In this document: positions 1 to 64,000 of the stretch, one piece after another
Numbering within the stretch: position 1 is the stretch's first letter
Layout: every line of letters begins with the position of its first letter
Origin: a virus
IMG/VR virus record: IMGVR_UViG_3300049847_000321
Location: 4,754-68,753 of that record
Strand: one strand, 5' to 3'
DNA: 64,000 bases
Program-made: the position numbers and the translations under genes
Notes under the pieces: model-generated
Databases searched by the model: none
The model's input: the letters and a program-made list of their open reading frames with translations, nothing else
What the model was told of the DNA's origin: nothing

Positions 1-264
1 GGCGCAACTATTTTTGGAGCTGACTATTTTGGTGAGTTTTGGGCGTTTGAACGATTTCGCAAATGCCCAACGGTTGACATCTATCATTTGAACCCACATA
101 AAACAAAACATTCTCAGGAAGAACATGATAAACACAATCGAATTCTTCTTAAAAAATGTGATGCGGTTGTGTTTTTTATAGAGGAGCCAATTGACAATAA
201 AACCAGAGACATTCTTGAATTGGCAAAGAAGATCAGGAAGCCCTTCAGAAAGGTGACGATATGA
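1..264 (+). CDS. Partial ORF (5' end outside window), possibly SLOG/YspA-like
   Basis: Frame +1 is open from base 1 to TGA at 262-264, overlapping the next ATG (ATGA). The C-terminus HNRILLKKCDAVVFF...ILELAKKIRKP resembles SLOG-family tails. Confidence 0.4.
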   Translation, partial: GATIFGADYFGEFWAFERFRKCPTVDIYHLNPHKTKHSQEEHDKHNRILLKKCDAVVFFIEEPIDNKTRDILELAKKIRKPFRKVTI

Positions 265-1196
265 CAGAGGAACTGTATAAAAAATGTCGGCCAACAAAGT
301 TCAATCAGGTGATCGGCCAAGAGAAAGCGATCCGAATTCTGACTTCTAAATTGAAGGCAGGTAAACTACCTAGAACGATTTTGTTGTCTGGACCTAGTGG
401 CTGTGGCAAAACAACCATTGCCAGAATTTTGATGAAGAAAGTAGGCTGTGTCGGTGAAGATGGAACAGAAGTCAACGGTGCCGACTTTCGCGGTATTGAT
501 AAGGCCCGCGAGATTAACCGACTCAAAGACTTGTCACCGATGTTCGGCAAGACTCGATGCTGGTTAATTGATGAAGTTCACCAGCTGACGAAAGAAAGTC
601 AATCGGCGTTGCTCAAGACTTTGGAAGATACGCCGAAGCATGTTTACTTTTTCCTGTGTACGAATGAACCTCAAAAGTTGATGAACACAATTAGAACCCG
701 CTGCCTTGAGATTCGAGTGGAGGCGATTAAAGACGATGACATGAAGGAATTGATTAGAAAGGTATTGAATGCAGAAAATATTCCAGAAGAAAATAAAATG
801 CCGGATGAAGTGTACGATTTGATTGTCGAAGTTGCAGAAGGTTCTGCCCGCAAAGCACTTGTACTATTGGACAGTATTATCAACATGACATCCGCAGACA
901 AAGCCATGCAAGCCATCAGGGCGTCGGACTCCCGAGCGCAGGCTATCGAATTGTGCCGGGCGTTGATTAAGCCAAAGCCTCAATGGACCGAAGTTCAGAA
1001 GATTCTTAAATCGGTTGACGAAGAACCGGAATCGCTACGTCGAATGATGTTGGGGTATTGTAATACGATCCTGCTCAGCGGGAATAGAAACCTACATGCT
1101 CGTGCCTACATGATTATGCAGGTTTTCCGCGATCATACTTATGATGCCGGCAAACCGGGGCTGACTGTTATGGCGTATGAAGTGTGCATTAGTTGA
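261..1196 (+). CDS. Clamp-loader AAA+ ATPase (DnaX/RFC-like)
   Basis: LYKKCRPTKFNQVIGQ N-terminus, Walker A SGPSGCGKTT, Walker B IDEVHQL, ALLKTLED, and SRC-like TIRTRC. Confidence 0.88.
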   Translation: MTEELYKKCRPTKFNQVIGQEKAIRILTSKLKAGKLPRTILLSGPSGCGKTTIARILMKKVGCVGEDGTEVNGADFRGIDKAREINRLKDLSPMFGKTRCWLIDEVHQLTKESQSALLKTLEDTPKHVYFFLCTNEPQKLMNTIRTRCLEIRVEAIKDDDMKELIRKVLNAENIPEENKMPDEVYDLIVEVAEGSARKALVLLDSIINMTSADKAMQAIRASDSRAQAIELCRALIKPKPQWTEVQKILKSVDEEPESLRRMMLGYCNTILLSGNRNLHARAYMIMQVFRDHTYDAGKPGLTVMAYEVCIS

Positions 1197-1244
1197 GGAC
1201 GCCCATGACCTACGATAATGTAGTATCAAAATCAGGAGAATGAA

Positions 1245-1742
1245 ATGACAAAACACAAACCAGAAGATGACATTTATAGCATTGACCCAGATCGACTGCC
1301 AGAAGAATGGGTTCGCCAGCCTGACCTTTATATTGAAGCTGCGTTGGAATTAGCTGACGCGAACCATAAAGTTGTTGAAGCCAAGATTGCATTCGACATT
1401 ACTAATGCTGAGGTTGAGTATTTGATACGTGATGATCCTGGTGCGTATGACATTAACAAGCCTACAGAAGGAGCGATTAGGAATGCGTTGATGGTTAACA
1501 AAAAGGTGCAGACTGCCAGAAAGTTATACAACCAAGCTGTGCACCATGCAGAGATTTGTTCAGCTCAAGTGAAGCGTCTTGAACACCGCAAAAAAGCCTT
1601 AGAGAATTTGGTCTATCTGAATGGCCAAATGGAATTCGCTGAACCTAGAGAGGGCAAAAACGACAAATACCGAGAACGCATCAACAAGACTAAGAAACAA
1701 CTGATTCGGGATAAGACACGTCTACCCGATGACAATGACTAA
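1245..1742 (+). CDS. UvsY-like recombination mediator (helical)
   Basis: 165-aa helical protein with a ...LEHRKKALENLV pattern, directly upstream of SSB and RecA-like genes. The synteny matches T4 uvsY/32/uvsX modules. Confidence 0.5.
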   Translation: MTKHKPEDDIYSIDPDRLPEEWVRQPDLYIEAALELADANHKVVEAKIAFDITNAEVEYLIRDDPGAYDINKPTEGAIRNALMVNKKVQTARKLYNQAVHHAEICSAQVKRLEHRKKALENLVYLNGQMEFAEPREGKNDKYRERINKTKKQLIRDKTRLPDDND

Positions 1743-1766
1743 CTTTTCACAAAGGAGAAATGAACG

Positions 1767-3209
1767 ATGGCATCTACCAAGGCCAAGAAAGATAAGAAGA
1801 AACGGGTTTACGCTGATGCTAAGAAACGTGTTCAGGATCATGAAGCAGGCTGGAAGCCCATAGCCTACAAAGTGCCTGAAGGTATGAAAGTGTTCAAATT
1901 TACTGAGGATAAACTTTATTCATTAGACATTATTCCTTTCATTGCTGGCGAAGGCAATCCGTATGCTAAGCCAGGTCAGATGACCTATGAGAGAACATAT
2001 TACGTTCATCCATTAGGTCCTGATGGTGAGAAGTACGGCTGCAACCGAGAAAATTTCGGAAAGCCATGTCCTGTTTGTACTAAGCGTGAAAAGTTTATGA
2101 TGCAACCAGGATTTGATAAAGACATTGCTAATGGCATGAGGCCAAAGGAACGTCAACTTTGGTTAGTTATCAATCGGGCAAAGAAGTCTGAAGGTGTTCA
2201 ATTTTTTGAGGCAGCACATTATGGTAAAGGTGCCGGCTTTGGTGAGATGCTCGATAATAAAATCGACGCTGCTAAAGAAGGCAGCCCACAAACCCGTTTC
2301 TTTTATTTAGATGACGGAATGACTCTTGAGGTTAAGTGTAAGAAGGATTCTTTCAAGAAAGCAACCTTCTTCAAGCCGACTAATATGGAGTTAGTTCCGC
2401 GTAAGTCTCAGTATGACGAGGATATGATTGACGATCAACCTTGTCTCGACGAGTGTATTCTGGAAGCCGACCAGAATGAAATGAAGAAGTACCTAGATGG
2501 CTTCGACGGCGAGGAGCCAGAACAAGAGGAGGATGAACCTGTGAAGAAGAATAAGGCCAAGGGTCGTGTTGAAGAAGATGAAGAATTGGACGAAGAGGAG
2601 GAAGAGAACGAAGAAGAGGAAGCCACTGCCCATTCGTTAGGTATCAAGAAAGGGTCTAATGTCAAGCACAAGAAATACGGTGTTTGCACTGTAGTCCACA
2701 TTTCTACTGACGGCACTTCACTTCGTTTGGAAGACGAAGATGAAGAGGTTCACAAGGGCGTAGCACCGAGTGAGTGTACGGTCATCAAGGCGAAGAAGAA
2801 AGTTGAGGAAGACGACGATGACGATGACGATGACGATGAACCCGTCAAGAAGAAAGGTAAAAAGAAAGTCGTCGAGGAGGAAGATGACGACGAAGAGGAA
2901 GATGATTCAGAAGATGATGACGATGTATCCGACGATGACGACGAGGATGACTCATCTGATGATGATGGTGATTCAGGAGATGATGATGAGGATGATGAGT
3001 CAGGAAATGATGATGATGACGAGGATGATGAAGATGAAAAACCTGTAAAGAAGAAAGGAAAGGCACCTGCAAAGGGCAAGAAGAAGGTCGTCGAAGAAGA
3101 GGAAGACGACGAGGAAGACGATGACATTCCCTTCGACGAAGATGAAGAGGAAGACGACGACGAAGAGGAGGAAGAAAAACCTGCTCCTAAGAAAAAGAAA
3201 AAGAAGTAG
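1767..3209 (+). CDS. ssDNA-binding protein (gp32-like) with very long charged tail
   Basis: N-terminal half has YYVH, CPVC Zn-like motif and RQLWLVINR, followed by about 240 aa of D/E and K blocks. Located in the recombination cluster. Confidence 0.7.
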   Translation: MASTKAKKDKKKRVYADAKKRVQDHEAGWKPIAYKVPEGMKVFKFTEDKLYSLDIIPFIAGEGNPYAKPGQMTYERTYYVHPLGPDGEKYGCNRENFGKPCPVCTKREKFMMQPGFDKDIANGMRPKERQLWLVINRAKKSEGVQFFEAAHYGKGAGFGEMLDNKIDAAKEGSPQTRFFYLDDGMTLEVKCKKDSFKKATFFKPTNMELVPRKSQYDEDMIDDQPCLDECILEADQNEMKKYLDGFDGEEPEQEEDEPVKKNKAKGRVEEDEELDEEEEENEEEEATAHSLGIKKGSNVKHKKYGVCTVVHISTDGTSLRLEDEDEEVHKGVAPSECTVIKAKKKVEEDDDDDDDDDEPVKKKGKKKVVEEEDDDEEEDDSEDDDDVSDDDDEDDSSDDDGDSGDDDEDDESGNDDDDEDDEDEKPVKKKGKAPAKGKKKVVEEEEDDEEDDDIPFDEDEEEDDDEEEEEKPAPKKKKKK

Positions 3210-3224
3210 GTTAATTTAGCAACC

Positions 3225-3253
3225 TGGGGGGCGTCGCCCGCCCCCCATTTTTT
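3225..3253 (+). terminator. Intrinsic terminator after SSB
   Basis: TGGGGGGCG-tcgcc-CGCCCCCCA followed by TTTTTT. Confidence 0.8.
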
Positions 3254-3263
3254 AGGAGGCCAT

Positions 3264-4352
3264 ATGAACCGAACCGAACAATTGAAGAAACAGCTTCTCA
3301 CCAAGCGTGAAGTCAAAGCACTTGACCCAAAAGAATTGCTTAGTTCAGGTTCAACTGTATTGAATCTGCTATGCACTGGTCGAACGACAGGCTTTATTCC
3401 AAAAGGCACTTATGCTCTGATTGTGGGCGACAGCGATGCAGGTAAGACTGTTGCTGCAGGTACGATTCTGGCAGAGGCGGCAAACAATCCAAACTTCGAT
3501 GATTACCGTTTGATTCTTGATGATCCAGAAATTATGACTCTCGACATTGAACATTTCTTCGGTAAGAAACTGGCAGAACGAATTGAGCGGCCAGCTGGAA
3601 CAGACGACGATCCAATTGTTTCAACAACAGTGGAAGAACTCTATGAACATCTTGATAAGGCTTTTGATAAAGGAAAAGGCAAACCATTTATTTATATTCT
3701 TGATTCCGAGAACATCTTGTCAAGTGACGCCGAAGCTAAGAAGATCGAAAAGACCAGAGCAGCTAGACGAAATCAACAGCAAGCCGCTGGTACGATGACT
3801 GACGACAAAGCCAAGGTGCACTCACGTCGCCTTCGCATCGTGCGAAACAATCTCAAGACGAACGGTAGCATTCTGATTATCATTTCACAGACAAGAGACA
3901 ATTTCGGATTCGGTGCACAGTTTGATCCGAAAACTAGAGCAGGTGGCTGGGCGTTGAAGTTCTACGCTAAGTTAGAGATATGGTTGTCAGTGCGGCAACA
4001 AATCACCAAACAAATCAAGGGCAAGAAACGACAGTTAGGAATCATCACAAAATTCAACGTCAAGAAAAACCATTTGACTGGAAAGAAAGGTTCTTGTTTA
4101 GTGCCAATCTTATGGTCACACGGAATTGACAATACTGGGGGTATGATTGATTATCTGATTGATGAAGGTCATTGGAAGGGCAGCGAAAATAACCTGCGTG
4201 CTTCTGAGTTCCGCTTCTCGGGTGCAAAAGAAGATTTGATTGCCCTGATAGAATCAAAGTCAAAGGAGCGTCAATTGCGCAAGATTGTAGGCCAGGTCTG
4301 GCGTGATCGACAGGCAGCGTGCATTGTAGAAAGAAAGGTGCGATATGAATAA
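3264..4352 (+). CDS. recA: RecA/UvsX-like recombinase
   Basis: LSSGSTVLN, Walker A GDSDAGKT, YILDS, IIISQTR, and AGGWALKFYAKLEIWL (RecA GGxALKFYA motif). Confidence 0.92.
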   Translation: MNRTEQLKKQLLTKREVKALDPKELLSSGSTVLNLLCTGRTTGFIPKGTYALIVGDSDAGKTVAAGTILAEAANNPNFDDYRLILDDPEIMTLDIEHFFGKKLAERIERPAGTDDDPIVSTTVEELYEHLDKAFDKGKGKPFIYILDSENILSSDAEAKKIEKTRAARRNQQQAAGTMTDDKAKVHSRRLRIVRNNLKTNGSILIIISQTRDNFGFGAQFDPKTRAGGWALKFYAKLEIWLSVRQQITKQIKGKKRQLGIITKFNVKKNHLTGKKGSCLVPILWSHGIDNTGGMIDYLIDEGHWKGSENNLRASEFRFSGAKEDLIALIESKSKERQLRKIVGQVWRDRQAACIVERKVRYE

Positions 4353-4611
4353 CATAGTCCACACGGCGGGCAAAGTCGTATGCTATCAAGGTCGATTCAT
4401 TCAACGTTGTGCCATCTGTGGTTTGAAAATGATTGACACTCAAGGTCAAGAGTTGGCCCCCAGCGAAGGTCAAGTTGTGTCAGTTATTCATTGGCCTGAA
4501 GGTCAATTTGTCGAAGAAGAAAATGGTAAGTTTGAAGCGTATGAAATGGAAGCATGGGGCTACAGTCGTGGTAGATGGCCAGAAAATTGTTGTATCACTT
4601 TAGTGGAGTAA
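4345..4611 (+). CDS. Hypothetical protein (CxxC)
   Basis: 88-aa ORF overlapping the recA stop, within the operon. Confidence 0.6.
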   Translation: MNNIVHTAGKVVCYQGRFIQRCAICGLKMIDTQGQELAPSEGQVVSVIHWPEGQFVEEENGKFEAYEMEAWGYSRGRWPENCCITLVE

Positions 4612-4616
4612 CTATC

Positions 4617-4817
4617 ATGACCATGAATAAAATAGACCTTATCAACATTATTGAAGATTTGGAAGATTGGGGAAACGAAGTTATTGACAAATACCTTTCC
4701 GGATCAGGAGATTGTTTCTGTAAAGAAGGTAGATACATTTGTGAAAATCACACCCTAATTAATAGATTCCTTGATATTATAAAAAGAGGAGAAAGTAAAT
4801 GCCAAGAACCTGGATAG
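4617..4817 (+). CDS. Hypothetical protein
   Basis: GGAG upstream of ATG 4617; fills the gap in the operon. Confidence 0.55.
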   Translation: MTMNKIDLINIIEDLEDWGNEVIDKYLSGSGDCFCKEGRYICENHTLINRFLDIIKRGESKCQEPG

Positions 4818-5713
4818 TCATTGACGCAAACTACCTTTGTTGGCGGGCCTTTCATACAACGGGGCAACTGTCATTCGGTGAAAAGCCGACTGGCGTGATC
4901 TTTGGTTTCTTGAAGGCCGTCCGAGAAATGCAGAAGCTATTTGGTCAGAGAGTTGTGTTTGCTTTCGATCATGGTAAGAACATTCGATTGGAGAAACTGC
5001 CGGGCTACAAGTCAACCAGAAAAGCCATGCGAAAGAAAATGTCTGAGGAAGACAAAGAGAAGCACCTCAAGATGCAGAAGCAAATTGAATTGCTCAAAAC
5101 CAAGTATCTTCGTCAAGTCGGGTATCGCAATGTCTTTTATCAAGAAGGTTATGAAGCCGATGATATTATTGCATCGGTCGTATTAAACTCAATTCCCAAA
5201 ACTGATACAATCGTGATTGTGTCGGCCGACAAAGACCTGTATCAGTTGATTAGAAAGGATCGAATCACGATCTACAACCCACATCGAATGGTCCGAATGA
5301 ACGGTGAGTTGTTCACAAAAACATATGATCTATTGAATCCTAGACATTGGGTAGGTGTGAAAGCAATTGCAGGTTGCAGCACAGATGATATTCCCGGTGT
5401 GCCACATGTGGGTGAAAAGACGGCAATCAAGATTCTGAAACTTTTGGAAGAGTGTGCGAAGACACCGAGAGTATTAACATCGGGCGAATCTCACATGTTG
5501 GCCAAGAATGTCGAATTCCGAAATAGAACAAAACGCAACATGAAGTTGGTGAGACTGCCTTATCCGGGCTGCAAGACTTTCCAATTGTGGAAAGATAAGG
5601 TCACGTCTGACAAATGGAATGAGTTGATGAAAAATCTAGGAATGAAATCTTTGATCGGCAAAGATGATCCGGTTTCACGGCGTAAAGCTGCGCGACGTGG
5701 CTTTAATTTTTAA
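4799..5713 (+). CDS. 5'-3' exonuclease / flap endonuclease (PolA N-terminal, T4 RNase H-like)
   Basis: IVIDANYL, FAFDHG, GYKSTR, GYEADDIIAS, IVSADKDLYQL, GCSTDDIPGVPHVGEKTA. Confidence 0.93.
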   Translation: MPRTWIVIDANYLCWRAFHTTGQLSFGEKPTGVIFGFLKAVREMQKLFGQRVVFAFDHGKNIRLEKLPGYKSTRKAMRKKMSEEDKEKHLKMQKQIELLKTKYLRQVGYRNVFYQEGYEADDIIASVVLNSIPKTDTIVIVSADKDLYQLIRKDRITIYNPHRMVRMNGELFTKTYDLLNPRHWVGVKAIAGCSTDDIPGVPHVGEKTAIKILKLLEECAKTPRVLTSGESHMLAKNVEFRNRTKRNMKLVRLPYPGCKTFQLWKDKVTSDKWNELMKNLGMKSLIGKDDPVSRRKAARRGFNF

Positions 5714-5725
5714 GGAGACCAAGTA

Positions 5726-6376
5726 ATGAAACTAATACCACTAGCCCTTCTACGAAAGAAAGGTGCCTGCCAAAAGCAACTATCTCTGATAGAAAACGAA
5801 TGGCCTAGCGGCATACCGCTTACGCAAGAGACTGCCGAAAGGTTCCTAGAACTGGAACTTGATATTGACTGGGTAGTAGAGAACCTGCTGACTGAGCAAG
5901 AGCAGACAGAATGCGAAAGGATTCAACAACCTGCAAAAGCAGAATACGAAAGGATCGAACAACCTGCATTAGCAGAATACGAAAGGATCACACAACCTGC
6001 ATTAGCAGAATACGAAAGGATCACACAACCTGCAAAAGCAGAATACTTAAGGATCGAACAACCTGCATATGCAGAATACTTAAGGATCGAACAACTTGCA
6101 TTAGTAGAATACTTAAGGATTCAACAACCTGCAAAAGCAGAATACAATAGGATTCAACAACTTGCATCAGCAGAATACAAAAGGATCGAACAACCTGCAT
6201 GGGCAGAATACTTAAGGATTCAACAACCTGCATTAGCAGAATACAAAAGGATTCAACAACCTGCATTAGCAGAATACTTCAGGATTAAACAACCTGCATT
6301 AGCAGAATACAAAAGGAAGAAAGTCATGGCTATTCTGGAACTACTTCTCAAACGAAAGGAAGAAAACGGACAATGA
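5726..6376 (+). CDS. 11-aa repeat cassette protein, copy 1 (12 repeats)
   Basis: 60-aa head + 12 x (AEYxRIxQPAx) + AEYKRKKVMAILELLLKRKEENGQ. Left flank TAAGGAGACCAAGTAATG. Confidence 0.85.
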   Translation: MKLIPLALLRKKGACQKQLSLIENEWPSGIPLTQETAERFLELELDIDWVVENLLTEQEQTECERIQQPAKAEYERIEQPALAEYERITQPALAEYERITQPAKAEYLRIEQPAYAEYLRIEQLALVEYLRIQQPAKAEYNRIQQLASAEYKRIEQPAWAEYLRIQQPALAEYKRIQQPALAEYFRIKQPALAEYKRKKVMAILELLLKRKEENGQ

Positions 6377-6939
6377 ATACAATTAAGGAATTACGAACGT
6401 TCTTATCTAAATACGGTCGCAAAGATCACTTGGTGTATGTCGGCATTGATCCTGGCGTGAGCGGGGCAATCGGAATCATCATGGGCAAACGAGTGTTCTC
6501 TATGAACATTCCGGTCAAGAAGATAAAGGTGAATAAAAAGAACAGAAAGATTTTTGACCATGATTTGATTATCAAGATTTTCGACTTATTGGAAGAGTAT
6601 GAAGAAACCATGACGGTGATGCTTGAGACTGGTCAGTTACTATGGAACACAGCGTTTGCTTCTTTCTCAATTGGTGTAAGCTACGGCATGTGGCCTTTGT
6701 TTCTGAAATCAAAAGGTTTCAATTTCAAAGAAGTTGTGCCACAAGTCTGGAAGAAGCAGATGGGTTTAATTTCAAAGAAGAAAGGTGCCGTCGCCAAGAA
6801 AGAGCAGTCTCGAACCAAAGCCTTGAAGCTGTTCCCAGAATTAGATTTGAAGTTCAAAAAGGATCACGATAGGGCGGAAGCAATTCTACTGGCCGTCTAC
6901 GCGCGACACTTAGATAAAGGAGCATGGAATGCCGACTGA
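6373..6939 (+). CDS. ruvC: RuvC-like Holliday junction resolvase
   Basis: VGIDPGVSGAIG, VMLE, VPQVWKK, DHDRAEAILLA. Confidence 0.85.
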   Translation: MNTIKELRTFLSKYGRKDHLVYVGIDPGVSGAIGIIMGKRVFSMNIPVKKIKVNKKNRKIFDHDLIIKIFDLLEEYEETMTVMLETGQLLWNTAFASFSIGVSYGMWPLFLKSKGFNFKEVVPQVWKKQMGLISKKKGAVAKKEQSRTKALKLFPELDLKFKKDHDRAEAILLAVYARHLDKGAWNAD

Positions 6940-7105
6940 AAACAAAGCCAATGAAGGTGAGGTTTATGTTGACAACATCAAACCAAAAAAAGTAAGTATT
7001 CCGAACATAATCAAATGCCCAAATTGTGACCAAGAATCTCTCAAGCAAGTCGAACATACGAACACTTGGAAGTGTTCTGAATGTTCGTATAAGGAGGTGC
7101 GATGA
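6929..7105 (+). CDS. Small Zn-ribbon protein (58 aa, not in ORF track)
   Basis: AAGGAG upstream; CPNC...WKCSEC; stop overlaps the csrA start. Confidence 0.6.
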   Translation: MPTENKANEGEVYVDNIKPKKVSIPNIIKCPNCDQESLKQVEHTNTWKCSECSYKEVR

Positions 7106-7308
7106 TGTTGGTAACTGGCATGGCCCGAGGTGAGTCTGTAAAGATTGGTGACGATATTTACATAACCGTACTACCCAAAAATAGCAGGAGCTCAAAAATA
7201 CGATTAGGAATTCAAGCACCGAAAGCAATTCCAATCATACGATTGAAAAACAAAAGGCATTTTGTCAAGGAGGATGATCGTGGGGAAAATGAAATGCCTT
7301 CATTGTGA
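7105..7308 (+). CDS. csrA: CsrA/RsmA-like translational regulator (divergent)
   Basis: MLV...GESVKIGDDIYITVL...IRLGIQAPKAIPIIR; SD AAGGAGG 7 nt upstream. Confidence 0.85.
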   Translation: MLVTGMARGESVKIGDDIYITVLPKNSRSSKIRLGIQAPKAIPIIRLKNKRHFVKEDDRGENEMPSL

Positions 7309-7669
7309 AGAGGTTAAATTCATTCGATGCAGAGGGCTATGTAGTTCATGCCACTCGAACCCATATGTGTTGAAGAAATTCCCTTCTAAAAACAATAAAG
7401 ACACCTTACCTAATAACAAACAACTCAAAATACCCAAATATCCGACACTTGCCCCTGCGGGCTCCTTAGATAAAATTCAAGTGCTGATTCAACGGCGTGA
7501 TAATGGAGAAGATTTATGGCACCCATTAGATAATCCGAGAATGACAAATGAAATTCGAGTTTCTGGTTATCGTTCTAACAAAATTGAACGAATAGGGCAA
7601 CTACCAATTAGAGAAAGAAACAGAACCAATGCTAAAAAGTCTCGAACTAAAAAACTTCCAAAGACATAA
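7262..7669 (+). CDS. Hypothetical Zn-finger protein (true start probably 7280-7289)
   Basis: CLHC...RCRGLCSSCH motif. Confidence 0.65.
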   Translation: MSRRMIVGKMKCLHCEEVKFIRCRGLCSSCHSNPYVLKKFPSKNNKDTLPNNKQLKIPKYPTLAPAGSLDKIQVLIQRRDNGEDLWHPLDNPRMTNEIRVSGYRSNKIERIGQLPIRERNRTNAKKSRTKKLPKT

Positions 7670-8735
7670 GTATTATAAATTGGAGTTTGATCGTGTCACA
7701 ACAATCATCGGACCTAGTGATTCGGGTAAGTCGGCCATCATTAGGGCTTTGCGATTTGTCGCATTCAACAGACCTAACAATAAACGCATTATTAAACATG
7801 GGGCTTCCTGCGCATCTGTTAGATTGCACGTTGCCGGAAAAAGTATTTTACGCAAGCGTGGGAACAGACGAACAAACCTTTATCGAATTGATTCAAAAAC
7901 GTTTCGGGCGATCGGAAGTAAAGTTCCGGACGCCATAGCCAGTATTCTGAACCTTTCAGAAGTCAACTTTCAAAAACAACTTGATCTGCACTTTTGGTTT
8001 GCTGATACGCCAGGTCAAGTATCGAAGGCATTGAATCAGATTGTCAATCTAGGTAAGATTGACACCTCATTGGCTTACGTCGCCAATCTGCAACGAAAAA
8101 CCAAAGCCAAGATTGAAGTGCTGCAAGATTCGATTGCCGACCTGAAATCTGAGAAAAGTCAGTTAGATTGGGTTCCACGGTTTCTATCTGATTTGTCGGC
8201 ATTGTCGGCCATATTTGCCGATATGGCCAGTAATGGCCCTAGAATCGCTTTATTGGCATCGTGCGCCGAAAGTATGGCCAATAGCCTATCGGCCCGTGCG
8301 CGTGCGGCTAATGCGATTATAGGGGCTTCAAATGCCGTTCAAATTGGCAGTCGAGCCATTGACATACAGAACCGACGAATGAAGTTGAAACGACTTGTTT
8401 CTGACCTGAGTCATGCCATCAAACTGACGAACTTACCTATTCCTGATTTGAATGATTTGAACAAGCAACGAATTAAAGCGGATGCCATTGCCGATAAAAA
8501 TTTAGGTTTGTTTAATCTGATCCAAGAAATAAGAGAGGCTAATAAGAACCTATGCGAAGCAAAAGCGAGTCTGGAAGTAGAAGCAAGACAGTTAGAAAAG
8601 GTAACAAAGGGGAAATGTCCGACGTGCGGAAAAGAGTCATCGCAATTTCTTGCGGTGACTTACACTTCTCAGAAAAGGCACCTGTCGCCCGTGCAGAGAA
8701 GGAAGATTGGCTTGAAGTGCAAGCACGATACCTAA
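7629..8735 (+). CDS. Rad50/SbcC/gp46-like ATPase, N-terminal half (Walker A, coiled coil, Zn hook)
   Basis: LKSLELKNFQRH, GPSDSGKSAIIRAL, Q-loop NFQKQ, coiled coil, KCPTCG. No signature motif or Walker B. Confidence 0.88.
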   Translation: MLKSLELKNFQRHKYYKLEFDRVTTIIGPSDSGKSAIIRALRFVAFNRPNNKRIIKHGASCASVRLHVAGKSILRKRGNRRTNLYRIDSKTFRAIGSKVPDAIASILNLSEVNFQKQLDLHFWFADTPGQVSKALNQIVNLGKIDTSLAYVANLQRKTKAKIEVLQDSIADLKSEKSQLDWVPRFLSDLSALSAIFADMASNGPRIALLASCAESMANSLSARARAANAIIGASNAVQIGSRAIDIQNRRMKLKRLVSDLSHAIKLTNLPIPDLNDLNKQRIKADAIADKNLGLFNLIQEIREANKNLCEAKASLEVEARQLEKVTKGKCPTCGKESSQFLAVTYTSQKRHLSPVQRRKIGLKCKHDT

Positions 8736-9568
8736 AGCAATTGAATGAGTTGTCAAGTCAACATGACAACGTTCCGATACTTTGCAGCGGCGATATATTC
8801 AATCAATGGAACAGTAGTCCTGCGCTTATCAATTTCTTGATTAAACGAATGCCACGGAATATGTACGCCATACCGGGCAATCACGATTTACCTTTGCACA
8901 ATTATGACGATATTAAAAAGTCAGCATATTGGACACTTGTTGAAGCGGAGGCAATCACTGATCTACAACCAATGCCTGAATGCAGTAGTCATATGTTCGA
9001 GGATATGATTGTGTGCCCGTATCCGTACAGTTATCCGTGCCCATATAATCCAGCAAAAGAAAAAGGGAATAAAATTTGTGTGGCGTTGATTCACGACTAC
9101 ATTTGGATCGACAAGTGCGGTTTCCCAAATGCAAACCCTTCTCGACGGATTTCTGAAAACAGCGAATGGGCAAAAAATCTTAAAGGTTTTGATGTTGCCA
9201 TATTTGGTGATAATCATATCGGATTCAAAACAACGTGTAACAAAGGTAAGACAATAATCTTGAATGGCGGTGCATTCATGCGCCGCAACATCGACCAGAT
9301 CAAATACAAACCTTTTGTTGGCTTGATCTACAGTGACGGTTCTGTTGAACAGCATTACCTTGACGTGTTTGAGGATAAGTTCATTGAAACAAAACTTGAA
9401 TGGAACGGCAATGAAATTGACATGAGTGATTTCTTGGAAACGCTTAAGAACGGAAGTAAAGCTGTCATTGATTTCACAGAAGCGGTTGAAAACTATCTGT
9501 CAAATCCGAAGTCACCGCTTTCAAAACAAGTGCGAAAGATTGTACGAGAGGCATTGGAGCAAACATGA
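8615..9568 (+). CDS. Mre11/SbcD/gp47-like metallophosphoesterase nuclease
   Basis: CGDLHF, CSGDIFN, IPGNHD, LIH, FGDNHIG. Start ATG 8615 chosen for its AAAGGGG SD. Confidence 0.9.
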   Translation: MSDVRKRVIAISCGDLHFSEKAPVARAEKEDWLEVQARYLKQLNELSSQHDNVPILCSGDIFNQWNSSPALINFLIKRMPRNMYAIPGNHDLPLHNYDDIKKSAYWTLVEAEAITDLQPMPECSSHMFEDMIVCPYPYSYPCPYNPAKEKGNKICVALIHDYIWIDKCGFPNANPSRRISENSEWAKNLKGFDVAIFGDNHIGFKTTCNKGKTIILNGGAFMRRNIDQIKYKPFVGLIYSDGSVEQHYLDVFEDKFIETKLEWNGNEIDMSDFLETLKNGSKAVIDFTEAVENYLSNPKSPLSKQVRKIVREALEQT

Positions 9569-9819
9569 TAATAATGGATGACTACGAAACAGTCAAGAGA
9601 AAGGTCGAAGAACTTCAAACCAGAATTGATAGGGCTTCCGGTGCTGTCAGTCAACTCAAATCGCAGCTCAAAAAAGAATTTGGGGTCAGCACTTTGAAGG
9701 AAGCGAAAGCACTCTACAAAAAGATGCTCGCGGAAGAACATGAAGCCTTGACCAAATGGAATAAGACTTTGGCTAAATTCAAAGAGGATTGGAAAGATGT
9801 TATCGAAGGCGATCAGTAA
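9565..9819 (+). CDS. Short coiled-coil protein (possible Rad50 arm segment)
   Basis: 84 aa with continuous heptad character, between Mre11 and the Rad50 C-half. Confidence 0.7.
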   Translation: MIIMDDYETVKRKVEELQTRIDRASGAVSQLKSQLKKEFGVSTLKEAKALYKKMLAEEHEALTKWNKTLAKFKEDWKDVIEGDQ

Positions 9820-10399
9820 AGAACTGACTGGTTATAAACGTATCGCGGAAAAAACCCGCTTAAATCGTTTGTCCCTGATTCAGAGACTAAAAGCCGATAA
9901 GTCTGCCCTAAAAGACGGGACAGCGTTTTTAGATAGGGTTATTGAGGCGCAATCTGTATTGCAGACTATCGCGCAGACTGTGCAACAGAAAGCGCATGAA
10001 CAAATAGCAACCATCGTTACGCGATGCCTGCAAGTGGTCTTTCCAGATGACCCATATGAATTCAAGATTCTGTTTGAAAAGAAAAGGTCGAAAACTGAGG
10101 CGCGGCTTGTGTTCTGCCGCAATGGTGAAGAGTTTGATCCGATTGAAGAAACGGGCGGTGGGTGTGTAGACGTGGCTTCGTTTGCTCTCCGCCTTGCCTG
10201 CATGTTGTTGCAGACACCTCAATCACGTAGATTGATGGTACTTGACGAACCGGTAAAGCACCTTGATGAAAATGCTATTGAAAGGTTCAGAGATTTGATT
10301 GAGACGCTGGCGAAAGAAATGAAGGTGCAGTTTATCATAATAACCCACTTTGAGCAACTGCAAGCCGGTAAAGTTGTTCGACTCACTAAAAGGAGTTAG
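9797..10399 (+). CDS. Rad50/SbcC-like ATPase, C-terminal half
   Basis: Coiled coil, signature-like ETGGGCVDVASFALR, Walker B/D-loop MVLDEPVKHLD, H-loop IITH. Confidence 0.88.
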   Translation: MLSKAISKELTGYKRIAEKTRLNRLSLIQRLKADKSALKDGTAFLDRVIEAQSVLQTIAQTVQQKAHEQIATIVTRCLQVVFPDDPYEFKILFEKKRSKTEARLVFCRNGEEFDPIEETGGGCVDVASFALRLACMLLQTPQSRRLMVLDEPVKHLDENAIERFRDLIETLAKEMKVQFIIITHFEQLQAGKVVRLTKRS

Positions 10400-10401
10400 A
10401 A

Positions 10402-10581
10402 ATGGAAAACGAGAATCAAAAACCTTATTGGGAATGTCCTGAGAAATGGGTTCATGCTTGTTCTGCGTCGCCGTCGATTGATGAAATCAAGGTAGAAAAA
10501 ATCGAGTTGATTTTACCGGAAGGATCTGAGATAATAGAAACTTGGATTGACAATAACGAATGTAAAACTGAGGAAAATTAA
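10402..10581 (+). CDS. Small acidic hypothetical protein (59 aa, not in ORF track)
   Basis: AAGGAG SD; stop overlaps the convergent GT2 stop (TTAA). Confidence 0.5.
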   Translation: MENENQKPYWECPEKWVHACSASPSIDEIKVEKIELILPEGSEIIETWIDNNECKTEEN

Positions 10582-11177
10582 AAGTGGCAACCTACTGGCA
10601 TTCTGGTTCTATCCCAAATCACTTCACCTTGTTTGTGCAAAATTGCACGACTCAGCACCGCCCAATCACTAGACATATCTAATTCATCACCTTTTCCAAA
10701 CGCATCTATACTTCTTGCAAGACTTACCGGCAAAGAGAAATTGATTAAATCAACACAACCGTAAGCTAAATCAGAAGGAAGAATTCCGGCATAGCCGGCC
10801 GGAGACCAATGATGCGTATTTACTATTGAAATACAATTTGGTTTTATTTGTGAATTATGAGTCGAAAGCCAATTTGGGAACATCACGTTATCGGCAGACA
10901 ACCAAGTAATATAATCACCTTTTGCTTGTGTCAATGCCAATGCACGTTCTCTATTTCCACCAGTAGAATTGTCTTGACAATGAATAAACGGAATCGCTTG
11001 AACCCATTTTCCTTTTGAAAAACAATCTGAGACAGCCCTATCATATAGTACCTTACTTGCTTTGATTGTTACAATGACCTCATAATCTTCATGCTCTTGG
11101 TATTTCAGACAACCAAGAGATCGAGGAAGAAAATTCAAGTCGTTTGTATATGAACTCAGCACCACAGTGAACTTCAT
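10578..11177 (-). CDS. GT-A / family 2 glycosyltransferase-like
   Basis: FTVVLSSY...YQEHEDYEVIV...GNRER...AKGDYITWLSADN (DxD-like). Confidence 0.8.
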   Translation of the reverse strand: MKFTVVLSSYTNDLNFLPRSLGCLKYQEHEDYEVIVTIKASKVLYDRAVSDCFSKGKWVQAIPFIHCQDNSTGGNRERALALTQAKGDYITWLSADNVMFPNWLSTHNSQIKPNCISIVNTHHWSPAGYAGILPSDLAYGCVDLINFSLPVSLARSIDAFGKGDELDMSSDWAVLSRAILHKQGEVIWDRTRMPVGCHF

Positions 11178-11887
11178 AATGCAAATCTCCTCTTAGGACA
11201 TGGCCATTGGTAAAAGCATTGTACGGCATTCTGCCATTCCATTGAATCGCCGACACATCCTACAACTTGAGAAAGTTTCATTTCACCGAAGTCATAGAAT
11301 ATGCAACCACTTTCTTCGTAAGTAAAGGTATCCGCAGGCCAGGCTTCAACTCCACCATATTCATCCCGAGACAAGTACCTATAGTCTCGTTGAAACAAGT
11401 CTTTGTTTCTTAACCAAAAGAAAGTGCCCGCATAAAACCAACTGCACAAACTTTCTGTTTTAACACGGAACGATCCGACAATTGGATGATCCGTCAACAT
11501 CTTTTCAACGTCAGGCCAATGATCGACACCTGCCCGCCACATCAACTCACCCCAAATATGCTGACCTGAAGTTACTCCTTTTGAATGGGCATAAAATGTA
11601 AAGTGTTCATCAGATTGGTAGCTGGCGACAGAATCTAATAGATCAACAAACGCAGAAACTTCTCCGGAGTTGTCTACCTGCGGCACAAGCAAGAAATCAT
11701 ACCCTTCCCCTAGTTCTTTGATTATCAATTCAGGATCAATGAGTTGATGCTTCTTTGAATTGGTAGCAATGGCAATGACTTTCAGCCCATTGAACAACGG
11801 TGCGGCTTTTTTGATTCGTTGCACCCAAACAGGCCAATTAGTGCCGTTAGCGGGGTAGATGTAAAACAAAAGATGGAGACACTTCAC
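11174..11887 (-). CDS. Putative glycosyltransferase-like protein (HSKG motif), paralog A
   Basis: FTFYAHSKGVT, FYAGTFFWLR, EAWP; aligns by eye with the C-terminal part of 11847..13004. Confidence 0.55.
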   Translation of the reverse strand: MKCLHLLFYIYPANGTNWPVWVQRIKKAAPLFNGLKVIAIATNSKKHQLIDPELIIKELGEGYDFLLVPQVDNSGEVSAFVDLLDSVASYQSDEHFTFYAHSKGVTSGQHIWGELMWRAGVDHWPDVEKMLTDHPIVGSFRVKTESLCSWFYAGTFFWLRNKDLFQRDYRYLSRDEYGGVEAWPADTFTYEESGCIFYDFGEMKLSQVVGCVGDSMEWQNAVQCFYQWPCPKRRFAL

Positions 11888-13004
11888 TGTGATTACCCCA
11901 GACAGTTCTTCGGATCATATCTTCAGCGCGGGCGACTTCGGCAACGTTGTACAACGTGTAACCAATTCCACCGTAGAAATGGCAACCAGATTCATGGGCA
12001 CTCCACATAGTCGCCGGCCACAATTCTGTTCCGCCATATATCTGTCGCACCGTAGACCAATTAGGTTTGGCAAATACATCGGCGTTTCTGCACCAGTAGA
12101 ATGTTCCGTGATAATGCCAATTGCCACGACCGCCAAAACAAGCACCGTATTTCTTGAATGCCCCTGTAATAGGGTGTCGAGTCAAATAATCTCTGACAAC
12201 ATTCCAACGATCTAAGTTGGCCGCATACATAAGATCGCCCCAACGATGAACCGATATGCCAGAATTAACAGGTTTGGTAACGCCTTTAGTATGACCATAG
12301 AAAGTAAAGTCATTTGGTGTGCAGAAGTTTTTAACCCGATTCCACAAAGCTGTGAACGCTGTCACTTCACCCAATTTCTTTTGATGCGGTACCCATAAGA
12401 AGTCAGCATTGTTTTTACCAAAGTATGCTTCAACTTGTTGCGGAGCATCAAGAGGGTGTCTTGCAGAACCAGTGCTGATAGCAATAACCCTTCTGCCATT
12501 AAACAGATTGATCCTGCGTTTAAGCTGATCGAGGTTTCTCTGCCATAGTCCATTTCCACTTACCGGATAGACATAGTAAAGCAAATGACGCCTATCAGCA
12601 TCTTCGTCCTCAATGAAACGATAAGATGGACAGGTTTCACAACAACTGATCCCCGGTCGAGGTGATCTTGTTGTACATACCTCATGAATCTCACAGAACC
12701 GCAATTTTTCGTGGCATCCACAAGTTTGATTCTGTGTAACGACTTGCCCCAAATAAGCACACGGCGCAACGGACGACAACGTTATAGGCAGAGATATACG
12801 GCGTCCTTCTGAGACTGCCGTTGGCAAAGCCATCGTTCGTGTTCCGCGAGAACAGATGATTACAGGTTCAGGAATTCGATCCTTTTTGTTCTCACCTGTC
12901 TTTCTGTGTTTCCAACATACATAGCATTGGTCATCTGAATATATATCCCCCCACCAACCTATATGGCAGTTGACATGTCTGGGAATAGATATACGTGCTG
13001 ACAT
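11847..13004 (-). CDS. Cys-rich N-terminus plus putative glycosyltransferase-like domain (HTKG motif), paralog B
   Basis: FTFYGHTKGVT, HYHGTFYWCR, ELWP; N-terminal 130 aa are Cys-rich. Confidence 0.55.
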   Translation of the reverse strand: MSARISIPRHVNCHIGWWGDIYSDDQCYVCWKHRKTGENKKDRIPEPVIICSRGTRTMALPTAVSEGRRISLPITLSSVAPCAYLGQVVTQNQTCGCHEKLRFCEIHEVCTTRSPRPGISCCETCPSYRFIEDEDADRRHLLYYVYPVSGNGLWQRNLDQLKRRINLFNGRRVIAISTGSARHPLDAPQQVEAYFGKNNADFLWVPHQKKLGEVTAFTALWNRVKNFCTPNDFTFYGHTKGVTKPVNSGISVHRWGDLMYAANLDRWNVVRDYLTRHPITGAFKKYGACFGGRGNWHYHGTFYWCRNADVFAKPNWSTVRQIYGGTELWPATMWSAHESGCHFYGGIGYTLYNVAEVARAEDMIRRTVWGNHSEVSPSFVLHLPR

Positions 13005-14524
13005 TACGGTTCCCCAATAAACTCAATCGTGCCGACGTATGATCCTCCGAAAGAACAAATCACTTTTTTGTACAAATCACTAAAGTCTGGATCAGGGTTG
13101 TCAACGTCCAGCATGGGACACGGTCCAAGAAATCCAGGCGCATTCGGACCCAACGTAAAGAAGTTGTTGCACACATAGCCAGAGGGAGCTCCCTGCACGC
13201 TCCAGTTATTCCACGTCTCAAAAATTTCAATAGTCGGACATGGGTCACCGGGGAAAAGTAAATCAGGGGACACGTCAGTCGTTTTGTAGAAATGGGAAAA
13301 TGTTGCACTCCATCCACCTTCTACGATAGAGCGAAAGGAGACACCGGCGATTACTAACTTCTTTGTGTATGAATCACCCTCATTCGTTTCTACACACTTC
13401 AATTTTAGACATATTTGGATGAACGACCTCGGCGTGAATATGTCAACCGGATAATACCCAATCCGAGAGTCAGGACCGACAGCAACACCTGGAGTATCGT
13501 GTAGTGTGATCCAATCATTGTCCGGATACAGATAAATACCGGCATAGCACGCTGCGTTGCCTAGGCTACACGGTGACGGATCAGTGTTAGGGTCGAGTGG
13601 CCAGTTTCTATGTGACCAAGCATCGACGACGGCTGCATAGAATCTTTGAAAGACTATGTTCTGTGCGAACAAGGGCCATCCTTCTTGGGCTTCAGGTATC
13701 CCTGATGGCAGGGGCACTGACATCCATTCAATGTTGCACGGCACGTTCACTTCACACTTAGCTGGCGCAGCCCATCCAGTCCATTGGCAGGATGGAATAG
13801 GAGGGAGACATGGGGAACAAATGTATGGATTTTCAAGATCGCCCGGATCATTCGCTAGAATGGGTATAACATCACAAGCGTCTGGAGTGGGGCGACATAC
13901 ACAGTCGGCTTGAATCAAAGTCTCAGGTGTGTAATCCGATGCGAAATACGGGGTGCAACTAAACTGACCGGGGTGTGCGCCTTTTGTAAATCCGGATCGC
14001 GTTATGTCCACATCCAACTCAGGGGCATCACAATCAGATCGGTTAGTATGTCTACTACATGTAGCCGAAATACGACCGGCGATTCCAATAGGGACTGAAT
14101 TGGATAACATGTACCAAGCATATCGAACCCCAGGTTCGATTGGAAACTCCCCCTCCCATGTCTTATGTAGTCGATACGTGCCATTATCAAATCCATTGTA
14201 GCACAGAGTTGTAATATCGCCGATACGACTTTCTTCTCCGTAAAGAGAAGGAGTGCATTGTACTGTTGCAGGAATTTCCGGTTGAAAGAATCTACTGATT
14301 GGTTCCGCTACAGATGTATAGCAGATGTTGACAAACTTCTCAAAATCCCGAATGACAGCCATAATCCTTTTTGGAAAATCCGGACAATCTGAATAATCTT
14401 CTACACAACATTCAGCAGGTTCATTTTCACACCATGTATCTTCAATCTCTCCGTCAAATATCTTAATGGTTTGTTTGTAATTCTTAACTACCTTTTCTTT
14501 TTCTGTTATATACATGGTGCACAC
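13004..14524 (-). CDS. Cys/Pro-rich hypothetical protein, probably virion-associated
   Basis: 506-aa ORF co-oriented in the tail gene block. Confidence 0.6.
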   Translation of the reverse strand: MCTMYITEKEKVVKNYKQTIKIFDGEIEDTWCENEPAECCVEDYSDCPDFPKRIMAVIRDFEKFVNICYTSVAEPISRFFQPEIPATVQCTPSLYGEESRIGDITTLCYNGFDNGTYRLHKTWEGEFPIEPGVRYAWYMLSNSVPIGIAGRISATCSRHTNRSDCDAPELDVDITRSGFTKGAHPGQFSCTPYFASDYTPETLIQADCVCRPTPDACDVIPILANDPGDLENPYICSPCLPPIPSCQWTGWAAPAKCEVNVPCNIEWMSVPLPSGIPEAQEGWPLFAQNIVFQRFYAAVVDAWSHRNWPLDPNTDPSPCSLGNAACYAGIYLYPDNDWITLHDTPGVAVGPDSRIGYYPVDIFTPRSFIQICLKLKCVETNEGDSYTKKLVIAGVSFRSIVEGGWSATFSHFYKTTDVSPDLLFPGDPCPTIEIFETWNNWSVQGAPSGYVCNNFFTLGPNAPGFLGPCPMLDVDNPDPDFSDLYKKVICSFGGSYVGTIEFIGEP

Positions 14525-15198
14525 ACCTCGTCAAGTTCCATATCAATACATTCTTCGGATATGATGTAACTTCCTTGTGGTAGCTTTAATCTGATCTTCT
14601 GAACTTGATAGAAATCAGGAGGAAGTTTTCCTGGAGTGCCACTACAATGGGCGTCTGTTTCTCTTGCACCGGTTCTTCGCCATAGCTCTAATGTGTGCCG
14701 CCATTCTAAAAAGCACGGGTTTGAAGGATCATTGAGTTCATCTGGATCAGGACATTCATTAGCAAACGTATTGGCGCAGTCACATTGTTTTTGGGTTGCT
14801 AATCCTAAAACAACCAATTTACACAGTGTAGTGGCTCTTTTTTGCAGCCACCATAGAGGAGGTTTTTTTGGATTAAATAAACACTCTTTTCCGTATCCGT
14901 TGCAGTAACTAGAATCCATTCCATTATTATCTGCTGAATCTTCATTATTAAAACCAAAACAATTATCATAGGGAGGATGCCCCGGATCATATTCGCAGCA
15001 TTTTTCAACTGTACAAAACTGGTCTATTAGTTGAGCGCGTGATATAAAGACTCGGACTTTTTTGAATCTGATTTTTTGAGATGGAATAGAAGGCGGAGGA
15101 GAAGGCGGTGGCCCCCCTGGAGCAGATAGTCTAACATCATCTGGTCCATCATCGGGTGATCTTCCGCCTAATGAATGTAATACAATATCAACGGACAT
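14506..15198 (-). CDS. Cys-rich hypothetical protein, probably virion-associated
   Basis: 230-aa ORF with a poly-Pro linker and many Cys. Confidence 0.6.
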   Translation of the reverse strand: MSVDIVLHSLGGRSPDDGPDDVRLSAPGGPPPSPPPSIPSQKIRFKKVRVFISRAQLIDQFCTVEKCCEYDPGHPPYDNCFGFNNEDSADNNGMDSSYCNGYGKECLFNPKKPPLWWLQKRATTLCKLVVLGLATQKQCDCANTFANECPDPDELNDPSNPCFLEWRHTLELWRRTGARETDAHCSGTPGKLPPDFYQVQKIRLKLPQGSYIISEECIDMELDEVCAPCI

Positions 15199-15199
15199 G

Positions 15200-16084
15200 C
15201 TAGTCAGCCTCTAATGTGTTGACTGTTGTCCCTGCTACATCCGGTGATCCTGTTTTGTACGATACTAGATAATAAGGGCCGTCTGCCGAAGGATAGATCA
15301 CCCAATTACCTGAACCATCTGATGTTGTCGATCCGGTCAATGTATCATCGGCAGTCACAAATGCCTTAACTGAACAAGTTCCTAAAGGAGTACCCACTTC
15401 ATTGCGAGTGACGCCATGAAGTGACGTGCGGCCCACACCGTCAACGATTGATTCTCCCGAAGCCGAAAACACACTGACGAAATATGCCACGCCAACGCCA
15501 CTAGCAACGGACGAGCCAGAGGACGAGGCTGTTGCTGGCTGGGTGTATGAAGCAAGTCCGGCGACAGTTGTTAAGCCTGCCGACGAAAATACCGACATGA
15601 AGATTGATTGACTGATTCCGTTGACGGTCGATGCACCGCTAGAACTGCACACACCTACAATAACTGTTGAAGATGTTCCATTAACTGTACTTATACCAGT
15701 AGATGAATACTGTCCAACAAGTACAGAAGTGCCCACTCCAGAAGCAGTTGATAATCCGGATGATGCAACTATAGTATTGAAAATAGCGGTAGCGATTCCA
15801 CCAGGAGTTGATGAACCTGCAGATGCAAATACGCCATTGAAAATAGCGGTAGCGATTCCACTAGGAGTTGATAAACCTGCAGATGCAAATACGCCATTGA
15901 AAATAGCGGTAGCGATTCCACTCGGAGTTGATGAACCTGCAGATGCGCCGTCAGCCGCAACAATTGTTGCGGCTGTGACAATTAGGTAATGTGATTCAAA
16001 CCAACCGGTATTGATTTGCTTTGTAGAAAACCAACCTACGTTTACGAGAGTTCGGTCAAACCAGCCTCTCGGTTTATTCGCCAT
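15200..16084 (-). CDS. Tail-fibre-like protein with 20-aa S/G/T repeats
   Basis: Repeated SAGxSTPSGIATAIFNGVFA, with a C-terminal carboxypeptidase-regulatory-like beta motif (GSTTSDGSGNW). Confidence 0.65.
   Translation of the reverse strand: MANKPRGWFDRTLVNVGWFSTKQINTGWFESHYLIVTAATIVAADGASAGSSTPSGIATAIFNGVFASAGLSTPSGIATAIFNGVFASAGSSTPGGIATAIFNTIVASSGLSTASGVGTSVLVGQYSSTGISTVNGTSSTVIVGVCSSSGASTVNGISQSIFMSVFSSAGLTTVAGLASYTQPATASSSGSSVASGVGVAYFVSVFSASGESIVDGVGRTSLHGVTRNEVGTPLGTCSVKAFVTADDTLTGSTTSDGSGNWVIYPSADGPYYLVSYKTGSPDVAGTTVNTLEAD
15776..15946. repeat. 60-bp tandem repeat, about 2.8 copies, in frame
   Basis: ATTGAAAATAGCGGTAGCGATTCCA... recurs at exactly 60-bp spacing (15776, 15836, 15896). 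Confidence 0.95.
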
Positions 16085-16093
16085 GACGTGACC

Positions 16094-17452
16094 TTAGTAA
16101 GTGTATACGTAGATACCGCCACGGCCTCCGGCTCCGCCAGCACCGCCAAGACCAGGATTCATACCGCACCCTCCGCCTCCGCCTCCGCCGCCATTAGTGC
16201 CACCTGCACCGCCAATTGCGCCAGATGTTGAAGCCGTAACAGTTGTGCCTCCTCCTCCGCCGCCAGCACCTCCGCGACCGGAGTCGCCGTTTGTGCCAGC
16301 AGTTCCGGCAGTCGGCGAAGCACCGTCTGTTCCTACTGCACCTCCAGTTCCGGCCGTATACGTATTACTTGCGCCGCCGGCCGTGCCGGCAACAATTGCC
16401 GGAGTCGCATTGTGATGGCCTCCTGTGCCGCCTCCGCCCCCGCCAAGTAAAGAACCGCCGCCAACACAAGATGTGGGTGTAGATGTTGAACCACCTCCGC
16501 CACCACCGCCCAATTCAGCATTGTGTGTAGTGACAACAGTAATCGGTCCATCTGACCCAGTGCCTCCCCACGTTCCAGTGACACCTTTTGCACCATTTGT
16601 TCCTGGATTTCCACCTTGACCGACAGCCGTGCTACCTGTTGTTCCGGCTGAGCCTATCCCGCCTCCACCACCGCCACCGGAATTAGCTGCGGATATAGCA
16701 CCGCCCACTCCTCCTCCACCGCCAGAGGCTCGAAGTCGAACAGTCGTTCCAAACGTACTGTCACCTCCAACAGCTCCGTTACCTCCTGCTGCGCCTGCTA
16801 CGCCAGGAGTTCCTCCAGTGCCGCCGACACCAACATTCAAATTCTCAGTTGCTCCTAAATCAGAGGCTTGGAACACACGAGTATTAAATGCCCCACCGCC
16901 GCCTCCGGCACCGCCTTTGGCCACAACAGCCGTAGCAAGTGAAGCTCCTGCACCGCCGCCTCCTCCGCCTCCGTACATTACTACTACAACAGTTTTAGGA
17001 GTAAACGAAGTCGGCTTCGTCCAGGTGCCGGCACCTGTTGCTGTGAACGTCTGTACGTCAACTGGTCCGACAAAATTAGATTCTTTGCGAGTGCCCCCCG
17101 AAGTATAGGCTACCCAATCGCCAATTTCGTTCATAACAACGAACTCACCAGCAAGCAACGTCCCTTTCCAAAGTGATTCAACATTCGTTCCGTCAGTATG
17201 CAGCACTTCAACGGTAGTTGAATTACTGGCATGATCGTTGCGAATACTTAAATGAGAAACATTCCGTTGAGTAGATGCCCCAGGAGACGCAACAACGTCA
17301 GTCGTTGTTGCAGTTGTGATGGCCGCGGTGTTAGTTCGTCCTGGTGTGATTGTGCCAGAAGCGTTATCCACCCAGGACGCATGAACTTCAACCGATGCCG
17401 ACGAACCGGTGACTACTTGAATTTTGTCACTGGTAGAAGCAAGTAACAGCAT
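16094..17452 (-). CDS. Glycine-rich tail fibre / receptor-binding-like protein
   Basis: VQTFTATGAGTWTKP...VVVMYGGGGGGG...GAGGRGGIYVYTY, a typical phage Gly-rich domain. Start placed at MLLLAST. Confidence 0.75.
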   Translation of the reverse strand: MLLLASTSDKIQVVTGSSASVEVHASWVDNASGTITPGRTNTAAITTATTTDVVASPGASTQRNVSHLSIRNDHASNSTTVEVLHTDGTNVESLWKGTLLAGEFVVMNEIGDWVAYTSGGTRKESNFVGPVDVQTFTATGAGTWTKPTSFTPKTVVVVMYGGGGGGGAGASLATAVVAKGGAGGGGGAFNTRVFQASDLGATENLNVGVGGTGGTPGVAGAAGGNGAVGGDSTFGTTVRLRASGGGGGVGGAISAANSGGGGGGGIGSAGTTGSTAVGQGGNPGTNGAKGVTGTWGGTGSDGPITVVTTHNAELGGGGGGGSTSTPTSCVGGGSLLGGGGGGTGGHHNATPAIVAGTAGGASNTYTAGTGGAVGTDGASPTAGTAGTNGDSGRGGAGGGGGGTTVTASTSGAIGGAGGTNGGGGGGGGCGMNPGLGGAGGAGGRGGIYVYTY

Positions 17453-17456
17453 TTGC

Positions 17457-17882
17457 TTAATCCTCAGTAATAGTGCTTGTGGTCTTGAGCCGAGGTGCCA
17501 CACCTACAGCCATTGTAATGTTCGGAGTCACTGTACCGGAATAAAGCAGTTTGTTTGATACACCAGTACCGACACTAAAGTGCGTAATTGCCGCGCCCGG
17601 CGATGCCGTACACTCTCCAAAGTCGATATTAGCTACCGGTGAAACACTGCCAGACGATACCGTCCATCCTCCTGTAGTTCTAGCAACTGTAACACGGGCA
17701 TAGCCAGTGTAGGCAGTTTCATTGGTTGATTGTGTCCCAGCTTCACCAGGATCTGCGGTGTGTAAAGCCACAGTCAACGTAGTTGCTGGAGAACTAGCGG
17801 CGTTATCCGCTAAGTTCCCTATTGCTGTCCCATTGAAGATCAATTTGAGACAGTCATCCTCAAACGTGTTGCCCTTACTCAT
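17457..17882 (-). CDS. Conserved tail structural protein
   Basis: LTVALHTADPGEAGTQSTNETAYTGYARV motif, common in phage minor tail proteins; SD AAGGAG. Confidence 0.7.
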   Translation of the reverse strand: MSKGNTFEDDCLKLIFNGTAIGNLADNAASSPATTLTVALHTADPGEAGTQSTNETAYTGYARVTVARTTGGWTVSSGSVSPVANIDFGECTASPGAAITHFSVGTGVSNKLLYSGTVTPNITMAVGVAPRLKTTSTITED

Positions 17883-17904
17883 TTCCATTCTCCTTTTAGT
17901 AGTG

Positions 17905-18492
17905 CTACCCCGAATATGCGTTGTCACCTGCACTCAATAAAGAGGAACAAGTAACCAAATCAACTATCAGCCCGTCGCCGCTCTGACCGCTACTGGCGGC
18001 AAATCTGTATTCATGCACCCACTTTTTAGAAGGAACATCATACCATGTAATTCGTTTTGAGATTCTCTGTATTGATCCGTCAGGCACAATAGCATTATTG
18101 TCCTCATATAGAGGAGTGTAGAGGCCGTCTCCGCTAACATCAAATGGCGGCGGCACTTCTTCCCACAATCCACATTCAATCGGACGAACTTTCTTCCACG
18201 AGTAAACAACTCGATCATTACTCGAATCAGAATCAGTGGCGATTCCTAATCCAGCGGCAGAATCACCGTATTGATCCGCCACACATGGAAGATTCTCAAG
18301 AAACACCTTAACAAAGAATTGTTCTTCGATTTCTGGAAATCGAATTGTCGTCCTACCGCCATTTCTTTCTACGTCTCCTCCTTGAACATCTATCCAACCT
18401 AATGCTTCCTCAGCCACCATGTCAAGTGCGCTGAATGACAATACAGGAGACTTCTCAGCGAAGTTCGGAAGTTTTTTCTTAGGTGAATCCAT
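17905..18492 (-). CDS. Hypothetical tail protein
   Basis: Position in the tail block. Confidence 0.55.
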   Translation of the reverse strand: MDSPKKKLPNFAEKSPVLSFSALDMVAEEALGWIDVQGGDVERNGGRTTIRFPEIEEQFFVKVFLENLPCVADQYGDSAAGLGIATDSDSSNDRVVYSWKKVRPIECGLWEEVPPPFDVSGDGLYTPLYEDNNAIVPDGSIQRISKRITWYDVPSKKWVHEYRFAASSGQSGDGLIVDLVTCSSLLSAGDNAYSG

Positions 18493-18498
18493 ATATCA

Positions 18499-19449
18499 TC
18501 AAGTGGATTGAGGATGAAATAAATACTGCAAACCTCGAATTGGCTTACCGTTTGCTGTGCCTAATGGGAAAATAAGTTCATCGTGAATGTAATGAGGTTC
18601 ATTTGTTGCTCCGTGAACAAGTCCTTCCCACTTTGACGTTTCTGGATTAAGTTGTCTATTCCAGCCTACGAATCCTTCATAAACATCTCCGACTTCTGGT
18701 TGAATTTTCCCCCAAGTCAATTGAATCGAGAACTTGTAGGTGATTTCATAAAATTGAAGACCTTTGTTTAAGGTAATTTTTCGATTGGCCGTCAGACCGT
18801 CAAACTTGACGGTCTCAGCAGGTAGAATCGTATTGATGATTCTAAACTCACTCAGATTGATGGTGTTTTGCAATTTTCCAATTGTTAGACCAGGAATAGA
18901 TAAACACCTATGTCGAGTGACTTGACAAGTAATCTGAGGAAATGTGACCGCAACTTCAAATCCTTTCGGGTCTTTAATCTTGCCGTTTTTGATCCACCTA
19001 TAGAATTCATTTTTCTTAGAAATGGATTTACCCGCAAATTCCCATTGCTCTGACGCAATGTCCATTTGCGATTCGTGATCTCCTCCGTCGCTATTTTGCC
19101 GCTGTTCCGTCAAATTGGGCATCGTGTACGTGGCGATAAGAACGCCCTTATCAGGGTTCCCTATGCGATCTAGCCCAGCTAGACCTGTAATGTTCACTTC
19201 ATTTGAATCATATTTCGGAACATCAAAGTATTCTGAACTTACACTGGAGCAACGGCATAGTTTGAATAGAGGATGCTGATGACCTAATATATAGATCAAC
19301 CTTCCTCCGATCAGTCTATACCCTCCTAGCAAAAATTCCATTACTTCTGGAATTGCTGTGTAAGGTTCAACGTAGTAATGACGATCTACTCGGAGACTCG
19401 CCATTTCACCTTGAACACGTTCTTCAAACAATTTGATTGTGTAACTCAT
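18499..19449 (-). CDS. Hypothetical tail-tip / distal-tail-region protein
   Basis: Immediately downstream of the tape measure gene (abuts its stop). Confidence 0.55.
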   Translation of the reverse strand: MSYTIKLFEERVQGEMASLRVDRHYYVEPYTAIPEVMEFLLGGYRLIGGRLIYILGHQHPLFKLCRCSSVSSEYFDVPKYDSNEVNITGLAGLDRIGNPDKGVLIATYTMPNLTEQRQNSDGGDHESQMDIASEQWEFAGKSISKKNEFYRWIKNGKIKDPKGFEVAVTFPQITCQVTRHRCLSIPGLTIGKLQNTINLSEFRIINTILPAETVKFDGLTANRKITLNKGLQFYEITYKFSIQLTWGKIQPEVGDVYEGFVGWNRQLNPETSKWEGLVHGATNEPHYIHDELIFPLGTANGKPIRGLQYLFHPQST

Positions 19450-22233
19450 TTATCTCCCCGGAACAACTACCTGCCGACCCATAAATCCTTTTGCTATGTC
19501 AATCAGCATTGTCAATAAGTCGTTGCCTTTTTGTCCGTTGTTGGCGATGACATCAAGGACTGTCTCTTGTTCCATCGCCGCTTTTTGCAACCGATCAAAT
19601 GTATCAAAACCAGCAATGTTTTCAACATGCACAGTACCATCTTTACCGAATTTATTTCCTCCACCTGCACCTGCATTTTGAAAACCTTCAAGAATTTGGA
19701 TGACGCCGGGTGCTGCAACTCCTTTTAGCCATCCAATAACGTTAGCTGCACCTCCTGCTAAACCTCCAATAAATGGTTTTAGATCATTTGTCAATTTCGC
19801 AATGTCGATTGCAGCTTTACCTAAATTTACATTATCGCCAAATAAAGGATTTTTTCCTGCAGCATTTTTAGCAATATCTTCAGGAATATTTCCAAACAGA
19901 TTTGCTAATAATCCTCCTCCGCCTACTCCACCTTTTGCGTTTTGGAGTCTAGCGTCACGAATCTTTTGCACTTCTTGGTCTATTTCTGCCTCTGAAGGAA
20001 AACGGAAAAACTGCCACCATTTCCTATTTTCAGATAGGTTCGCTCTTGCTTGTTGACGATCTTGCATTTCCTGCACAGCATTACGAAACTTATCAATTCT
20101 TGCACCTATAACTTCAAAGGTAGCAATAATATAATTGCCCATTTCACTAAAAGCATTTTTTATGGTGTTGATAGCCACTTCAGCACCACTGATTAGTTTG
20201 TTCCAAAAAGTAGCTCCATTGATAATCAAGTTGGCGAAAGCTCCTTGCCAATCTTGCTTCCAAGAACTCAAATAAGCCCTGACTTTTTCAAATGCGGTAG
20301 GAAGTTGATTGCCCACCGCACCTGCCAATTCTCCGACTCCTGTAAAAGCTGACTTGACTCCGGAAACTAATGATTGAATTAGTGAGACAGCCCCACCCAA
20401 AACATTAGCACCGAAAACAGCCGTTATTTGACCAGAAAGTCCTACAAATATGGCAGTAAACGCAGCCGCAAGGGCTATCGCAGCAGGTAGCAATAATCCT
20501 CCAAGTATAACTGCTAGAGGGCCTCCAATAAGAGCCAATGCCAACAAAGACGCACCTGCAGTAATGATCGTAGTGACAAGACTGACAAAACCTCCGATCA
20601 CATTAGAGGCAATAACAACAGCCAAGTGAGTCAATGAAACCGCAGCACTGGCAGCATAACCGACAATGCCTATCAAACCTTTTAATAGGAAATTGGTTAT
20701 AGCCAAACCGGCATCAATTGAGAAGGCAATGATGTTATCTAGGGGATTGAGAATTGCCGACAGCATAGAGGCGGCAAAACCGATCGGAGACAACAGTCCG
20801 CTGATTACTGAGGCCAAAGTGGGCAGAAGCGAAATGACAGCGGACAAGCCCAAAGTCAACAAACCTCCTTGAACGACTGATCTTTTAACACCATCATCAA
20901 GTTTTTCATACCAAGATACAGTCTGCTGAATGACTGTATTGAGTGCCCTGAAATACGGTGCAGCAGCACCTCCTACAGTTTCAACCAATTTCTGCAATGA
21001 TTGTTGAAGGTTCGATGCTTCAACTGATCCCTTTGAAGCACCTAAGATAAACGTATTTATCATGCTTCCTAAAAAACTGCCAGCAGAACCTTGGTCGAGT
21101 GATACACCGATATAAGTCTTTCCGAACAATTGCCGCATTTCTCGAAATAGACCTATATTAAGCATTCTTGTGACAGTGCCGACAACACTACCATGTAATG
21201 CCTGACCTAAACCATGAATAGCTTTGGCCGGCAATTGCAAAGCATTGACTAAACCCGTTCCCAAAGTCGTCACTACAAATTTTGCACCGGCACCTAACTT
21301 ATTCAGACCAATTTCCATTGTTGACAAGAAACCTCTAGCCGCCGATGCAGAAACATTGATTGCTGCGGTGAGAGTATTCCCCATAATGTGAACAAGAGTT
21401 TTTGCGGCTTCACCTATTGGGCGAATGACCGAATTCAAACCATGTGCGGCAATCAATATACCTATTCCGCGAGAACCTCGTCCTTGACTTTCTTCACTTT
21501 CCTCCTTATTTTTGTCTATTTTTGCAAACATCTCCTCTAAATGCATTTTAGCAAAAAATTGTTTCATTCCTGGAGACAGGTCCGGTTGTGCAGGAATTAT
21601 ACCTTTGGCTCTTAGACTAGCCAACATATCCGGAGTGGCCCCTGTGGAACCCTCACCACTAGCTAGAATACTGCCTAAACCTAAATTGCCTGCGACCTTT
21701 GTGGATTTGCCCATAAACGAAGCAGGGATAAGACCCATATTCCGATAGAACTTCAACATATCAGGCGTTGCCGCCGAAGTAATGTCTGGAGATATCTTTG
21801 CTATTTGATCTGACATTGCTTTGACTTCGGCATCGGACATGAACACTTTTTTGCCGGAAGCCAATTGCTTCATCCAACGACCTGCCGCATTCATTACTGG
21901 TGGGCCAATGATCTGTGGAAGACCAGCAGATTTCAATTGAGCATTGATTTCCTTGAGTGCAGCACCCAATCCATTTACAGCTTCTTTCGCCTTTAGTAGC
22001 GGTGAGACATCACCCATTTTTTTGTAGGCGGCAACAGCTCCTTCAAACCCAGGAATCAATTGTGAAATGACTGTTGGTCCGACCCTTCTTAACGCATCCT
22101 CCATTACTTTGACGCTTGCACCTGCAGAAATTACTTTTCCTTTAGTGCGATCAAGCGCAGCGTCAATGATCGACAAACCTTCTTCACGAAATCGAAAAAT
22201 ACCTTCAGCGACTTCTTCGGCTGTAATCGGCAT
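19450..22233 (-). CDS. Tape measure protein
   Basis: About 927 aa, A/G/L-rich and helical with a long hydrophobic central part; follows the tail chaperone. Start placed at MPITAEE. Confidence 0.85.
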   Translation of the reverse strand: MPITAEEVAEGIFRFREEGLSIIDAALDRTKGKVISAGASVKVMEDALRRVGPTVISQLIPGFEGAVAAYKKMGDVSPLLKAKEAVNGLGAALKEINAQLKSAGLPQIIGPPVMNAAGRWMKQLASGKKVFMSDAEVKAMSDQIAKISPDITSAATPDMLKFYRNMGLIPASFMGKSTKVAGNLGLGSILASGEGSTGATPDMLASLRAKGIIPAQPDLSPGMKQFFAKMHLEEMFAKIDKNKEESEESQGRGSRGIGILIAAHGLNSVIRPIGEAAKTLVHIMGNTLTAAINVSASAARGFLSTMEIGLNKLGAGAKFVVTTLGTGLVNALQLPAKAIHGLGQALHGSVVGTVTRMLNIGLFREMRQLFGKTYIGVSLDQGSAGSFLGSMINTFILGASKGSVEASNLQQSLQKLVETVGGAAAPYFRALNTVIQQTVSWYEKLDDGVKRSVVQGGLLTLGLSAVISLLPTLASVISGLLSPIGFAASMLSAILNPLDNIIAFSIDAGLAITNFLLKGLIGIVGYAASAAVSLTHLAVVIASNVIGGFVSLVTTIITAGASLLALALIGGPLAVILGGLLLPAAIALAAAFTAIFVGLSGQITAVFGANVLGGAVSLIQSLVSGVKSAFTGVGELAGAVGNQLPTAFEKVRAYLSSWKQDWQGAFANLIINGATFWNKLISGAEVAINTIKNAFSEMGNYIIATFEVIGARIDKFRNAVQEMQDRQQARANLSENRKWWQFFRFPSEAEIDQEVQKIRDARLQNAKGGVGGGGLLANLFGNIPEDIAKNAAGKNPLFGDNVNLGKAAIDIAKLTNDLKPFIGGLAGGAANVIGWLKGVAAPGVIQILEGFQNAGAGGGNKFGKDGTVHVENIAGFDTFDRLQKAAMEQETVLDVIANNGQKGNDLLTMLIDIAKGFMGRQVVVPGR

Positions 22234-22486
22234 TTGTGTAATCCCTAGGCTTGATTTTGCCGTAACGAGTACGTAGCTCTTTAGCGTGGTTCTCCACCAA
22301 CGCAACATCTTGAGTCATCCTCAGATCCATTTGACCCAAGGCCGCTTCAATTTCTGGCCAAGGAGTTCTATTGAGTTCTTTCGGAGTCCATTTGAATTCA
22401 GATGCTTTGCAAATCTGGTGGCAAATGGCTGGCCAGTCGATGGTAGACCATCTGATTATGAGTCCGATGAACCCGTATCTTTTTTT
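22205..22486 (-). other. Programmed -1 frameshift site (A AAA AAA, 22480-22486) and GT-like extension
   Basis: GCA AAA AAA GAT; the -1 frame stays open for 91 codons (RYGFIG...FKWTPKELNRTPW...SR*) to TGA at 22205. Confidence 0.8.
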
Positions 22487-22938
22487 GCGGTGTTCTCCGG
22501 CAGCGCCCTTGATATAGTGGCAATGACGGCAATCGGTCCCATTCTGTCTACAATGCCTTTACAGACTTCGGGTGTCATATCAGGCTGATTGGCCGATGCG
22601 GCAAGGGACAGCATCATGGCGCAAACGTCGGCGTCGAAAAATGCGGAAGTAGGCAACTTAGGCTCAGAGAAACGTTCTCGCATACGTTCTTCATGATCCA
22701 GTTCCATCGCTTTTGTGATAATCACTCCAGCTAAGGTTTCTGGCATCTTCAACCGTGCTGTTTGCTCATAAACGGTTTCAAGTGTAGATTGCGGTTTTTT
22801 GTTCTTGAAAATGTAATCAACAAGACCTGATAGAGCTTGAGGAGCAAGTTGGTTCAACAGAACTTTCTTACCCTCAAGCTCTATCATAATCGGTCCGACC
22901 GATTGAGGGATGTTGGCGGTAGTAGTGGCCTCTAGCAT
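22456..22938 (-). CDS. Tail assembly chaperone (G-like)
   Basis: Between tail tube and tape measure genes; ends just after an A7 slippery run. Confidence 0.75.
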   Translation of the reverse strand: MLEATTTANIPQSVGPIMIELEGKKVLLNQLAPQALSGLVDYIFKNKKPQSTLETVYEQTARLKMPETLAGVIITKAMELDHEERMRERFSEPKLPTSAFFDADVCAMMLSLAASANQPDMTPEVCKGIVDRMGPIAVIATISRALPENTAKKDTGSSDS

Positions 22939-22959
22939 ACGTTATTTCTCCTTTGAAAA

Positions 22960-23406
22960 TTATGCACCATCCAAATTGGACGAGTCTAGTGCGGGTTTAG
23001 GTTCTTGAGTATAGGCCACAATGCCGTAAGTCACAAGACCATCAGCATCGCAACCTTTCAGTGAGACTGAATCAATGATGAACAACCATTGATTATACCA
23101 TAGTAAATCACCAGTTCTGAGCCAAAGTAGTATTTCATCACCAGGAATCATTCCAGCTTTTCCAGGTCCTGTTTGATCTGGGATACCTGCTCCAGGAGTA
23201 TCATCGCCGACATAAACAGTTGCGGTTAACTTATGGCCTTTTTTAACCACAGACCGATGCTCATGTCCATTTGTGCAAGAAGAGGTATCCTCCTTCAAAG
23301 TCGCCATCGACTCTAAAGTCCACTGACTAACACAGTAGGTGAATTGAGTCGTGGTTGAATCGTTGCCACGAACCATTTGACCCCAAACACCAGATGTAGT
23401 CGCCAT
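22960..23406 (-). CDS. Tail tube-like protein, paralog 2
   Basis: WTLES...KEDTSSCTNGHEHR; homologous to 23435..23845. Confidence 0.65.
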   Translation of the reverse strand: MATTSGVWGQMVRGNDSTTTQFTYCVSQWTLESMATLKEDTSSCTNGHEHRSVVKKGHKLTATVYVGDDTPGAGIPDQTGPGKAGMIPGDEILLWLRTGDLLWYNQWLFIIDSVSLKGCDADGLVTYGIVAYTQEPKPALDSSNLDGA

Positions 23407-23434
23407 TTATGTCTCCTTGAAGCAATGCTAAGAA

Positions 23435-23845
23435 TTAACCCAGTGTCCATGTGGCCAATGCAGGTTTTGCAGCTTGTGAATACATGACAGCACTATAGGT
23501 TACAAGACCATCAGCATCGCAACCTTTCAGTGAGACTGAATCAATGATGAACAACCAACTGTTGTAGGCTTTGAGTGTGCCTACACGTAAACTCATAGTG
23601 ACTTCATTGCCAGGAATAATTGTATCTTCTTCTGGTTGGTGAGCTGACGAAACAAAAATGTCAATCGTCAGTTTTTCACCCTTTTTCACTGAAGCGCGAT
23701 GTTCATGTCCGGCTGTACATGCGCTTGTATCTTCTTTCAAATTGGCTGAACTCTCCAAAGTCCAGGTCCCGCAGCACAAAGCGATTGTACTGCCACCAGT
23801 TCCGACAACAGCCTTGCCCTCTGCACCTGATACTGTATTCGGCAT
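23435..23845 (-). CDS. Tail tube-like protein, paralog 1
   Basis: GTWTLESSANLKEDTSACTAGHEHR; small beta-rich protein upstream of the chaperone and tape measure genes. Confidence 0.7.
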   Translation of the reverse strand: MPNTVSGAEGKAVVGTGGSTIALCCGTWTLESSANLKEDTSACTAGHEHRASVKKGEKLTIDIFVSSAHQPEEDTIIPGNEVTMSLRVGTLKAYNSWLFIIDSVSLKGCDADGLVTYSAVMYSQAAKPALATWTLG

Positions 23846-23873
23846 TTCATCTCTCCTTTAGAAGTTGCAAAAG

Positions 23874-24392
23874 TTACCCTCCAGCAAACGACCAAGATAC
23901 ATCTATAGTCGATCCGCCTGGATTTTTGATTAAGATTTTATCTCCAGATGAACCTGTGTACGGTTCATCATAAGTAAAATCCACTGTACGATCTTGATAC
24001 GCCGAGACCGGTGACATACCGAATGTCACGGCTGCCGCATCATTATTAGGACCGACTCTGATCTTTTTGGTTCCATCTGGCGACTGCAAAGCCACACAAC
24101 CAAATAATACTTTACCGCCTGCTCCTATGACAGTTCCGGTCAAGCGATCTGTTTGAGTTGTAAAATCAATTGTCAATGTCGCACCTGCCCCAATTGTATT
24201 ATCACCATGACATTGCCATTTCAATTTACCAGTAGCACTGGAAATGGTATCATCACCGGTAATCAGCAACTTCGGAAAATTCTTTGTAGCCGTTTTAAGA
24301 ATGTCCTGTTGCTCACTGACCCCATCATTGCTATAATCTGAGGTCACTTCGTAGTTGATTTCTAGCACAGCCGCAATAGTCGGAACTGCCAT
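23874..24392 (-). CDS. Hypothetical structural protein
   Basis: Position in the neck/tail block; beta-rich composition. Confidence 0.6.
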   Translation of the reverse strand: MAVPTIAAVLEINYEVTSDYSNDGVSEQQDILKTATKNFPKLLITGDDTISSATGKLKWQCHGDNTIGAGATLTIDFTTQTDRLTGTVIGAGGKVLFGCVALQSPDGTKKIRVGPNNDAAAVTFGMSPVSAYQDRTVDFTYDEPYTGSSGDKILIKNPGGSTIDVSWSFAGG

Positions 24393-24401
24393 TATTATCT
24401 C

Positions 24402-24818
24402 CTAGTTATCAGACCATCGCCACATTTCCCAAGTGTAAGGTTGAAGTTCAACGCCCACACCTCCGAAGCGGCTTGTATCTCGGTCTACAGATGCGTCGGA
24501 ATTACGAAGCAAGACTGCCCCGGTTAGTTTGTATTCTCTTTCCTGTCTGACAATCATACCCAATGCTCTTTCAACTGTTTCTCGCAGTCGAGACCCCATG
24601 GGTAGACGAATATCAACCCGAATTAACAGTTGAATAGTCTCTCCGCAGTTTGATCGAATCTGACCATTTCTTCTTACAACTCCTGCAGCGTAGGGCGGCA
24701 CTGTAGTCTGATTTGGTTCGTCAAATGTCAATGGCGCAACAAGATGCAGGCCAGTCCGTCGCCAAAGTTTTACAAAGCCCTTTTGTGTATCTAAAAAAGG
24801 CGTGTCGGGAGAATTCAT
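24402..24818 (-). CDS. Putative tail terminator/completion protein
   Basis: Size and position after the neck genes. Confidence 0.45.
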   Translation of the reverse strand: MNSPDTPFLDTQKGFVKLWRRTGLHLVAPLTFDEPNQTTVPPYAAGVVRRNGQIRSNCGETIQLLIRVDIRLPMGSRLRETVERALGMIVRQEREYKLTGAVLLRNSDASVDRDTSRFGGVGVELQPYTWEMWRWSDN

Positions 24819-24823
24819 TTAAT

Positions 24824-25075
24824 TCACTCCGATTCAGGAACATAATCATCTTTGCGGAGCACTGGCAGAGGCGGAGGTAATTGAGATTCAGAAAAAGAAG
24901 GAGTAGCACATTTATCAATCTCAACCTCATATTCAAAGTCGAGTATGTGTCCCATCATCCCTTCTTCACGAAAATACTGCGAAACAGCGTCAAGCCAGCT
25001 TCGATGTATTTCTCCATCAATTGTTCTGACGGAATATCCTTCGCCTTTAGCCTTGATCGTCCATGTCACTGGCAT
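24824..25075 (-). CDS. Hypothetical protein
   Basis: Stop/start coupling within the operon. Confidence 0.55.
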   Translation of the reverse strand: MPVTWTIKAKGEGYSVRTIDGEIHRSWLDAVSQYFREEGMMGHILDFEYEVEIDKCATPSFSESQLPPPLPVLRKDDYVPESE

Positions 25076-25461
25076 TACTTATTCCTCTTGAAGATTGAAT
25101 TGAATTTTGGTTTCAACTTGCTAATAACGTCAAGCAAGCCCCTTCTACCTTTTCGCACAAGATAGATGCCATATTTCTTTCCGTAGCCTACAGTGCAACT
25201 CCCTTTAGCTGCAACACCGCCTATTGTAGTAGGAGAGTACCAAAATGTGTTCGTCAAATCACCGCTTCTCATAGCCGGATATTGATTTCTTCTTGAAGAA
25301 GGTGGCCACAACTTTCTGGAGTAGTCATCGTGCGCCTGTTCTACTGTCATAACAGCGCACTCAAGGACAGCGTTGGCGGCGATCCTTTTCATCTTCTCTT
25401 TGAATTTGAAGGTCTGATCTTTTATGGTAAACGTCATCTTAACCGTCCCATCGTGCCCCAT
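25075..25461 (-). CDS. HK97 gp10-like neck/tail completion protein
   Basis: PAMRSGDLTNT...TVGYGKKYGIYL, resembling the TGxLxxS...Y pattern; very basic. Confidence 0.6.
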   Translation of the reverse strand: MGHDGTVKMTFTIKDQTFKFKEKMKRIAANAVLECAVMTVEQAHDDYSRKLWPPSSRRNQYPAMRSGDLTNTFWYSPTTIGGVAAKGSCTVGYGKKYGIYLVRKGRRGLLDVISKLKPKFNSIFKRNK

Positions 25462-26125
25462 TGTCCTCAGCCATTAAAGTAGGCAAGGCGTCTAGGGCAT
25501 CAGTGTCCTTGACCATTGACAACTCAAGAATCCTTCCGCTCAAATCTACCCTCTTATTGTCAGAGTACATCGAAATGACTCTCACTTGGTAGTCAAGTTC
25601 AACTCTGACTGGGAGGTTCTCACAAAAAATCTCATACCCATTGTCAAGTTGAGGGATGCCTAAATCAGTAGTCGAATCACGATCTGAAGGTTGAATACGA
25701 CAGGAAAGATTTGAAACAACCTTTTCATATGTTTTAATCGTTCTACCGTATTCGTCGCTTGTTGATATTGGCTTCCATATCTCAATCTTATCACGCAAAT
25801 TGAAAACAATCACTAAGTTGATCGTCGTTGCTTCCCAAAAACTGGCGACAGTTGAATGGCCAGAGGTCAACACATTATGTCGAATGCCATAAGCATCTTC
25901 AATCACCCATCTTGAGTAGATGCCATTTGCACCGATATCATCTTCACTGAATGTCCAGGAATTGCCATCACCGAGATAAACACCTGTTGATCTACCGACT
26001 TCATCAATAGTCAACGGATATCTTACTGCGTAAGGACAAACACGTCTTTGTCCGGCAGGATTTATCACCGTGACAGATTCACGTCCTTGCAGCCACTTCT
26101 GGTGATTGAGTTTATATTGTGGCAT
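25439..26125 (-). CDS. Head-closure-like protein
   Basis: IEIWKP...DEYGRTIKTYEKVVSNLSCRIQP pattern. Confidence 0.6.
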   Translation of the reverse strand: MPQYKLNHQKWLQGRESVTVINPAGQRRVCPYAVRYPLTIDEVGRSTGVYLGDGNSWTFSEDDIGANGIYSRWVIEDAYGIRHNVLTSGHSTVASFWEATTINLVIVFNLRDKIEIWKPISTSDEYGRTIKTYEKVVSNLSCRIQPSDRDSTTDLGIPQLDNGYEIFCENLPVRVELDYQVRVISMYSDNKRVDLSGRILELSMVKDTDALDALPTLMAEDNGARWDG

Positions 26126-26127
26126 GA

Positions 26128-26409
26128 TTATTCATTGAGCAAAAATAGAGGGTCACCCAAAATAGTCACATCAGGATCAGTCTTACCGATATATCGAATC
26201 TTGACAACACTCGACTTATCGGTATTGTTCTGATTGTACAACTTAACCAATCGAGTCAATGCGCCTTCCAATGTTTCAATGTATTCATTGGTTTTGAATG
26301 TACGACCCTTCTCCGTGTAGGAAGGTGCCGGATCAGTCAACACTTCAATCAACCTATCTTGAAGAAGGTCTATTTGTTGTGCTAACTTCGTTAGATCCAA
26401 GACTGCCAT
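26128..26409 (-). CDS. Putative head-tail adaptor
   Basis: Small helical protein with SYTEKGRT motif, downstream of the capsid genes. Confidence 0.5.
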   Translation of the reverse strand: MAVLDLTKLAQQIDLLQDRLIEVLTDPAPSYTEKGRTFKTNEYIETLEGALTRLVKLYNQNNTDKSSVVKIRYIGKTDPDVTILGDPLFLLNE

Positions 26410-26434
26410 GAGACCCTCCTACACGGAGCACAGA

Positions 26435-26914
26435 TTACACCTGGCTGGCAAGCCAAGAGTTAACCTTACCTTTGTTAGCGAACCCTTGACCCTTATTAAG
26501 AGGCGTAGTAGAGTTAGGTGCGTAAGCATAAAACTCATTGCCTTTCTTAAAGATTGAAACCTTAGCTTCCTTTGCCAAAGGGAAAGCTGAGGTTACGTCA
26601 CTCCCCAAATCTTTGATCTGTTCCTTCAAATCGCTGACTTGGTTTCCGATCACCTCCTCCTCTTGCGATTCCCCGGAATCATCTTGACTAGGGGCAGCCT
26701 TGGATGAAGAAGTTGAAACTGCTACCGTCTTTTTAGGCGGTGATTCGTCGTCGCCATCTTCGACAAACTTACCTACTTTGGTAAAGCAGTTTGGAAATCT
26801 CTCACACAAGTCAATGTCAGATTCCACAATGTCTCCGCATTTGTAATGCAGAGGCTTTTTTGGATCATCACTTGGTTGTGTGTGAGAAGGATTCAGTACG
26901 CGAAATTTGGCCAT
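26435..26914 (-). CDS. Hypothetical head-associated protein
   Basis: Directly after the major capsid gene; YKCGDIVES motif. Confidence 0.55.
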   Translation of the reverse strand: MAKFRVLNPSHTQPSDDPKKPLHYKCGDIVESDIDLCERFPNCFTKVGKFVEDGDDESPPKKTVAVSTSSSKAAPSQDDSGESQEEEVIGNQVSDLKEQIKDLGSDVTSAFPLAKEAKVSIFKKGNEFYAYAPNSTTPLNKGQGFANKGKVNSWLASQV

Positions 26915-26956
26915 GTTAAACCTTTCGAGAAAAAGAGAAAGGGCGATCCATATTCA

Positions 26957-28039
26957 TCACGACCCGTGACAAATACCAGTGCTGTTGTTGTAGTCTTTGC
27001 GGATTCGCGGAACCATCATACCGATGATTTTCATTTTCTGTTCAAACGGATCGGCATCCCAACGAATCACTTGAATCTGCATACCATTGATAATCTGAAT
27101 CACGTCAGGCGTGATCTGAACCATCAGAATAGTATTGCCAGTCAAGTAATCCGCGGTCCGAACATCGGTGATTCCGCTGATCTGCAAAATCCGCTCACGA
27201 ACAGTATTACTACCCTTCGCGGCGCTATAATCATCATCCAAGTACGGATCCCACGCCGGAGCTGTATAGAGCATATACGGCCCACGTCGGAAGGCAAGGA
27301 ACAACTGTTGCTTCATCGCCAAGATTTCATTGACCAAGATTGTCGGAGTCCAGCCTGCCGCTGTAGGAGCAGTCAGAACTTTCGTCAAACGACTTGGGAA
27401 GTTGGCGATGCCATATGCAGTAGCACCTGCATAAGAGTATTGCGTAGCAACACCAAGCACATCTTGTTCAATGCTTTCCGCAACGTGACGAGTGGCTTGC
27501 TCAATACTTGCAGTATCAAGCGGCATCGAACCATTACGAGAGACCAGCAGATCACGAATACCGATTGACACATCTTTAAAGGTCAACGGCAGCGGAATAC
27601 CAGTCAAATCGTAGACTGGTCGATCCACGTCGCTCCGTCGGCGAGGATCCATAGACTTGATCGCACCGCTCGTATCTGATTGTGTTTGGTGCTGAATAAC
27701 AGTGTGTGCCATACCATTTGGCAGATTGTACGCACAACCAGGCACACCCATAATATCCTGAACCACACGCAATCGCGCACGTTGGACGCGAAGCACAACC
27801 TCATCAAGCATCACCCACTCACGATAGAGCAAGGTTTCTGCATTGTTGACAAGACCGTTGTTGTTATGAGTGGCAATACGCATCGGGACTTCTTCACCTT
27901 TATGGTTAGTCGTCATTCGATATGTATTGCCATCTTCGGCAATGAACGGTCGGAATACACGAGGATCACCATTCGCAGCCAAAAGGCCGCCAGCGGTTTG
28001 TCCATGTGCGCTTCCGTTCATAAAGTAATTCGGTTCCAT
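26957..28039 (-). CDS. Major capsid protein (HK97 fold, encapsulin/linocin-like type)
   Basis: 360 aa; EWVMLDEVV...RLRVVQDI, GIPLPLTFKDVSIGIRDL, YGIANFP, GPYMLY, IMVPRIRKD. Confidence 0.85.
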   Translation of the reverse strand: MEPNYFMNGSAHGQTAGGLLAANGDPRVFRPFIAEDGNTYRMTTNHKGEEVPMRIATHNNNGLVNNAETLLYREWVMLDEVVLRVQRARLRVVQDIMGVPGCAYNLPNGMAHTVIQHQTQSDTSGAIKSMDPRRRSDVDRPVYDLTGIPLPLTFKDVSIGIRDLLVSRNGSMPLDTASIEQATRHVAESIEQDVLGVATQYSYAGATAYGIANFPSRLTKVLTAPTAAGWTPTILVNEILAMKQQLFLAFRRGPYMLYTAPAWDPYLDDDYSAAKGSNTVRERILQISGITDVRTADYLTGNTILMVQITPDVIQIINGMQIQVIRWDADPFEQKMKIIGMMVPRIRKDYNNSTGICHGS

Positions 28040-28101
28040 CTCAAATTTTCCTTTCGTGTGTTTGTATTAGTCCTGTAGCCAGTGGCTCAGGAAGACTTTG
28101 G

Positions 28102-29022
28102 TTACAGAACCGTTACAGCGCAGAATGCTTCTGAACTACCAGCTGAATTGTCAATTGCTTCATGAGCAATCGCCAAAACAGTGCCACTAGCAGCGGAATC
28201 TTTGGCGATCTCAAATAGATCCAATCGACAAGAATTACCTGCATTTGCCACAGACCAAGTACCGGTCGCTGCAATAGTTTGAGCAGCGGTAGTATCAATA
28301 GTAGTAGATGCAGTCAAGTAACTGCGAACAGTACCGGTACCAGCAGCACCAATACTACACATTGCATCGGCAACAAAAGTTCCAGAAGCACCGATTGACC
28401 GAATCTGAATGTTGACCTCAAATGCGAAAATATCGTTATTTGCTACGTCAACACCAGTTGGGGCAAACAATGCAGTAGAACCAATCTTCACACCTACACT
28501 CAATGTATCAGTTGAGTTAGTAGCTGTTGCGATACCTTGACCTTTGATAGTAATTACATCACCAACCTGCAAAGTATTTGCAGGAATAGTGTAAGAACTA
28601 TTATCAAAGTTCGTAGTCACAGTGGTGTTGCTGACGGCACCGGAAGCTGCTGTCGCACCGTATAATTGGTTATTACCGATTGCCACCTTCTTGACAAGAC
28701 AACCGTCACCATTAGAGATCAATTTGTCTCCAATGACGACTGCCGCCGCAAGTGCAGGCAGCCTTGCCTGAATGCGTTCACCTGGAGCAGCACTGTAATC
28801 AAACACAGTGTCACCATCAGCATACGCATCAGTTACGGTTTTGCTTTGAAGCGCATCTTCCTTGGCAAAGAGGCGTTCCGCTTCACCGCCATATGTGGCG
28901 TGCTTTTTGACCTTATTGTTGCTATCCCGTTGCAGCAAATGACCTGGCTTGCTGGCTCCGTTAGCAGTATGTTCGGAATACCAGCCACGGCCTCCTTGCA
29001 AGACTGTATTGTTCACACTCAT
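28102..29022 (-). CDS. Capsid decoration/cement protein with inserted beta-rich domain
   Basis: KPGHLL...EDALQ...AYADGD...GDKLISNGDGCL and C-terminal AIAHEAIDNS; located between protease and capsid genes. Confidence 0.65.
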   Translation of the reverse strand: MSVNNTVLQGGRGWYSEHTANGASKPGHLLQRDSNNKVKKHATYGGEAERLFAKEDALQSKTVTDAYADGDTVFDYSAAPGERIQARLPALAAAVVIGDKLISNGDGCLVKKVAIGNNQLYGATAASGAVSNTTVTTNFDNSSYTIPANTLQVGDVITIKGQGIATATNSTDTLSVGVKIGSTALFAPTGVDVANNDIFAFEVNIQIRSIGASGTFVADAMCSIGAAGTGTVRSYLTASTTIDTTAAQTIAATGTWSVANAGNSCRLDLFEIAKDSAASGTVLAIAHEAIDNSAGSSEAFCAVTVL

Positions 29023-29060
29023 TACAAATTCTCCTTCTTTCTTTTGGTTTTAGTGGGAGG

Positions 29061-30518
29061 TTAGACTTTCTTCGTTTCAATCAACGAAGGCATAATCAAC
29101 GGTTTGACATTTACGGTAGGAGCCACAGGAGTAGGTGCTCCTTGCGCGCCTGAAAAGTTGACAAACGGGAAAGACGAAACCTCCATTGAATTGGCAACCG
29201 GAGCGGCCAAAGCTGCAAGGTTTTGAAGTTGAGATAGATCCGACTGAGCCATCGACTCCAGTTGTTCTTTGGTGAACTTATTTCGTTCATTGGCAAGAAC
29301 AATTGCAATACAACGCTCACCTTCTTGCTTCAAAGCCGCCATCCCTTGATTAAACACGCTCCGAAGAGCGACAGGCATCTTTGCCAGATATTGTTCTGGC
29401 GTCTCGGGAGAAACAACGGCAGGGGCCGGTGTCGTTGTGTTATTCACAACTGTCGGGGTCACAACGGGCGTCGGAGCAGGAGTCGGTTCTGGAGCAGGAG
29501 TAGTCGCATTGGCGACCAATTCGTCTAGCCGCTTGTCCTCCAATTGTTCGAGGAACGTTCGCTCCCCTTCACTCCAACCATTCGCAATCAGTTTATCAAT
29601 CTTCGCTTTCTTTTCCATGTTGGTATTCCTTTCATTGGCAGTAGTGATGCCGCGGGAGTTACCAACACTCTGCCCGTCGGCTGTGACATAAGAAATTTTC
29701 CGTTCAACCTGAACGGCTTTCCCCTTCAAAGAAACCTCTTCACCGTCTACTGAATACTCCTGCATGTATAACTCACCCTTCATGTAGAATATGACGTAAC
29801 CGTCATAGACTTCATCAATCCAACCCATCCAGGCTTTACCAGGCTCTCCGTAACTTGACGAAAGTTCTTCCATCAAGTCACATGAAATGTCACAGAAGGA
29901 CATTTCATTCTTAACCATCTTATTGCCAACCGCTTTACGATTGGCGAAAATACCGCCTCCATCTTTCATTGAGAATGCACCAATCTGATCGGGCAGAATG
30001 GCAAGATGGTCAGGTCGATGAGAAACACCTTTCCGATTATACTTGGTGCTGTTGAATGTTCCTTCAGCCCTTTCCAATTTCATAAATAGGCCAGTGCTGA
30101 CTTCCATTCCTTTGTTGCTCATCAAAGCGTCATAAACTCTCGGATCAACCTTTTTGGTGAGTTCAACATCGAACCAACCTTCAGATCGCTGCTTGCCATC
30201 TTTCCAGTGTGCATTCAAGACTCGACCAACTTCTTGCTTATCAATGACAACTGGGTCAGCGGCAGAAGAAGGAACACCTTCCGATTGAGGATGATACACC
30301 ACAAGTGGTCGATTGTTCCAACTAGGCAATGCTTCGATCAAATCAGGTTCAGAATAAAAAATCGGACCGTCTGAACCTTCCCAAATACCCTCAGCCATCA
30401 TTGCAATAGGAGCAACAAGGTATTCTCGACCTTGCAGCACTTCGCTGCGAACAGTTCCTGCAATGTTGCAGACAACTCGTTCTTGTCGAGAACCTAAATT
30501 AGCCACCATTTGAGTCAT
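29061..30518 (-). CDS. Prohead protease / scaffold (DUF2213-like)
   Basis: LVAP...EG..., WNNRPLVVYHP, EVSTG, DHLAILPDQIGA, followed by a scaffold-like C-terminus. Confidence 0.8.
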   Translation of the reverse strand: MTQMVANLGSRQERVVCNIAGTVRSEVLQGREYLVAPIAMMAEGIWEGSDGPIFYSEPDLIEALPSWNNRPLVVYHPQSEGVPSSAADPVVIDKQEVGRVLNAHWKDGKQRSEGWFDVELTKKVDPRVYDALMSNKGMEVSTGLFMKLERAEGTFNSTKYNRKGVSHRPDHLAILPDQIGAFSMKDGGGIFANRKAVGNKMVKNEMSFCDISCDLMEELSSSYGEPGKAWMGWIDEVYDGYVIFYMKGELYMQEYSVDGEEVSLKGKAVQVERKISYVTADGQSVGNSRGITTANERNTNMEKKAKIDKLIANGWSEGERTFLEQLEDKRLDELVANATTPAPEPTPAPTPVVTPTVVNNTTTPAPAVVSPETPEQYLAKMPVALRSVFNQGMAALKQEGERCIAIVLANERNKFTKEQLESMAQSDLSQLQNLAALAAPVANSMEVSSFPFVNFSGAQGAPTPVAPTVNVKPLIMPSLIETKKV

Positions 30519-30549
30519 GTGTATTAACCTCCACCTTATACTGCGGAGC

Positions 30550-30579
30550 AGTATAAACTAAATCCGCATATACTGTCAA
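30550..30579 (-). promoter_or_regulatory. Sigma70-like promoter for head genes with internal inverted repeat
   Basis: TTGACA-18 bp-TATACT; CAGTATA...TATACTG inverted repeat. Confidence 0.65.
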
Positions 30580-30586
30580 TCCTCTG

Positions 30587-30877
30587 TTACTTAGGATAAC
30601 AGACAATAATACGAATTGGCCTAAGAAAAATAGGATGTTTCAATTCATCCTTGCCGCAACAGCAACCGCCTGCATGAACGCAAGAGCATGTCGGTCCGCA
30701 CGGACATTCCGGTCTACCGCACACATTGACGATGATTGGCTTTACTACAGGTACGTTACATCGGTATTTGTATTGTGGGCACACAATTACCTTACAGCAA
30801 CAACAACCGCAGTCATTTGCAACAGCTTGGGCAGCCGATGCAAACAAGATCGCCACAAACAGAATTACCTTCTTCAT
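30587..30877 (-). CDS. Small Cys-rich protein with signal peptide
   Basis: MKKVILFVAILFASAAQA, then CGCCCC and CPCG...CCCG. Confidence 0.65.
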   Translation of the reverse strand: MKKVILFVAILFASAAQAVANDCGCCCCKVIVCPQYKYRCNVPVVKPIIVNVCGRPECPCGPTCSCVHAGGCCCGKDELKHPIFLRPIRIIVCYPK

Positions 30878-30893
30878 AGCTTCATCCCTCCTA

Positions 30894-31478
30894 TTAAATG
30901 AACATCAACAAGATTCCTAGAATCGAAAAGAATACCTGCCAATTCCAATTGTCTTTGAGCCATTGCCACCAATCACTGATAGCACCGACTGCAAATGATC
31001 CGGCTTGTCGCGCGTGCTGTTCAATGGCGGCAATAATTCTTTCGTCCGTTACTTCTGTATCAACATGATCGCGGATTTGTGCCCGTGTCCATTTCGGGTG
31101 TTTCTTACGACATTCCATTCGAGCGTGTGCTTTGAACCTCGCCCGCATGAGCGGTCGAATGTCCTCTTTTTCATCTCCTGCGCCAGTTGCCGTACATACT
31201 TGCGGCTTATCGGACGTGCCAAGTAGGTAGTTGAGAATGAATGTATTAACCAGTTCTGCACACCATTGCTCTCGACCTTTGAATATGTCGTCTATTTCAG
31301 TGACGAGAGGAATACCAGACTGATCGCATTTGTCGAGCGCGTTCTCAATTGCAGTCAAAGCATGTTCTACCGTGAACGTATCACGAATCATCCTTACCTT
31401 TTGCTTATCAAGCATCGAATCGAACATTTTATCTCCTTGATAAAACCCACTGGTAGCGGTTAAACTACCAGTGGGCAA
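30894..31478 (-). CDS. Hypothetical protein with C-terminal hydrophobic anchor
   Basis: Ends DWWQWLKDNWNWQVFFSILGILLMFI; start uncertain. Confidence 0.6.
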   Translation of the reverse strand: MPTGSLTATSGFYQGDKMFDSMLDKQKVRMIRDTFTVEHALTAIENALDKCDQSGIPLVTEIDDIFKGREQWCAELVNTFILNYLLGTSDKPQVCTATGAGDEKEDIRPLMRARFKAHARMECRKKHPKWTRAQIRDHVDTEVTDERIIAAIEQHARQAGSFAVGAISDWWQWLKDNWNWQVFFSILGILLMFI

Positions 31479-31496
31479 CCCTTGAGGACCCCCGCA

Positions 31497-31814
31497 TCAC
31501 GGGAGTTTCGGAGCATTTGGATTCACTACAGGTCCTGTAGGTGACATCCATAACGCAATAAACATCAATACATCTTGAACCACTTTTGCCCAATTTCCGG
31601 CAAAGATGTCAGTGGTCAAATCTTTGATGAATGGCACAATCTTGTCTAGGGGGATGTTAAGCCCCTTCAAACCAGAAAATACCGAAGTCAAGATTGAAAT
31701 GATCTGCGGTAAATTCACTGACGCCATTGATTTGCCGCCAGTGTGATCCGTCACAAATTGCTGGGCCGCTTGTTCAGGGGTCATCAATTTGAATTGTTCA
31801 ACTGAGGTTGACAT
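31497..31814 (-). CDS. Hypothetical amphipathic/membrane protein
   Basis: Amphipathic helices; within the operon. Confidence 0.55.
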   Translation of the reverse strand: MSTSVEQFKLMTPEQAAQQFVTDHTGGKSMASVNLPQIISILTSVFSGLKGLNIPLDKIVPFIKDLTTDIFAGNWAKVVQDVLMFIALWMSPTGPVVNPNAPKLP

Positions 31815-32019
31815 TTTTTCTCCTTTTCACCGACCAGATGGCTTGTTCTGCCATAGCGAAAGCAAGCGATAAGGCCATTCCTTCTTCGTTCGTCATTGGA
31901 GGACCACCCTCCAATGAATTCATCACAGGTTTAGTACGTGTCCACAAAAGCTGTAACACCTCAAACAAATTATTTTCAAGTGGTGTTAAATTAACGTTAT
32001 CCATTCTTGAGAACTCCAT
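31798..32019 (-). CDS. Hypothetical protein
   Basis: Within the operon; start uncertain. Confidence 0.45.
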   Translation of the reverse strand: MEFSRMDNVNLTPLENNLFEVLQLLWTRTKPVMNSLEGGPPMTNEEGMALSLAFAMAEQAIWSVKRRKNVNLS

Positions 32020-32486
32020 TCACGACGCAGGACAATTTGCTTACCTACACTGCCCGTGAATGTAGTAGACTTCCCACTTCCAGATTTTACTTCTGGCGTC
32101 ACTGGAGCAACAACAGGAGGCGACTTATACATCGGCGGAGCATAATTAACTACCCCTCTACTGGTTCCGGGATTGTAATATCCGCCGGCTTGAGACGAAG
32201 TACAACCTCCGCGGCTATAGTAAGCAGCATTAGCAGTCCCACCATTACAGCCATTTAACTTGTACTGATGGACCACATGCTGTTCCTGCACAACATGATG
32301 GTATATATGTTGTGCCGATGCCTGAGACGAAGTGCAGCCTCCGGCGAACGCTGCCACATGAGTCCCGCCAAGTCGGCCACGAAGACCTACTTGATTCCCC
32401 GCCGCATCGAATCTCGGAGCAAAGAGCTGCGCTTGAGCCACCGAAGGCAAAAGACACAACACAGCGACAATAACAGACCTTAACAT
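31986..32486 (-). CDS. Signal-peptide protein with repeated GGCTSSQA motif
   Basis: MLRSVIVAVLCLLPSVAQA; GGCTSSQA occurs twice. Confidence 0.6.
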   Translation of the reverse strand: MLRSVIVAVLCLLPSVAQAQLFAPRFDAAGNQVGLRGRLGGTHVAAFAGGCTSSQASAQHIYHHVVQEQHVVHQYKLNGCNGGTANAAYYSRGGCTSSQAGGYYNPGTSRGVVNYAPPMYKSPPVVAPVTPEVKSGSGKSTTFTGSVGKQIVLRREWSSQEWITLI

Positions 32487-32551
32487 AGCTTCCTCCTTTT
32501 AAGGGCGACCAGAACGAAGATCGTACACTACGATCTATTTACTTTAGGTGG

Positions 32552-32890
32552 TCAGGTAGGACAATTTCTTTGATAGACTGGCATTACTGGTAGTGCCGGT
32601 CCCTTCTCGAAAACATCCCATTGCAGAACTCCACAGTTTGGGCATAGATGGTCTCTGACGTTATTTCGAGAAGAATCGGTGTGAACCCATAGTGTTCCGC
32701 AATTGGCACACTTATGGCTGTGTTCACCTGCTCGAAGTACGGTCTTAACGGCAGGTCTGGTAGGCTTGGCAATTGGCAGATCATATTTGATCTCCTTTAG
32801 GGCTTGATTGATCGCAGACTCCGCCCGTCGGTTATCGACCGGTTGAGTTGCCAAAGCAATCGCCAATGCAACCGCAGCAGAACTTACCAT
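32552..32890 (-). CDS. Signal-peptide protein with Zn-ribbon-like motifs
   Basis: HKCANCG...HLCPNCG. Confidence 0.6.
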   Translation of the reverse strand: MVSSAAVALAIALATQPVDNRRAESAINQALKEIKYDLPIAKPTRPAVKTVLRAGEHSHKCANCGTLWVHTDSSRNNVRDHLCPNCGVLQWDVFEKGPALPVMPVYQRNCPT

Positions 32891-32899
32891 AAATCACCT

Positions 32900-33103
32900 T
32901 TAAGTTAAATCAGCGAACGGATAAGGCGGCGGAGGCTGATCGTCTATTCCTTTTACCGAATTGGCTATCATGACCGTTCCCATCAACTCCTCAAATTCTT
33001 TTTCTGTAATTTCATCGCCCGTCATTATTTTCTTTTCAATCTTTTTGGCTATGCTTCGCAACATCCTTAAAGCAGTCATCGGATTATAAGGATTTTTAGA
33101 CAT
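32900..33103 (-). CDS. Hypothetical protein
   Basis: Within the operon. Confidence 0.5.
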   Translation of the reverse strand: MSKNPYNPMTALRMLRSIAKKIEKKIMTGDEITEKEFEELMGTVMIANSVKGIDDQPPPPYPFADLT

Positions 33104-34070
33104 ATTTTTTCCACTCCATGAGTTCTGGCTGGGCTGGGAAATAATTCAAGTGAGACAACAACATACATTCACCGTTGCCCATCCCATAATTACGAAACCC
33201 TTTCAAAACTTCACTTTCAGGAGTCCATACGCAACACGGACCGCCTCCAGCAGGATCTTTTGGATAGGTCTGTCCTGGCCATTGGTTCGAGTATAAGAAA
33301 AGCAACCCATCATTCGGATGATGCCACACACCTAAGAAGCAAGTCGAATGCCCACCTCTGCCATCATATCGACCTACTACGTAGGCATCTTTTCCGCTCC
33401 CTTTAATCTTGCCAGCTTGAATGAACATGCTGCAACCATTCAAGCACGGAAATCCATTTACAATTCCTGTGGCAATCGTCTGCGGATCTTCCGCAGTTGC
33501 AACTGCGCCTACAGGGAATTTCTTAGCCGTTTCAATTAGATTAGAAGGAATTTTCGCACCGTCACTCCATTGCAATTCAATTTTCTCAGTCAGATAGAAA
33601 CCATCATCAGTCTTGAAGGCGGGCATTGTTGCCGGATCATACGGCAGCACACCTTCTTTAAGCACTTCACCCATTACAGAGTCAACCGCACCTTCACCCT
33701 GCCCTCGATCACCTTCTTTATATCGGCATCTTCCATAATCGTATGGCCACCATGGCAAAAATGCTTTTGTTGCCCCTTCACTAAGGTTACGCTGAACTGC
33801 CGCCAAAGTGAATATAGCATTTCCGGTACTAGCACCGACACAGGAGCCAGTAAGTTGATGGAATCGAGTAAACTCAAATCCGACATCTGCAATTACTTCC
33901 GGATCTTTCCAAAAATCAGTAAGTATGATTTTTGTGCCTACTGGAATTTCTTTGAAAAGAAGACCAAATGATACTCGCTTAGATACAGCTTTTGCATGGG
34001 CATCTTGCTGTTCCGGTGTTCGATCTTCTGGTCGAATCGAACCTGTTGGGTAAGAAAATAGTGATGACAT
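33096..34070 (-). CDS. Papain-like (C1-type) cysteine peptidase
   Basis: Oxyanion Gln and catalytic Cys in QLTGSCVG, His in GGHSTCFLG, Asn in YSNQW. Confidence 0.75.
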   Translation of the reverse strand: MSSLFSYPTGSIRPEDRTPEQQDAHAKAVSKRVSFGLLFKEIPVGTKIILTDFWKDPEVIADVGFEFTRFHQLTGSCVGASTGNAIFTLAAVQRNLSEGATKAFLPWWPYDYGRCRYKEGDRGQGEGAVDSVMGEVLKEGVLPYDPATMPAFKTDDGFYLTEKIELQWSDGAKIPSNLIETAKKFPVGAVATAEDPQTIATGIVNGFPCLNGCSMFIQAGKIKGSGKDAYVVGRYDGRGGHSTCFLGVWHHPNDGLLFLYSNQWPGQTYPKDPAGGGPCCVWTPESEVLKGFRNYGMGNGECMLLSHLNYFPAQPELMEWKKYV

Positions 34071-35032
34071 TAGCGTATGGCCTCCAAAGCCTTAGCGGCT
34101 TGTGTTAGAACCCCGGCAGTTTTCGTCCTAGCGGCAGCATCAAACTTGCCTTCCGGTGAAACTACCAGCTTTTTGTCAAAGAACTCACCAATGACTTCTC
34201 GAACATCCGGGATTTTGTTCTCAATGAGACTCTCCCTGGCAGTTTTCAACATTTCTCCATATTGAACAAATGTGGTGATTTTGGCTAGTGATGGGTCATT
34301 GGCAGACAACTTTTTAGCCAAGGTTCTATACAGTGACGCCAATTCCTTGACACAATTGCCCTTATCAGTAGTTTTGTCATTGACGTAAGCCTGTCGAACC
34401 AATTTAGTTAATGATCGTACCTCAGGGTCTTGATCGTCAATCGGAGGATCATCTGGAGAAGGGGCTGGAGGTGAGTCTGCATTCACTTCCAACATTCTAC
34501 GAACGATATCCCCGCGCGTTAGGGGAGCGTTGTTTCCGTCCTTGACAGCCCTCCCTAACGCCGGGAACACTTCAAGAAAAACCATGCCATTGGTTTTTGA
34601 CTTGATTTCATAGATATATTCTGATTTGATGGTGATAATGTCGTCATTATCCGCATCAGGCTGTTGTCCTGTAATCGTGTTGTGTGCCGAATAGGCACGA
34701 GGACCCTTGAATTCCTTAAGTTCAAGGTCTCCTCCGTCTGTTGCAAACCAATCAACCACCAATTGAGCATCCCAGAAAACAACATATTTTTGACCCTTTG
34801 CCACTTTGGTTGGGGCTGTTTTCGTGCTGGTCTTGGGATCGGCTGCCCCGAGAAATCGCAAAGGGGCGATACCTATTGGCTTAATCGCGTTTAATTCATG
34901 TTCTCCCGACTTCAAAGTTGAATTAGGCGTTGAGGCCTTATTAGTTACGGGACTGTCGGCATACGCGAACGTAGACAGGGTAAACGATGCCAAAAGCATC
35001 AGGACCAAAGAAAAGCGAAATGGCCTTTTCAT
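34070..35032 (-). CDS. Secreted/periplasmic protein with Pro/Asp linker
   Basis: Signal peptide MKRPFRFSLVLMLLASFTLSTFA; SPPAPSPDDPP linker; helical C-terminal domain. Confidence 0.7.
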   Translation of the reverse strand: MKRPFRFSLVLMLLASFTLSTFAYADSPVTNKASTPNSTLKSGEHELNAIKPIGIAPLRFLGAADPKTSTKTAPTKVAKGQKYVVFWDAQLVVDWFATDGGDLELKEFKGPRAYSAHNTITGQQPDADNDDIITIKSEYIYEIKSKTNGMVFLEVFPALGRAVKDGNNAPLTRGDIVRRMLEVNADSPPAPSPDDPPIDDQDPEVRSLTKLVRQAYVNDKTTDKGNCVKELASLYRTLAKKLSANDPSLAKITTFVQYGEMLKTARESLIENKIPDVREVIGEFFDKKLVVSPEGKFDAAARTKTAGVLTQAAKALEAIR

Positions 35033-35065
35033 TTTCTTTCTCCTTTTTAAGGGTTTAATGGTTCA

Positions 35066-35389
35066 TCACGGAGTCGGAGGGGCATCGGGCACGAGATTGT
35101 CCACGATGGCCGCTTGTGCCTTGACCGCTGCCACGGCGTCAATCAGCTCTTGCGATGCTGTAGGACCATTGGCAATGATCGCTTCAAGGTCAGTGATTTT
35201 TTGCAACAGCGTTGAAGTTTCACTGCCAATTTTGGTTAGTTGGTTTGCGACAGCTTGTAGTTCCGTCGCGAGTTCCGCCTGTGTTGCCATAATTCTATCC
35301 ATCCTTCTTAGTAATAGGCGAAGTAGTTGACGATTTGTAGACCAGTAGTAATGCCATTCTTGACACCATTTACTGATTCGCTTGAACAC
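35066..35389 (-). CDS. Small coiled-coil protein
   Basis: MATQAELATELQAVANQL... heptads. Confidence 0.6.
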   Translation of the reverse strand: MFKRISKWCQEWHYYWSTNRQLLRLLLRRMDRIMATQAELATELQAVANQLTKIGSETSTLLQKITDLEAIIANGPTASQELIDAVAAVKAQAAIVDNLVPDAPPTP

Positions 35390-35390
35390 G

Positions 35391-35660
35391 TTACGTCCCC
35401 TTGGTTATATTATCAATATGAGATTTGACCTCATTTTTAGCATCTTCAATAGCTTTACCATTTCCGATGCTTTTGATAATCCCAATCAACACTGTAAGAG
35501 TCGGAGTCACAATACCGATAACTGCGTAAGTGACGTTGCTATTCCATTCACCGCCAGGACGATGATTTTCTAGGTAAGCCAACGCCCCCACACCTATGGC
35601 TGTGATGCCTAGAATTGCAACAAGGTATGCTACAAGTTGCAGGAGTTGATTTTTGTTCAT
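35391..35660 (-). CDS. Holin-like two-TM membrane protein
   Basis: 89 aa with two hydrophobic segments and a charged C-terminus. Confidence 0.55.
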   Translation of the reverse strand: MNKNQLLQLVAYLVAILGITAIGVGALAYLENHRPGGEWNSNVTYAVIGIVTPTLTVLIGIIKSIGNGKAIEDAKNEVKSHIDNITKGT

Positions 35661-36169
35661 GTTAATCTCACTTTCGGTGCGTCAGGATCAATAGAACTTG
35701 GCGGATCATATCCTTTTTCAATCATGTTCATGATGATCCTTTGAAAATTCAATTCTCGGCGATTAGCTGCCTCACGCTCCCTATCAAACTTATCAGTTGT
35801 CCTTATATGCAACCAAGACATGAAAGAAGCAAAAACAACGAATCCTCCTACAGATCCTATATCCCGTAAATTCCAATCTGGAAAAGGAACTTGACTGAAA
35901 AAAGCCATCAGACTAATATATAAAATCGGAATAGCGTAATAGGAGCTTATTCCTAATCCTGCCCCTCCGAAGAAATGAAAGATATACCAGATCATAGATG
36001 TACTCCATTCGGCGTTTGTTTTGCATTGAAATCTTTCATGATGGTCCATTAACATAAGTTGACCTTTCCTTATAGAGACTATGATAGAGACTATGTTCCT
36101 AGACATGGCTGAGAACAAATCAAAAAATGACCATAAACAAATCAGTGAAGTCGCCATTAGAGTACCCAT
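35657..36169 (-). CDS. Multi-TM membrane protein (holin/antiholin candidate)
   Basis: Several hydrophobic segments followed by a charged tail. Confidence 0.5.
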   Translation of the reverse strand: MGTLMATSLICLWSFFDLFSAMSRNIVSIIVSIRKGQLMLMDHHERFQCKTNAEWSTSMIWYIFHFFGGAGLGISSYYAIPILYISLMAFFSQVPFPDWNLRDIGSVGGFVVFASFMSWLHIRTTDKFDREREAANRRELNFQRIIMNMIEKGYDPPSSIDPDAPKVRLT

Positions 36170-36350
36170 CGACCGACTCGTTTTCCTTCACGACCCAGTC
36201 GCCAGAAACCATGTCGTGCTTGCCGACTGTGAACGGGTTTGGAAGAGTTGACTGTCCAACTTGCCCCATCAGTTCTACAATCTGTTGCCCGACTTCAAAA
36301 CTACCATCCCACTGGATGCAATCCAGAGGCACTTTTCGCGTACACTTCAT
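36120..36350 (-). CDS. Hypothetical protein
   Basis: ...IQWDG...GDWVVKE...Y...F pattern seen in small phage proteins. Confidence 0.55.
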   Translation of the reverse strand: MKCTRKVPLDCIQWDGSFEVGQQIVELMGQVGQSTLPNPFTVGKHDMVSGDWVVKENESVDGYSNGDFTDLFMVIF

Positions 36351-36361
36351 CAGTTAGACTC

Positions 36362-37042
36362 CTAGTAGGTTTCCTCGAACACAATAAGACCTTCGCCGGC
36401 TTGGCCGCCGACAAAGGTTCCGCCAGCACCGCCGCCACCGTAATCGGAACCGGGGGCACCGTCCCCGCCTCCGCCAGACCCAGAGTCAGTTCCGCCAGTT
36501 CCTGCCGACCCTCCTGCGCCGTGACTACTAATCTGCCCCGGCCCTCCGTCGCCGCCATCTCCCGTTTGTCCTGCCGCCCCACCGCCGCCGCCGGTGAATC
36601 CGCCGCCGCTGCCCGGACCACCGAAACCGCCGCTGTGTTTGATGTCGCCTATTCCGCTTCCTGCGTTACCACCATCGCCGTTTGATGTGCCGGAACCATT
36701 TGAGCCTGCCGCAGCTAAGCAAATATCGACTACTTTAGTAACGTAAGATTCTATTCCCGACCCTTTTGTTCCGACATTATAATCGTATGGTCCATCGCTC
36801 GCCAAACCCGTCGTCGTGATCGACAACGCACCACCGCCGCCACCCCCGCCACCTCCAGCATCGCCAGCACCATTACCGCCAGGACCAATACAAATGATCT
36901 TCCTAGCCGTTGATCCTGCCGTAAAATTGAATGTACCATTTGCCCCACCGGTAAATAACGTGCGGTGGACGGTGGTAGCTGCACTCTTGTTAAAGTAACA
37001 TCCTGATCCAAGTCCTAAACCTAATTCGTCTGTAATTGGCAT
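36362..37042 (-). CDS. Glycine-rich protein (head spike/fibre candidate)
   Basis: KIICIGPGGNG...GGGGGALS...GLIVFEETY Gly-rich domain. Confidence 0.65.
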   Translation of the reverse strand: MPITDELGLGLGSGCYFNKSAATTVHRTLFTGGANGTFNFTAGSTARKIICIGPGGNGAGDAGGGGGGGGGALSITTTGLASDGPYDYNVGTKGSGIESYVTKVVDICLAAAGSNGSGTSNGDGGNAGSGIGDIKHSGGFGGPGSGGGFTGGGGGAAGQTGDGGDGGPGQISSHGAGGSAGTGGTDSGSGGGGDGAPGSDYGGGGAGGTFVGGQAGEGLIVFEETY

Positions 37043-37043
37043 C

Positions 37044-37316
37044 TCAATTTAACCTCAAACCGTGAGCAGTTCCGGTTAATGCCGTCACTTGATCTATCAA
37101 CCATGCTTTTTCAGAACCGGCCGGAAGATTCATAGTAACTGTGGTGGCTCCATAATCAGGATTATTGATAAACCTGAAAGTCATCGTGCAGTCTGTCGAA
37201 CAATAAATCCGATCATAAGGAGGACTTATCGTTACAGTGCTTGCCGAAATGACTTCGCCCTGTTTAATGGTCTGAGCGGAACCTTTCTTATAATCAGGAA
37301 CATCAGAAGCACTCAT
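37044..37316 (-). CDS. Small beta protein (head-spike base-like)
   Basis: RIYC...VTMNLPAG...IDQVTALTGTA; resembles the GTA head-spike base pattern from memory. Confidence 0.45.
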   Translation of the reverse strand: MSASDVPDYKKGSAQTIKQGEVISASTVTISPPYDRIYCSTDCTMTFRFINNPDYGATTVTMNLPAGSEKAWLIDQVTALTGTAHGLRLN

Positions 37317-37328
37317 TCCATTTTCTCC

Positions 37329-38867
37329 TTATTTTGCAAGACCGTTGCGAGCAGGACGTTTCGTTCCTTGCTTACTTGAAGCCGGCCCTTTCGGTTGATC
37401 TTTCTTCTTCCAGACTTTATCAGTCCGTCGTTTCGCCTGCGCATCACGCGCGGCCAAAATTGCTTCCGCTCGATCCTGTGGGATCGACAACACATCCATA
37501 AGGAACTCAAGGTTCGGAACCAATTCTTCCGAACCTGAAGTGACATATTGCAAGATCGCCTGTGCCCGTTTCATGCCCACATCCGCTTTGTCCTTATCGG
37601 CCATAGCGTTCAAATCTGACCAATTGGCGATGTATCGCTTTGCCGGTGGCAGAACACCGACTTTAATCAGTCGATCAACAAATGGATATATAATCATCGG
37701 ATTGATGTACATTTGTTGGCGACGTGATAATCGACGATTCCAAGTTGAAGAATCCTGCGTTGAAGCCAAATGACCAGCTTCTGAGCCTCGGAATATACGA
37801 AGCGGCACTCCTATAGAAGTGCAAATGGCCTCCAATTGAACATTGACATGTTTTTCTGGATTGGCGACATTCGGATTCAACGGGACGATCTTAACGCCTG
37901 TCACAGCAAGAAACCGTTTTAGATGATTTGAGTAATCATCCATTTGTTGTTTGATTGTATCTTCGTCAATGTCACCTTCACCGACAAGATCGGGGAGCGT
38001 TTCAAACCCCATTCCGGGGAAACCTCCCTTCCATAACATTTCAGCAGAACCTCCATAAGTCTTGCGCAAATCGAGACAGCGATTCAACACCGTTTGCAGC
38101 CTAGGCGTACCTAGAATTTCACTTGATTTGCGGTTATCGGCAATATGCTGAATCCGAGACCAATGCACCCGGGCAGGCATAAGAGAGGTCTGAACGTTCT
38201 GGCTGCCCATATTTCTAGGATCAACAAAATTGATATTATACCACAAGGGTTGGCCATATCTTGGATTTGTCACATCCTCAACGTATGCGCCAATTTGCAC
38301 ATTGACTTCACTGAACGTTCTCAGCCATAGCAATTTGCGCTCAGGTAATGCCCCTGTCCGTGATCTGACTTGTTCATTTCGTTCATTGATGCCCGGCACG
38401 GGCTGATCTAAAGGACGGCCATCGTCGAAGCCCATGAGAACGATACCGAATTGACCTATGCCACTCAATTCGTCGATTCGATGAAGATAATGCCATGGGT
38501 TGATCTGAAAGACCAAATCTTCCCAGGCCTGTTCAAACGGACTGGTCTTTGAATCTTCACTTTCGACTAATTCTGGATACAAAGACCAACATTCATCAGG
38601 GTAGACACTGACAACCCGAGTGGCGATACCTTCACGATCATACAATTCCTGATAAGTGCGAATATCAGGGCTATCGGGGTATTTACAATCGGCATTGAGA
38701 TTGCGACCTGTGCCGTCAAGCATTCGAGCGAATTGACCACGAAGAAGTTCCAAATTCTGAATGAATTGGTTCGCAGAAAAGATTTGTGAGACACGAGAAG
38801 GGGTAGAAAGCGGTCCCGCCGCCTTTACTACCCCATTATTGCTCACTTTACCATTTTTGCTTGACAT
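37329..38867 (-). CDS. Portal protein (DUF1073 type)
   Basis: YDREGIATRVVSVYPDECW, RVHWSRIQH, G.P.L..V.NR..DL.K..GGSAE..WK, IPLRIFRG.E.G.LAST.D. Confidence 0.88.
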   Translation of the reverse strand: MSSKNGKVSNNGVVKAAGPLSTPSRVSQIFSANQFIQNLELLRGQFARMLDGTGRNLNADCKYPDSPDIRTYQELYDREGIATRVVSVYPDECWSLYPELVESEDSKTSPFEQAWEDLVFQINPWHYLHRIDELSGIGQFGIVLMGFDDGRPLDQPVPGINERNEQVRSRTGALPERKLLWLRTFSEVNVQIGAYVEDVTNPRYGQPLWYNINFVDPRNMGSQNVQTSLMPARVHWSRIQHIADNRKSSEILGTPRLQTVLNRCLDLRKTYGGSAEMLWKGGFPGMGFETLPDLVGEGDIDEDTIKQQMDDYSNHLKRFLAVTGVKIVPLNPNVANPEKHVNVQLEAICTSIGVPLRIFRGSEAGHLASTQDSSTWNRRLSRRQQMYINPMIIYPFVDRLIKVGVLPPAKRYIANWSDLNAMADKDKADVGMKRAQAILQYVTSGSEELVPNLEFLMDVLSIPQDRAEAILAARDAQAKRRTDKVWKKKDQPKGPASSKQGTKRPARNGLAK

Positions 38868-38981
38868 ACGAACACCTTAGAAAATCCTGCCGTCGGCCCA
38901 AGACCGGCTTCGCCATACCGATTACCTAGCTTACGAGGGAAGGCCATACCCTACCAACGGCAGGAAGACCGTCATACTCGT

Positions 38982-39377
38982 TTACACAAAGGTGATTGGA
39001 GTGGTAATGTTGGAGCCGTCGGGACATTCCAGCACGAAATAGAACGTCTTGGCGCTCGACTCTGAAATCGTGAAGCTAAACACACCAGCGGCAGTACACC
39101 TAAATCGTGCCCGTTTGTTGGTCGTGATTGTCTCCAGCGTGCCGCTGACTTGTGCCCAACCGCCAGTTGGGGCAGATGCCGCCAGTGAAGCCCCAATAGA
39201 ATCGTCACTTAGATAGCCTTCCAAGTGAACGGCTTGCGCGATGTTTGCACCGCGATCATTTTTCAGTTGCACCGTCACAGTGATGGTGTCAGAGGCTTCG
39301 GCACCGACCGTAACGGTCGCCAGACCCCAAACAAAACTCTTCCACGGGGAGTGTTTTCGATCAATTTGGTTTGGCAT
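38982..39377 (-). CDS. Hypothetical Ig-like structural protein
   Basis: SD AAGGAG before ATG 39377; beta-rich. Confidence 0.6.
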   Translation of the reverse strand: MPNQIDRKHSPWKSFVWGLATVTVGAEASDTITVTVQLKNDRGANIAQAVHLEGYLSDDSIGASLAASAPTGGWAQVSGTLETITTNKRARFRCTAAGVFSFTISESSAKTFYFVLECPDGSNITTPITFV

Positions 39378-39681
39378 AGCACAAACTCCTTTATCAGGAT
39401 TGGGGCAATTGTCGCATCGCCCAACTATAGGGCGGTTCACATGCGGAGAATGATACAAAAGTTCCGCTAGATAGTCAATCGTCCGCAAAAATTCCGTATT
39501 TATGAGATTTTGATAACCTTATATTTTTTGCTAACCCGTGTCTCAAATGAGAAAAGTATGAAAATATCGAATTTTACCATAAAAAAGGCCAAAAAAGTGT
39601 AGACTGCACCACTCATTTCAATAAACTACGTTTGATGCGCTCAATAGATGAGCATATCAAGACATAAAAAGGAGTAAATGT

Positions 39682-39984
39682 ATGATGAGAGAAGGGTTGT
39701 TGCGATCTTTCCTTGTTGAAGTCAAGGCATTTCAACTACTGGCGTTGGCTCAGATGGTTGAAGATCGAATCGAACGCTGTGTTATGTCATCTCATGATCC
39801 GATTATGCTATGCTTCAACAACAAAGGTCTCGATCTTGACCGTCTCATTTACAAATTTGATGAAGGAGTGGAAGACAATGATTTAGAAGATGGTGAAATA
39901 CCGAGCAATTTGGAGGAGTCTGACGACGATGATGAATTGGCATCATCATTTGACCGTGACGATGACGATGAAGAAGGTTTGTAA
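39682..39984 (+). CDS. Hypothetical protein with acidic C-terminal tail inside an inverted repeat
   Basis: AAGGAG SD; the last 49 codons lie within or between the 24-bp inverted repeats. Confidence 0.65.
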   Translation: MMREGLLRSFLVEVKAFQLLALAQMVEDRIERCVMSSHDPIMLCFNNKGLDLDRLIYKFDEGVEDNDLEDGEIPSNLEESDDDDELASSFDRDDDDEEGL

Positions 39985-40001
39985 ATGAGACGGTCAAGAT
40001 C
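39832..40001. repeat. Perfect 24-bp inverted repeat flanking 122 bp
   Basis: GATCTTGACCGTCTCATTTACAAA (39832-39855) and TTTGTAAATGAGACGGTCAAGATC (39978-40001). Confidence 0.97.
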
Positions 40002-40054
40002 CGGACGCTGATCCGGAAAGAGACACTCACTAAACCCTAGAAAGGACTTTTGCC

Positions 40055-40456
40055 ATGAAGATTGAAACATTTGACCGTTCAGCTTGCCGACTTCTCCGAG
40101 ACCGAATCGAAGAAGTCCTGAGTGAAGTGGCCATTCCGCTAGGCATTCACTTAGAAGTAGGTAGAATCAGCTTCTATCCAGAAAATGCAACCGTCAAACT
40201 GACTGCCTCAGTTATCAGAAAGGGTAAAGTTGCTTCACGAGAAGCCAACAACTTTACCTCTCACGCCAAACTTTTCGGTCTTAATCCGAAGTGGCTCAAT
40301 CAAGAGTTCACAAGTTTTGACGGTGCGAAATACGTTATCGTAGGTTGCAGACCGCGATCAAGAAAATATCCGATTCTTGCCAAGTCTGTGACTAACGGCA
40401 GGAATTACAAATTCGCTCCAGAGTCAATTCGCCGATACATGACAGAGGCCGAATGA
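40055..40456 (+). CDS. Conserved phage hypothetical protein
   Basis: AAGGA SD; ...PRSRKYPILAK...YKF pattern. Confidence 0.7.
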   Translation: MKIETFDRSACRLLRDRIEEVLSEVAIPLGIHLEVGRISFYPENATVKLTASVIRKGKVASREANNFTSHAKLFGLNPKWLNQEFTSFDGAKYVIVGCRPRSRKYPILAKSVTNGRNYKFAPESIRRYMTEAE

Positions 40457-40598
40457 AGATAATTCTTGAACACTTGGTCAATAACAATGGCAGACAAATT
40501 ATTTATTCAAGGTGCAGTTTTTTGAAATCATCGACAATACACCTTACCGTGCAAGTCGAGATTGAAAGTCACCCTTAACCTAGTAGGAGAAGACAACC

Positions 40599-40952
40599 GT
40601 GAACAGTAACTCAATCCTCGTGATTCATCCGTATAAGTATTACGGCACTTGGGTATTTGACGATGATCGAGTAGGTTTGCTTCGCGAGGCGTTCGTCGCC
40701 GGGGCCGATCGGATCATCGACCGAATGGTGGAGAATATCCCAAATGCAGATCAGGGCGTCACGATTCTATTCGCTCAAATTCCTTTTCCTGGCCATCAAT
40801 TCAAAGTACAGTGGCGACGGGAAGAAGGCGGTGGCAATGTCTATTATTCCTCAGATTTTGATATTGAGGGCTGGTTGTGTCCTACCCTGTTCAAGTATTT
40901 TGATTCTGCTCCGAAAGAAATGTTCATTCAAATCAAACCCTTACAATCTTAA
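40599..40952 (+). CDS. Conserved hypothetical protein
   Basis: AGGAG SD with GTG start; IHPYKYYGTWVFDD...EAFVAGADRIID...GWLCPTLFKYF. Confidence 0.75.
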   Translation: MNSNSILVIHPYKYYGTWVFDDDRVGLLREAFVAGADRIIDRMVENIPNADQGVTILFAQIPFPGHQFKVQWRREEGGGNVYYSSDFDIEGWLCPTLFKYFDSAPKEMFIQIKPLQS

Positions 40953-40989
40953 AGGGTATAAGGAGTGCGAAATAACTCTAGGTCTTGCG

Positions 40990-41018
40990 AGGCGGGTCTT
41001 GACGGCCCGCCTTTTTTT
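40990..41018 (+). terminator. Intrinsic terminator
   Basis: AGGCGGGTC-ttgac-GGCCCGCCT followed by a T run. Confidence 0.8.
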
Positions 41019-41087
41019 GTGGTTTGTTTTTCATTTTTTGTTCGGTAAAATTTTTTTGGGTCTCACTTTTTTGTTCCTTGGCAGGTA

Positions 41088-41172
41088 GTTCCTAGATTTT
41101 TTTATGGTTAGAACTTTTTTGTTCCTAGATTTTTTTATGGTTAGAACTTTTTTGTTCCTAGATTTTTTTATG
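41088..41172. repeat. Non-coding 33-bp tandem repeat (about 2.6 copies) with T tracts
   Basis: GTTCCTAGATTTTTTTATGGTTAGAACTTTTTT x2 plus a 19-bp partial copy. Confidence 0.95.
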
Positions 41173-41239
41173 TAAATAAGTCGAAAGCCCATATGTCAAC
41201 ATGTATAGATATTTCGTCATGTAATACGTGGTCGCGCAT

Positions 41240-41271
41240 AAAAAAAGCCTAGTCGAATCTCGACTAGGCTT
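41240..41271 (-). terminator. Intrinsic terminator for gene 41327..41773
   Basis: 12-bp stem AAGCCTAGTCGA/TCGACTAGGCTT with a 3-nt loop and a U run on the minus strand. Confidence 0.88.
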
Positions 41272-41326
41272 GCGTGAAGTGAAGTTATGGCCTTAATTCA
41301 TAGCTAACGAATAAATTGCCCCCCCC

Positions 41327-41773
41327 CTATTTGCTTTTCTTGCCCTTGCCCTTACTGGCAGTGGGCAAAGCCGCAATTGCGGCTTTGCTCAATTGCCACG
41401 CGCTGTTATCTTTAGTCGGCACAATGGCCGGGCCGCCCAACGTATTCACTGTCACTTTGTTGTCTGAATTGCCGCTGAGACAAGCCAAGTGGGGCGATAT
41501 TGCCAATGGCAAGTGGCCGTAGTGCGCTTGATACGTCTGCGCTTCGGGCAGCTTTGCCATGAAAGCGATAATGTCGGGCGCGTTGAATTCTGTCGTGCCG
41601 TTCTGATGCAATCGCGCGATCGCCAGATTGTAGAGGCCAGCTCGTGTCATTGGCTTCGAGCCCCAAAAATCGCGCTGGCGCGTCGCCAGTTTGCGAGCGG
41701 GCGCAGCGATAGTAGCGGCGGCGCTGCTCTTGACGTTCTTACTGCTCTTGACGTTCTTAGTAGCTGTTGACAT
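41327..41773 (-). CDS. Stand-alone basic protein (moron-like unit)
   Basis: Has its own promoter and terminator; visibly more GC-rich than neighbours; KNVKSS duplicated. Confidence 0.65.
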   Translation of the reverse strand: MSTATKNVKSSKNVKSSAAATIAAPARKLATRQRDFWGSKPMTRAGLYNLAIARLHQNGTTEFNAPDIIAFMAKLPEAQTYQAHYGHLPLAISPHLACLSGNSDNKVTVNTLGGPAIVPTKDNSAWQLSKAAIAALPTASKGKGKKSK

Positions 41774-41862
41774 TGAAAAGCCCTTGGCCGTTTGGCCGTT
41801 AGTAGTTCGCTGGCCCCGTTGCCATTGTGGCCCCTGTCAGACAGCGATTCAACTACACTCTA

Positions 41863-41890
41863 ATCATATCTGCGCCGTAGTGCGTTGCAA
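41863..41890 (-). promoter_or_regulatory. Sigma70-like promoter
   Basis: TTGCAA-16 bp-TATGAT upstream of 41773. Confidence 0.5.
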
Positions 41891-42074
41891 GTGTAACGCA
41901 CAAAAAAAACGAAAATAATTCTGCCGATTATTAAACTACTCTTAAAATCTATCTCGTGCGTAGTCACATTTATCTACACATCTAATTGATTCAATGTATA
42001 GTTGTTTCAACACGTCAGAATAATGGTTAGAATCACAACGGTAGTGCAACGGAGCTACCGCCGCTGGGCAGAAG

Positions 42075-42194
42075 ACCGTAGGAACTCCGACCATTACACT
42101 TATATAGGTTCCGCGAACCGCCGGTCATACAGATATACGATGGTGTTCACCGTAGGAGCTGCATCACACTTATATGGGTTCCACCGTAGGAGCT
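42075..42194. repeat. Interspersed short direct repeats in non-coding DNA
   Basis: ACCGTAGGARCT at 42075, 42149 and 42183; ACACTTATATRGGTTCC at 42096 and 42166. Confidence 0.9.
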
Positions 42195-42516
42195 CCTGCT
42201 CATACTCAATGGTGATTCCTCACACATACGCGCGTTTATGGGTTTTTCACCTCGACCTATGCTAATATGTCTCATGGTACTCACGTCCTGACAACAAAAG
42301 TTCTCTTGGCAACTGGCACCATATGTTTAGACGAAAGGTTTTGGCCTTGTCCGTTGCGCAGATCGTCTCAGCCCGTCATTGGCCTAGTTTTCTATCGGAC
42401 AACGTTTTAGGCCCGGTTTTGCAAAGGTAGTGAAATATAGCGAATCTTGGTGCGTTCCTTCGTACTTTCTATGGTAATTCCTTTATTTCTCCTATTTATT
42501 TGCGTAGGTGCCTCAT

Positions 42517-42643
42517 CCAAAGCCGTTTTTGCTAGCCGTTTTTGCTCACAAACCCACATTAACCTGTGTTTTTATAGGACAATCCTAACTCAACCCAAAG
42601 CCGTTTTTGCTCATCCTAAAGGGATCCTAAAGGGTTTTTGCTC
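42517..42643. repeat. Clustered short direct repeats in non-coding DNA
   Basis: AGCCGTTTTTGCT x3 (core GTTTTTGCT x4); ATCCTAAAGGG x2 in tandem. Confidence 0.9.
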
Positions 42644-42901
42644 TATTGCTCCCATATTGGCACACCATTGCACTTCCTATATAGCCCTTAATTCGTCCTC
42701 TCTATCTCTCTAGGGCGGCTTAAGTAGAGACTCGCCAACTACTACACTTACTCTACTGGAGAGCTACTATACAGGCTAAGTCCGTGAAGAACACTAGGTT
42801 CTTAGGTCCTTTTGCGTTTTCCGAAAAAATACCAAAACACACTTTTTATGGTTCTTGAGAACTTCCGCAAAAGTGAAATAACCGAGGGTGCTAATACCTA
42901 C

Positions 42902-42930
42902 AAAAAATAGGGCGGTAAGATACCGCCCTA
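42902..42930 (-). terminator. Intrinsic terminator ending the leftward accessory operon
   Basis: TAGGGCGGTA-tct-TACCGCCCTA followed by T6 on the minus strand. Confidence 0.88.
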
Positions 42931-42940
42931 CTGTAACCGT

Positions 42941-43417
42941 TTAATTATCAAACCAACAGATCAATCGTGCTGGTCTATGACCCTGCAAAGCACCGAGCCT
43001 TGCGAATTCCTTCATGATCCACTCGCCTAGAAATTCCCTCAGAGTTAACCTTCTGCCTTCAAATGGATCAATTGTTGTACAACCGCAATCGAACGCTTTA
43101 GGTCCGATCTGTCTAGTCACTCTGCGATCCCAGATTATCTGATCGAAATCCGTACTCAATAAATCATTGAGGTTGCACCAGCAGAAGTTATGGGCACCAT
43201 CATGCCATATGCGGAACTCTTTGAGAACCTCGTCTGACATGTCCAAGGGCACGCCCATTTTCGTACCGTGCCATTGTTCTACACCACTGTAGTTCCTCAC
43301 GTCGGCCAGCCAGCCGAAGAAACCATAGTGTCGGCCGAAGTCAATTTCGGATTTGACACACTTCCACGAGCCGTCGTCCTGTTTGACTTCCAAGTAAGCA
43401 TGAATGTCACAACCCAT
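42941..43417 (-). CDS. Conserved phage hypothetical protein (MGCDIH family)
   Basis: MGCDIHAYLE...RHYGFFGWLADVRNY...RLICWFDN. Confidence 0.8.
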   Translation of the reverse strand: MGCDIHAYLEVKQDDGSWKCVKSEIDFGRHYGFFGWLADVRNYSGVEQWHGTKMGVPLDMSDEVLKEFRIWHDGAHNFCWCNLNDLLSTDFDQIIWDRRVTRQIGPKAFDCGCTTIDPFEGRRLTLREFLGEWIMKEFARLGALQGHRPARLICWFDN

Positions 43418-43452
43418 TTCAGTCTCCTTTTTGATAGGCGATTGGTTAAAGA

Positions 43453-43893
43453 TCAGTCCGAAGAATCAACCTGTTCAACTAGACCGCACTTAGAACATTT
43501 ATACTGGTTCCAGCAGTTACCTAATCTCGCTATGTGTTCCATCTTATGAACACAACCAACGCGATACACTTTGACTTCCTCAGAGCATGTTCCAATGTAC
43601 TCGAACAGGAACGCCTTTTCGTGGAAGATTATCAGCGTCAAGCCGCTGACGTATTTGCTACCTGGCATCTTTGCCTGGAGATACACTTCGAGTTCCGGCG
43701 AGTACATTGACCTCATGTGCCAGTATTCCTTAAGCGGAACCTCAGTGACACACGATTTGGATACACATTGATGACCTTCTTTGCTTATCAATTTGAGGTT
43801 CAGCCAAGGGAACCTTTTATTGAGATACTTCAGGTCGTCTTGAGTCTCTTTTCGGATTGCATGATCGTCGTGTGCCAGTTTGTTAATCAACAT
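43453..43893 (-). CDS. Hypothetical protein with C-terminal Zn ribbon
   Basis: ATG overlaps the cassette copy 2 stop (TGATG); C-terminal CVH...KCSKCG. Confidence 0.65.
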   Translation of the reverse strand: MLINKLAHDDHAIRKETQDDLKYLNKRFPWLNLKLISKEGHQCVSKSCVTEVPLKEYWHMRSMYSPELEVYLQAKMPGSKYVSGLTLIIFHEKAFLFEYIGTCSEEVKVYRVGCVHKMEHIARLGNCWNQYKCSKCGLVEQVDSSD

Positions 43894-44273
43894 CACTTGG
43901 TCTCCTTTCGTTTGAGAAGTAGTTCCAGAATAGCCATGACTTTCTTCCTTAAGTATTCTGCTAATGCAGGTTGTTTGATCCCTAAGTATTCTGCCCATGC
44001 AGGTTGTATGATCCTTTTGTATTCTGCTAATGCAGGTTGTATGATCCTTTCGTATTCTGCTTTTGCAAGTTGTTGAATCCTTTCGTATTCTATCTGCTCT
44101 TGCTCAGTCAGCAGGTTCTCTACTACCCAGTCAATATTAAGTTCCAATTCTAGGAACCTTTCGGCAGTCGCTTTCGTAAGCGGTATGCCGCTAGGCCATT
44201 CGCTTTCTACCAGAGACAGCTGCTTTTGGCAGGCACGTTTCTTTCGTAGAAGGTCTAGTGGTATGATCTTCAT
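43893..44273 (-). CDS. 11-aa repeat cassette protein, copy 2 (4 repeats)
   Basis: 126 aa; flanked by a 30-bp direct repeat with 2 mismatches (43891-43920 and 44271-44300). Confidence 0.85.
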   Translation of the reverse strand: MKIIPLDLLRKKRACQKQLSLVESEWPSGIPLTKATAERFLELELNIDWVVENLLTEQEQIEYERIQQLAKAEYERIIQPALAEYKRIIQPAWAEYLGIKQPALAEYLRKKVMAILELLLKRKETK

Positions 44274-44310
44274 TACTTGGTCTCCTTTCGTTTGCGAAGT
44301 TACTTGGTCT

Positions 44311-44354
44311 GAAGAAAGAAAACCTCTAGCCCCCACGCGGATGAGGGCTAGAGG
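44311..44354 (-). terminator. Intra-operon terminator-like hairpin
   Basis: 10-bp stem CCTCTAGCCC/GGGCTAGAGG with a 12-nt loop, followed by TTTTCTTTC on the minus strand. Confidence 0.6.
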
Positions 44355-44398
44355 AAAAGCCAGAAGGAGACCAATCAAACTGGCTTTATTGTGCGGTA

Positions 44399-44704
44399 CT
44401 ATACCTTAGCTGGGCATTCCTCAATATCAATCTGTATCACAACGCCTGAAGCGTCGGCAAGCACCTCAAGTGCTTCCAATACATGACGTGCTGTTTGGAG
44501 ATCGTCAAACTCTTCCCAACGCTTTCTTGAGAACGGTATACACAAGCCTATCGGATATAAATCCTTTGGCACAATGATTGAATCCTCTTTGAATACACTA
44601 CCTACATAGTAGTATTCTTGATCGTCGGATTCTTTGATGACGATCCTGAAAATTTCTCCGCCAAGAGGCTTTCTCTTGAGGTTCTTAGAAGTTTTGGTCT
44701 TCAT
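44399..44704 (-). CDS. Hypothetical protein
   Basis: GAGG SD; within the operon. Confidence 0.6.
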   Translation of the reverse strand: MKTKTSKNLKRKPLGGEIFRIVIKESDDQEYYYVGSVFKEDSIIVPKDLYPIGLCIPFSRKRWEEFDDLQTARHVLEALEVLADASGVVIQIDIEECPAKV

Positions 44705-44734
44705 TTACGATTCCTCTCTATTTGTTTGTTGCGG

Positions 44735-44941
44735 TCATCTTACGCGAGTGATCCGCGTATCGTCCTCTAAGTAACGGCTTTCACCGACTTTCATTCCTCT
44801 TACAATCTCTGGCTTGAGCTCCGCTGATAGACGCTCCGCCACAACATTCTCTACGACCTTAGTGATAGGGCATCCTTGGCTATTCCTGCCCACATACACC
44901 TCAGTCATAATCAGATGGAAGAGTTTACCTTTCTTCATCAA
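44735..44941 (-). CDS. Hypothetical protein
   Basis: Overlapping stop/start with the upstream gene. Confidence 0.55.
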   Translation of the reverse strand: MMKKGKLFHLIMTEVYVGRNSQGCPITKVVENVVAERLSAELKPEIVRGMKVGESRYLEDDTRITRVR

Positions 44942-45297
44942 CAGACTCCTAATGAGGCCAGTACAGGATGAGCTCCTTTGTAAGCATCGTCACCGATGAC
45001 TTCACAAATGGCACCTTTAATAAAGACCTTTTCCCCATTTCTAGGAATAGGCATTACTCGGATACTATCATCCACTCTTTGAACGATTAGTACCTCACTG
45101 ACACAATGACCTCCGCATTCAATGTAGGTCACATTCAATTCGCCACCGAACAGTGAGATTGTCAGATGCCTACCAAAAGGGGCAGGCACTACAATGACTT
45201 GACCTTCGCACTGTTGAACATGTCCGATGGCTTGGCCATCTGAGTAGTGAGTGCGTGTATAGGTAAAGTCTTTTACAGAAACGGTGCTAATAATCAC
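44938..45297 (-). CDS. Hypothetical protein
   Basis: GAGGAGG SD; coupled to neighbours. Confidence 0.6.
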   Translation of the reverse strand: MIISTVSVKDFTYTRTHYSDGQAIGHVQQCEGQVIVVPAPFGRHLTISLFGGELNVTYIECGGHCVSEVLIVQRVDDSIRVMPIPRNGEKVFIKGAICEVIGDDAYKGAHPVLASLGVC

Positions 45298-45602
45298 GAT
45301 ACTTCCTCCTCAAGCCAGCGACCGTCGAACAGATTCAGAGGACTTACGCCGTCCTTTGATGTTTTCCATCCATCTACAATCAGACGCCGGCAACGTGCGC
45401 ACTGTTGGCTATACGGCCGGATGTTGATGTAGTAAACCTTACAAGTAAGTTCCTCTGTAGGCTTTGGACAATCCTTACAGATCCATCGGCCATTGATTAA
45501 ATAACCGACGTGATCGTAATCCTTCGGCTGTGCCCGTGGGCATGACGCATCATGCTGTGAGTTATCCGTTGATACACAGCACGGTCTAGTTACTTCGTTC
45601 AT
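45294..45602 (-). CDS. Hypothetical Cys-containing protein
   Basis: SD AAGGAGACC before ATG 45602; CKDC and CARC motifs. Confidence 0.6.
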   Translation of the reverse strand: MNEVTRPCCVSTDNSQHDASCPRAQPKDYDHVGYLINGRWICKDCPKPTEELTCKVYYINIRPYSQQCARCRRLIVDGWKTSKDGVSPLNLFDGRWLEEEVS

Positions 45603-45630
45603 CTTCGGTCTCCTTTTGTCAGGCGATTGG

Positions 45631-45939
45631 TTAGAGTTGGATGTCATCACATATGTCACGGACAAAGTTGATTTCGTCCATTGTTGTTTGTTCCGCTTCA
45701 TCTTCCGACATACTATACTCTCCGACGAGAGACGTAATCACATCCTGTAGCCCGTGCCAAGCACGAAGCCACTTCGATCCTTTATGGCGACCGGCCATCG
45801 CTTCTTGACCAAGATTCTCTAAAGCACCAATACACAATCTCTGTGCAGCTTGGTTGCCTTTCATGCACTCTCGGTAAAGATCATTCATTGAATGGAACTT
45901 GCGAAGTTTGCTTTTGGTAAGTCGTTTATATTTGGTCAT
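45631..45939 (-). CDS. Hypothetical protein
   Basis: ATG overlaps the cassette copy 3 stop (TGATG). Confidence 0.6.
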   Translation of the reverse strand: MTKYKRLTKSKLRKFHSMNDLYRECMKGNQAAQRLCIGALENLGQEAMAGRHKGSKWLRAWHGLQDVITSLVGEYSMSEDEAEQTTMDEINFVRDICDDIQL

Positions 45940-46322
45940 CACTTAGTCTCCTTTCGTTTGAGAAGTAGTTTCAAAATAGCCATGACTAACTTCCTTTTGT
46001 ATTCTGCATATGCAGGTTGTGCGATCCTTTTGTATTCTGCATATGCAGATTTTTGGCAGTCGTTTTCGTATTTTGCCCATGCAGGTTTTATGATCCTTAA
46101 GTATTCTGCTGATGCAGGCTGTGCGATCCTTTCGTATTCTACCTGCTCTTGCTCAGTTAGTAGGTTGTTCGCTACCCACTCAATATCAAGTTCCAATTTT
46201 AGGAACCTTTCGGCAGTCTCTTGCGTAAGCGGTATGCCTTGAGGCCATTCGCTTTCTACCAGAGACAGTTGCTCTTGGCAGGCACGTTTCTTTCGTAGAA
46301 GGGCTAGAGGTATGATCTTCAT
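45939..46322 (-). CDS. 11-aa repeat cassette protein, copy 3 (4 repeats, one degenerate)
   Basis: 127 aa; flanks TAAGGAGACCAAGTAATG and AAGGAGACTAAGTGATG. Confidence 0.85.
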   Translation of the reverse strand: MKIIPLALLRKKRACQEQLSLVESEWPQGIPLTQETAERFLKLELDIEWVANNLLTEQEQVEYERIAQPASAEYLRIIKPAWAKYENDCQKSAYAEYKRIAQPAYAEYKRKLVMAILKLLLKRKETK

Positions 46323-46334
46323 TACTTGGTCTCC

Positions 46335-46604
46335 TTAGTGGGGGCGATAGTTCTTCGGATCGTTGATATAAGTGTTCAGTCGGTTCCACAGTTCCGGTGT
46401 CATATTGAACTTTAAGGATCGCAGTCGCTCATTGTGAGCCGCGCATTGTTGACAAACCATTAGATGTTGATTCCTGAACTTCTCAGTCTCCTTTCTCAGT
46501 AAGTCCTTCGGCAAGTGGTCCGATACTTGTGACAAAGACTTGGCGAAGGAAATCACGTCTTTGCACTTCGGATCGAGTTTAAGTCTACCTTTTCTTTTCG
46601 CCAC
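46335..46604 (-). CDS. Hypothetical protein (C...H..VCxxC)
   Basis: GAGGAG SD with GTG start. Confidence 0.6.
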   Translation of the reverse strand: MAKRKGRLKLDPKCKDVISFAKSLSQVSDHLPKDLLRKETEKFRNQHLMVCQQCAAHNERLRSLKFNMTPELWNRLNTYINDPKNYRPH

Positions 46605-46606
46605 GG

Positions 46607-46840
46607 TTACTCCTCAAGTAGAATGTGTACTGTGTCTCCAACGATCTTGTGAGGAATCTTACCTGATAAGATTCTGTCCCAAAGATCATCCGACAATTCA
46701 GTCCAAGACTTCATCACTTGCCGGAGGCAAGATCGGTCCTTGGCAAAAGAGTAACCGTTCATAGCCCATGCGAAAATCGACGGAGCGTATATCATCTCGG
46801 TAGATTGCAAGATAATTTTCGTTTTAGTGGTCGTTTTCAT
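46607..46840 (-). CDS. Hypothetical protein
   Basis: Start context AAGGAGACCGAGTGATG. Confidence 0.65.
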   Translation of the reverse strand: MKTTTKTKIILQSTEMIYAPSIFAWAMNGYSFAKDRSCLRQVMKSWTELSDDLWDRILSGKIPHKIVGDTVHILLEE

Positions 46841-46879
46841 CACTCGGTCTCCTTTGTTTAAGCGATTCAGAACGGAAGA

Positions 46880-46904
46880 AGGCAGACGGAACGCCCGTCT
46901 GCCT
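46880..46904 (-). terminator. Intra-operon hairpin (terminator or processing site)
   Basis: AGGCAGACGG-gcgtt-CCGTCTGCCT followed by TCTTCC. Confidence 0.5.
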
Positions 46905-46937
46905 GGCGTACACGTATACTGTGGGCGAACCTTTATA

Positions 46938-47411
46938 CTACCCACGATCAATAACGGCATCGTGCGATGCGTTCCGATCTTCTCTGTCTTCCGAATCGAA
47001 GTCATCTTCCAGTAATACATCATGATCGGCCCCCACTGGAATTGTGGCATCTTCGTGCCGCGGAGGATCATCAATCTGATCGTTGTAAAAATGCCAAATT
47101 TCTGCGAAGTACCTAAGTATACATTCCATTTCTCTCAAAGAGAGTTCCTTTTTGTTCTCTTCCACATCATAAAAAACTTCTTCCAAAAGAAGCTCTCTGC
47201 CGTATTCAACAAACTGTTCAACCGTAAAAGTATGAGTCACGGAAGAACTGAAATCAATTTCATCAACAGATTTGCCAGAGATCCGACAAATTCTATCTCT
47301 CTCACGTCGGTCACATTGCGTGCCCGCCAATTGAGCAAATCGGTAAGAAGAAACTTCAGCGTAATACAGTTTGCACGCCAAACATTCTAATGCAGTTAAT
47401 GCAAGAGTCAT
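46938..47411 (-). CDS. Hypothetical acidic protein, first gene of the leftward operon
   Basis: SD GAGGAGACC before ATG 47411. Confidence 0.65.
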   Translation of the reverse strand: MTLALTALECLACKLYYAEVSSYRFAQLAGTQCDRRERDRICRISGKSVDEIDFSSSVTHTFTVEQFVEYGRELLLEEVFYDVEENKKELSLREMECILRYFAEIWHFYNDQIDDPPRHEDATIPVGADHDVLLEDDFDSEDREDRNASHDAVIDRG

Positions 47412-47820
47412 CGTAGGTCTCCTCTTTCTTCTCTGTCGATTGGAACTGACTCGACTCATCAGCGTGAGAAAATACTCACGGAAGATGCCCTTCTCTCGGA
47501 AGGGCATCGTTTCGTCTTTTGTCAGGAAGTCTTGCGTAGTCACGCCATATTGAGTTCGCCCCTGTGGCATTCAGGAACTACACTATTTTCGATGCCGCGT
47601 TGATGATCTGCTTTTGGATCTGCCTTTCTCTGCCGGACCCTGTGCAACTTTGGCTATGACTTTCCGGAGAGAACAGCCCTATCATTGCGGCTGGCGTTTT
47701 TAAGTTGTCAAGGAACTGAGCGGAGCTTGGCCGTCTGATTTCAGTCAGGTCTTCTCAAGGCTTCTCTCGGAAGCTGGCGTCTTATGCCTCTCGGCTGTTC
47801 GCCACGCCCAACATATCAAT
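47412..47820 (-). ncRNA. Candidate structured 5' leader / ncRNA
   Basis: About 400 nt between a promoter and the first SD-bearing ATG; several hairpins, including two with the core CTTC-CGAGA-GAAG. Confidence 0.4.
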
Positions 47821-47824
47821 TGAT

Positions 47825-47852
47825 ATTCTACTGAAAATGAAGGTATCGTCAA
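47825..47852 (-). promoter_or_regulatory. Sigma70-like promoter
   Basis: TTGACG-16 bp-TAGAAT. Confidence 0.6.
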
Positions 47853-48145
47853 GGCCGATTTCGTGTCTAGTTGCCCCCTAGACGCGCTATATATACTGTG
47901 GCATGCCGAATAGCGATAGACTGTAACGATTGTAGCGATTAGACAATTTACACTTCAGGTATTTTCAGCCCCAGGGCGCACCGAGGGAGATCCGCCGCAC
48001 TTCCTTTGAACGTGTTTTGCTCTATTTTTCTAGCAATTGTTCGTTAATGTGATGACCTTGAAAACTTGCACCTAAATGATCCCCATATATGGGTTTTCAG
48101 ACCTCAGAAAAGCACAAGCTCTGAAGGTATTCCCGGCCTCTTGAA

Positions 48146-49621
48146 TCAAGTCGTGACCTGCAGGGCATCCAATTGTGCCCTTGACCTCATGCCGCCAATG
48201 TGACGCTTCATCTTCCATAAATTGTTGAACGCACCTGAAGATGCGTCAACCTGATCTTTATAACGTGAGTGAGGAAAATGTTTCATTTCTTCCACGTATT
48301 CTTTATTCCAAGGCTTTTTAACAATGTAGACTGATCCTGCGTTAACCATAGAACTCAATGAGTCGGCTCGATCCAATTTGCTGCCATCACTTGCGCCAAC
48401 TTTGTGAATCCTTGTTTTGAAACCTGGCAGACTTCTAGCGGAATTATATGCAGATTCTTTTCCACCACTTCCAGGTTCTTGTTCAAAAACTACTATAACA
48501 TTCTTACCGTCTTTTGCAGCAGTTTCTCGGATAATTACTTCACGTTCCCACGAATCAACTTGGACACGAACAACATCAAGAACCCAAAAGAACCCATAAA
48601 TGTCGTGAGCCATGAGGACACCTACTGTCCATGCTCCGCCTAAATGCGTTCCGGCTTTATCCCAATATCGGACAATTTTTCTGAACGACTTCCAAGGAAT
48701 TTGCTTTATTGCAGGATCCCATTCCTTAAGCAATTTCGTCTTGAACTTACCGCCGCCCTTAGGAACAGGATTCTGAAGGACTTGACCTGCGTAACCGTAT
48801 TCGCCCAGGTTCTGAGCCATCTCTTCCAATACTTCTTGCGGCAATCGAATAGGATCAAACAGTTTGTCCTCTGAGTAGTATTTGATAAGATGTGCAGGTT
48901 TGATATCCTCAGTGACTTCTCCAGGGAGACAGATATGTTTAACGTTCTTTCTTTCAAGGAACAAATTTGTAGGATCGTCTTGATGCAACCTTTGCATAAT
49001 AAGAATTGTAGGTGTGACTCGCTTATCAACTTTTCGAGTCGGTAGAGTTTCTTGGAGCCAATGATTTGCAGCCTCCAGCTCTAATGTCGAAACAGCTTGG
49101 TTCGGATCTAATGGATCGTCGATAATCAGAAAGTGACCGTGCATACCAGTAACTGAGCCATTGACACCTACAGCATAACGATAGCCACCTTTTGTATTAG
49201 CATAGTAGCCCTTGGTGTTCTGATCGACACGAAGTAAAACTTCTGGATAGCACTTCCCGTATAAATCACTAATAACCACATCGCGTGACTTGCGTGACAA
49301 GTCCATAGCAAGCGGATAAGAATATGATCCGCAGATGCACCTGGCAGACAGCATTCTTGTCCAGACCCAAGCTGGAAACATAATACTACAGATGGTGCTC
49401 TTACTTGTTCCTGGCGAAATGTTTATGACAAGATCATATTCTTTGTGCAAACCTAAGAACACACGTTCTGCCAACCTTTGCATCTCATCACAAAGGTATT
49501 CAATATGCCAATTCCAGACTGGCTTCTCTGGGATCAACACATGCCAAAATTGCTGAACAAAATCAAAGAAGGATTCCCGACCTAATGCAGCAATCAATTC
49601 TATTTTACTCACCGCTGGCAT
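48146..49621 (-). CDS. terL: Terminase large subunit
   Basis: WNWHIEYLC, INISPGTSKS, LIIDDP, ILIMQRLHQDD, YAGQVLQNP, YWDKAG, EQEPGSGGK, KDQVDASSGAF. Confidence 0.95.
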   Translation of the reverse strand: MPAVSKIELIAALGRESFFDFVQQFWHVLIPEKPVWNWHIEYLCDEMQRLAERVFLGLHKEYDLVINISPGTSKSTICSIMFPAWVWTRMLSARCICGSYSYPLAMDLSRKSRDVVISDLYGKCYPEVLLRVDQNTKGYYANTKGGYRYAVGVNGSVTGMHGHFLIIDDPLDPNQAVSTLELEAANHWLQETLPTRKVDKRVTPTILIMQRLHQDDPTNLFLERKNVKHICLPGEVTEDIKPAHLIKYYSEDKLFDPIRLPQEVLEEMAQNLGEYGYAGQVLQNPVPKGGGKFKTKLLKEWDPAIKQIPWKSFRKIVRYWDKAGTHLGGAWTVGVLMAHDIYGFFWVLDVVRVQVDSWEREVIIRETAAKDGKNVIVVFEQEPGSGGKESAYNSARSLPGFKTRIHKVGASDGSKLDRADSLSSMVNAGSVYIVKKPWNKEYVEEMKHFPHSRYKDQVDASSGAFNNLWKMKRHIGGMRSRAQLDALQVTT

Positions 49622-50396
49622 ATTCTTCCTCCTTTGCGGGCAATGCTTTCACGGTACCCATATCAATTACGTTCGATTCATTACCTTCGAGAGACTTCAA
49701 AAGTTCTCGCTTTAATTCCTTAGGCAATTTGTTCACGTCAATCAATTCATGTTGATGGCGGATATTCCCTTCAATCTCTAAAGTCTGACGATCACCGTAG
49801 CCACGACTGCGATTGAAGGTCTTCTGCGCGTGCAGAATTGCCGCTTCACTACCTGATCGAACCAGGCGAATGAAATGATCCTCAAAGAAGTTCCCTTTGT
49901 GCCATTCGATTTCATCAACCAATTTCGGAAAGTCTGGGTCATTACTAATCCAGTCATCCAGCATCTTCTTCGACATACAGAGCATTGTCATTGCCTTGGA
50001 TACATTGAAGCTGGTCGATACGATAGCATGGATGAACAAGTGCTGGCGCATCTTAGTGCCGGCATCGGCCAGGAGAGCCTCTATCCTTCGTTGTCCGTTA
50101 TCTTCTTGATCTAATGCCTGTATCTCCTCATATAGCTTCAAGGCTTCGGGAGAAAGGCGTTTATAGATGTAGTCCTTAAGAGTGGGCAACTCTTTCTCCG
50201 TCTTGCCTTCCCGTGCTTCTCGAATACACTTTTTAAGCGTCGGGTTTTCTTTTGCCCAAGTTCTCAACGACTGGTGATGAACGCCGATGATTTTACTGAT
50301 TTCACCTAGAGAACGCCCTTCTTTAACCAGTTCGTATACTTTCCAATAGAACTCATCCTTCCACGCAGACTTTTTTCTTTTCTTCTTGGTTATCAC
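49605..50396 (-). CDS. terS: Terminase small subunit candidate (HTH)
   Basis: HTH SLGEISKIIGVHHQSLRTW; AAILHAQKT...GYGDRQTLEIEG; directly upstream of terL. AGGAGG precedes GTG 50396. Confidence 0.75.
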   Translation of the reverse strand: MITKKKRKKSAWKDEFYWKVYELVKEGRSLGEISKIIGVHHQSLRTWAKENPTLKKCIREAREGKTEKELPTLKDYIYKRLSPEALKLYEEIQALDQEDNGQRRIEALLADAGTKMRQHLFIHAIVSTSFNVSKAMTMLCMSKKMLDDWISNDPDFPKLVDEIEWHKGNFFEDHFIRLVRSGSEAAILHAQKTFNRSRGYGDRQTLEIEGNIRHQHELIDVNKLPKELKRELLKSLEGNESNVIDMGTVKALPAKEEEYASGE

Positions 50397-50415
50397 GGTT
50401 AACCTCCTTTTGCCT

Positions 50416-50444
50416 AGAATATAGGAAAATTCGCTAGAAGTCAA
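50416..50444 (-). promoter_or_regulatory. Sigma70-like promoter for the terminase operon
   Basis: TTGACT-17 bp-TATTCT. Confidence 0.55.
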
Positions 50445-50564
50445 GGTATCGCAAAAGCCAACATAGCCAACATCGGAGAGGACGAATCAAAAAAATCTCC
50501 TAAAATACAAGGTTTTTGAAAGATTAAAGAAAAATTTCTTTCTTTCAAATTACCCTAAAAAGCG

Positions 50565-50593
50565 TTGACTGTTGACTGCGCATCGAATAGAAA
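50565..50593 (+). promoter_or_regulatory. Sigma70-like promoter (divergent from terminase)
   Basis: TTGACT-17 bp-TAGAAA. Confidence 0.5.
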
Positions 50594-50613
50594 ATTGATA
50601 CAAGCCATACAGT

Positions 50614-50862
50614 ATGGCTAACCTTAACCTAGAGGGCTTGAACATGCTAAAGTGTAAGCATTACCGAACGAAGATGATTGGCCACAAAGTAGTACATCCG
50701 AGAAACAAAAGGAAACGCCCGATCCAAAAAGATGTCTACTACTGTTATGATTGTGCCAATCGCATTGTCCGTAAGTGCGCCTGCACACATACCCAAATCG
50801 TCATCGCCCCGTTACTGCAAGCCGACGTAACTGGTTTGCGAAACTTGAATGGAGTCCGATAA
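50614..50862 (+). CDS. Hypothetical basic Cys-containing protein
   Basis: Stop coupled to the next start (TAATG); start uncertain. Confidence 0.5.
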   Translation: MANLNLEGLNMLKCKHYRTKMIGHKVVHPRNKRKRPIQKDVYYCYDCANRIVRKCACTHTQIVIAPLLQADVTGLRNLNGVR

Positions 50863-51107
50863 TGAACGATCCGACTGAATCAACCCGACGTGAACTTGTC
50901 CAAGAGATCAACTCCAATGCAAATCCCCGTGAAAGGTTAGAAGCCCTTCACGGACAAGTCTGGGACACGACAGAACTTATGGATGACTTTGAGGTCATCG
51001 GTTTCCGAGCTCCGTTTGTTGTCGTCAAACGACGATCCGACAATAAAGTCGGGTCATTGACTTTCCAGCACGACCCTCGTTTCTACTTTGACTTCACGGA
51101 GAAATGA
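50862..51107 (+). CDS. Conserved phage hypothetical protein
   Basis: GGAG SD; WDTTEL..DFEVIGF.APFVVVKR.SD..VGSL.FQH.PRFYF. Confidence 0.75.
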   Translation: MNDPTESTRRELVQEINSNANPRERLEALHGQVWDTTELMDDFEVIGFRAPFVVVKRRSDNKVGSLTFQHDPRFYFDFTEK

Positions 51108-51108
51108 C

Positions 51109-51303
51109 ATGGCGGTTTCACTTCAAACACCTGAACATCTGCAATGTGATTGCGGCTCAGGCGATCCGTTTGAGAGGCACTACGACGGCCACGGAATCTA
51201 TCTATTCCGTTCCTGCGACAAGTGCTTCCATGAGAAAGCGTCACACTTTCGTTCCGATATATTCGAGGACTACGAATGTGACGAACCGATAGACGAAGAT
51301 TAA
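51109..51303 (+). CDS. Small Zn-binding hypothetical protein
   Basis: CDCGSG...YDGHGIYL..SCDKC. Confidence 0.7.
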   Translation: MAVSLQTPEHLQCDCGSGDPFERHYDGHGIYLFRSCDKCFHEKASHFRSDIFEDYECDEPIDED

Positions 51304-51328
51304 AAAATCGTTTACATCTTTTCGCGTA

Positions 51329-51368
51329 CCGCAAAAAGCCTTGTCGCTTTTTGCGGCGCGAATAGAAT
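51329..51368 (+). promoter_or_regulatory. Promoter overlapped by an 11-bp inverted repeat (operator or terminator)
   Basis: CCGCAAAAAGC-cttgtc-GCTTTTTGCGG; TTGTCG-16 bp-TAGAAT. Confidence 0.5.
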
Positions 51369-51429
51369 ACATATACAGTCAGATAGGCTGACTGAAACCT
51401 TCGCCCATAACATGAAAGGCATGTGACCT

Positions 51430-51837
51430 ATGAGTCTGAAACTTCCGAGCATCAAAGCTGTACGTAAAGACCTGGCAGAGATCAAATCTGATCTCCATAT
51501 AGCAGCGTTCCCAAAAGCTGGCGAATCACTTGCCATCCGGCTTTTCGTCAATGATGAAGGCCAATGGCACATTGATTCCGGTGACCCGAGAAACGACAGC
51601 ACAGAACCTGGCTGGCGTGCCGAAGGCACCGTCACATCGAAAACCAACTGTGAGCAATTGGCCATCAAATTGCTTAATGATCTTCGAGACCAACAGGCGG
51701 AAGCTGAGGCCGTCCGACAGGCAATTGACGATGGTGCAATCGCTACAGAAATGGCAGTTAATGCTGCTCTACCTCCGCCATTGCCAACGGAACCTCAATT
51801 TGAAATCAATGCCAGCGAACCTGTACGATTGATTTGA
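51430..51837 (+). CDS. Hypothetical protein
   Basis: 135-aa ORF downstream of the promoter. Confidence 0.65.
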   Translation: MSLKLPSIKAVRKDLAEIKSDLHIAAFPKAGESLAIRLFVNDEGQWHIDSGDPRNDSTEPGWRAEGTVTSKTNCEQLAIKLLNDLRDQQAEAEAVRQAIDDGAIATEMAVNAALPPPLPTEPQFEINASEPVRLI

Positions 51838-51929
51838 TAACCAAACTTCGCCCATTTCTCTAACCAGGCCAATGCCATGAAAACTACCGGCAAGAAAGCT
51901 GTAACCAACAAGAAAGTGAGAACACGAAA

Positions 51930-52268
51930 ATGCACACGACGAAAACCCTCGATCACCGTCCACAATTCTGCACCTGCAGGACCTGCCGTCAAGTCTACCT
52001 CACGGTCGAAGCCAACTCGTGCATCCGGGGCTACTGTTCCATGCACTGTCAAAACGAAAAAGCAACGTATCTCGGATGGCGAAAAGAAACTGCCTTCCAA
52101 AAAGGCAGCACACAATACAATATCCTCACAAAAGCCAACGAAATCGGAGACATTGAAGCCCCGCCCTATCTCATACCAAAGTCTCAAGAGGACATTAACC
52201 AGATGCGAAAAATGCTTCCGCACATTTTCGGAGTCGGAGCTGAGCAAGAGCTATTTGCCTCAACCTGA
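51930..52268 (+). CDS. Probable Zn-finger protein nested in the long NusG ORF frame
   Basis: CRTC...GYCSMHC motif; normal globular composition. Confidence 0.55.
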   Translation: MHTTKTLDHRPQFCTCRTCRQVYLTVEANSCIRGYCSMHCQNEKATYLGWRKETAFQKGSTQYNILTKANEIGDIEAPPYLIPKSQEDINQMRKMLPHIFGVGAEQELFAST

Positions 52269-52296
52269 CGACGAAAAACTCTGCCTCCGATGTTCA

Positions 52297-53043
52297 ATGC
52301 GATTCTACGTCCTCTACTGTATGCCACCTCAGCGTCAATACGTTGACAACACTGAGGAGATACGCAGAGATTGCGTAGACGCCGGATTCCCCGACTTGGC
52401 GATGCCGACTGTACAATGGGCGGCTGTTATCGGAGGCGAGAATAAAACGAGGACTAGGCTGTTAAAAATGGCCGGTGAACGTGGCATACGTCACTTGATC
52501 GGCAAGATCATCATTCCTAAACACGAGGAGGTTGTATGGCGACACGGGATGCGTAGAGTATCCAAGAAAAAGAGCTTTCCTGGCTATCTGATTATTCAGA
52601 TGGTGTTCAACGACGACACCGATCATCTGATTAACGATTGCCCAGGCGCAGTAGGTTTACTGCCGTTTAGACCTGACTTCTATCACAAAGACATTCTGAC
52701 CAAGAAAGTCTGGAAACGTCAGGCTACCGAGCATGAATTGAAACGAATGGAAAATGAAGAAGGATCAACCCTTCTAATTTGGAAACCTACTTCACTCGAA
52801 AGTGAAGAAGCCGCTTTACTCTTACTGAGGAATGGCATGGAAAACGTGGCCACTAGGACACAGACACCTGACATTGAAGTCGGGCAGTTTGTCAAGATTC
52901 AGCATGGAGCGTTCAAAGACACGGCAGCTAAAGTGCTGGAATTGATACAGAGCAACAAAGAACCTCAATTACGACTAGAAGTAACCCTTCTAGGCACGCT
53001 TGTTCCAATCACTTTGCCAGTGTGGCAAGTGGCATCTATTTAA
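52297..53043 (+). CDS. nusG: NusG-family transcription antitermination factor (NGN + KOW)
   Basis: MRFYVL, IGKIIIPKHEEV...KKKSFPGYLIIQM, PGAVGL, IEVGQFVKIQHGAFKD..AKV. The frame is also open upstream to 51877. Confidence 0.85.
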   Translation: MRFYVLYCMPPQRQYVDNTEEIRRDCVDAGFPDLAMPTVQWAAVIGGENKTRTRLLKMAGERGIRHLIGKIIIPKHEEVVWRHGMRRVSKKKSFPGYLIIQMVFNDDTDHLINDCPGAVGLLPFRPDFYHKDILTKKVWKRQATEHELKRMENEEGSTLLIWKPTSLESEEAALLLLRNGMENVATRTQTPDIEVGQFVKIQHGAFKDTAAKVLELIQSNKEPQLRLEVTLLGTLVPITLPVWQVASI

Positions 53044-53059
53044 GAAAGGAAACCAAGCA

Positions 53060-53770
53060 ATGAAGATCATACCACTAGACCTTCTACGAAAGAAAGGTGC
53101 CTGCCAAAAGCAGCTGTCTCTGGTAGAAAGCGAATGGCCTCAAGGCATACCGCTTACAAAAGCAACTGCCGAAAGGTTCCTAAAATTGGAACTTGATATT
53201 GACTGGGTAGCAGAGAATCTGCTGACTGAGCAAGAGCAGATAGAATACTTAAGGATCATACAACCTGCATGGGCAGAATACTTAAGGATCAAACAACCTG
53301 CATTAGCAGAATACGAAAGGATCGAACAACCTGCAAGGGCAGAATACAAAAGGATCGAACAACTTGCAAAAGCAGAATACGAAAGGATCATACAACCTGC
53401 ACTAGCAGAATACGAAAGGATCGAACAACCTGCATGGGCAGAATACAAAAGGATTCAACAACCTGCATATGCAGAATACAAAAGGATTCAACAACCTGCA
53501 TTAGCAGAATACAAAAGGATCATACAACCTGCATGGGCAGAATACGAAAGGATCGAACAACCTGCATATGCAGAATACAAAAGGATCCAACAACCTGCAT
53601 ATGCAGAATACAAAAGGATCGAACAACCTGCATATGCAGAATACAAAAGGAGCATAGCACCTGCATCAGCAGAATACAATAGGATCAAACAACTTGCAAG
53701 GGCAGAATACGAAAGGAAGAAAGTCATGGCTATTCTGGAACTACTCCTTAAGCGAAAGGAGACCAAGTGA
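53060..53770 (+). CDS. 11-aa repeat cassette protein, copy 4 (14 repeats)
   Basis: 236 aa; flanks AAGGAAACCAAGCAATG and AAGGAGACCAAGTGATG. Confidence 0.85.
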   Translation: MKIIPLDLLRKKGACQKQLSLVESEWPQGIPLTKATAERFLKLELDIDWVAENLLTEQEQIEYLRIIQPAWAEYLRIKQPALAEYERIEQPARAEYKRIEQLAKAEYERIIQPALAEYERIEQPAWAEYKRIQQPAYAEYKRIQQPALAEYKRIIQPAWAEYERIEQPAYAEYKRIQQPAYAEYKRIEQPAYAEYKRSIAPASAEYNRIKQLARAEYERKKVMAILELLLKRKETK

Positions 53771-54183
53771 TGAAAAAGAATCCAATTACTATTGCAGACC
53801 TTGAAGCGAGAGTCGCCAAAGGGGTTGAATATCTCAACCTCAACTATCCACAATGGCAGACTAAGATCGACCTAAGTGCATTCAACATCAATAATTGCAG
53901 ACAATGTATTTTCGGACAATTGTTAGAGAATTACTGGAAACTTGAAATGGAAGATCCTGAAGTTTACCATAAAGCATATTTATACGGATTTGATCTAATA
54001 CCTAGTCATTTAGACGAAGTTCTAGTAGAGACAACTGCATTCAATCAATACGGCGACCCTATCAATCCGAATGACAACATCGGTATTGATTCTTACACCT
54101 TAGAATTACAACGAATTTGGGTACGAACAATCAATAACCTTCAAACACAAGAACAAGGAGAATCCAATGTTGAGCGTCAGTAA
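53770..54183 (+). CDS. Conserved phage hypothetical protein
   Basis: RVAKGVEYL...WQTKIDL..FNI...CIFGQL pattern; TGATG coupling. Confidence 0.7.
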   Translation: MKKNPITIADLEARVAKGVEYLNLNYPQWQTKIDLSAFNINNCRQCIFGQLLENYWKLEMEDPEVYHKAYLYGFDLIPSHLDEVLVETTAFNQYGDPINPNDNIGIDSYTLELQRIWVRTINNLQTQEQGESNVERQ

Positions 54184-54910
54184 AGGTAATCGAGTCAGTT
54201 ACGAAAATCTACAATTTCTAGGAAAAAAACCTGTCACCAAGCCTGCTAGGGCAGGTGGCTATTGGCGAGGTCTTAAGCATATAGACCTTGTTGACGGCAT
54301 TCAGCAGGAAGCTGAAAATCGTGGCTGGGATATCACGAAATCAACTTTCGCCCTTAGTAAGGACAAAGCTGATCTTGCCGCAACATTTAGTTTAGCGGGT
54401 GTACCGAAAGTGAAACTCCCCAAAGGAATCTCACTTGAACTAGGTCTTATGACCTCGAACGCCTTGCGCCGAATGACCAGATTGACAGTAGGCGGTACTG
54501 TTGCCGTTTGTCTCAATGGCTTGATTACAGGTGAAGTAGTCATGGAGAAGAAGCACTCCAAATACTTCGATCTGGAAGCCGAGTTGAAGCAAGGTTTCAA
54601 TCAGTATGTTACCAAGGCAAAGCTGATTACTGATGAAGTAGGTTCAATGCAATCTTGGTACATCAGTGACAATGATGCTCTCAAGATTCTGGCAGAAACT
54701 GGACGACAGCATATTCTGCCTTGGAGCCATATCGGCATGATCGACAAACTGTACAACAACCCAATTCACAATGAATTCAAAGAAAAGACAACTTGGTCTT
54801 TGCTCAATGCCTTCACAAGCGTTGTCAAGAAAAGTCCGCCAATCTTCCAAATGAGTCGAATGCTGCGCTTTCATAACCTACTGAAAACTGAAGGCTTTTT
54901 AGCGGCTTGA
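54167..54910 (+). CDS. DUF932-like protein
   Basis: LGLMTSN...TVGGTVAVCLNGLI...KKHS...WSLLNAFT. Confidence 0.7.
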   Translation: MLSVSKGNRVSYENLQFLGKKPVTKPARAGGYWRGLKHIDLVDGIQQEAENRGWDITKSTFALSKDKADLAATFSLAGVPKVKLPKGISLELGLMTSNALRRMTRLTVGGTVAVCLNGLITGEVVMEKKHSKYFDLEAELKQGFNQYVTKAKLITDEVGSMQSWYISDNDALKILAETGRQHILPWSHIGMIDKLYNNPIHNEFKEKTTWSLLNAFTSVVKKSPPIFQMSRMLRFHNLLKTEGFLAA

Positions 54911-54935
54911 CAAAAATGACGCCTCCGACTAAGAT
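54907..54935 (+). promoter_or_regulatory. Sigma70-like promoter
   Basis: TTGACA-17 bp-TAAGAT. Confidence 0.7.
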
Positions 54936-54983
54936 AGTTAGCTTGCCAACATTGCTAACATCCCAAAGATCAGGGAGGATAGA

Positions 54984-55502
54984 ATGTCAACCGTAGTTGT
55001 GACTGAGAACTACCTGGGCATCAAACCGATGATTCAAAAGATCGTTCACCAGACGCCTATCATCGGCTTGAGTCCAGACGAAGTTTTCTCAGAAGCCAAC
55101 CTGGCTTTTATGAACGCGAATGAAACCTTTGATCCGAAGAAAGGGGCGTTTACCACGCATGTATATCACAAAGTAACCAATCATCTGAAAGAGTTGCGAC
55201 GAACAACAGCTAAAGACCATCGTCGAATGCAAGTCACCACTATTGAATATCTGAACCAGTATCCTTCAAAAGAAAGACCTGAGTTCAACATGGTTGAGTT
55301 CATAGGCGATCTGTCTGAAAAAGCCGGAGTGGTAGTCGCTTTGACTTTGCTATCGCCTGACAGTAAAGGCTGGAAAAGAAAACGACGAAGTAACTCAAGT
55401 TATTCCTACAAACTTGAGTTGTACAGGTATCTGAAAAGCATAGGGTGGACCTATGCTGAGATTAAGGATGCTTTTTCTGAAATCAGAAAGGAACTGCGAT
55501 GA
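54984..55502 (+). CDS. Sigma-factor-like protein (region 2-like)
   Basis: DEVFSEANLAFMNANETFDPKKG-AFTTHVYHKVTNHL. Confidence 0.7.
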   Translation: MSTVVVTENYLGIKPMIQKIVHQTPIIGLSPDEVFSEANLAFMNANETFDPKKGAFTTHVYHKVTNHLKELRRTTAKDHRRMQVTTIEYLNQYPSKERPEFNMVEFIGDLSEKAGVVVALTLLSPDSKGWKRKRRSNSSYSYKLELYRYLKSIGWTYAEIKDAFSEIRKELR

Positions 55503-55852
55503 ACGCTGACAAATTTACCAATGTGATTCTTGAGGCACTGATGGAAAGAATGGAACAATCAGAGATGCACAAAGATTTCACAACTAATTTTCAAGAACCG
55601 AAAAATGAAAATGAGATCAGTCCAATACTTTTCGACAAAATGCACTACAATCAAATGATGTTCTTCGGAGGTTTGTTCCATCTAATTACTTTTGATGTAA
55701 GGGAAGCTTACAGAATCTTCAAAAACCTACCGAAAGTGGACAGCTACATTGATCCGCCAAATGTTACCTACAAAGACATAAAGAAGTATTACCGAGATTT
55801 GTTTCTCGAACTATCGAAAACCTTTGACAAAGCCGTTCAGGAGGTATTGTGA
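55499..55852 (+). CDS. Hypothetical protein
   Basis: ATGA coupling. Confidence 0.6.
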   Translation: MNADKFTNVILEALMERMEQSEMHKDFTTNFQEPKNENEISPILFDKMHYNQMMFFGGLFHLITFDVREAYRIFKNLPKVDSYIDPPNVTYKDIKKYYRDLFLELSKTFDKAVQEVL

Positions 55853-55853
55853 A

Positions 55854-55952
55854 ATGAATTCGGAAACCAAAATTGCCTTGTGCGTAGTACCTGTTATTGT
55901 GCTTGCAATTTGGCGGTTCATTGTGTACGAAGATAAAAAGGACATCGACTAA
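55854..55952 (+). CDS. Very small single-TM protein (32 aa, not in ORF track)
   Basis: GGAGG upstream; IALCVVPVIVLAIW; TAATG coupling to the helicase. Confidence 0.45.
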   Translation: MNSETKIALCVVPVIVLAIWRFIVYEDKKDID

Positions 55953-57337
55953 TGAGTGAAACGAAACCTTACAAATATCAAATCGAAGATAATCGTCAAA
56001 TGGACCGATTTAACGGTCGTGTCTTGCTGGCGAATGAAATGGGTACAGGCAAGACGTACACGAGTTTACGGTACATCAAACACTATCTTGAGCCGGGGCT
56101 GACCATTGTTATATGCCCGGCGTCCGTCAAGTATGTCTGGTCGCAGGAAGCCAAGAAACATTTCAACCTTCGTGCTGAGATTCTTGAAGGTAGAACACCG
56201 CCTTCAATTCAAAGAAGCGGTTTCAAAAATCAGCACAAGCTATTGGTCATCAATTATGACATTCTGCAATACTGGGTAAAGTATCTCAGATCGTTAAAAC
56301 CTCAGTGCATCATTTGTGATGAAAGTCAACGAATCAAATCCAGAGAAACCAAACGAACAAAGGCTGCAAAGGAACTATGCCGTAAAGTACCTTATGTTTT
56401 CATGCTTTCCGGAACACCCTTGACGAATCGCCCGGCTGAATTGTGGCCTTCCTTGAACATCTTGCGACCAGATAAGTTTAATTCCTTCTTCGCTTACGCC
56501 ACGAAGTATTGCGATCCAAAGAAAGAGTTTTATGGCTGGACATTCAAGGGAGCTACAAACCTTGACGACTTACATCGTCGATTGAAAAGGCATTGCATGA
56601 TTCGCCGACGTAAGGCCGATGTCCTTTCGCAATTGCCACCGAAGCAATGGTTCTCGTTGCCGATGCCCATTTCACCAGCTGATCGCAAAATCTACAACGA
56701 AGTCCATAACGACTTCATCAACTGGCTGAGAAAGGTAGACTTCAAGAAAGCCTCAAGAGCGGAACGTGCCGAAGCTGTTACCAGACTAGGCTATCTGCGA
56801 AGGCTTGCAGGTCAATTCAAGTTGCCCGCGGTCATTGATTGGATTCAGGACTACTTCGATGAAACAGACAAGAAGTTGGTTATTTTTGGCATTCACAAGA
56901 TTGTCGTACAAGGTTTGTATAACCACTTCAAATCACTTGCCGTACGGATTGATGGCAGTATCGACAAGTCATTGAGACAAGGGATCGTCGATCAATTTGC
57001 CCGTTCTCCGCACATTCGATTGATTGTTGGCAACATCATGGCAATGGGCGTCGGACTCAATGGAATGCAAGTCGCGCAGACTGTTGGTCTATGCGAGATG
57101 CCTTGGTCGCCGGCTGACATTTCTCAAGCTGTAGACCGTCTGCATCGCAACGGGCAGACTGGTCAAGTTCAATGCTATTCACTTGTAGCCGAAGGTACAA
57201 TTGAGGAGGACTTATGTAAAATCAACCAAGAAAAACAACTCACGCTTGATTCTGTATTAGATGGTAAGCCAGTGGATGGGGGCTTGCCAGTTTATGATCT
57301 TCTCATCCAAGGTCTTTTAGAGAAAGGTAAACAATGA
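55952..57337 (+). CDS. SNF2-family helicase/translocase
   Basis: LANEMGTGKT, ICPASVK, IICDESQ, LSGTP, MGVGLN, PWSP...QAVDRLHRNGQ. Confidence 0.93.
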   Translation: MSETKPYKYQIEDNRQMDRFNGRVLLANEMGTGKTYTSLRYIKHYLEPGLTIVICPASVKYVWSQEAKKHFNLRAEILEGRTPPSIQRSGFKNQHKLLVINYDILQYWVKYLRSLKPQCIICDESQRIKSRETKRTKAAKELCRKVPYVFMLSGTPLTNRPAELWPSLNILRPDKFNSFFAYATKYCDPKKEFYGWTFKGATNLDDLHRRLKRHCMIRRRKADVLSQLPPKQWFSLPMPISPADRKIYNEVHNDFINWLRKVDFKKASRAERAEAVTRLGYLRRLAGQFKLPAVIDWIQDYFDETDKKLVIFGIHKIVVQGLYNHFKSLAVRIDGSIDKSLRQGIVDQFARSPHIRLIVGNIMAMGVGLNGMQVAQTVGLCEMPWSPADISQAVDRLHRNGQTGQVQCYSLVAEGTIEEDLCKINQEKQLTLDSVLDGKPVDGGLPVYDLLIQGLLEKGKQ

Positions 57338-57510
57338 GTACCAAACACTATCTCATAAACACAACTCCTGTGCGAAGAAAAGTATTGTATATTCGCGGTC
57401 TTGACGCCGACGTATTAACCAAATTCAAAGCCAAGTGCGCAACTCATGGTGTCACAATGAAAGACGCCGTTGAGGTTCTGATTAGAAAATACATCGCGGG
57501 GCAAATCTAA
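57334..57510 (+). CDS. Ribbon-helix-helix-like protein (58 aa, not in ORF track)
   Basis: LYIRGLDADVLTKFKAKC..HGVTMKDAVEVLIRKY. Confidence 0.6.
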   Translation: MSTKHYLINTTPVRRKVLYIRGLDADVLTKFKAKCATHGVTMKDAVEVLIRKYIAGQI

Positions 57511-57752
57511 TGGAATACAAAAACGAGCTTCAACAAGACCCATTCAGAGCTACTCCTGATTATTTAACACCTGTGAAAAAACTAGCCATGAAAGATGTTA
57601 TAATCAGACACGGTTTTGAATTGGAAAAAATGGGATTAAACCGAACAGATGCTTTATGCTGGATTATAATGACACAATGGCGAGAATTGGACTCATGGAG
57701 GACAAAACATGAGATGGAATTACTCTACTCTATAGAAAAGCCTATAAACTAG
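57510..57752 (+). CDS. Hypothetical protein
   Basis: TAATG coupling. Confidence 0.55.
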   Translation: MEYKNELQQDPFRATPDYLTPVKKLAMKDVIIRHGFELEKMGLNRTDALCWIIMTQWRELDSWRTKHEMELLYSIEKPIN

Positions 57753-57765
57753 GTAGGAGTGTGGC

Positions 57766-57999
57766 ATGGCAGGTAAAATACTAGAACCGGTTTATCGTCA
57801 ATTAGGAGCTAAAATTCAATCTATCCGAGAATGTTTAGGCTGGACTCAAGATGAATTAGCAAAAAAAGTAGGTCTCACTCGGACTTCAATAACTAATTTT
57901 GAAGCTGGTAGACAACGAATACTTCTCCATGACTTAGACAAATTTGCGAAAGCCTTCAATATGGATCATCGCACCATAATGAAAGGAATTTGGTGGTGA
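57766..57999 (+). CDS. XRE-family HTH regulator
   Basis: WTQDELAKKVGLTRTSITNFEAGRQ. Confidence 0.9.
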   Translation: MAGKILEPVYRQLGAKIQSIRECLGWTQDELAKKVGLTRTSITNFEAGRQRILLHDLDKFAKAFNMDHRTIMKGIWW

Positions 58000-58000
58000 C

Positions 58001-58888
58001 ATGGCCTTCCTCGACATCATCAATGACCTGGGATTACCTATTGCCCCTGAGGGTCATCGTCATGCCAGACCTGGCTGGCTACAGATCGACTGCCCTTGGT
58101 GCGGTAAGAACTCTCAGGTGTTTCACCTAGGCTACTCTTTAACCGGCAATTATGCCAATTGCTGGAAATGCGGGCCAAAGCGGGTTGTCGATATTGTCAT
58201 GGAATTGTCTGGCTTGCGTTATCCCGAAGCCAGAAAGCTGCTAGGCGACTTTACGCCAGAATTGCAACAGATCAAAAGGACGGGGCATCTCCAGCTGCCT
58301 AAAGGCATACGCAAGATGGCAGGACCCCATCGACACTACTTGAAGTACAAACGCGGCTTGAATCCTGAAAGAATGGAGCGAATATGGGGGTTAAGGGGCA
58401 TTTGCTTCGATATCCGACTACCTTGGCGAATCTTCATCCCGATTCATCTAGGAGGTAATGTAGTTTCGTGGACAACACGAGCGGCATCGGATTACACAAT
58501 GCGGCGATACATTTCAGCCGACTTGGAAGAAGAAGATGTTCACCACAAAGATTTGCTGTATGGTGAAGATTACGCCCGGCACGCAATCATCATTTGTGAA
58601 GGTCCTGGCGATGTATGGAATATAGGGCCAGGTGCTGTTGCCACGTTCGGAACCAGCTACACTCGATCCCAGATTGATCGAATGAGTAGGTATCCGACAA
58701 GAGTGGTTTGCTTCGATTCTGACAAAGCTGGTCAAAAGCGTGCCAAAGAACTGGTGAGCATTTTATCAGTTTTTGATGGTGATACTTACAACGCAGTCTT
58801 AGACGCAAAGGATCCTGGTTCGGCTTCAAAAGCTGAAATTGCGGAATTGAGAAGTCGTTTCTTAGAAAGGAACTGCGATGATGAATAG
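58001..58888 (+). CDS. DNA primase (Zn-binding domain + TOPRIM)
   Basis: CPWC...NCWKC; IICEGPGD; VCFDSDKAG; KDP. Confidence 0.88.
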   Translation: MAFLDIINDLGLPIAPEGHRHARPGWLQIDCPWCGKNSQVFHLGYSLTGNYANCWKCGPKRVVDIVMELSGLRYPEARKLLGDFTPELQQIKRTGHLQLPKGIRKMAGPHRHYLKYKRGLNPERMERIWGLRGICFDIRLPWRIFIPIHLGGNVVSWTTRAASDYTMRRYISADLEEEDVHHKDLLYGEDYARHAIIICEGPGDVWNIGPGAVATFGTSYTRSQIDRMSRYPTRVVCFDSDKAGQKRAKELVSILSVFDGDTYNAVLDAKDPGSASKAEIAELRSRFLERNCDDE

Positions 58889-58905
58889 AATCAAAAGGAA
58901 CAGTA

Positions 58906-58935
58906 TTGACATATAGTATATCACTATGATATACT
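58906..58935 (+). promoter_or_regulatory. Sigma70-like promoter with overlapping 9-bp inverted repeat
   Basis: TTGACA-18 bp-TATACT; AGTATATCA-cta-TGATATACT. Confidence 0.7.
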
Positions 58936-58959
58936 TACTTCTAATGAAAGGATCTTACA

Positions 58960-59283
58960 ATGACTGTGCATGAATATGTTGATTCGTTGAAAGAAGAAGA
59001 AACAATGTGGATAAACACTGATTGGTTCTTTATTATCAAAGGAGCAAGCAAAGTGCTGGCATTTGCCTTAATGCATAATTTAGGTTCTAATGGCAAATGG
59101 TTCAAATTGTCTATGGAGTACCAAACTCAACTGAGAATAATAAACTATCTGATTAGAAAAGGTCTAATCAAGAGAAAGATACAAGGGTTCCCTAGAGAAA
59201 GATTCTTTCAAATTGACCTGAAGAAATTGAAGCAGCTAGAAAAAGGAATAAAACATGGCAAGAGTAAAAGGAATCGCACTTGA
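58960..59283 (+). CDS. Hypothetical winged-helix-like protein
   Basis: ...RIINYLIRKGLIKRKIQGFPRERFFQID. Confidence 0.6.
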   Translation: MTVHEYVDSLKEEETMWINTDWFFIIKGASKVLAFALMHNLGSNGKWFKLSMEYQTQLRIINYLIRKGLIKRKIQGFPRERFFQIDLKKLKQLEKGIKHGKSKRNRT

Positions 59284-60466
59284 TATCCAAGACTTGTTTA
59301 CAGAAAACAAAATAACCACTACTGAAGCATTGCTTCTTTGGACAATCGACAATATGGTTAGAAGCAACTTTACTGGTTGTTGGGCATCAAACAAATTTCT
59401 TGGTAAGAGTGTTAAGGTTAAACAAAAACGACACGTTCAGAAAATGCTTAGACACCTTCAAGATTTAGGACTCATCCGTGTTGTTTCAAGGACATCAAAT
59501 TCAAGAGTCTTTGCAACCAAATGGAATGACATTGAAGATGATGACTTGGTGACGAAAACATCAAGTAGTGAACAATTGTACAGAGGGGATGTCTTTAACC
59601 ACACGGGGGGGATGCTTTATAAGACATCCCCCTCTTTATTACTACGTAATAAAGATATAAAGAGTAATACTGTCGGCTCTACCGAGCCGACGAAAAGAAA
59701 GAAGAAAAATGGAGAAAAGCCTATGCCAGAATGGAGCAACTTTAACAGCGTCTCCAGTCAAATGAAAGAGTCACCATCAACCTTCGACTTAGAATGCGCC
59801 AAACGACTGGCACATGTAGTTCAAGCCTCCAGAAAGGTTATGCGCAAATTTCAAACCTCTAAGTGGGCTACCAGCTTTCGAGACTTGCGACTGATCGACA
59901 AGGTAGAAGAAAAGCGAATCACCAAGGTTCTCGACTGGTACTGCGAGCATATGGGTGAAGACTACGTACCTCAAGCCTTCTCAGGCGAAGGTTTCAGAAG
60001 TAAGTGGCTCCAACTAGAAGCCGGGATGTTGCGCGATTTGGGACCAGAAGTTGAGGTGAGTCTTTCGGCTTTGGAGATCGTCAAGAAACTGAACCTGTAT
60101 AAGTGGCCAAAAGGTTCCGAAAAGCAGTTACCGCAGTTTGTTCAAATCAGCATGGATAATTACAACGATTTCGGTTTTGCAGTTGATGACTACAAAGGTA
60201 GATTGATTGTGACTAGATCAGAAATGAAAATGGATGAATTGCTTCACTTCCTATTGAAGCGAGAAGGCTTGCTGCCAACTAAATGGTTTATTGAGCATTG
60301 GTGGAAGCAAGTTCGTGAGCAAGTTTTCAATTGGGAAGAGTTTTCAGGTGATTTGAAATCGTACATTTTCAAACCAACACACAAGATGTTTCAAAGGTAT
60401 ATGCGGGGCAAAATTCAACCGAATCTGTATTCACAATGGGACCGCCTAATGAAGGAAACCAAGTAA
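59255..60466 (+). CDS. Replication initiator (N-terminal wHTH, lambda O-like central domain)
   Basis: WASNKFLG...VQKMLRHLQDLGLI; KWATSFRDLRLID...VLDWYC...FRSKWLQLE resembles the lambda O C-terminal domain. Confidence 0.7.
   Translation: MARVKGIALDIQDLFTENKITTTEALLLWTIDNMVRSNFTGCWASNKFLGKSVKVKQKRHVQKMLRHLQDLGLIRVVSRTSNSRVFATKWNDIEDDDLVTKTSSSEQLYRGDVFNHTGGMLYKTSPSLLLRNKDIKSNTVGSTEPTKRKKKNGEKPMPEWSNFNSVSSQMKESPSTFDLECAKRLAHVVQASRKVMRKFQTSKWATSFRDLRLIDKVEEKRITKVLDWYCEHMGEDYVPQAFSGEGFRSKWLQLEAGMLRDLGPEVEVSLSALEIVKKLNLYKWPKGSEKQLPQFVQISMDNYNDFGFAVDDYKGRLIVTRSEMKMDELLHFLLKREGLLPTKWFIEHWWKQVREQVFNWEEFSGDLKSYIFKPTHKMFQRYMRGKIQPNLYSQWDRLMKETK
59583..59670. promoter_or_regulatory. Candidate replication origin inside the initiator gene
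   Basis: GGGGATG(T)CTT twice direct and once inverted, followed by an AT-rich TTTATTAC-tac-GTAATAAA palindrome. Confidence 0.45.
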
Positions 60467-61044
60467 TGAAACTAATACCACTAGACCTTCTACGAAAGAA
60501 AGGTGCCTGCCAAAAGCAACTTTCTTTGGTAGAAAGCGAATGGCCTAGCGGCATACCGCTTACGAAAGCGACTGCCGAAAGGTTCCTAGAACTGGAACTT
60601 GATATTGACTGGGTAGTAGAGAACCTGCTAACTCAGCAAGAGCAGGTAGAATACAAAAGGATCGAACAACCTGCATATGCAGAATACAAAAGGATCGAAC
60701 AACCTGCATATGCAGAATACAAAAGGATCAAACAACCTGCATATGCAGAATACAAAAGGATCGAACAACCTGCATATGCAGAATACGAAAGGATCAAACA
60801 ACCTGCATTAGCAGAATACTTAAGGATCGAACAACCTGCATGGGCAGAATACGAAAGGATCGAACAACTTGCATATGCAGAATACGAAAGGATCGAACAA
60901 CCTGCATTAGCAGAATACAAAAGGATCAAACAACCTGCATATGCAGAATACGAAAGGATCGAACAACCTGCATTAGCAGAATACAAAAGGAAGAAAGTCA
61001 TGGCTATTCTGGAACTACTTCTCAAACGAAAGGAGACCGAGTAA
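60466..61044 (+). CDS. 11-aa repeat cassette protein, copy 5 (10 repeats)
   Basis: 192 aa; flanks AAGGAAACCAAGTAATG and AAGGAGACCGAGTAATG. Confidence 0.85.
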   Translation: MKLIPLDLLRKKGACQKQLSLVESEWPSGIPLTKATAERFLELELDIDWVVENLLTQQEQVEYKRIEQPAYAEYKRIEQPAYAEYKRIKQPAYAEYKRIEQPAYAEYERIKQPALAEYLRIEQPAWAEYERIEQLAYAEYERIEQPALAEYKRIKQPAYAEYERIEQPALAEYKRKKVMAILELLLKRKETE

Positions 61045-61556
61045 TGAAGATCATACCTCTAGCCCTTCTACGAAAGAAAGGTGCCTGCCAAAAGCAACTT
61101 TCTTTGGTAGAAAGCGAATGGCCTAGCGGCATACCGCTTACGAAAGCGACTGCCGAAAGGTTCCTAAAATTGGAACTTGATATTGAGTGGGTAGCGAACA
61201 ACCTACTAACTGAGCAAGAGCAGGTAGAATACGAAAGGATCGCACAGCCTGCATCAGCAGAATACTTAAGGATCGAACAACCTGCATATGCAGAATACGA
61301 AAGGATCGAACAACTTGCGAGGGCAGAATACGAAAGGATCAAACAACCTGCATATGCAGAATACTTAAGGATTCAACAACCTGCATTAGCAGAATACGAA
61401 AGGATCAAACAACTTGCATTAGCAGAATACTTAAGGATCGAACAACTTGCATATGCAGAATACGAAAGGATCAAACAACCTGCATCAGCAGAATACAAAA
61501 GGAAGAAAGTCATGGCTATTCTGGAACTACTTCTCAAACAAAAGGAAACCAAGTGA
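61044..61556 (+). CDS. 11-aa repeat cassette protein, copy 6 (8 repeats), tandem with copy 5
   Basis: 170 aa; shares its left junction with copy 5; right flank AAGGAAACCAAGTGATG. Confidence 0.85.
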   Translation: MKIIPLALLRKKGACQKQLSLVESEWPSGIPLTKATAERFLKLELDIEWVANNLLTEQEQVEYERIAQPASAEYLRIEQPAYAEYERIEQLARAEYERIKQPAYAEYLRIQQPALAEYERIKQLALAEYLRIEQLAYAEYERIKQPASAEYKRKKVMAILELLLKQKETK

Positions 61557-61843
61557 TGAAAAAGAACCCGATGTATCGCTACAAAATAACCTTTCCACTC
61601 AATCGCTTAAAAGAATTGAGACTAAAAGCAAACATGACCCAAAGAGACGTGTGCAAAGAGACTGGCATCCCTCCGGGAACTTATTCTGGAATAGAATATG
61701 GTGTCAACGTGCATTTAAGTTCCGCATTAAAATTGGCACAATTATTTAATTTGTCAGTTGAACAGATTTGGGAAGATCAGTTTGAAGCTGATCGACAGCG
61801 AATCCAAGAAATGAAAAAGGAGGAAGTCAATGAAATCGCTTGA
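61556..61843 (+). CDS. XRE-family HTH regulator
   Basis: MTQRDVCKETGIPPGTYSGIEYG...ALKLAQLFNLSVEQIW. Confidence 0.88.
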   Translation: MKKNPMYRYKITFPLNRLKELRLKANMTQRDVCKETGIPPGTYSGIEYGVNVHLSSALKLAQLFNLSVEQIWEDQFEADRQRIQEMKKEEVNEIA

Positions 61844-62069
61844 ACAAATAAACCATGCTAGAAAGGTTGTGACCAAAGCTATCTCCGATAACACTAAAGG
61901 AGAACTTTCTGAACAACAAATGATCTTACTCTTCGGTATGTCAACAGCTCTCCAGTGGGTTGCTGATGCAGGAGGATCTTCTTTGCAAAGACTAATTGAT
62001 GGTGAAGAAATAGCTTATGGGCAGATGCTCAAATTTCCTGATTTGAGGAAAACTAAACATGAAAGTTGA
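61830..62069 (+). CDS. Hypothetical protein
   Basis: AGGAGG SD. Confidence 0.6.
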   Translation: MKSLEQINHARKVVTKAISDNTKGELSEQQMILLFGMSTALQWVADAGGSSLQRLIDGEEIAYGQMLKFPDLRKTKHES

Positions 62070-63459
62070 GAAAAAGGATAATTCAGCCGAAAGGTTGATT
62101 CTCACTGGCATGATCGTTGATCGTGACGTGATCGGTAGAATTGCGCCGCGTTGGCAGTCAGACATGTTCCAATCAAAATGGAGCAATATCATAGGCGGAT
62201 GGTGTATTCACTACTTCAACCGCTATGGCAAAGCACCTAAGAAAAACATCGAACGGCTGTTTCATACCTGGGCATCGACTAACCAAGATAAGAACACGAT
62301 CAAGCTGATTGAAAGATACCTTGAACAATTGTCAGGTGAATACGAACGTCGCGCCAAAGATTCCAATTCTCAATACATTTTAGATCAAGCAGGTGAATAC
62401 TTTAACAAGGTGAAATTGTTGAAACTAGCGGAGACCATTCAGTCTGAAATTGACCTGGGCAGGCTTGATAAGGCAGCGAAAGCACGCGAGTCCTTCGGCC
62501 AGATTGAACTTGGTTCAGGGCAGGGCGTCAACGTCTTGCAAGACGATGCAGCATGGGAGCAATCGTTTCAGAGCAAGTCCGAGTCGCTTGTAGAGTATCC
62601 TCATGCCCTTAAGAATTTCTTCGGAGATGCTTTAGAGCGTGATGGGTTTATTGCTTTCATGGGTGAAGAAAAACGCGGCAAGACTTGGTGGCTTTTAGAT
62701 ATTGCCTGGAGAGCGATGATGCAGCATAAGAAGGTTGCATTCTTTGAAGTAGGTGACCTGAGTCAGAATCAGATTATGCGAAGGTTTGGAATTCGTGCGG
62801 CAGGTCGGCCACTGAAGCCAGGAATCATTAAGATACCTCGATTGATGGAGCCTGAAGGTGATGAATGTTCTGTTGACTTCGAGGAACGTGAGTTCAGGAA
62901 ACCTTTGTCTGAAAAGTCGTTGCGGCTGGCTCGGTCTGCTATTATGACCGAAAAGCTAAAGACAAAAAGACCGTTGCTCAAGTTGTTCACGTACCCAAAT
63001 TGTTCTATTAGTGCTGCAGGTATTGAGTCAGTAATCCAAAGCCTTGAGTCGCAAGAATGGATTCCTGATTTGATTGTGATTGATTATGCCGATATTCTGG
63101 CACCGATGGCAGGCTATGAAGGTCGTGATGCTATCAATGCTAATTGGATGAAAATGCGGGCAATTTCTCAGACCTATCACTGTTTATTGGTGACAGCGAC
63201 CCAAGCAAATGCGAAGTCATACGAAACAAGGACATTGACCAAAGCTAACTTTTCAGAAGACCATCGCAAGTTTGCACATGTTACAGGTATGATCGGATTG
63301 AGTCAAAGTGACACCGAAAAAATTAAGCAGATTATAAGGTTGAATTGGCTTGTGCTTCGAGAAGGTGAATTTGTTGCTACTAAGTGTGTGCATGTTGCTG
63401 GTTGTTTGGGCATAGCGAATCCGGCCATTCGTAGTATCTTCATCGAAGGTGGGGAATAA
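62059..63459 (+). CDS. dnaB: Replicative DnaB-like helicase
   Basis: Walker A GEEKRGKT, LIVIDYADIL, VTATQAN, FSED..K..HV. Confidence 0.88.
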   Translation: MKVEKKDNSAERLILTGMIVDRDVIGRIAPRWQSDMFQSKWSNIIGGWCIHYFNRYGKAPKKNIERLFHTWASTNQDKNTIKLIERYLEQLSGEYERRAKDSNSQYILDQAGEYFNKVKLLKLAETIQSEIDLGRLDKAAKARESFGQIELGSGQGVNVLQDDAAWEQSFQSKSESLVEYPHALKNFFGDALERDGFIAFMGEEKRGKTWWLLDIAWRAMMQHKKVAFFEVGDLSQNQIMRRFGIRAAGRPLKPGIIKIPRLMEPEGDECSVDFEEREFRKPLSEKSLRLARSAIMTEKLKTKRPLLKLFTYPNCSISAAGIESVIQSLESQEWIPDLIVIDYADILAPMAGYEGRDAINANWMKMRAISQTYHCLLVTATQANAKSYETRTLTKANFSEDHRKFAHVTGMIGLSQSDTEKIKQIIRLNWLVLREGEFVATKCVHVAGCLGIANPAIRSIFIEGGE

Positions 63460-63593
63460 TCAATAGTGTACAAATGTATGGTTATTTTTTCAGATTGGCG
63501 AAATTGAGTAGACGACACCTACTGTTTTAGTAGCATAGCTATTGCCGATAGTCTGCGCGTTGCAGACAGGCAAAATTCAGAAACCTGAGAGGC

Positions 63594-63845
63594 ATGAGAA
63601 CCATGGCAGCTAAGAAAGTTAAGAGTTTCCCAGATAAAAACCTTGATAAAGCTGTGAAGGCTTTAGCCAAGGCATCCAACAAATTGTCCGCCCACGCCGA
63701 AAATACCGGCGATGACTTGTCCAGAGTTGCGGGGCAAGTGGCCGCTCAATTGAGCAATAGTCTCACGTTCCGCTATTACTACAATTCAAAAGCGTACCCT
63801 TTAACAGAACATGCAAAGGCTTACGATAAGGAATTATCCAAATAA
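63594..63845 (+). CDS. Hypothetical protein
   Basis: Co-oriented ORF; start may be ATG 63603. Confidence 0.5.
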   Translation: MRTMAAKKVKSFPDKNLDKAVKALAKASNKLSAHAENTGDDLSRVAGQVAAQLSNSLTFRYYYNSKAYPLTEHAKAYDKELSK

Positions 63846-63869
63846 GTATATCGCTAAAGGAGTACAGCG

Positions 63870-64000
63870 ATGAAACCTTTGCCGACAAAACTGCGCAAAC
63901 GTGTTTATGCCACCAAGCGAATTGATCGTGACCGCAAATCAGTTAATCCGAAATCGCGTGTTGTCAATCGCACAACCAAAAATAAGTTGTACTGGCAACC
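63870..64000 (+). CDS. Partial ORF running off the window end
   Basis: AAGGAG SD, ATG 63870, no stop before the window end. Confidence 0.5.
   Translation, partial: MKPLPTKLRKRVYATKRIDRDRKSVNPKSRVVNRTTKNKLYWQ

Follow-up and report, generated by a model that had tools for sequence, protein, structure and literature searches.

Why should one phage genome carry the same small gene at several unrelated places, each time with a nearly unchanged head and a different number of 11-residue repeats? An earlier note on this DNA had offered two answers, a diversifying family of binding proteins, possibly for anti-defence or host takeover, and a self-propagating mini element with no transposase of its own. 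The phage comes from freshwater sediment and has a complete genome of about 77 kb with a circular map; the virus record counts 77,099 nt and its ends overlap by 142 nt. The window, the whole 64,000-nt stretch of DNA that was analysed, is bases 4754-68753 of this record, and positions below are those of the window unless the genome is named.

Results

Anatomy and copy number of the cassettes

The six open reading frames described earlier were all found at their coordinates and on their strands, each with head, repeat block and tail. The encoded protein begins with a 56-residue head, continues through 4-14 units of the pattern AEYxRIxQPAx and ends in a short, hydrophobic cap:

5726..6376, plus strand: copy c1, 216 aa, 12 repeat units; tail diverged to KRKEENGQ*; ATGA overlap with the start of the RuvC-like gene
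43893..44273, minus strand: copy c2, 126 aa, 4 repeat units; its stop and the following gene's start overlap as TGATG
45939..46322, minus strand: copy c3, 127 aa; the most diverged copy, with one irregular 12-residue unit (AKYENDCQKSAY)
53060..53770, plus strand: copy c4, 236 aa, 14 repeat units; NusG-like gene upstream
60466..61044, plus strand: copy c5, 192 aa, 10 repeat units; its start is a TAATG overlap with the replication-initiator gene
61044..61556, plus strand: copy c6, 170 aa, 8 repeat units; follows c5 in tandem; its stop shares bases with the start of an HTH regulator gene

Six copies is the right number for the window, but the whole genome holds eight, the remaining two lying at genome positions 406-918 and 74736-75446. 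Together the eight make up 4,443 nt, or 5.8% of the DNA, and the six of the window sum to 3,219 nt (5.0% of the window), in agreement with the previous estimate of about 3.2 kb and 5%. Repeat counts, which leave out the AEYxRK unit at the start of the tail, match those given before (12, 4, 4, 14, 10 and 8) in every copy except c3, where the irregular unit makes the count 4-5 instead of 4. The heads of c2 and c5 again differ at 4 of 60 residues (I3L, R13G, N46D and E57Q). Translational linkage to the neighbouring genes proved real, in the form of TGATG, TAATG and ATGA overlaps of starts and stops, and the neighbours are those proposed (5'-3' exonuclease, RuvC-like resolvase, NusG-like protein and replication initiator) along with an HTH regulator and unknowns. 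Together with a UvsX-like recombinase, the exonuclease and the resolvase constitute the phage's own recombination toolkit:

3264..4352, plus strand: UvsX/RecA-like recombinase
4799-5713: 5'-3' exonuclease
6373-6939: RuvC-like resolvase, overlapping the end of c1

A widespread family in other phages

Searching with a profile of the head yields 3,871 representatives at E<=1e-3, each standing for a protein cluster at 50% identity and drawn from hypothetical proteins of metagenomes and IMG/VR; at E<=1e-10 there are 1,140. Nearly all of the 3,871 clusters are without annotation, and local Pfam, NCBIfam and PHROG annotation holds no curated model for the family. Its members are mostly 60-200 aa long with hendecad repeats, several being fused tandem duplicates. 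The head consensus reads MKxITxxxLxxxGACxxQxxLFxxxFGxxxxVTxxxxxxxxxxFDxxWAAxNLL; L9, C15 and T33 are invariant and A14 and W49 near-invariant in the alignments, a pattern that the heads of the present cassettes share. An HMM built from the head alignment matches heads in independent IMG/VR loci with E 1e-10 to 1e-27.

The multi-copy habit, which the earlier note thought unusual, is frequent in this family: copy numbers on other phage contigs range from 2 to 11 (L044 11, L026 10, L029 8, L020 3). Also common to the family and to this genome are the head, A-E-Y-x-R-[VI]-x-x-P-A-x repeats, an aromatic cap and an SD within the tail; elsewhere such tails read NGGE*, QED*, GDTP* or ENQS*, with GGAGG or GGAGA plus ATGA or TGATG (L020, L021, L029, L026). 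Across the family, variability peaks at positions 4, 7 and 11 (430 units of 81 family proteins), in an analysis anchored on positions 1 and 3, whose conservation there is partly built in. Two features set this genome apart: its copies are dispersed over several operons and both strands, whereas other phages mostly hold tandem arrays, and its repeat DNA is unusually uniform. IMG/VR, JGI metagenomes, GenBank phages and a 5.8-billion-protein set contained no close relative of the phage, and for that reason no gain or loss event was directly observed.

Searches of Pfam, NCBIfam, PADLOC, PDB, AFDB and BFVD returned no match that would give a clue to target or function. Identity with Pfam Imm5_like (PF21805) was rejected, as there is no whole-genome match at E<=1 and only a weak likeness in shape (TM 0.51) to an Atlas cluster. 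Leads towards Pfam YdhT_N (PF27195) came from viral clusters with some members that carry this domain, the Atlas feature scores being 0.89 and the TM values 0.42-0.45.

A predicted helical rod

Structure prediction of head and repeats, proposed earlier, was run with AF2 on c2 (pLDDT 92) and c5 (pLDDT 87, helix 57-191), and yields a protein model in which a small head of helices is followed by a single long helix. The score of a c5 homodimer model was 0.50, against 0.01 for the best control; of 30 proteins solved as pairs of one chain, 21 attained this mark, and of 23 solved as single chains none did. Repeat positions 2, 3, 6, 7, 10 and 11 supply the recurring contacts. The stalk is, most likely, a two-chain coiled coil of about 10-27 nm whose length is set by the repeat number; the homodimer model does not distinguish parallel from antiparallel chains. 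Oligomeric state is uncertain, because AF2 folds the short copy into an intramolecular hairpin and the long copy into a straight helix. Like other 11-residue (hendecad, 11/3) proteins, among them right-handed coiled coils and 11-mers of the apolipoprotein/perilipin/alpha-synuclein type, the cassette protein has a period of 11 and a predicted long helix, with contacts at 4-4-3 spacing (positions 2/3, 6/7, 10/11). A proline recurs every 11 residues in the stalk, which is unusual in a coiled coil; proline also punctuates the repeats of apolipoprotein A-I. The matches to apoE and perilipin were insignificant, no significant sequence or fold match to such proteins was found, and nothing pointed to lipids or membranes.

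The junction repeat and the unit of duplication

Homology between the cassettes at the DNA level spans AAGGAGACCAAGTAATG to AAGGAGACCAAGTGATG, and the flanks outside are unrelated. With at most 3 mismatches allowed, the window contains 12 occurrences of the 17-mer AAGGAGACCAAGTRATG, where 0.29 are expected. The junctions and their relics are as follows:

5712..5728, plus strand: c1 5' junction repeat, AAGGAGACCAAGTAATG (SD, spacer, start)
44271..44287, minus strand: c2 5' junction repeat, from the 17-mer search
43891..43907, minus strand: c2 3' junction repeat, comprising the KETK* tail with the SD and start of the following gene
46320..46336, minus strand: c3 5' junction repeat, from the 17-mer search
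45937..45953, minus strand: c3 3' junction repeat, from the 17-mer search
53046..53062, plus strand: c4 5' junction repeat, 2 mismatches
53756..53772, plus strand: c4 3' junction repeat, from the 17-mer search
60452..60468, plus strand: c5 5' junction repeat, also coding the final residues (KETK) of the initiator gene
61030..61046, plus strand: c5/c6 tandem junction repeat, from the 17-mer search
61542..61558, plus strand: c6 3' junction repeat, from the 17-mer search
44275..44300, minus strand: 26-nt cassette-tail remnant immediately upstream of c2, with another AGACCAAGTAA just past it
46838..46855, minus strand: solo junction without a cassette, CTTAAACAAAGGAGACCGAGTGATG, after a terminator-like hairpin and preceding the gene at 46607-46840

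The last cap codons, KETK*, are AAGGAGACCAAGTGATG and supply the SD, the spacer and an overlapping stop and start for the next gene. Since the same 14-17 nt stand in front of most copies, the duplicated segment extends from one start codon to the next, and because the cap carries the signals of the following gene, a copy can be gained or lost between one gene's stop and the next gene's start with translational coupling intact. A simple single crossover at the SD predicts that the target's own spacer is retained on one side; in most copies, however, the canonical spacer stands at either end, and a two-ended event or later homogenisation of the junctions through gene conversion therefore has to be assumed. 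Departures from the canonical junction occur twice: c1 takes another spacer after AAAGGA at its 3' end, and c0, which lies beyond the window, has a different 5' RBS, as would be expected of crossovers at differing points of the repeat. The tail remnant resembles a scar left by the loss of a tandem copy upstream, and the solo junction either marks where a cassette was lost or is a similar site that no cassette occupies.

A question remains, do the cassettes move by themselves? In the c5-c6 tandem pair and its flanks there are no terminal inverted repeats, only internal 12-nt palindromes, and the cassette ends are direct repeats. The flanking repeat is not a target-site duplication, because its sequence is identical at all sites (a constant RBS). 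A transposon, IS or MPME-like element was rejected, the cassette ORF having no enzyme match in Pfam, NCBIfam or PHROG; so were a diversity-generating retroelement (no RVT_1 match in the genome, and variable codons that change at all four bases) and a homing-endonuclease-driven cassette (no match in the genome to HNH_3 or GIY-YIG, the two nuclease models that the search covered). Thus, of the self-propagating mini element suggested earlier, autonomy is not supported, and passive spread through recombination at the RBS repeat is supported.

Could the cassette still be a non-autonomous selfish element, for which the protein is secondary? The two flanking RBS repeats would jointly imitate an intact RBS-start junction, and a double-strand break at a similar junction could be repaired from an occupied site and so acquire the cassette, homing-like but with no nuclease of its own. 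At least six unrelated operon junctions are occupied, always exactly between stop and start codon and in a translationally neutral manner, the 14-17-nt repeat flanks the cassette on both sides, AGGAGAC-type RBSs at further genes are potential targets, and the solo junction, the scar and the recombination toolkit are all in accordance. However, 8-17 nt of homology is short for efficient repair-templated copying, enzyme matches and inverted ends are lacking as set out above, and in other phages the genes lie mostly in tandem arrays, like ordinary gene families. Moreover, protein-level conservation of the head extends over the 3,871 clusters, and its pN/pS among the paralogs here is 0.38. We therefore regard a selfish element as unlikely.

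Variable codons on an invariant backbone

In 63 repeat units the backbone codons GCA, GAA, TAC, AGG, CAA and GCA are invariant, silent sites included, and variation is limited to codons 4, 7 and 11 and a P/L choice at codon 9. Codons 4, 7 and 11 have 5-7 alleles each and assort independently (they are statistically unlinked), and the units fall into 46 distinct sequences. The genome's 76 units are tandem 11-residue repeats with conserved A1/E2/Y3/A10 and variable 4/7/11. Unit-wise pN/pS is 1.85, versus 0.38 in the heads, which show purifying selection. Head sequences are 86-97% identical and mosaic, 156 of 276 informative site pairs failing the four-gamete test, and gene conversion is thereby indicated. 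The two-unit block AEYKRSIAPAS-AEYNRIKQLAR is common to c0 and c4. This pattern upholds the diversification in the earlier idea of a diversifying binder family. The binding is another matter, as no anti-defence evidence was found and positions 7 and 11 fall inside the predicted dimer interface, and may therefore set pairing or register and not the binding of a foreign target.

Invariant silent sites could reflect a constraint at the DNA or RNA level. That the functional entity is the 33-bp repeat itself, for instance as binding sites or iterons for a phage protein or as a recombination hotspot, with the ORF a by-product of the 33-nt period, is nonetheless improbable. All six frames are open across the arrays, two arrays lie directly 3' of the replication-initiator gene, and units with Tyr at position 11 form the perfect 12-nt palindrome CTGCATATGCAG, which together with the silent-site invariance would suit such an entity. 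Yet the word GCAGAATAC occurs 72 times within the eight ORFs and nowhere else, distant homologues with different DNA retain the 11-residue pattern, head and cap, the changes hit whole codons and bring radical substitutions from the family-wide residue set (W/Y/L/R/S/K), and the heads are under purifying selection.

The copies are not assembly duplicates, the condition that the earlier note had named as fatal, and it is highly improbable that collapsed or duplicated repeats were misplaced by the assembler: although this is a metagenome-assembled genome in which 0.4-0.7 kb repeats at 86-97% identity are hard to assemble, every copy has its own substitution pattern and unique flanks, adjoining ORFs are intact with precise overlaps, and an independent assembly, the Logan contigs from a metagenome run on freshwater sediment that may be the source sample, leads from unique sequence 28-50 nt into copies 2-6 at all their junctions with 0-1 differences, covering the junctions and not the repeat numbers within arrays.

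Discussion

On balance we favour the view, with more confidence than in any alternative but short of certainty, that the cassettes are a recombination-driven, lineage-specific expansion to eight copies of a widespread, fast-evolving phage accessory coiled-coil protein, and not an autonomous mobile element. New copies would arise by unequal or short-homology recombination at the junction repeat, copies would swap segments through gene conversion, and arrays would lengthen and shorten by slippage, processes probably powered by the UvsX-like recombinase, exonuclease and RuvC-like resolvase of the phage. Selection would maintain a uniform repeat backbone with three diversified positions per repeat, and the outcome would be rods of differing length and differing surface or interface pattern, whose expression goes together with that of early and replication genes. 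We infer for the protein a possible role as a host-interaction or pairing-specific scaffold in an arms-race-like regime.

Several known systems resemble the cassettes in part. In Borrelia vls and Neisseria pilE/pilS, homologous cassettes share an invariant framework whose variable codons are reassorted by recombination, and heads and units are mosaic here as well; unlike those systems, each of the eight copies is an ORF of the expressed type that brings its own RBS, a lone expression site fed by silent donors is absent, and no sign of programmed switching was found. The MPME of mycobacteriophages are ultra-small mobile elements of fixed length with terminal inverted repeats. The cassettes are likewise small (0.4-0.7 kb) single-ORF units with several copies per phage genome, but they have direct RBS repeats, variable length and no inverted ends, and their protein is conserved as a structural family.

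A further parallel is the PeSL (promoter-early stem-loop) regulatory cassettes of T4-type phages, of which Arbiol et al. (2010, PMC2839356) state that conserved expression signals repeat at the borders of small non-essential genes, serve as recombination substrates for gene insertion, deletion and shuffling, and give rise to mini-circles by exchange between neighbouring PeSLs. Both systems have short expression signals at cassette borders. A PeSL, however, consists of a sigma-70-like early promoter and a stem-loop terminator and flanks unrelated ORFans, whereas here a 14-17-nt translational signal (SD, spacer and stop-start), partly within coding sequence, flanks copies of one gene family. No PeSL-type promoter or hairpin lies within the junction repeat; the only terminator-like hairpin is that before the solo site at 46838.

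A bolder extension of the expansion that we favour, and one we hold to be doubtful, is that the eight cassettes form a combinatorial diversity system, in which the silent-invariant 33-nt framework lets recombination among eight expressed loci reshuffle three specificity codons per repeat and alter the repeat number, and the start-to-start RBS junction lets cassettes home into new operon junctions. If so, the phage population would hold a huge repertoire of coiled-coil rods for binding to, or pairing with, a host or defence target that itself evolves fast, and the cassettes would enter new operon junctions without polar effects, as mobile gene cassettes of a new type that are coupled in translation and need no nuclease.

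Results

The six ORFs lie in the window where the earlier note had located them, and their alignment (A1) shows one family: all six have an almost invariant head of 60 aa followed by a block of 11-residue (hendecad) units, AEYxRIxQPAx. The heads of c2 and c5 differ at four residues, as had been stated, and the cassette tail reads AEYxRKKVMAILELLLKRKETK. The unit counts given earlier also stand, except for that of c3, which contains one irregular 12-aa unit. The count of six copies holds for the window; the complete genome has eight, making up 5.8% of its DNA.

Cassette copies
Window 5726-6376 (+), c1, 12 units
Window 43893-44273 (-), c2, 4 units
Window 45939-46322 (-), c3, 4-5 units
Window 53060-53770 (+), c4, 14 units
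Window 60466-61044 (+), c5, 10 units
Window 61044-61556 (+), c6, 8 units
Genome 406-918, extra copy outside the window
Genome 74736-75446, extra copy outside the window

The window covers bases 4754-68753 of the whole record, whose first 142 nt are repeated at its end except for one T indel; thus the 77,099-nt 'linear' record is either a complete circular map or a terminally redundant one, of about 76,957 bp. None of the eight cassettes is found in the structural module, every copy being placed among early, replication or recombination genes. Adjoining genes encode a 5'-3' exonuclease, a RuvC-like resolvase, a NusG-like protein, a replication initiator and an HTH regulator, along with unknowns. 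The window contains no tRNA genes.

Context genes in the window
3264-4352, UvsX-like recombinase
4799-5713, 5'-3' exonuclease
6373-6939, RuvC-like resolvase
37329-38867 (-), portal
48146-49621 (-), large terminase
62059-63459, DnaB-like helicase

DNA similarity between the copies begins 14-17 nt 5' of the ATG, at AAGGAGACCAAGTAATG, and stops with AAGGAGACCAAGTGATG, which comprises the final tail codons K-E-T-K-stop and the ATG of the next gene; the flanks outside these limits are unrelated. The junction 17-mer occurs 12 times in the window at up to 3 mismatches, against 0.29 expected. These limits and the recurrence of the 17-mer indicate that the repeated unit spans from start codon to start codon, and therefore each cassette provides the SD, the spacer and the start context for the gene that follows. 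Genes located 5' of cassettes terminate exactly at the SD (TAAGGAG, TGAAAGGAG) or within the junction repeat, as does the replication initiator protein, whose C-terminus, KETK, is inside it. SDs of the AGGAGAC type are present at other genes too, whereas the CAAGTRATG spacer is specific to the cassettes. Some ends are non-canonical: the 3' end of c1 matches the repeat up to AAAGGA and continues into another spacer (tail KRKEENGQ*), and the 5' side of c0, a copy outside the window, has an RBS of another kind and an ATGA overlap. In addition, a tail remnant of 26 nt is found directly 5' of c2, and a solo junction with no cassette precedes the minus-strand gene at 46607-46840. Taken together, these sequence traces indicate gain, loss and crossovers at differing points of the junction repeat. 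Just 5' of the solo junction, at window 46868-46905 (-), a GC-rich hairpin is followed by a T-rich run (GGCAGACGG-GCGTT-CCGTCTGCC TTCTTCC), probably a terminator within the leftward operon. Avoidance of BamHI sites as the reason for linked ATT-CAA codons is unsupported, given that GGATCC is present 8 times in the genome.

At the DNA level the eight heads share 86-97% identity and are strongly mosaic, with all four gametes in 156 of 276 informative site pairs; their pN/pS of 0.38 points to purifying selection. The repeats vary otherwise. In the backbone codons of 63 regular units even the silent sites are fixed (GCA 62/63, GAA 63/63, TAC 63/63, AGG 61/63, CAA 61/63 and GCA 61/63), and variation falls at codons 4 (K/E/L/N/F), 7 (E/K/Q/I/T), 9 (P/L) and 11 (Y/L/W/R/K/S). 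The result is 46 distinct units, and unit-wise pN/pS is 1.85. The three variable codons are statistically unlinked inside units, and the two-unit block AEYKRSIAPAS-AEYNRIKQLAR is common to c0 and c4. At the level of sequence, this pattern fits a framework under concerted evolution, with diversity kept and reshuffled at three positions. The repeat word has no occurrence in the genome outside the eight ORFs. Unit number is even in all seven regular copies, but a crude count in homologues was inconsistent, and parity was dropped. Where position 11 is Tyr (TAT), as in 17 of the 63 units (window 60671-60682, for example), adjacent units join as CTGCATATGCAG, a 12-nt sequence that is perfectly palindromic and may be relevant to recombination or restriction, or may be a by-product of Ala-x-Ala codons. 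All six frames are open across the arrays (window 53140-53853, 60633-61025 and others), giving spurious ORFs of 40-137 aa, such as MGRILKDQTTC... and MQVVRSF..., which gene callers may annotate.

In the AF2 model of c2 (pLDDT 92, pTM 0.81), four short helices and a beta bridge make up a small head, and the two long helices that come next form a hairpin; the model of c5, with 10 repeats (pLDDT 87), has the same head and one continuous helix over residues 57-191. At 0.15 nm per residue the predicted rods are about 10 to 27 nm long. When c5 was modelled as two copies with ESMFold2, the score was 0.50, compared with at most 0.01 in three controls; of the proteins solved as one-chain pairs 21 of 30 attained this mark, and of those solved as single chains none of 23. 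Contacts in the dimer model involve repeat positions 2, 3, 6, 7, 10 and 11 (spacing 4-4-3), the head and the whole cap. The dimer model supports, short of proof, a stalk that is a two-chain hendecad coiled coil of either orientation. Since hypervariable positions 7 and 11 are at the predicted interface, with position 4 outside it, the variation may determine which chains pair, or in which register, just as much as it determines an outward binding surface. With net charges of -4 to +4, the proteins are close to neutral and were rejected as DNA mimics. Foldseek against PDB, AFDB clusters, Swiss-Prot AFDB and BFVD returned nothing significant except two uncharacterised AFDB proteins.

Scans of the six proteins and homologues with Pfam, PHROGs, NCBIfam and PADLOC gave only sub-threshold coiled-coil noise (FtsL, FliH, flotillin and phrog_8974, of unknown function). 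Of two Atlas leads, Imm5_like had no PF21805 match and YdhT_N (PF27195) is a candidate; the Atlas neighbours are viral hypothetical proteins. The literature on hendecad repeats in phages and on YdhT, incompletely covered, yielded nothing relevant and no paper on the family. A word-indexed search recovered 40 relatives, some with the same head. Others carry the same AEY repeats and cap under two N-terminal domains starting with Met-Cys, of the MCEFVSW...GHGAI...ECTDFSxPxNFP and MCQFFSAI...SHS types (proteins P0003-P0005, P0008, P0012 and P0022; IMG/VR contigs L012-L018), and thus the stalk is a module shared under different heads. One such Met-Cys-headed protein bears the JGI label 'antirestriction protein', the basis of which is not visible.

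When a head-only profile was run on 1.84 billion proteins, 3,871 cluster representatives matched at E<=1e-3, 1,140 of them at E<=1e-10, so that the family comprises 3,871 or more clusters at 50% identity. Nearly all of the best 150 of the 3,871 representatives are 60-200 aa long, start with the head and go on to hendecad repeats and an aromatic cap, and several among the representatives listed are fused tandem duplicates with 2-4 heads. Judged by sequence, then, the protein is one of a large family that has no name and no curated family match. Bacterial genomes carry the family sporadically (for one order, in 1 of 23) and on phage-like contigs, in early regions adjoining RecT/YqaJ or PrimPol. 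The earlier note considered six near-identical paralogs in one compact phage genome unusual; for this family that does not hold, as the multi-copy habit is general in IMG/VR contigs, further ones having 2-3 copies each.

IMG/VR contigs with many copies
L044, IMGVR_UViG_3300037174_000181, 11 copies
L026, 3300042991_000497, 10 copies
L029, 3300033990_000214, 8 copies
L045 and L046, 3300047172_000041, 9 copies together

Copies in these contigs are mostly tandem, some ORFs are fused or degraded, and repeat dialects differ among them (APAWKAYDEAT, AEYERV.., AYDAAxA..). As in the present genome, their tails encode an SD and overlapping stop/start. Across 81 family proteins (430 units) the most variable positions are again 4, 7 and 11, and A1, E2, Y3 and A10 are conserved. 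This genome stands apart in the dispersal of its copies over several operons on both strands and in repeat DNA that is extremely uniform.

No close relative of the phage was detected: neither it nor the cassette had one by tblastn against GenBank phages, the RuvC-like and initiator proteins found none in IMG/VR, and JGI metagenome contigs gave none with the paralog alignment or the repeat DNA word. The head DNA word had no match in IMG/VR, and a related-loci search with one consensus-like protein found nothing. The single distant genome, L019, has a RuvC-like protein 39% identical, a different synteny and no cassette. This freshwater sediment lineage is therefore poorly sampled.

Discussion

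The best-supported account of these data is a gene family expanded by recombination at the start-to-start junction repeat, whose cassettes would be kept in flux through gene conversion and array slippage. The phage's own UvsX-like recombinase, 5'-3' exonuclease and RuvC-like resolvase would offer the setting. Because most copies carry the canonical spacer on each side, we infer that new insertions need either a two-ended event, with pairing at the SD for the left end and at the start for the right, or junctions that are homogenised afterwards.

The earlier note offered two readings. A diversifying family is favoured by the three variable positions and the pN/pS of the units, and an autonomous mini element is unlikely. 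A passive, homing-like spread we regard as improbable, though it is the alternative to which we give most weight. Against an autonomous mobile element, the cassettes have no inverted ends, their flanking repeat is no target duplication, no transposase, reverse transcriptase, HNH_3 or GIY-YIG genes were found in the genome, and the protein is conserved, with a head under purifying selection. That the 33-bp repeats serve purely at the DNA level is quite improbable. Misassembly of the cassette positions is the least credible of all and essentially excluded: in a public freshwater sediment metagenome run, which has 91% of sampled words from a 3.2-kb stretch (window 58900-62100) and may be the source sample of the phage, independent contigs enter the cassette ends by 28-50 nt at every c2-c6 junction with 0-1 differences, and so the positions are real. 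These contigs span the unique inter-cassette segments and hence test positions, not unit numbers inside arrays. A few 'other letters' and a back-joint in c4 are as cross-mapping between copies would produce and do not speak to repeat-number heterogeneity.

Recombination at the junction repeat has its closest described counterpart in T4-type phages, where PeSL cassettes are reported to mediate gene shuffling (PMC2839356). A PeSL is defined by promoter-plus-terminator anatomy, whereas the repeat here is a translational junction. We read the finding as an accessory gene family expanded by recombination at repeated expression signals. The PeSL idea is thereby extended from the transcriptional to the translational level, and the genome illustrates clearly how genes can be added and removed within the operons of a compact phage, leaving translational coupling undisturbed, as the cassette tail holds the ribosome-binding site and start of the following gene.

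The family itself is a very large phage protein family and has no curated model; its members repeatedly reach 2-11 copies per genome and differ in length by whole hendecads. Copy expansion, length change by whole hendecads and three variable positions are hallmarks of genes in host-virus conflict, making the family a concrete candidate for host-takeover or counter-defence screens. A simple natural scaffold for studies of coiled-coil pairing specificity is offered by the 11-residue repeat, which is punctuated by proline and leaves three positions free within a fixed framework. As an abundant, hypervariable, multi-copy phage coiled-coil family, these proteins are the lead of real interest.

Follow-up and report, generated by a model that had tools for sequence, protein, structure and literature searches.

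The stretch of DNA analysed here (the window; 64,000 nucleotides) is taken from an IMG/VR virus record of 77,099 bp, of which it covers positions 4754-68753; completeness of the record is estimated at 95%. The two ends of the record overlap one another, indicating that the genome is circular or terminally redundant. It is the genome of a tailed phage of lytic type, encoding terminase subunits, a clamp loader, helicases, a primase, a replication initiator and a NusG-like protein, together with a general set of recombination functions: a UvsX-like recombinase, FEN, a Holliday-junction resolvase and Mre11/Rad50. One small gene, hereafter the cassette, is present in eight intact copies, which occupy seven places in this genome on both strands. 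Six copies (c1 to c6) lie in the window and the remaining two (cA and cH) are given by their genome positions (Table 1).

Table 1. Genes, cassette copies and junction sequences (window coordinates, except for cA and cH)
Feature	Position	Strand	Remark
UvsX-like recombinase gene	3264-4352		
FEN (5'-3' exonuclease) gene	4799-5713		
Left motif of c1 (AAGGAGACCAAGTAATG)	5712-5728	+	TAA of FEN gene overlaps the first two bases of the motif
Cassette c1	5726-6376	+	216 aa, about 12 repeats of 11 aa; ATGA overlap with resolvase gene
Holliday-junction resolvase gene	6373-6939		
Split Rad50 around Mre11	7629-10399		
Junction box B (TAACCAATCGCCTatCAAAAAGGAGACtgaa)	43418-43448	-	One gene downstream of c2
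Right 30-nt repeat of c2 (ACTTCTCAAACGAAAGGAGACCAAGTGATG)	43891-43920	-	Encodes LLLKRKETK*; ATG starts gene 43453-43893
Cassette c2	43893-44273	-	126 aa, 4 repeats
Left 30-nt repeat of c2 (ACTTCGCAAACGAAAGGAGACCAAGTAATG)	44271-44300	-	SD, start and 13 tail-like nt
Extra AGACCAAGTAA	44300-44310	-	27 nt upstream of c2 motif
Terminator-like hairpin	44323-44354	-	14 pairs, then T-rich tail; between upstream gene and c2
Perfect 11-nt antisense copy of motif core (UUGGUCUCCUU in RNA)	44364-44374	-	Predicted pairing with c2 SD
Box B, second copy	45603-45633	-	One gene downstream of c3; flanking genes unrelated to those of the first copy
Right motif of c3 (AAGGAGACTAAGTGATG)	45937-45953	-	ATG starts gene 45631-45939
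Cassette c3	45939-46322	-	127 aa
Left motif of c3	46320-46336	-	TAA of upstream gene overlaps the first two bases of the motif
Solo motif (AAGGAGACCGAGTGATG)	46838-46854	-	1 mismatch; an unrelated gene of 77 aa follows (46607-46840)
Left motif of c4 (AAGGAAACCAAGCAATG)	53046-53062	+	2 nt past the stop of the NusG-like gene
Cassette c4	53060-53770	+	236 aa, 14 repeats
Right motif of c4	53756-53772	+	ATG starts gene 53770-54183
Left motif of c5	60452-60468	+	Replication-initiator gene reads through and ends ...MKETK* on the TAA of the motif
Cassette c5	60466-61044	+	192 aa
Single c5/c6 junction	61030-61046	+	Tail, motif, head: equivalent of a circle junction
Cassette c6	61044-61556	+	170 aa
Right motif of c6	61542-61558	+	ATG starts HTH regulator gene 61556-61843
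Cassette cA	406-918 (genome)		No left motif
Cassette cH	74736-75446 (genome)		

The original prediction, made from the letters of the window, held that the cassette ends are direct repeats that double as SD, stop codon and start codon, and our analysis reproduced this anatomy. On the left of the cassette a 17-nt motif comprises the gene's own SD sequence, a 7-nt spacer and the ATG, while on the right the same motif is read as the codons K-E-T-K and a stop, with an overlapping TGATG supplying the ATG of the next gene. The ATG provided by the right motif opens an ORF of 95-170 aa at five junctions (c2, c3, c4, c5/c6 and c6), one of 43 aa at cH and one of only 10 codons at cA. The full motif is present on both sides at five loci. 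Over the 17 nt, left and right motifs differ at two positions in c3 and c5 and at three in c4 and c6, within the predicted range of one to three mismatches.

The motif is strongly enriched in the window: allowing up to three mismatches, AAGGAGACCAAGTRATG matches 12 times, against an expectation of 0.29 (mean of dinucleotide shuffles, in which the maximum was 2). Ten of the matches are cassette ends, one is a solo site in front of another gene and one is a weak three-mismatch match (33957). Apart from the solo site, the motif is confined to cassette ends. AAGGAGAC is also used by several genes of the same leftward operon that are not cassettes. We scored flanking repeats as the best ungapped match (match +1, mismatch -2) between the 60 nt before a start codon and the 100 nt around the stop codon of the same gene. 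Seven of the eight cassettes reach a score of at least 11 (11-30 in the six listed), the exception being cA, which has no left motif. Scores did not exceed 10 in about 109 non-cassette genes of the phage genome or 12 in 105 genes of other phage loci, with none of these approximately 214 controls reaching 13. The low scores of the control genes indicate that gene starts in this genome do not generally show the pattern.

Several more specific elements of the original prediction held as well. Cassette c2 is flanked by a 30-nt direct repeat with two mismatches, the additional AGACCAAGTAA is present upstream of it, and c5 and c6 share a single junction. The additional element is either a scar that a tandem partner left on deletion or a slip duplication of 27 nt. 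Upstream of the solo motif lie a hairpin, a TC-rich run and sequence similar to the cassette tail, an arrangement much like that to the left of c2. Both the solo site and the left 30-nt repeat of c2 have the look of remnants from copies since lost, a picture that fits array decay and mobility equally well. An apparent likeness of the solo site to the cassette head beyond the ATG was taken as chance, since it requires out-of-frame gaps.

The limits of similarity between copies are sharp. On the left side, similarity ends exactly at the first A of the motif in c1, c3 and c5, and 2 nt further out in c4 and cH; on the right side it ends at the ATG in all copies. The stop codon of the upstream gene lies 0-2 nt from the left motif or overlaps it. 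Two copies have one hybrid end each. Cassette c1, said in the original prediction to keep only AAGGA at its right end, combines a canonical left end with a tail that diverges after AAAGGA (encoding KRKEENGQ*); here ...CGAAAGGA is followed by AGAAAACGGACAATGA, which is the spacer and start of the resolvase gene itself. In cA, conversely, a local start region (AAAGGATTGGAGAGTGACGA) is joined at AATGA on the left, and the right motif is canonical. Both hybrid ends meet the local start region at 5 nt (AAGGA or AATGA), and they fit the two products expected from a single crossover of a circle, at the SD core or at the start codon. On this model, removal of c1 would leave ...TTTTTAAGGAAGAAAACGGACAATG, an ordinary compact junction of FEN stop, SD and start. 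The left and right motifs also differ in a consistent manner: six of the seven left motifs read TAATG (c4 reads CAATG), as does the inner c5/c6 junction, and the right motifs read TGATG in all six solitary cases, as does the solo site. Such a split would be maintained if the cassette were repeatedly excised and integrated and the crossover fell upstream of the differing base.

The cassette ends are direct repeats, and a scan of 43800-44400 for inverted repeats revealed neither attC-type inverted repeats or hairpins nor terminal inverted repeats at these ends. Only c2 has a hairpin nearby, and this lies outside its repeat. Within 42500-48000 no promoter-like site was found at the cassette ends, the 17-mer being too short for a sigma-70 promoter.

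We used sequencing data to assess whether the arrangement is real. The phage is present in two public runs (X1, the source run, from a freshwater-sediment sample, and X2), in both cases as assembled Logan contigs, and unitigs of the source run cross nearly all cassette-flank junctions (nine of the ten in the window). These include c2-left, c3-right, c3-left, c4-left, c4-right, c5-left and c6-right; the c2-right junction is absent from the unitig pieces listed. An assembly artefact as the source of the repeats is ruled out by these junction-spanning unitigs together with the presence of the same phage in the second sample. All loose contig ends are accounted for by cross-mapping of paralogs: those at 43891 (X2) and 61028 (X1) are cross-mapping flanks of cH. 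A joint inside c4 that goes back 462 reflects the ambiguity of the repeat array. The search for circle junctions that had been proposed, and likewise for empty-site junctions, returned none in the assembled contigs of the two runs, a data type that drops rare forms and cannot show them.

All eight cassette ORFs are intact, the N-domains of the copies are 86-97% identical at the DNA level (3-14% differences) and their pN/pS is about 0.41. The intact reading frames and the pN/pS indicate that the protein is under selection and that the copies are working genes rather than debris, while the divergence between copies indicates that their spread is not recent. The presence of eight intact copies in 77 kb argues for a selected copy number or for selected diversity of stalk length. 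In the AlphaFold model of the protein (mean pLDDT 96), residues 1-55 form a compact helical domain that includes two short strands, and residues 57-125 form a single continuous helix, built of 11-residue AEYxRIxQPAx repeats that number from 4 to 14 per copy and whose period is kept by the tail. Across the family the layout is an N-domain of about 60 aa, 11-mers of the xAEYxxxxxPA type and a short hydrophobic or basic tail, with an A-C pair and a W (A14, C15 and W49 in c2) invariant in the N-domain. Our guess is that this is an early-expressed oligomeric protein in which the length of the stalk matters.

The cassette family is uncharacterised and unnamed, and it is abundant in viral metagenomes. 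In a set of 1.8 billion proteins, a profile of the N-domain matched 2827 representative clusters, and for 262 of these the match reached 1e-10 or better. None of the clusters has a Pfam family, and for the cassette protein neither Pfam nor PHROGs returned a match. The Atlas neighbours of the protein are viral hypothetical proteins throughout, and Foldseek searches against BFVD and AFDB clusters gave uncharacterised matches only, none with a nuclease-like fold. A metagenome protein scan returned only AEY-repeat proteins with a different N-domain.

We found no close relative of the phage in the collections searched. INPHARED gave no blastn match to 43400-46700, IMG/VR gave none to the cassette or to the NusG-like gene, and DNA patterns for the cassette tail and for its head were without a match in metagenome or viral contigs. 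The FEN gene had matches of 27-31% only in IMG/VR, and relatives of the phage's genes are at most about 30% identical in that search. We compared nine independent loci of other phages that carry N-domain relatives. In L029, and likewise in L032, its relative at 87-95% identity, the gene lies between two copies of TTTNTAACCGAGGAGAA, which comprises the upstream stop and the SD and is found nowhere else in either contig (flanking-repeat score 14). The closest relative, L033 (47% identity), lies between TTCGACAACTGAGGAAA and TTCGGCAACTGAGGAAA and also scores 14 (TTCGRCAACTGAGGAAA); here the left copy is inside the coding end of the upstream gene. In silico excision of the insert in L033 restores no tidy upstream stop or junction, so that the history of this case may differ. 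At the remaining seven loci the score is 8 or lower and there is no flanking repeat. Flanking repeats in two of nine relatives against none of about 214 controls are unlikely to be due to chance (roughly 0.002 by hypergeometric count). The repeats of L029/L032 and of L033 are their own 17-nt sequences, different from that of our phage and from one another. Such differences between phages speak for a process in which local sequence is used or duplicated, and make recognition of one specific site less likely. In other phages, too, members of the family stand in tandem or in several copies (L032, L037 and P0054), and its tails in L027 and L035 also embed the SD of the next gene.

One further locus, L040, belongs to a distant syntenic relative with the order UvsX-FEN-resolvase-Rad50N-Mre11-Rad50C at 33-52% protein identity. 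Its FEN-resolvase interval consists of 95 nt with a tiny ORF and contains neither cassette nor motif, indicating that c1 was either gained in the lineage of our phage or lost in that of L040. The original prediction had suggested that empty orthologous sites be inspected for a remaining copy of the repeat, and in this very distant phage, the only one on which such an inspection was possible, both the cassette and the motif are lacking. New relative to that prediction are the solo motif, the hybrid ends found at c1 and cA, the separate repeats in two of nine relatives and the cassette-free FEN-resolvase junction of L040.

The best reading of these observations, which we put forward with middling confidence, is short-homology recombination at a translation-initiation motif, similar in its working to the promoter-early stem-loop (PeSL) cassettes of T4-type phages and operating without a dedicated enzyme. 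The cassette, a promoterless in-line gene with the same 17-nt translation-initiation sequence at each end, would most likely have been spread by general (UvsX-type) recombination acting on the 17-nt homology. Exchange between the flanking copies would loop out the gene as a circle with one motif, and unequal exchange would produce a tandem, as at c5-c6. One exchange between the circle junction and another gene start, the target being either the whole motif or just an AAGGA or AATG core, would then result in insertion. Since such an insertion would spare the upstream stop and supply the downstream gene with an SD and a coupled start, translation of the operon would not be interrupted.

The proposal in the original prediction that a circle is excised and inserted in this way, restoring the SD and a coupled start, stands in part. 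Exchange between the repeats would leave a working junction and insertion would regenerate one; no circle or empty-site junction was seen in the assembled contigs. Insertion by a single crossover, with a circle or a tandem junction as intermediate, fits the tandem pair, the solo motif, the hybrid ends seen at c1 and cA and the independent repeats in two phage lineages. The circle itself, whether copies were gained or lost, and any present activity of the process are inferred. Of the RecA, UvsY and SSB genes named in the original prediction as possible sources of the recombination, a RecA/UvsX-like gene is present; the Pfam model for SSB had no match in the phage, and that for UvsY had none in the phage and none in the control either. 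Several observations run against short-homology insertion. A single crossover at the five loci with the full motif on both sides would need targets that bore the motif beforehand, or later conversion. Seven of the nine relatives lack a flanking repeat and the copies are 3-14% diverged. The L033 repeat, with its left copy in upstream coding sequence and its untidy excision, also counts against it, and the remnants at c2 and at the solo site favour it no more than they favour array decay. Given the lack of close relatives, mobility draws no support from presence/absence polymorphism at the nucleotide level.

The main rival to short-homology insertion is a passive history, in which a tandem array with overlaps of tails and starts was later scattered by rearrangement, insertion and deletion, and the motif was kept for translational coupling only. 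The c5/c6 pair, the tandem or multi-copy state of the family in other phages, the 3-14% divergence of the copies and the tails of L027 and L035 that carry the SD of the next gene would all follow from such a history, as would the scar and the 13 further nt of cassette tail on the left flank of c2 and the tail-like stretch at the solo site. We nevertheless regard it as rather unlikely: five left boundaries fall at the motif, or 2 nt outward, with no upstream tail attached, which would require five precise and independent trims, and copies are located between conserved genes of replication and recombination which, in a distant relative, are direct neighbours. Furthermore, the hybrid ends of c1 and cA are predicted by insertion and not by decay of an array, and the split between TAATG on the left and TGATG on the right is unexpected if the ends descend from identical array junctions. 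It is also conceivable, but distinctly improbable, that the 17-mer is kept uniform by selection and gene conversion as a regulatory or translational signal (a repressor operator or an efficient start), the direct repeats being a by-product. In line with this, the motif is better conserved than the coding body, with often 17 of 17 letters identical between copies against 86-97% in the N-domain, the use of AAGGAGAC extends to non-cassette genes of the operon, and the perfect antisense copy upstream of c2, with its predicted SD pairing, suggests regulation at that site. Such a signal leaves the seven loci and the hybrid ends unexplained, however; identity of the 7-nt spacer is not needed for SD function, and the repeats of the other phages are quite different, one of them not being located at an SD. 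A regulatory role of the motif is compatible both with short-homology insertion and with array decay.

A true site-specific system, that is, an integron-like, transposon or homing element with a dedicated enzyme that recognises the motif, would account for uniform ends at many loci and for a solo site that looks like an empty target, and is nonetheless highly implausible. The enzyme models searched were those for tyrosine and serine recombinases, HNH, GIY-YIG and reverse transcriptase. The tyrosine recombinase model (PF00589) had no match in the 77-kb genome, while the control genomes all matched, and none of the other four enzymes was detectable in this 95%-complete genome. The cassette protein itself is a small domain with a long helix and no match to a nuclease-like fold, its ends have neither terminal inverted repeats nor attC-like hairpins, and the flanking repeats differ from phage to phage. 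The integron-like label of the original prediction is not supported in the sense of membership, for want of an integrase, an attC-type inverted repeat and a single platform. The cassettes do resemble those of integrons in being promoterless single-gene units that are placed in line and depend on upstream expression signals, and in having circle excision and reintegration as the proposed cycle. Integrons, however, have IntI, an attC hairpin and a single attI platform with a Pc promoter, whereas the phage cassettes have none of these and are found at seven dispersed loci on both strands, and their recombination would be driven by homology.

Two other kinds of mobile element can be compared with the cassette. 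The ultra-small mobile elements of mycobacteriophages (MPMEs) are about 0.4 kb in length, contain one small ORF, are scattered, and are present or absent between relatives; they have terminal inverted repeats and a putative transposase ORF and insert regardless of translation signals. Terminal inverted repeats and a transposase would be expected of any element of the IS, MITE or MPME type. In the phage cassette we saw no such terminal repeats, no transposase ORF (the ORF encodes a small domain and a helix, and the enzyme models searched are those named above) and no translation-blind insertion. Free-standing homing endonuclease genes need a nuclease domain in the ORF or in a neighbour, and HNH and GIY-YIG domains are absent from the phage genome.

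To our knowledge, the entry and multiplication of small genes in packed phage operons is poorly understood, the only worked example being PeSL shuffling via promoter-terminator modules. PeSLs of T4-type phages (Arbiol et al. 2010, PMC2839356; Comeau et al. 2014, PMC4122927) are, like the phage motif, short conserved sequences at gene boundaries that take in the upstream stop, the SD and the downstream start and flank small genes without known function. In the PeSL system the phage machinery recombines two flanking copies to give circles and indels, the same working as is proposed here, and the mini-circles result from crossovers between the SD or ATG and the -10 box of the flanking motifs (PMC2839356). 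The phages concerned share T4-like recombination genes with ours. The differences are equally clear. The PeSL motif includes a sigma-70 promoter and a stem-loop and the phage motif has neither; unlike a PeSL, the phage repeat is only 17-30 nt long and is partly coding (the last four codons and the stop). The phage motif travels with one gene family, whereas PeSLs border many different ORFans, and insertion would here keep translational coupling where a PeSL keeps the transcription unit. PeSL circles have been demonstrated, whereas those of the cassette are only proposed. The cassette is neither a PeSL nor an integron; its spread is best read as a recombinase-independent process that is similar in principle to PeSL shuffling.

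If short-homology insertion is correct, recombination would act on the very signal for ribosome binding, stop and start that the gene has at both of its ends, which would constitute a smaller and more general device than the PeSL, usable by any phage with homologous recombination. A wider claim, which we regard as possible but tentative, is that the unnamed family as a whole, with its thousands of sequence clusters, is a recombinase-free mobile cassette for which Campbell-type single crossovers are the means both of multiplying inside a phage genome and of passing from one to another, with the SD, stop and start as its attachment site. Were this so, phages would have a general route for acquiring small genes inside operons with every insertion translationally seamless. 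The flanking 17-nt repeats in two unrelated phage lineages and the frequent tandem or multi-copy state make the idea testable beyond one genome.

Sharing of junction sequences in the phage extends to another element. Box B (TAACCAATCGCCTnnCAAAAGGAGAC...ATG) is common to two junctions between unrelated gene pairs, indicating that such sharing is not restricted to the cassette and is a broader feature of the operon. In the modular theory of phage evolution of Susskind and Botstein, conserved linkers at gene boundaries, as in lambdoid phages, are proposed to be sites of homologous exchange between otherwise unrelated genes. Box B fits this description; the linkers, however, mediate exchange between phages at equivalent positions, and not the multiplication of one gene within a genome.

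The motif copies bordering the tandem cassettes c5 and c6 differ in a way that bears on how the pair arose. Both outer ends carry the same rare variant, AAGGAAACC, while the inner junction has AAGGAGACCGAG, a form also present at the left end of cH (a paralogous copy elsewhere in the genome) and at the solo site that fronts an unrelated gene. This arrangement hints that the pair arose through a second insertion into an already occupied site. Family members are also found adjoining one another in other phages: one locus (L037:2-917) contains three tandem copies with ATGA overlaps, and in P0054 a single called ORF holds two fused copies.

Near c2, we identified a perfect antisense copy of the motif core, the only one in the window. 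The c2 SD lies 76 nt downstream of it, with a terminator hairpin in between, and the predicted RNA fold pairs the antisense copy with its counterpart (MFE -44.3 kcal/mol, z -3.4). In read-through transcripts the antisense copy may sequester the c2 SD. A separate junction sequence, consisting of a stop, TAACCAATCGCCT, an SD and a start, links two pairs of unrelated genes; both of its copies are located one gene downstream of a cassette.

Motif-related and junction features in the window
Feature	Position	Strand	Remarks
Shared junction sequence	43418-43448	-	about 31-36 nt
Shared junction sequence	45603-45633	-	about 31-36 nt
Antisense copy of motif core	44364-44374	-	11 nt, perfect; counterpart 44277-44287
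c5-c6 motif copy, outer	60452-60468
c5-c6 motif copy, inner	61030-61046
c5-c6 motif copy, outer	61542-61558

Assembled contigs of the source sequencing run depart from the window at c4 and beside c2. Contig depth is about zero over 43164-43827, and in one contig the 99 nt just before 43156 do not resemble the window. This anomaly (43156-43827) could reflect either a strain whose gene content beside c2 differs or a filtering hole. Within the repeat array of c4, position 53703 is linked in one contig to 53242, so that the sequence steps back by 462 nt (14 repeat units). Either the population contains a c4 allele with a longer array, or the cH array has cross-mapped here.

The order UvsX, FEN, resolvase, Rad50N, Mre11, two small ORFs and Rad50C (window 3264-10399) is kept in a distant relative (L040:127-6621). 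Since the order is conserved there, the splitting of Rad50 around Mre11 is itself conserved, ruling out an assembly or frameshift artefact. Finally, the last 120 nt of the whole record (76980-77099) repeat its start from position 21 on (1-140 compared), a sequence signature indicating that the phage record, though classed linear, is circular or terminally redundant.

Follow-up and report, generated by a model that had tools for sequence, protein, structure and literature searches.

We analysed a 64,000-nt window (positions 4,754 to 68,753) of the 77,099-bp IMG/VR virus record IMGVR_UViG_3300049847_000321, which is estimated to be 95% complete. The large terminase of this phage shares no more than 38% identity with its counterparts in isolated phages. 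An open reading frame on the plus strand (53060–53770) encodes a 236-residue repeat protein, P0001, with a likely ATG start at 53060 and a TGA stop at 53768–53770. A Shine-Dalgarno-like element, AAAGGAAA (53045–53052, plus strand), was read off the sequence 8 nt 5′ of the ATG and 3′ of the stop codon of a NusG-like gene (53041–53043). The TGA overlaps the ATG of the next gene (TGATG), and genes for a DUF932 protein, a sigma-70-like factor and an SNF2 helicase lie downstream. The terminase genes are on the opposite strand. P0001 is mildly basic (pI 8.8), which ruled out an acidic DNA mimic.

The protein comprises three parts. Residues 1–60 (53060–53239, plus strand) form a small α/β head domain with an invariant Ala14-Cys15, as judged from AF2 models and a head alignment. 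Fourteen full 33-bp units with the consensus AEYxRIxQPAx follow (53240–53701, plus strand), with variable codons at positions 4, 7 and 11 and either Pro or Leu at position 9. A partial fifteenth unit and an amphipathic tail (AEYERKKVMAILELLLKRKETK; 53702–53767, plus strand) complete the chain, the tail being conserved in 8/8 paralogs. Tandem Repeats Finder reported a 33-bp array at 53242–53717 (14.4 copies, 86% matches), in frame within the ORF. The repeat that the first-pass annotation had described at 53240–53715 is therefore real, with 14 full units and a partial one inside the gene.

The phage genome contains eight intact paralogs of the repeat gene, six within the window and two outside it, scattered over early and late operons. 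They carry 8, 12, 4, 4, 14, 10, 8 and 14 full units (range 4 to 14), an even number in every case. Alongside P0001, the window holds paralog B (5726–6376, plus strand; 12 full units), paralog C (43893–44273, minus strand; 4 full units, part of P0003), paralog D (45939–46322, minus strand; 4 units, the third degenerate at 12 aa), paralog F (60466–61044, plus strand; 10 full units) and paralog G (61044–61556, plus strand; 8 full units), which directly abuts paralog F. Only one multi-unit block was common to different arrays, an identical run of three units in paralogs A and E.

Variation between units was concentrated at few codons. Codons 2, 3, 5 and 10 showed no change across the 14 full units of the target gene, and codons 4, 7 and 11 carried 4, 4 and 7 alleles, respectively (entropy 1.69, 1.92 and 2.61 bits). 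Pooling of the 72 full units from the eight paralogs gave codon entropies of 1.82 bits at position 4, 2.13 at position 7 and 2.57 at position 11. Position 9 reached 0.74 bits (CCT/CTT, Pro/Leu) and position 6 reached 0.91 bits, in this case by synonymous ATC/ATT exchange. All remaining positions stayed at or below 0.72 bits, a value seen at position 1 that stems from the first unit of each array; internal units were essentially invariant there. Variation had been described as concentrated at codons 4, 7 and 11. The entropy peaks do fall at these codons, but codon 9 is also biallelic. Some alleles listed for this array, TTC at position 4 and ACA and GCA at position 7, are absent from 53240–53715 and occur in other paralogs of the window.

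Synonymous sites were nearly fixed, as had been proposed, with codon 6 as the exception: its ATC/ATT alternation is the only common synonymous polymorphism. Minor alleles made up 18 of 576 observations at the third positions of conserved codons, compared to 220 of 648 at the sites of the three variable codons (72 units). Codons 1, 9 and 10 end in four-fold-degenerate sites, and 216 observations of these contained a single minor allele. Pairwise pS was 0.064 at conserved repeat codons and 0.165 in the heads of the same paralogs, and pairwise pN at codons 4, 7 and 11 was 0.456. Codon usage across the genome is unbiased (GCA supplies 29% of Ala, AGG 11% of Arg and ATC 30% of Ile codons), so the fixed synonymous sites do not arise from codon bias.

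Five to seven alleles, differing by 2–3 nt, persist at each of positions 4, 7 and 11. Each variant residue is encoded by one codon: Lys is only AAA and Tyr11 only TAT, the conserved Tyr3 being only TAC. This indicates that a small number of alleles, each identical by descent, were copied and did not arise by repeated mutation. The same single codons are common to the eight arrays, in agreement with the earlier suggestion that variants come from a limited shared set. Among the 72 units, 48 distinct 4/7/9/11 combinations were found, and mutual information among the variable codons was at or near the shuffled null. Such near linkage equilibrium points to inherited alleles shuffled by recombination and not repeatedly mutated. 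The single strong linkage joins the synonymous ATT of codon 6 to the adjacent CAA of codon 7.

Diversity-generating retroelements combine a nearby reverse transcriptase, a template repeat and adenine-specific substitutions. No RVT_1 match was found in the 77-kb genome, control genomes being positive, and many A positions of the unit are invariant; this mechanism was excluded. Near-identical phages from different samples carried identical arrays, and hence there is no sign of ongoing or fast diversification or of hypermutation. Exact-pattern scans of viral and metagenome contigs detected no close relatives of this phage lineage.

Homologs of the repeat protein are widespread. At least 494 were found at E ≤ 0.001 among the candidates scored, and Atlas clusters were 95–100% viral. 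Mean within-protein entropy over 117 homologs reached 1.1–1.5 bits at four positions (4, 7, 9 and 11) and did not exceed 0.46 bits at any other. Other viral contigs supplied a further set of 62 independent DNA arrays, with 568 units in total. Position 11 ranked among the three most variable positions in 60 of these, position 7 in 45, position 9 in 42 and position 4 in 26, and the synonymous share of codon entropy was 0.04–0.24 bits. The same places thus vary in both collections, and an even spread of variation over the unit was not seen in this larger sample. Some older arrays, for example L009 and L013, showed synonymous drift. Unit number showed no parity bias in the wider family.

These data modify the picture of a 4/7/11 set that varies freely. 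Family-wide the order of variability is 11 > 7 > 9 > 4, position 9 being as variable as position 7 in other arrays and lying on the opposite flank of the helix. Nor does position 11 switch without restriction, since W, L, Y or F accounts for 808 of about 960 pooled units, with R also present. At positions 4 and 7 the usual residues are E, K, Q, R and N. The L012 array is nearly uniform, with two alleles per variable site, and many relatives are similarly near-uniform.

Positions 4, 7 and 11 could be no more than unconstrained solvent positions undergoing neutral drift, the fixed synonymous sites then reflecting no more than very recent array expansion or concerted evolution, with no selected code. 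The polar composition of positions 4 and 7, as expected for exposed helix positions, agrees with such drift, as do arrays with just two alleles per variable site (L012) and the identical arrays of near-identical phages. We consider it unlikely. Homogenisation should also erase neutral differences, yet the 2–3-nt alleles persist in numbers at each variable site. Their single codons, common to all eight arrays, mark them as old and copied rather than fresh mutations, and position 11 is limited to W, L, Y, F and R across the family.

The AEY-type repeat is joined to several unrelated heads in other proteins. Comparison of P0001 and its homologs with Pfam, NCBIfam, PHROGs and PADLOC gave only sub-threshold coiled-coil or low-complexity matches and PHROG 8974 (unknown function), and the protein matched no defence system. 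The region DNA, the full-length protein and a consensus-like head were each compared by BLAST with GenBank phages and gave no match, a result in which the low-complexity filter may hide repeats. Precomputed annotation assigns PF28068 to homologs P0018, P0035, P0056, P0120 and others. This recent Pfam entry seems to cover the repeat; as the annotated homologs have at least three different heads, it most likely models the 11-residue unit. A literature search on 11-residue or hendecad phage repeats and on PF28068 found no paper on this family. The repeat family is large, almost entirely uncharacterised and mostly viral.

The head belongs to a very large family with an invariant Ala-Cys. Its profile reached 4,481 representative clusters (at 50% identity) at E ≤ 0.001, and some of the proteins contain two to four head-plus-helix modules. 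Against the PDB by sequence, nothing scored below E = 0.28. An Atlas structure search placed the head near YdhT_N (PF27195) clusters, with TM 0.69–0.71 over 57 residues; viral YdhT_N clusters are also fused to MORN-variant or Imm5-like repeats. Alignment of the head profile to residues 1–70 of E. coli YdhT with hhalign was weak (E = 0.0015, probability 17%, 31 columns).

AF2 modelling with a 43-sequence alignment predicted the 14-unit P0001 as a helical hairpin at pLDDT 95.6, comprising a head (residues 1–54), a first helix (57–143), a turn (144–145) and a second helix (146–231). The 4-unit paralog C was also modelled as a hairpin (pLDDT 95.4; helices 57–87 and 92–121, turn 88–91). Continuous helix in these models supports the helical array proposed initially. 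DSSP of the P0001 model placed the predicted turn at Gln144-Gln145 (53489–53494, plus strand), positions 7–8 of unit 8, directly before Pro146. In both models the turn spans positions 6–9 of the unit at about N/2, right before Pro9. Modelled hairpin length tracks unit count, with the small head at the base; the tail of P0001 is modelled as completing the second arm, next to where the first arm begins. Antiparallel arms and a tight turn are thus predicted at pLDDT 95 in two paralogs. AF2 is prone to doubling long amphipathic helices back, and an intermolecular coiled coil instead of a hairpin could be the real state. Homodimer prediction with controls scored 0.40 against a mark of 0.42 and is counted neither for nor against a dimer. 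Searches by PDB Foldseek, VIA-align wide and AFDB clusters returned only generic helical hairpins or coiled coils and uncharacterised relatives.

Helical-wheel analysis showed an 11-residue hydrophobic periodicity in the continuous helix, with a moment that is stable at 98–100° per residue. A10 lies in the direction of the moment, Y3 is offset by +21 to +26° and I6 by −39 to −44°, and R5, A1 and Q8 point away from the seam. Positions 7, 11 and 4 follow at about +55, +90 and +120° as a contiguous arc beside the seam. The first-pass annotation had proposed that the three share one exposed face. They do occupy one 66° arc on the 98–100° wheel; the stripe flanks the hairpin seam rather than being fully exposed, because it starts 55–59° from the hydrophobic moment. 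Derived from helical geometry, this placement of positions 4, 7 and 11 relative to burial is a predicted one. Nor is variation strictly on one face: in other arrays the opposite flank varies too, through position 9, which equals position 7 in variability. Equivalent flanks of antiparallel two-helix coiled coils lie on the same side (g-g′ and e-e′ pairs), so the two variable stripes of the hairpin should merge into one face.

Leu at position 4 was found in 5 of 8 turn units compared to 11 of 64 others (post hoc p = 0.011), and Pro occupied position 9 of the turn unit in 7/7 canonical cases. Enrichment of Leu4 suggests that some variable residues serve the fold itself. Packing and recognition would each account for the preference of position 11 for W, L, Y or F. 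An even unit number in all eight paralogs is expected if each arm gains one unit at a time. We also observed that the sole degenerate unit of paralog D, its third, is the predicted turn unit; the hairpin model fits this feature together with the even unit numbers and the Leu4 enrichment.

Heterogeneity at positions 4, 7 and 11 might act within the fold only, fixing the register and turn of the hairpin and blocking mis-pairing or aggregation while binding nothing else. A stripe that flanks the seam, a mostly hydrophobic position 11, even unit numbers and the Leu4/Pro9 pattern of the turn unit are all in keeping with a register code of this kind. In the predicted hairpin, same-level pairing (i + j = 287 to 291, by hand) is mostly variable-to-conserved, so that the arms need not complement each other. 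When charge and hydrophobic pairing was summed and scanned between the arms, conserved residues (E2/R5) dominated and no signal emerged for the variable positions. Many near-uniform relatives such as L012 presumably still fold. On balance, a purely fold-intrinsic role appears unlikely.

An amphipathic 11-mer helix that binds lipid or another surface, with the variable stripe tuning the polar/non-polar boundary, was also considered. Like the 11-mers of apolipoproteins, perilipins, α-synuclein and LEA proteins, the phage repeat has an amphipathic 11-residue period, proline punctuation in each unit (compare the 11/22-mers of apoA-I) and a helical-hairpin-like form resembling lipid-free states. 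Homolog P0035 gave weak sub-threshold matches to Perilipin_2 (E = 0.0013) and Phasin. The Perilipin_2 match scored 18.7 bits against a cut-off of 30.1, and all such matches fell below curated cut-offs; at E ≤ 0.01, P0001 itself yielded neither a Pfam match at a curated cut-off nor any apolipoprotein-family match. The repeat differs from apolipoprotein-type 11-mers in lacking a family-level sequence match and a known lipid context and in its narrower hydrophobic face, which is weak (Ala, Tyr, Ile). AF2 in addition predicts a self-satisfied hairpin at very high confidence. Lipid binding is consequently a quite unlikely function.

Resemblance to TALE and PPR specificity residues had prompted the idea of a modular nucleic-acid reader, in which each unit reads a base or short step through positions 4, 7 and 11. 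TALE repeats of Xanthomonas and Ralstonia effectors are 33–35-residue two-helix modules with hypervariable positions 12/13, and they wind into a right-handed superhelix with one repeat per base. As in TALE, PPR and PUF arrays, the phage units are near-identical in DNA, differ at few specificity-like codons, vary in copy number and are reshuffled by recombination. The mildly basic protein and the location of its gene among transcription genes (NusG-like, sigma-like) would also suit such a reader. The idea was not supported. Each unit comprises three turns of straight helix with a rise of about 16.5 Å, or about 5 bp, and so cannot track single bases. The models show neither a helix-turn-helix unit nor a superhelical solenoid, and no Pfam match reached threshold. 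Position 11 is mostly Trp, Leu or Tyr, and the paralogs are scattered through early and late operons. The predicted continuous helix of 11-residue units in straight two-helix hairpins, without helix-loop-helix modules, sets the protein apart from TALEs. So do the absence of sequence similarity and the location of its variable residues flanking a coiled-coil seam. Likeness to TALE and PPR proteins is one of evolutionary signature only, their defining structural features being absent, and a nucleic-acid code is very unlikely.

A short inverted repeat, CTGC-N4-GCAG, had been noted at the unit junctions and is indeed present at nearly all of them here. Where codon 11 is TAT, the junction becomes a 12-nt palindrome, CTGCATATGCAG. 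It had been suggested that these elements promote slippage or template switching. On a DNA-level explanation, such junction palindromes (CTGC-N4-GCAG, CTGCATATGCAG) would be selected to generate copy-number variation. The 4-bp stems, the spread from 4 to 14 units among paralogs and the folding of the array as single-stranded DNA (z = −7.6 versus shuffles) are consistent with this. Two of the four stem pairs are automatic because Ala-x-Ala is encoded (GCN...GCN). The third-position (synonymous-site) complementarity behind the stem was seen in 26 of the 62 arrays against 21 expected (p = 0.09, not significant), and the stem occupied at least half of the junctions in only 22. Moreover, 33-bp repeats can recombine unequally without any hairpin. 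We read the junction element as a by-product of codon choice that is not conserved, and selection for slippage is very improbable.

The closest structural analogies of the modelled hairpin are hendecad coiled coils and apolipoprotein-type 11-mers. Hendecad (11/3) structures, among them the NadA/YadA stalks and Scy/FilP, share the 11-residue period over three turns and the long rod-like helices, and homologs of the phage protein gave weak sub-threshold profile matches to Scy. Unlike hendecad stalks, the repeat protein is phage-encoded and small, is predicted to form an intramolecular antiparallel hairpin and carries a proline in every unit. By our own comparison its hydrophobic spacing is 3-4-1-3 (positions 3, 6, 10 and 11), as against the canonical hendecad a-d-e-h.

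The closest conceptual precedent is the PARCEL (palindromic amphipathic repeat coding element), a 25-residue unit that is often membrane-targeted (PMC2996958). PARCELs likewise combine variable-number amphipathic repeats, conserved hydrophobic and variable hydrophilic positions and DNA dyad symmetry with horizontal spread and mobile-element association (PMC2996958). In contrast to PARCEL/DUF285 repeats, the phage unit has 11 residues, its junction palindrome is just 4 bp (sometimes 12 nt) and not conserved, and P0001 lacks a Pfam match at cut-off.

Taken together, we favour a helical hairpin with shuffled arrays and a diversified face, to which we assign a probability of roughly 0.55. The 33-bp array would encode the two arms of a long antiparallel α-helical hairpin built from 11-residue, three-turn units, its base closed by the conserved 60-residue head and the conserved amphipathic tail. 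Conserved A10, Y3 and I6 would form the seam between the arms, and E2 and R5 the conserved charged residues of each unit. P9 would lie off the seam and, at the turn, open the second arm. The residues of codons 4, 7 and 11 would be surface neighbours that line one side of the seam, and the equivalent flanks of both arms may create one long face that differs between paralogs.

In this favoured model, recombination or gene conversion, acting inside each of the eight arrays and from one array to another, would copy and homogenise units, removing synonymous differences and altering unit number (4 to 14). Old single-codon alleles at positions 4, 7, 9 and 11 would be retained and reshuffled instead of being homogenised, and independent patch repair of heteroduplex mismatches may contribute. 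That these alleles are kept rather than homogenised suggests selection for heterogeneity on the face. We regard the helical hairpin together with concerted evolution and retained diversity as probable. An interaction-surface function of the variable stripe is a more tentative proposal, possible but short of an even chance. With modest confidence, we take the most likely role to be that of a stalk of variable length bearing a diversified face for protein interaction. The face may be used for protein-protein contact, either in self-association or in host-factor binding by an accessory phage protein.

A stronger form of this proposal, in which the eight hairpins constitute a repertoire of combinatorial binders whose partner differs per paralog, seems unlikely. 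A constant 11-residue helical scaffold would present 4/7/11 residues from a limited single-codon alphabet, shuffled as cassettes by recombination among the arrays. Candidate partners under it are a second paralog or host proteins that vary, defence factors for example. If true, it would represent a helical-hairpin counterpart of LRR and ankyrin diversification and the first such programmable coiled-coil code in a virus.

The evolutionary signature of this family is unusually clean. Its repeats are homogenised in their DNA, three or four helix positions retain diversity, and a single phage can carry up to eight copies that differ in pattern. If the stripe only sets register, the family would illustrate how mis-pairing is avoided in natural repeat proteins. 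Should the stripe be a recognition surface, the hairpin would offer a compact, easily engineered protein-binding scaffold of variable length. The family would then also define a new class of phage accessory proteins, which may act in host takeover or counter-defence.

The eight paralogs, each built from a head, a run of 33-bp units and a tail, all carry an even number of full units. The six copies in the window contain 12 (5726–6376), 4 (paralog C, 43893–44273), 4 (paralog D, 45939–46322, minus strand), 14 (the main array, 53060–53770), 10 (60466–61044) and 8 (61044–61556) units, and the two copies elsewhere in the genome contain 8 (genome 406–918) and 14 (genome 74736–75446). A single parity across 8/8 paralogs has p ~0.008 if the counts are assumed to be independent. 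Unit number in the wider family was without parity bias. Only one unit of paralog D is degenerate, the third, which is 12 aa long, includes ENDCQKS and coincides exactly with the predicted hairpin turn at unit N/2. Leucine at position 4 was enriched in the predicted turn units (5/8 versus 11/64; p = 0.011, post hoc).

Features of the array were also evident at the DNA level. With TAT as the eleventh codon, a perfect 12-nt palindrome (CTGCATATGCAG) is formed, both within 53240–53715 and at every other junction with TAT at this position. Adjacent copies of the palindrome base-pair with one another in the predicted single-strand DNA fold. Tandem repeat analysis (TRF) of 53242–53717 scored the 99-bp, three-unit period at 665 versus 595 for the 33-bp period; three-unit periodicity among the position-11 residues was only faint. 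Upstream of this repeat gene, window 51877–53043 encodes a 388-aa NusG-like protein, in which the NusG N-terminal domain begins only at residue 187 and is preceded by a long basic extension rich in Ser, Thr and Lys.

Two paralogs combining the head with the AEY repeat (the 11-aa unit) were also found in other phages, at loci L009 (9414–10576) and L014 (10001–11629), where the copies are adjacent or separated by ~1 kb. Related arrays frequently lie at contig ends: L026 and L029 are opposite ends of one 176,794-bp contig, L033 and L034 are opposite ends of one 40,166-bp contig, and many further loci are similarly placed. This reflects either assembly breakage at the repeats or a location of the genes at circular junctions or within terminal repeats. 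Unit counts from assembled arrays therefore need to be read with caution.

The AEY repeat is additionally joined to different small heads in the homologous proteins P0002, P0004, P0035, P0050, P0026 and P0091. Two of these alternative head types have Met-Cys at their N terminus (MCxFxSW...GHGAI...ECTDFSTP and MCNGFG), and a third contains HVHH...LTEP; none of the three had a Pfam match. The conserved head itself belongs to a family of ~4,481 clusters at 50% identity, and in some relatives (P0122–P0126) a module comprising the head and the helical region occurs two to four times in tandem within a single polypeptide.
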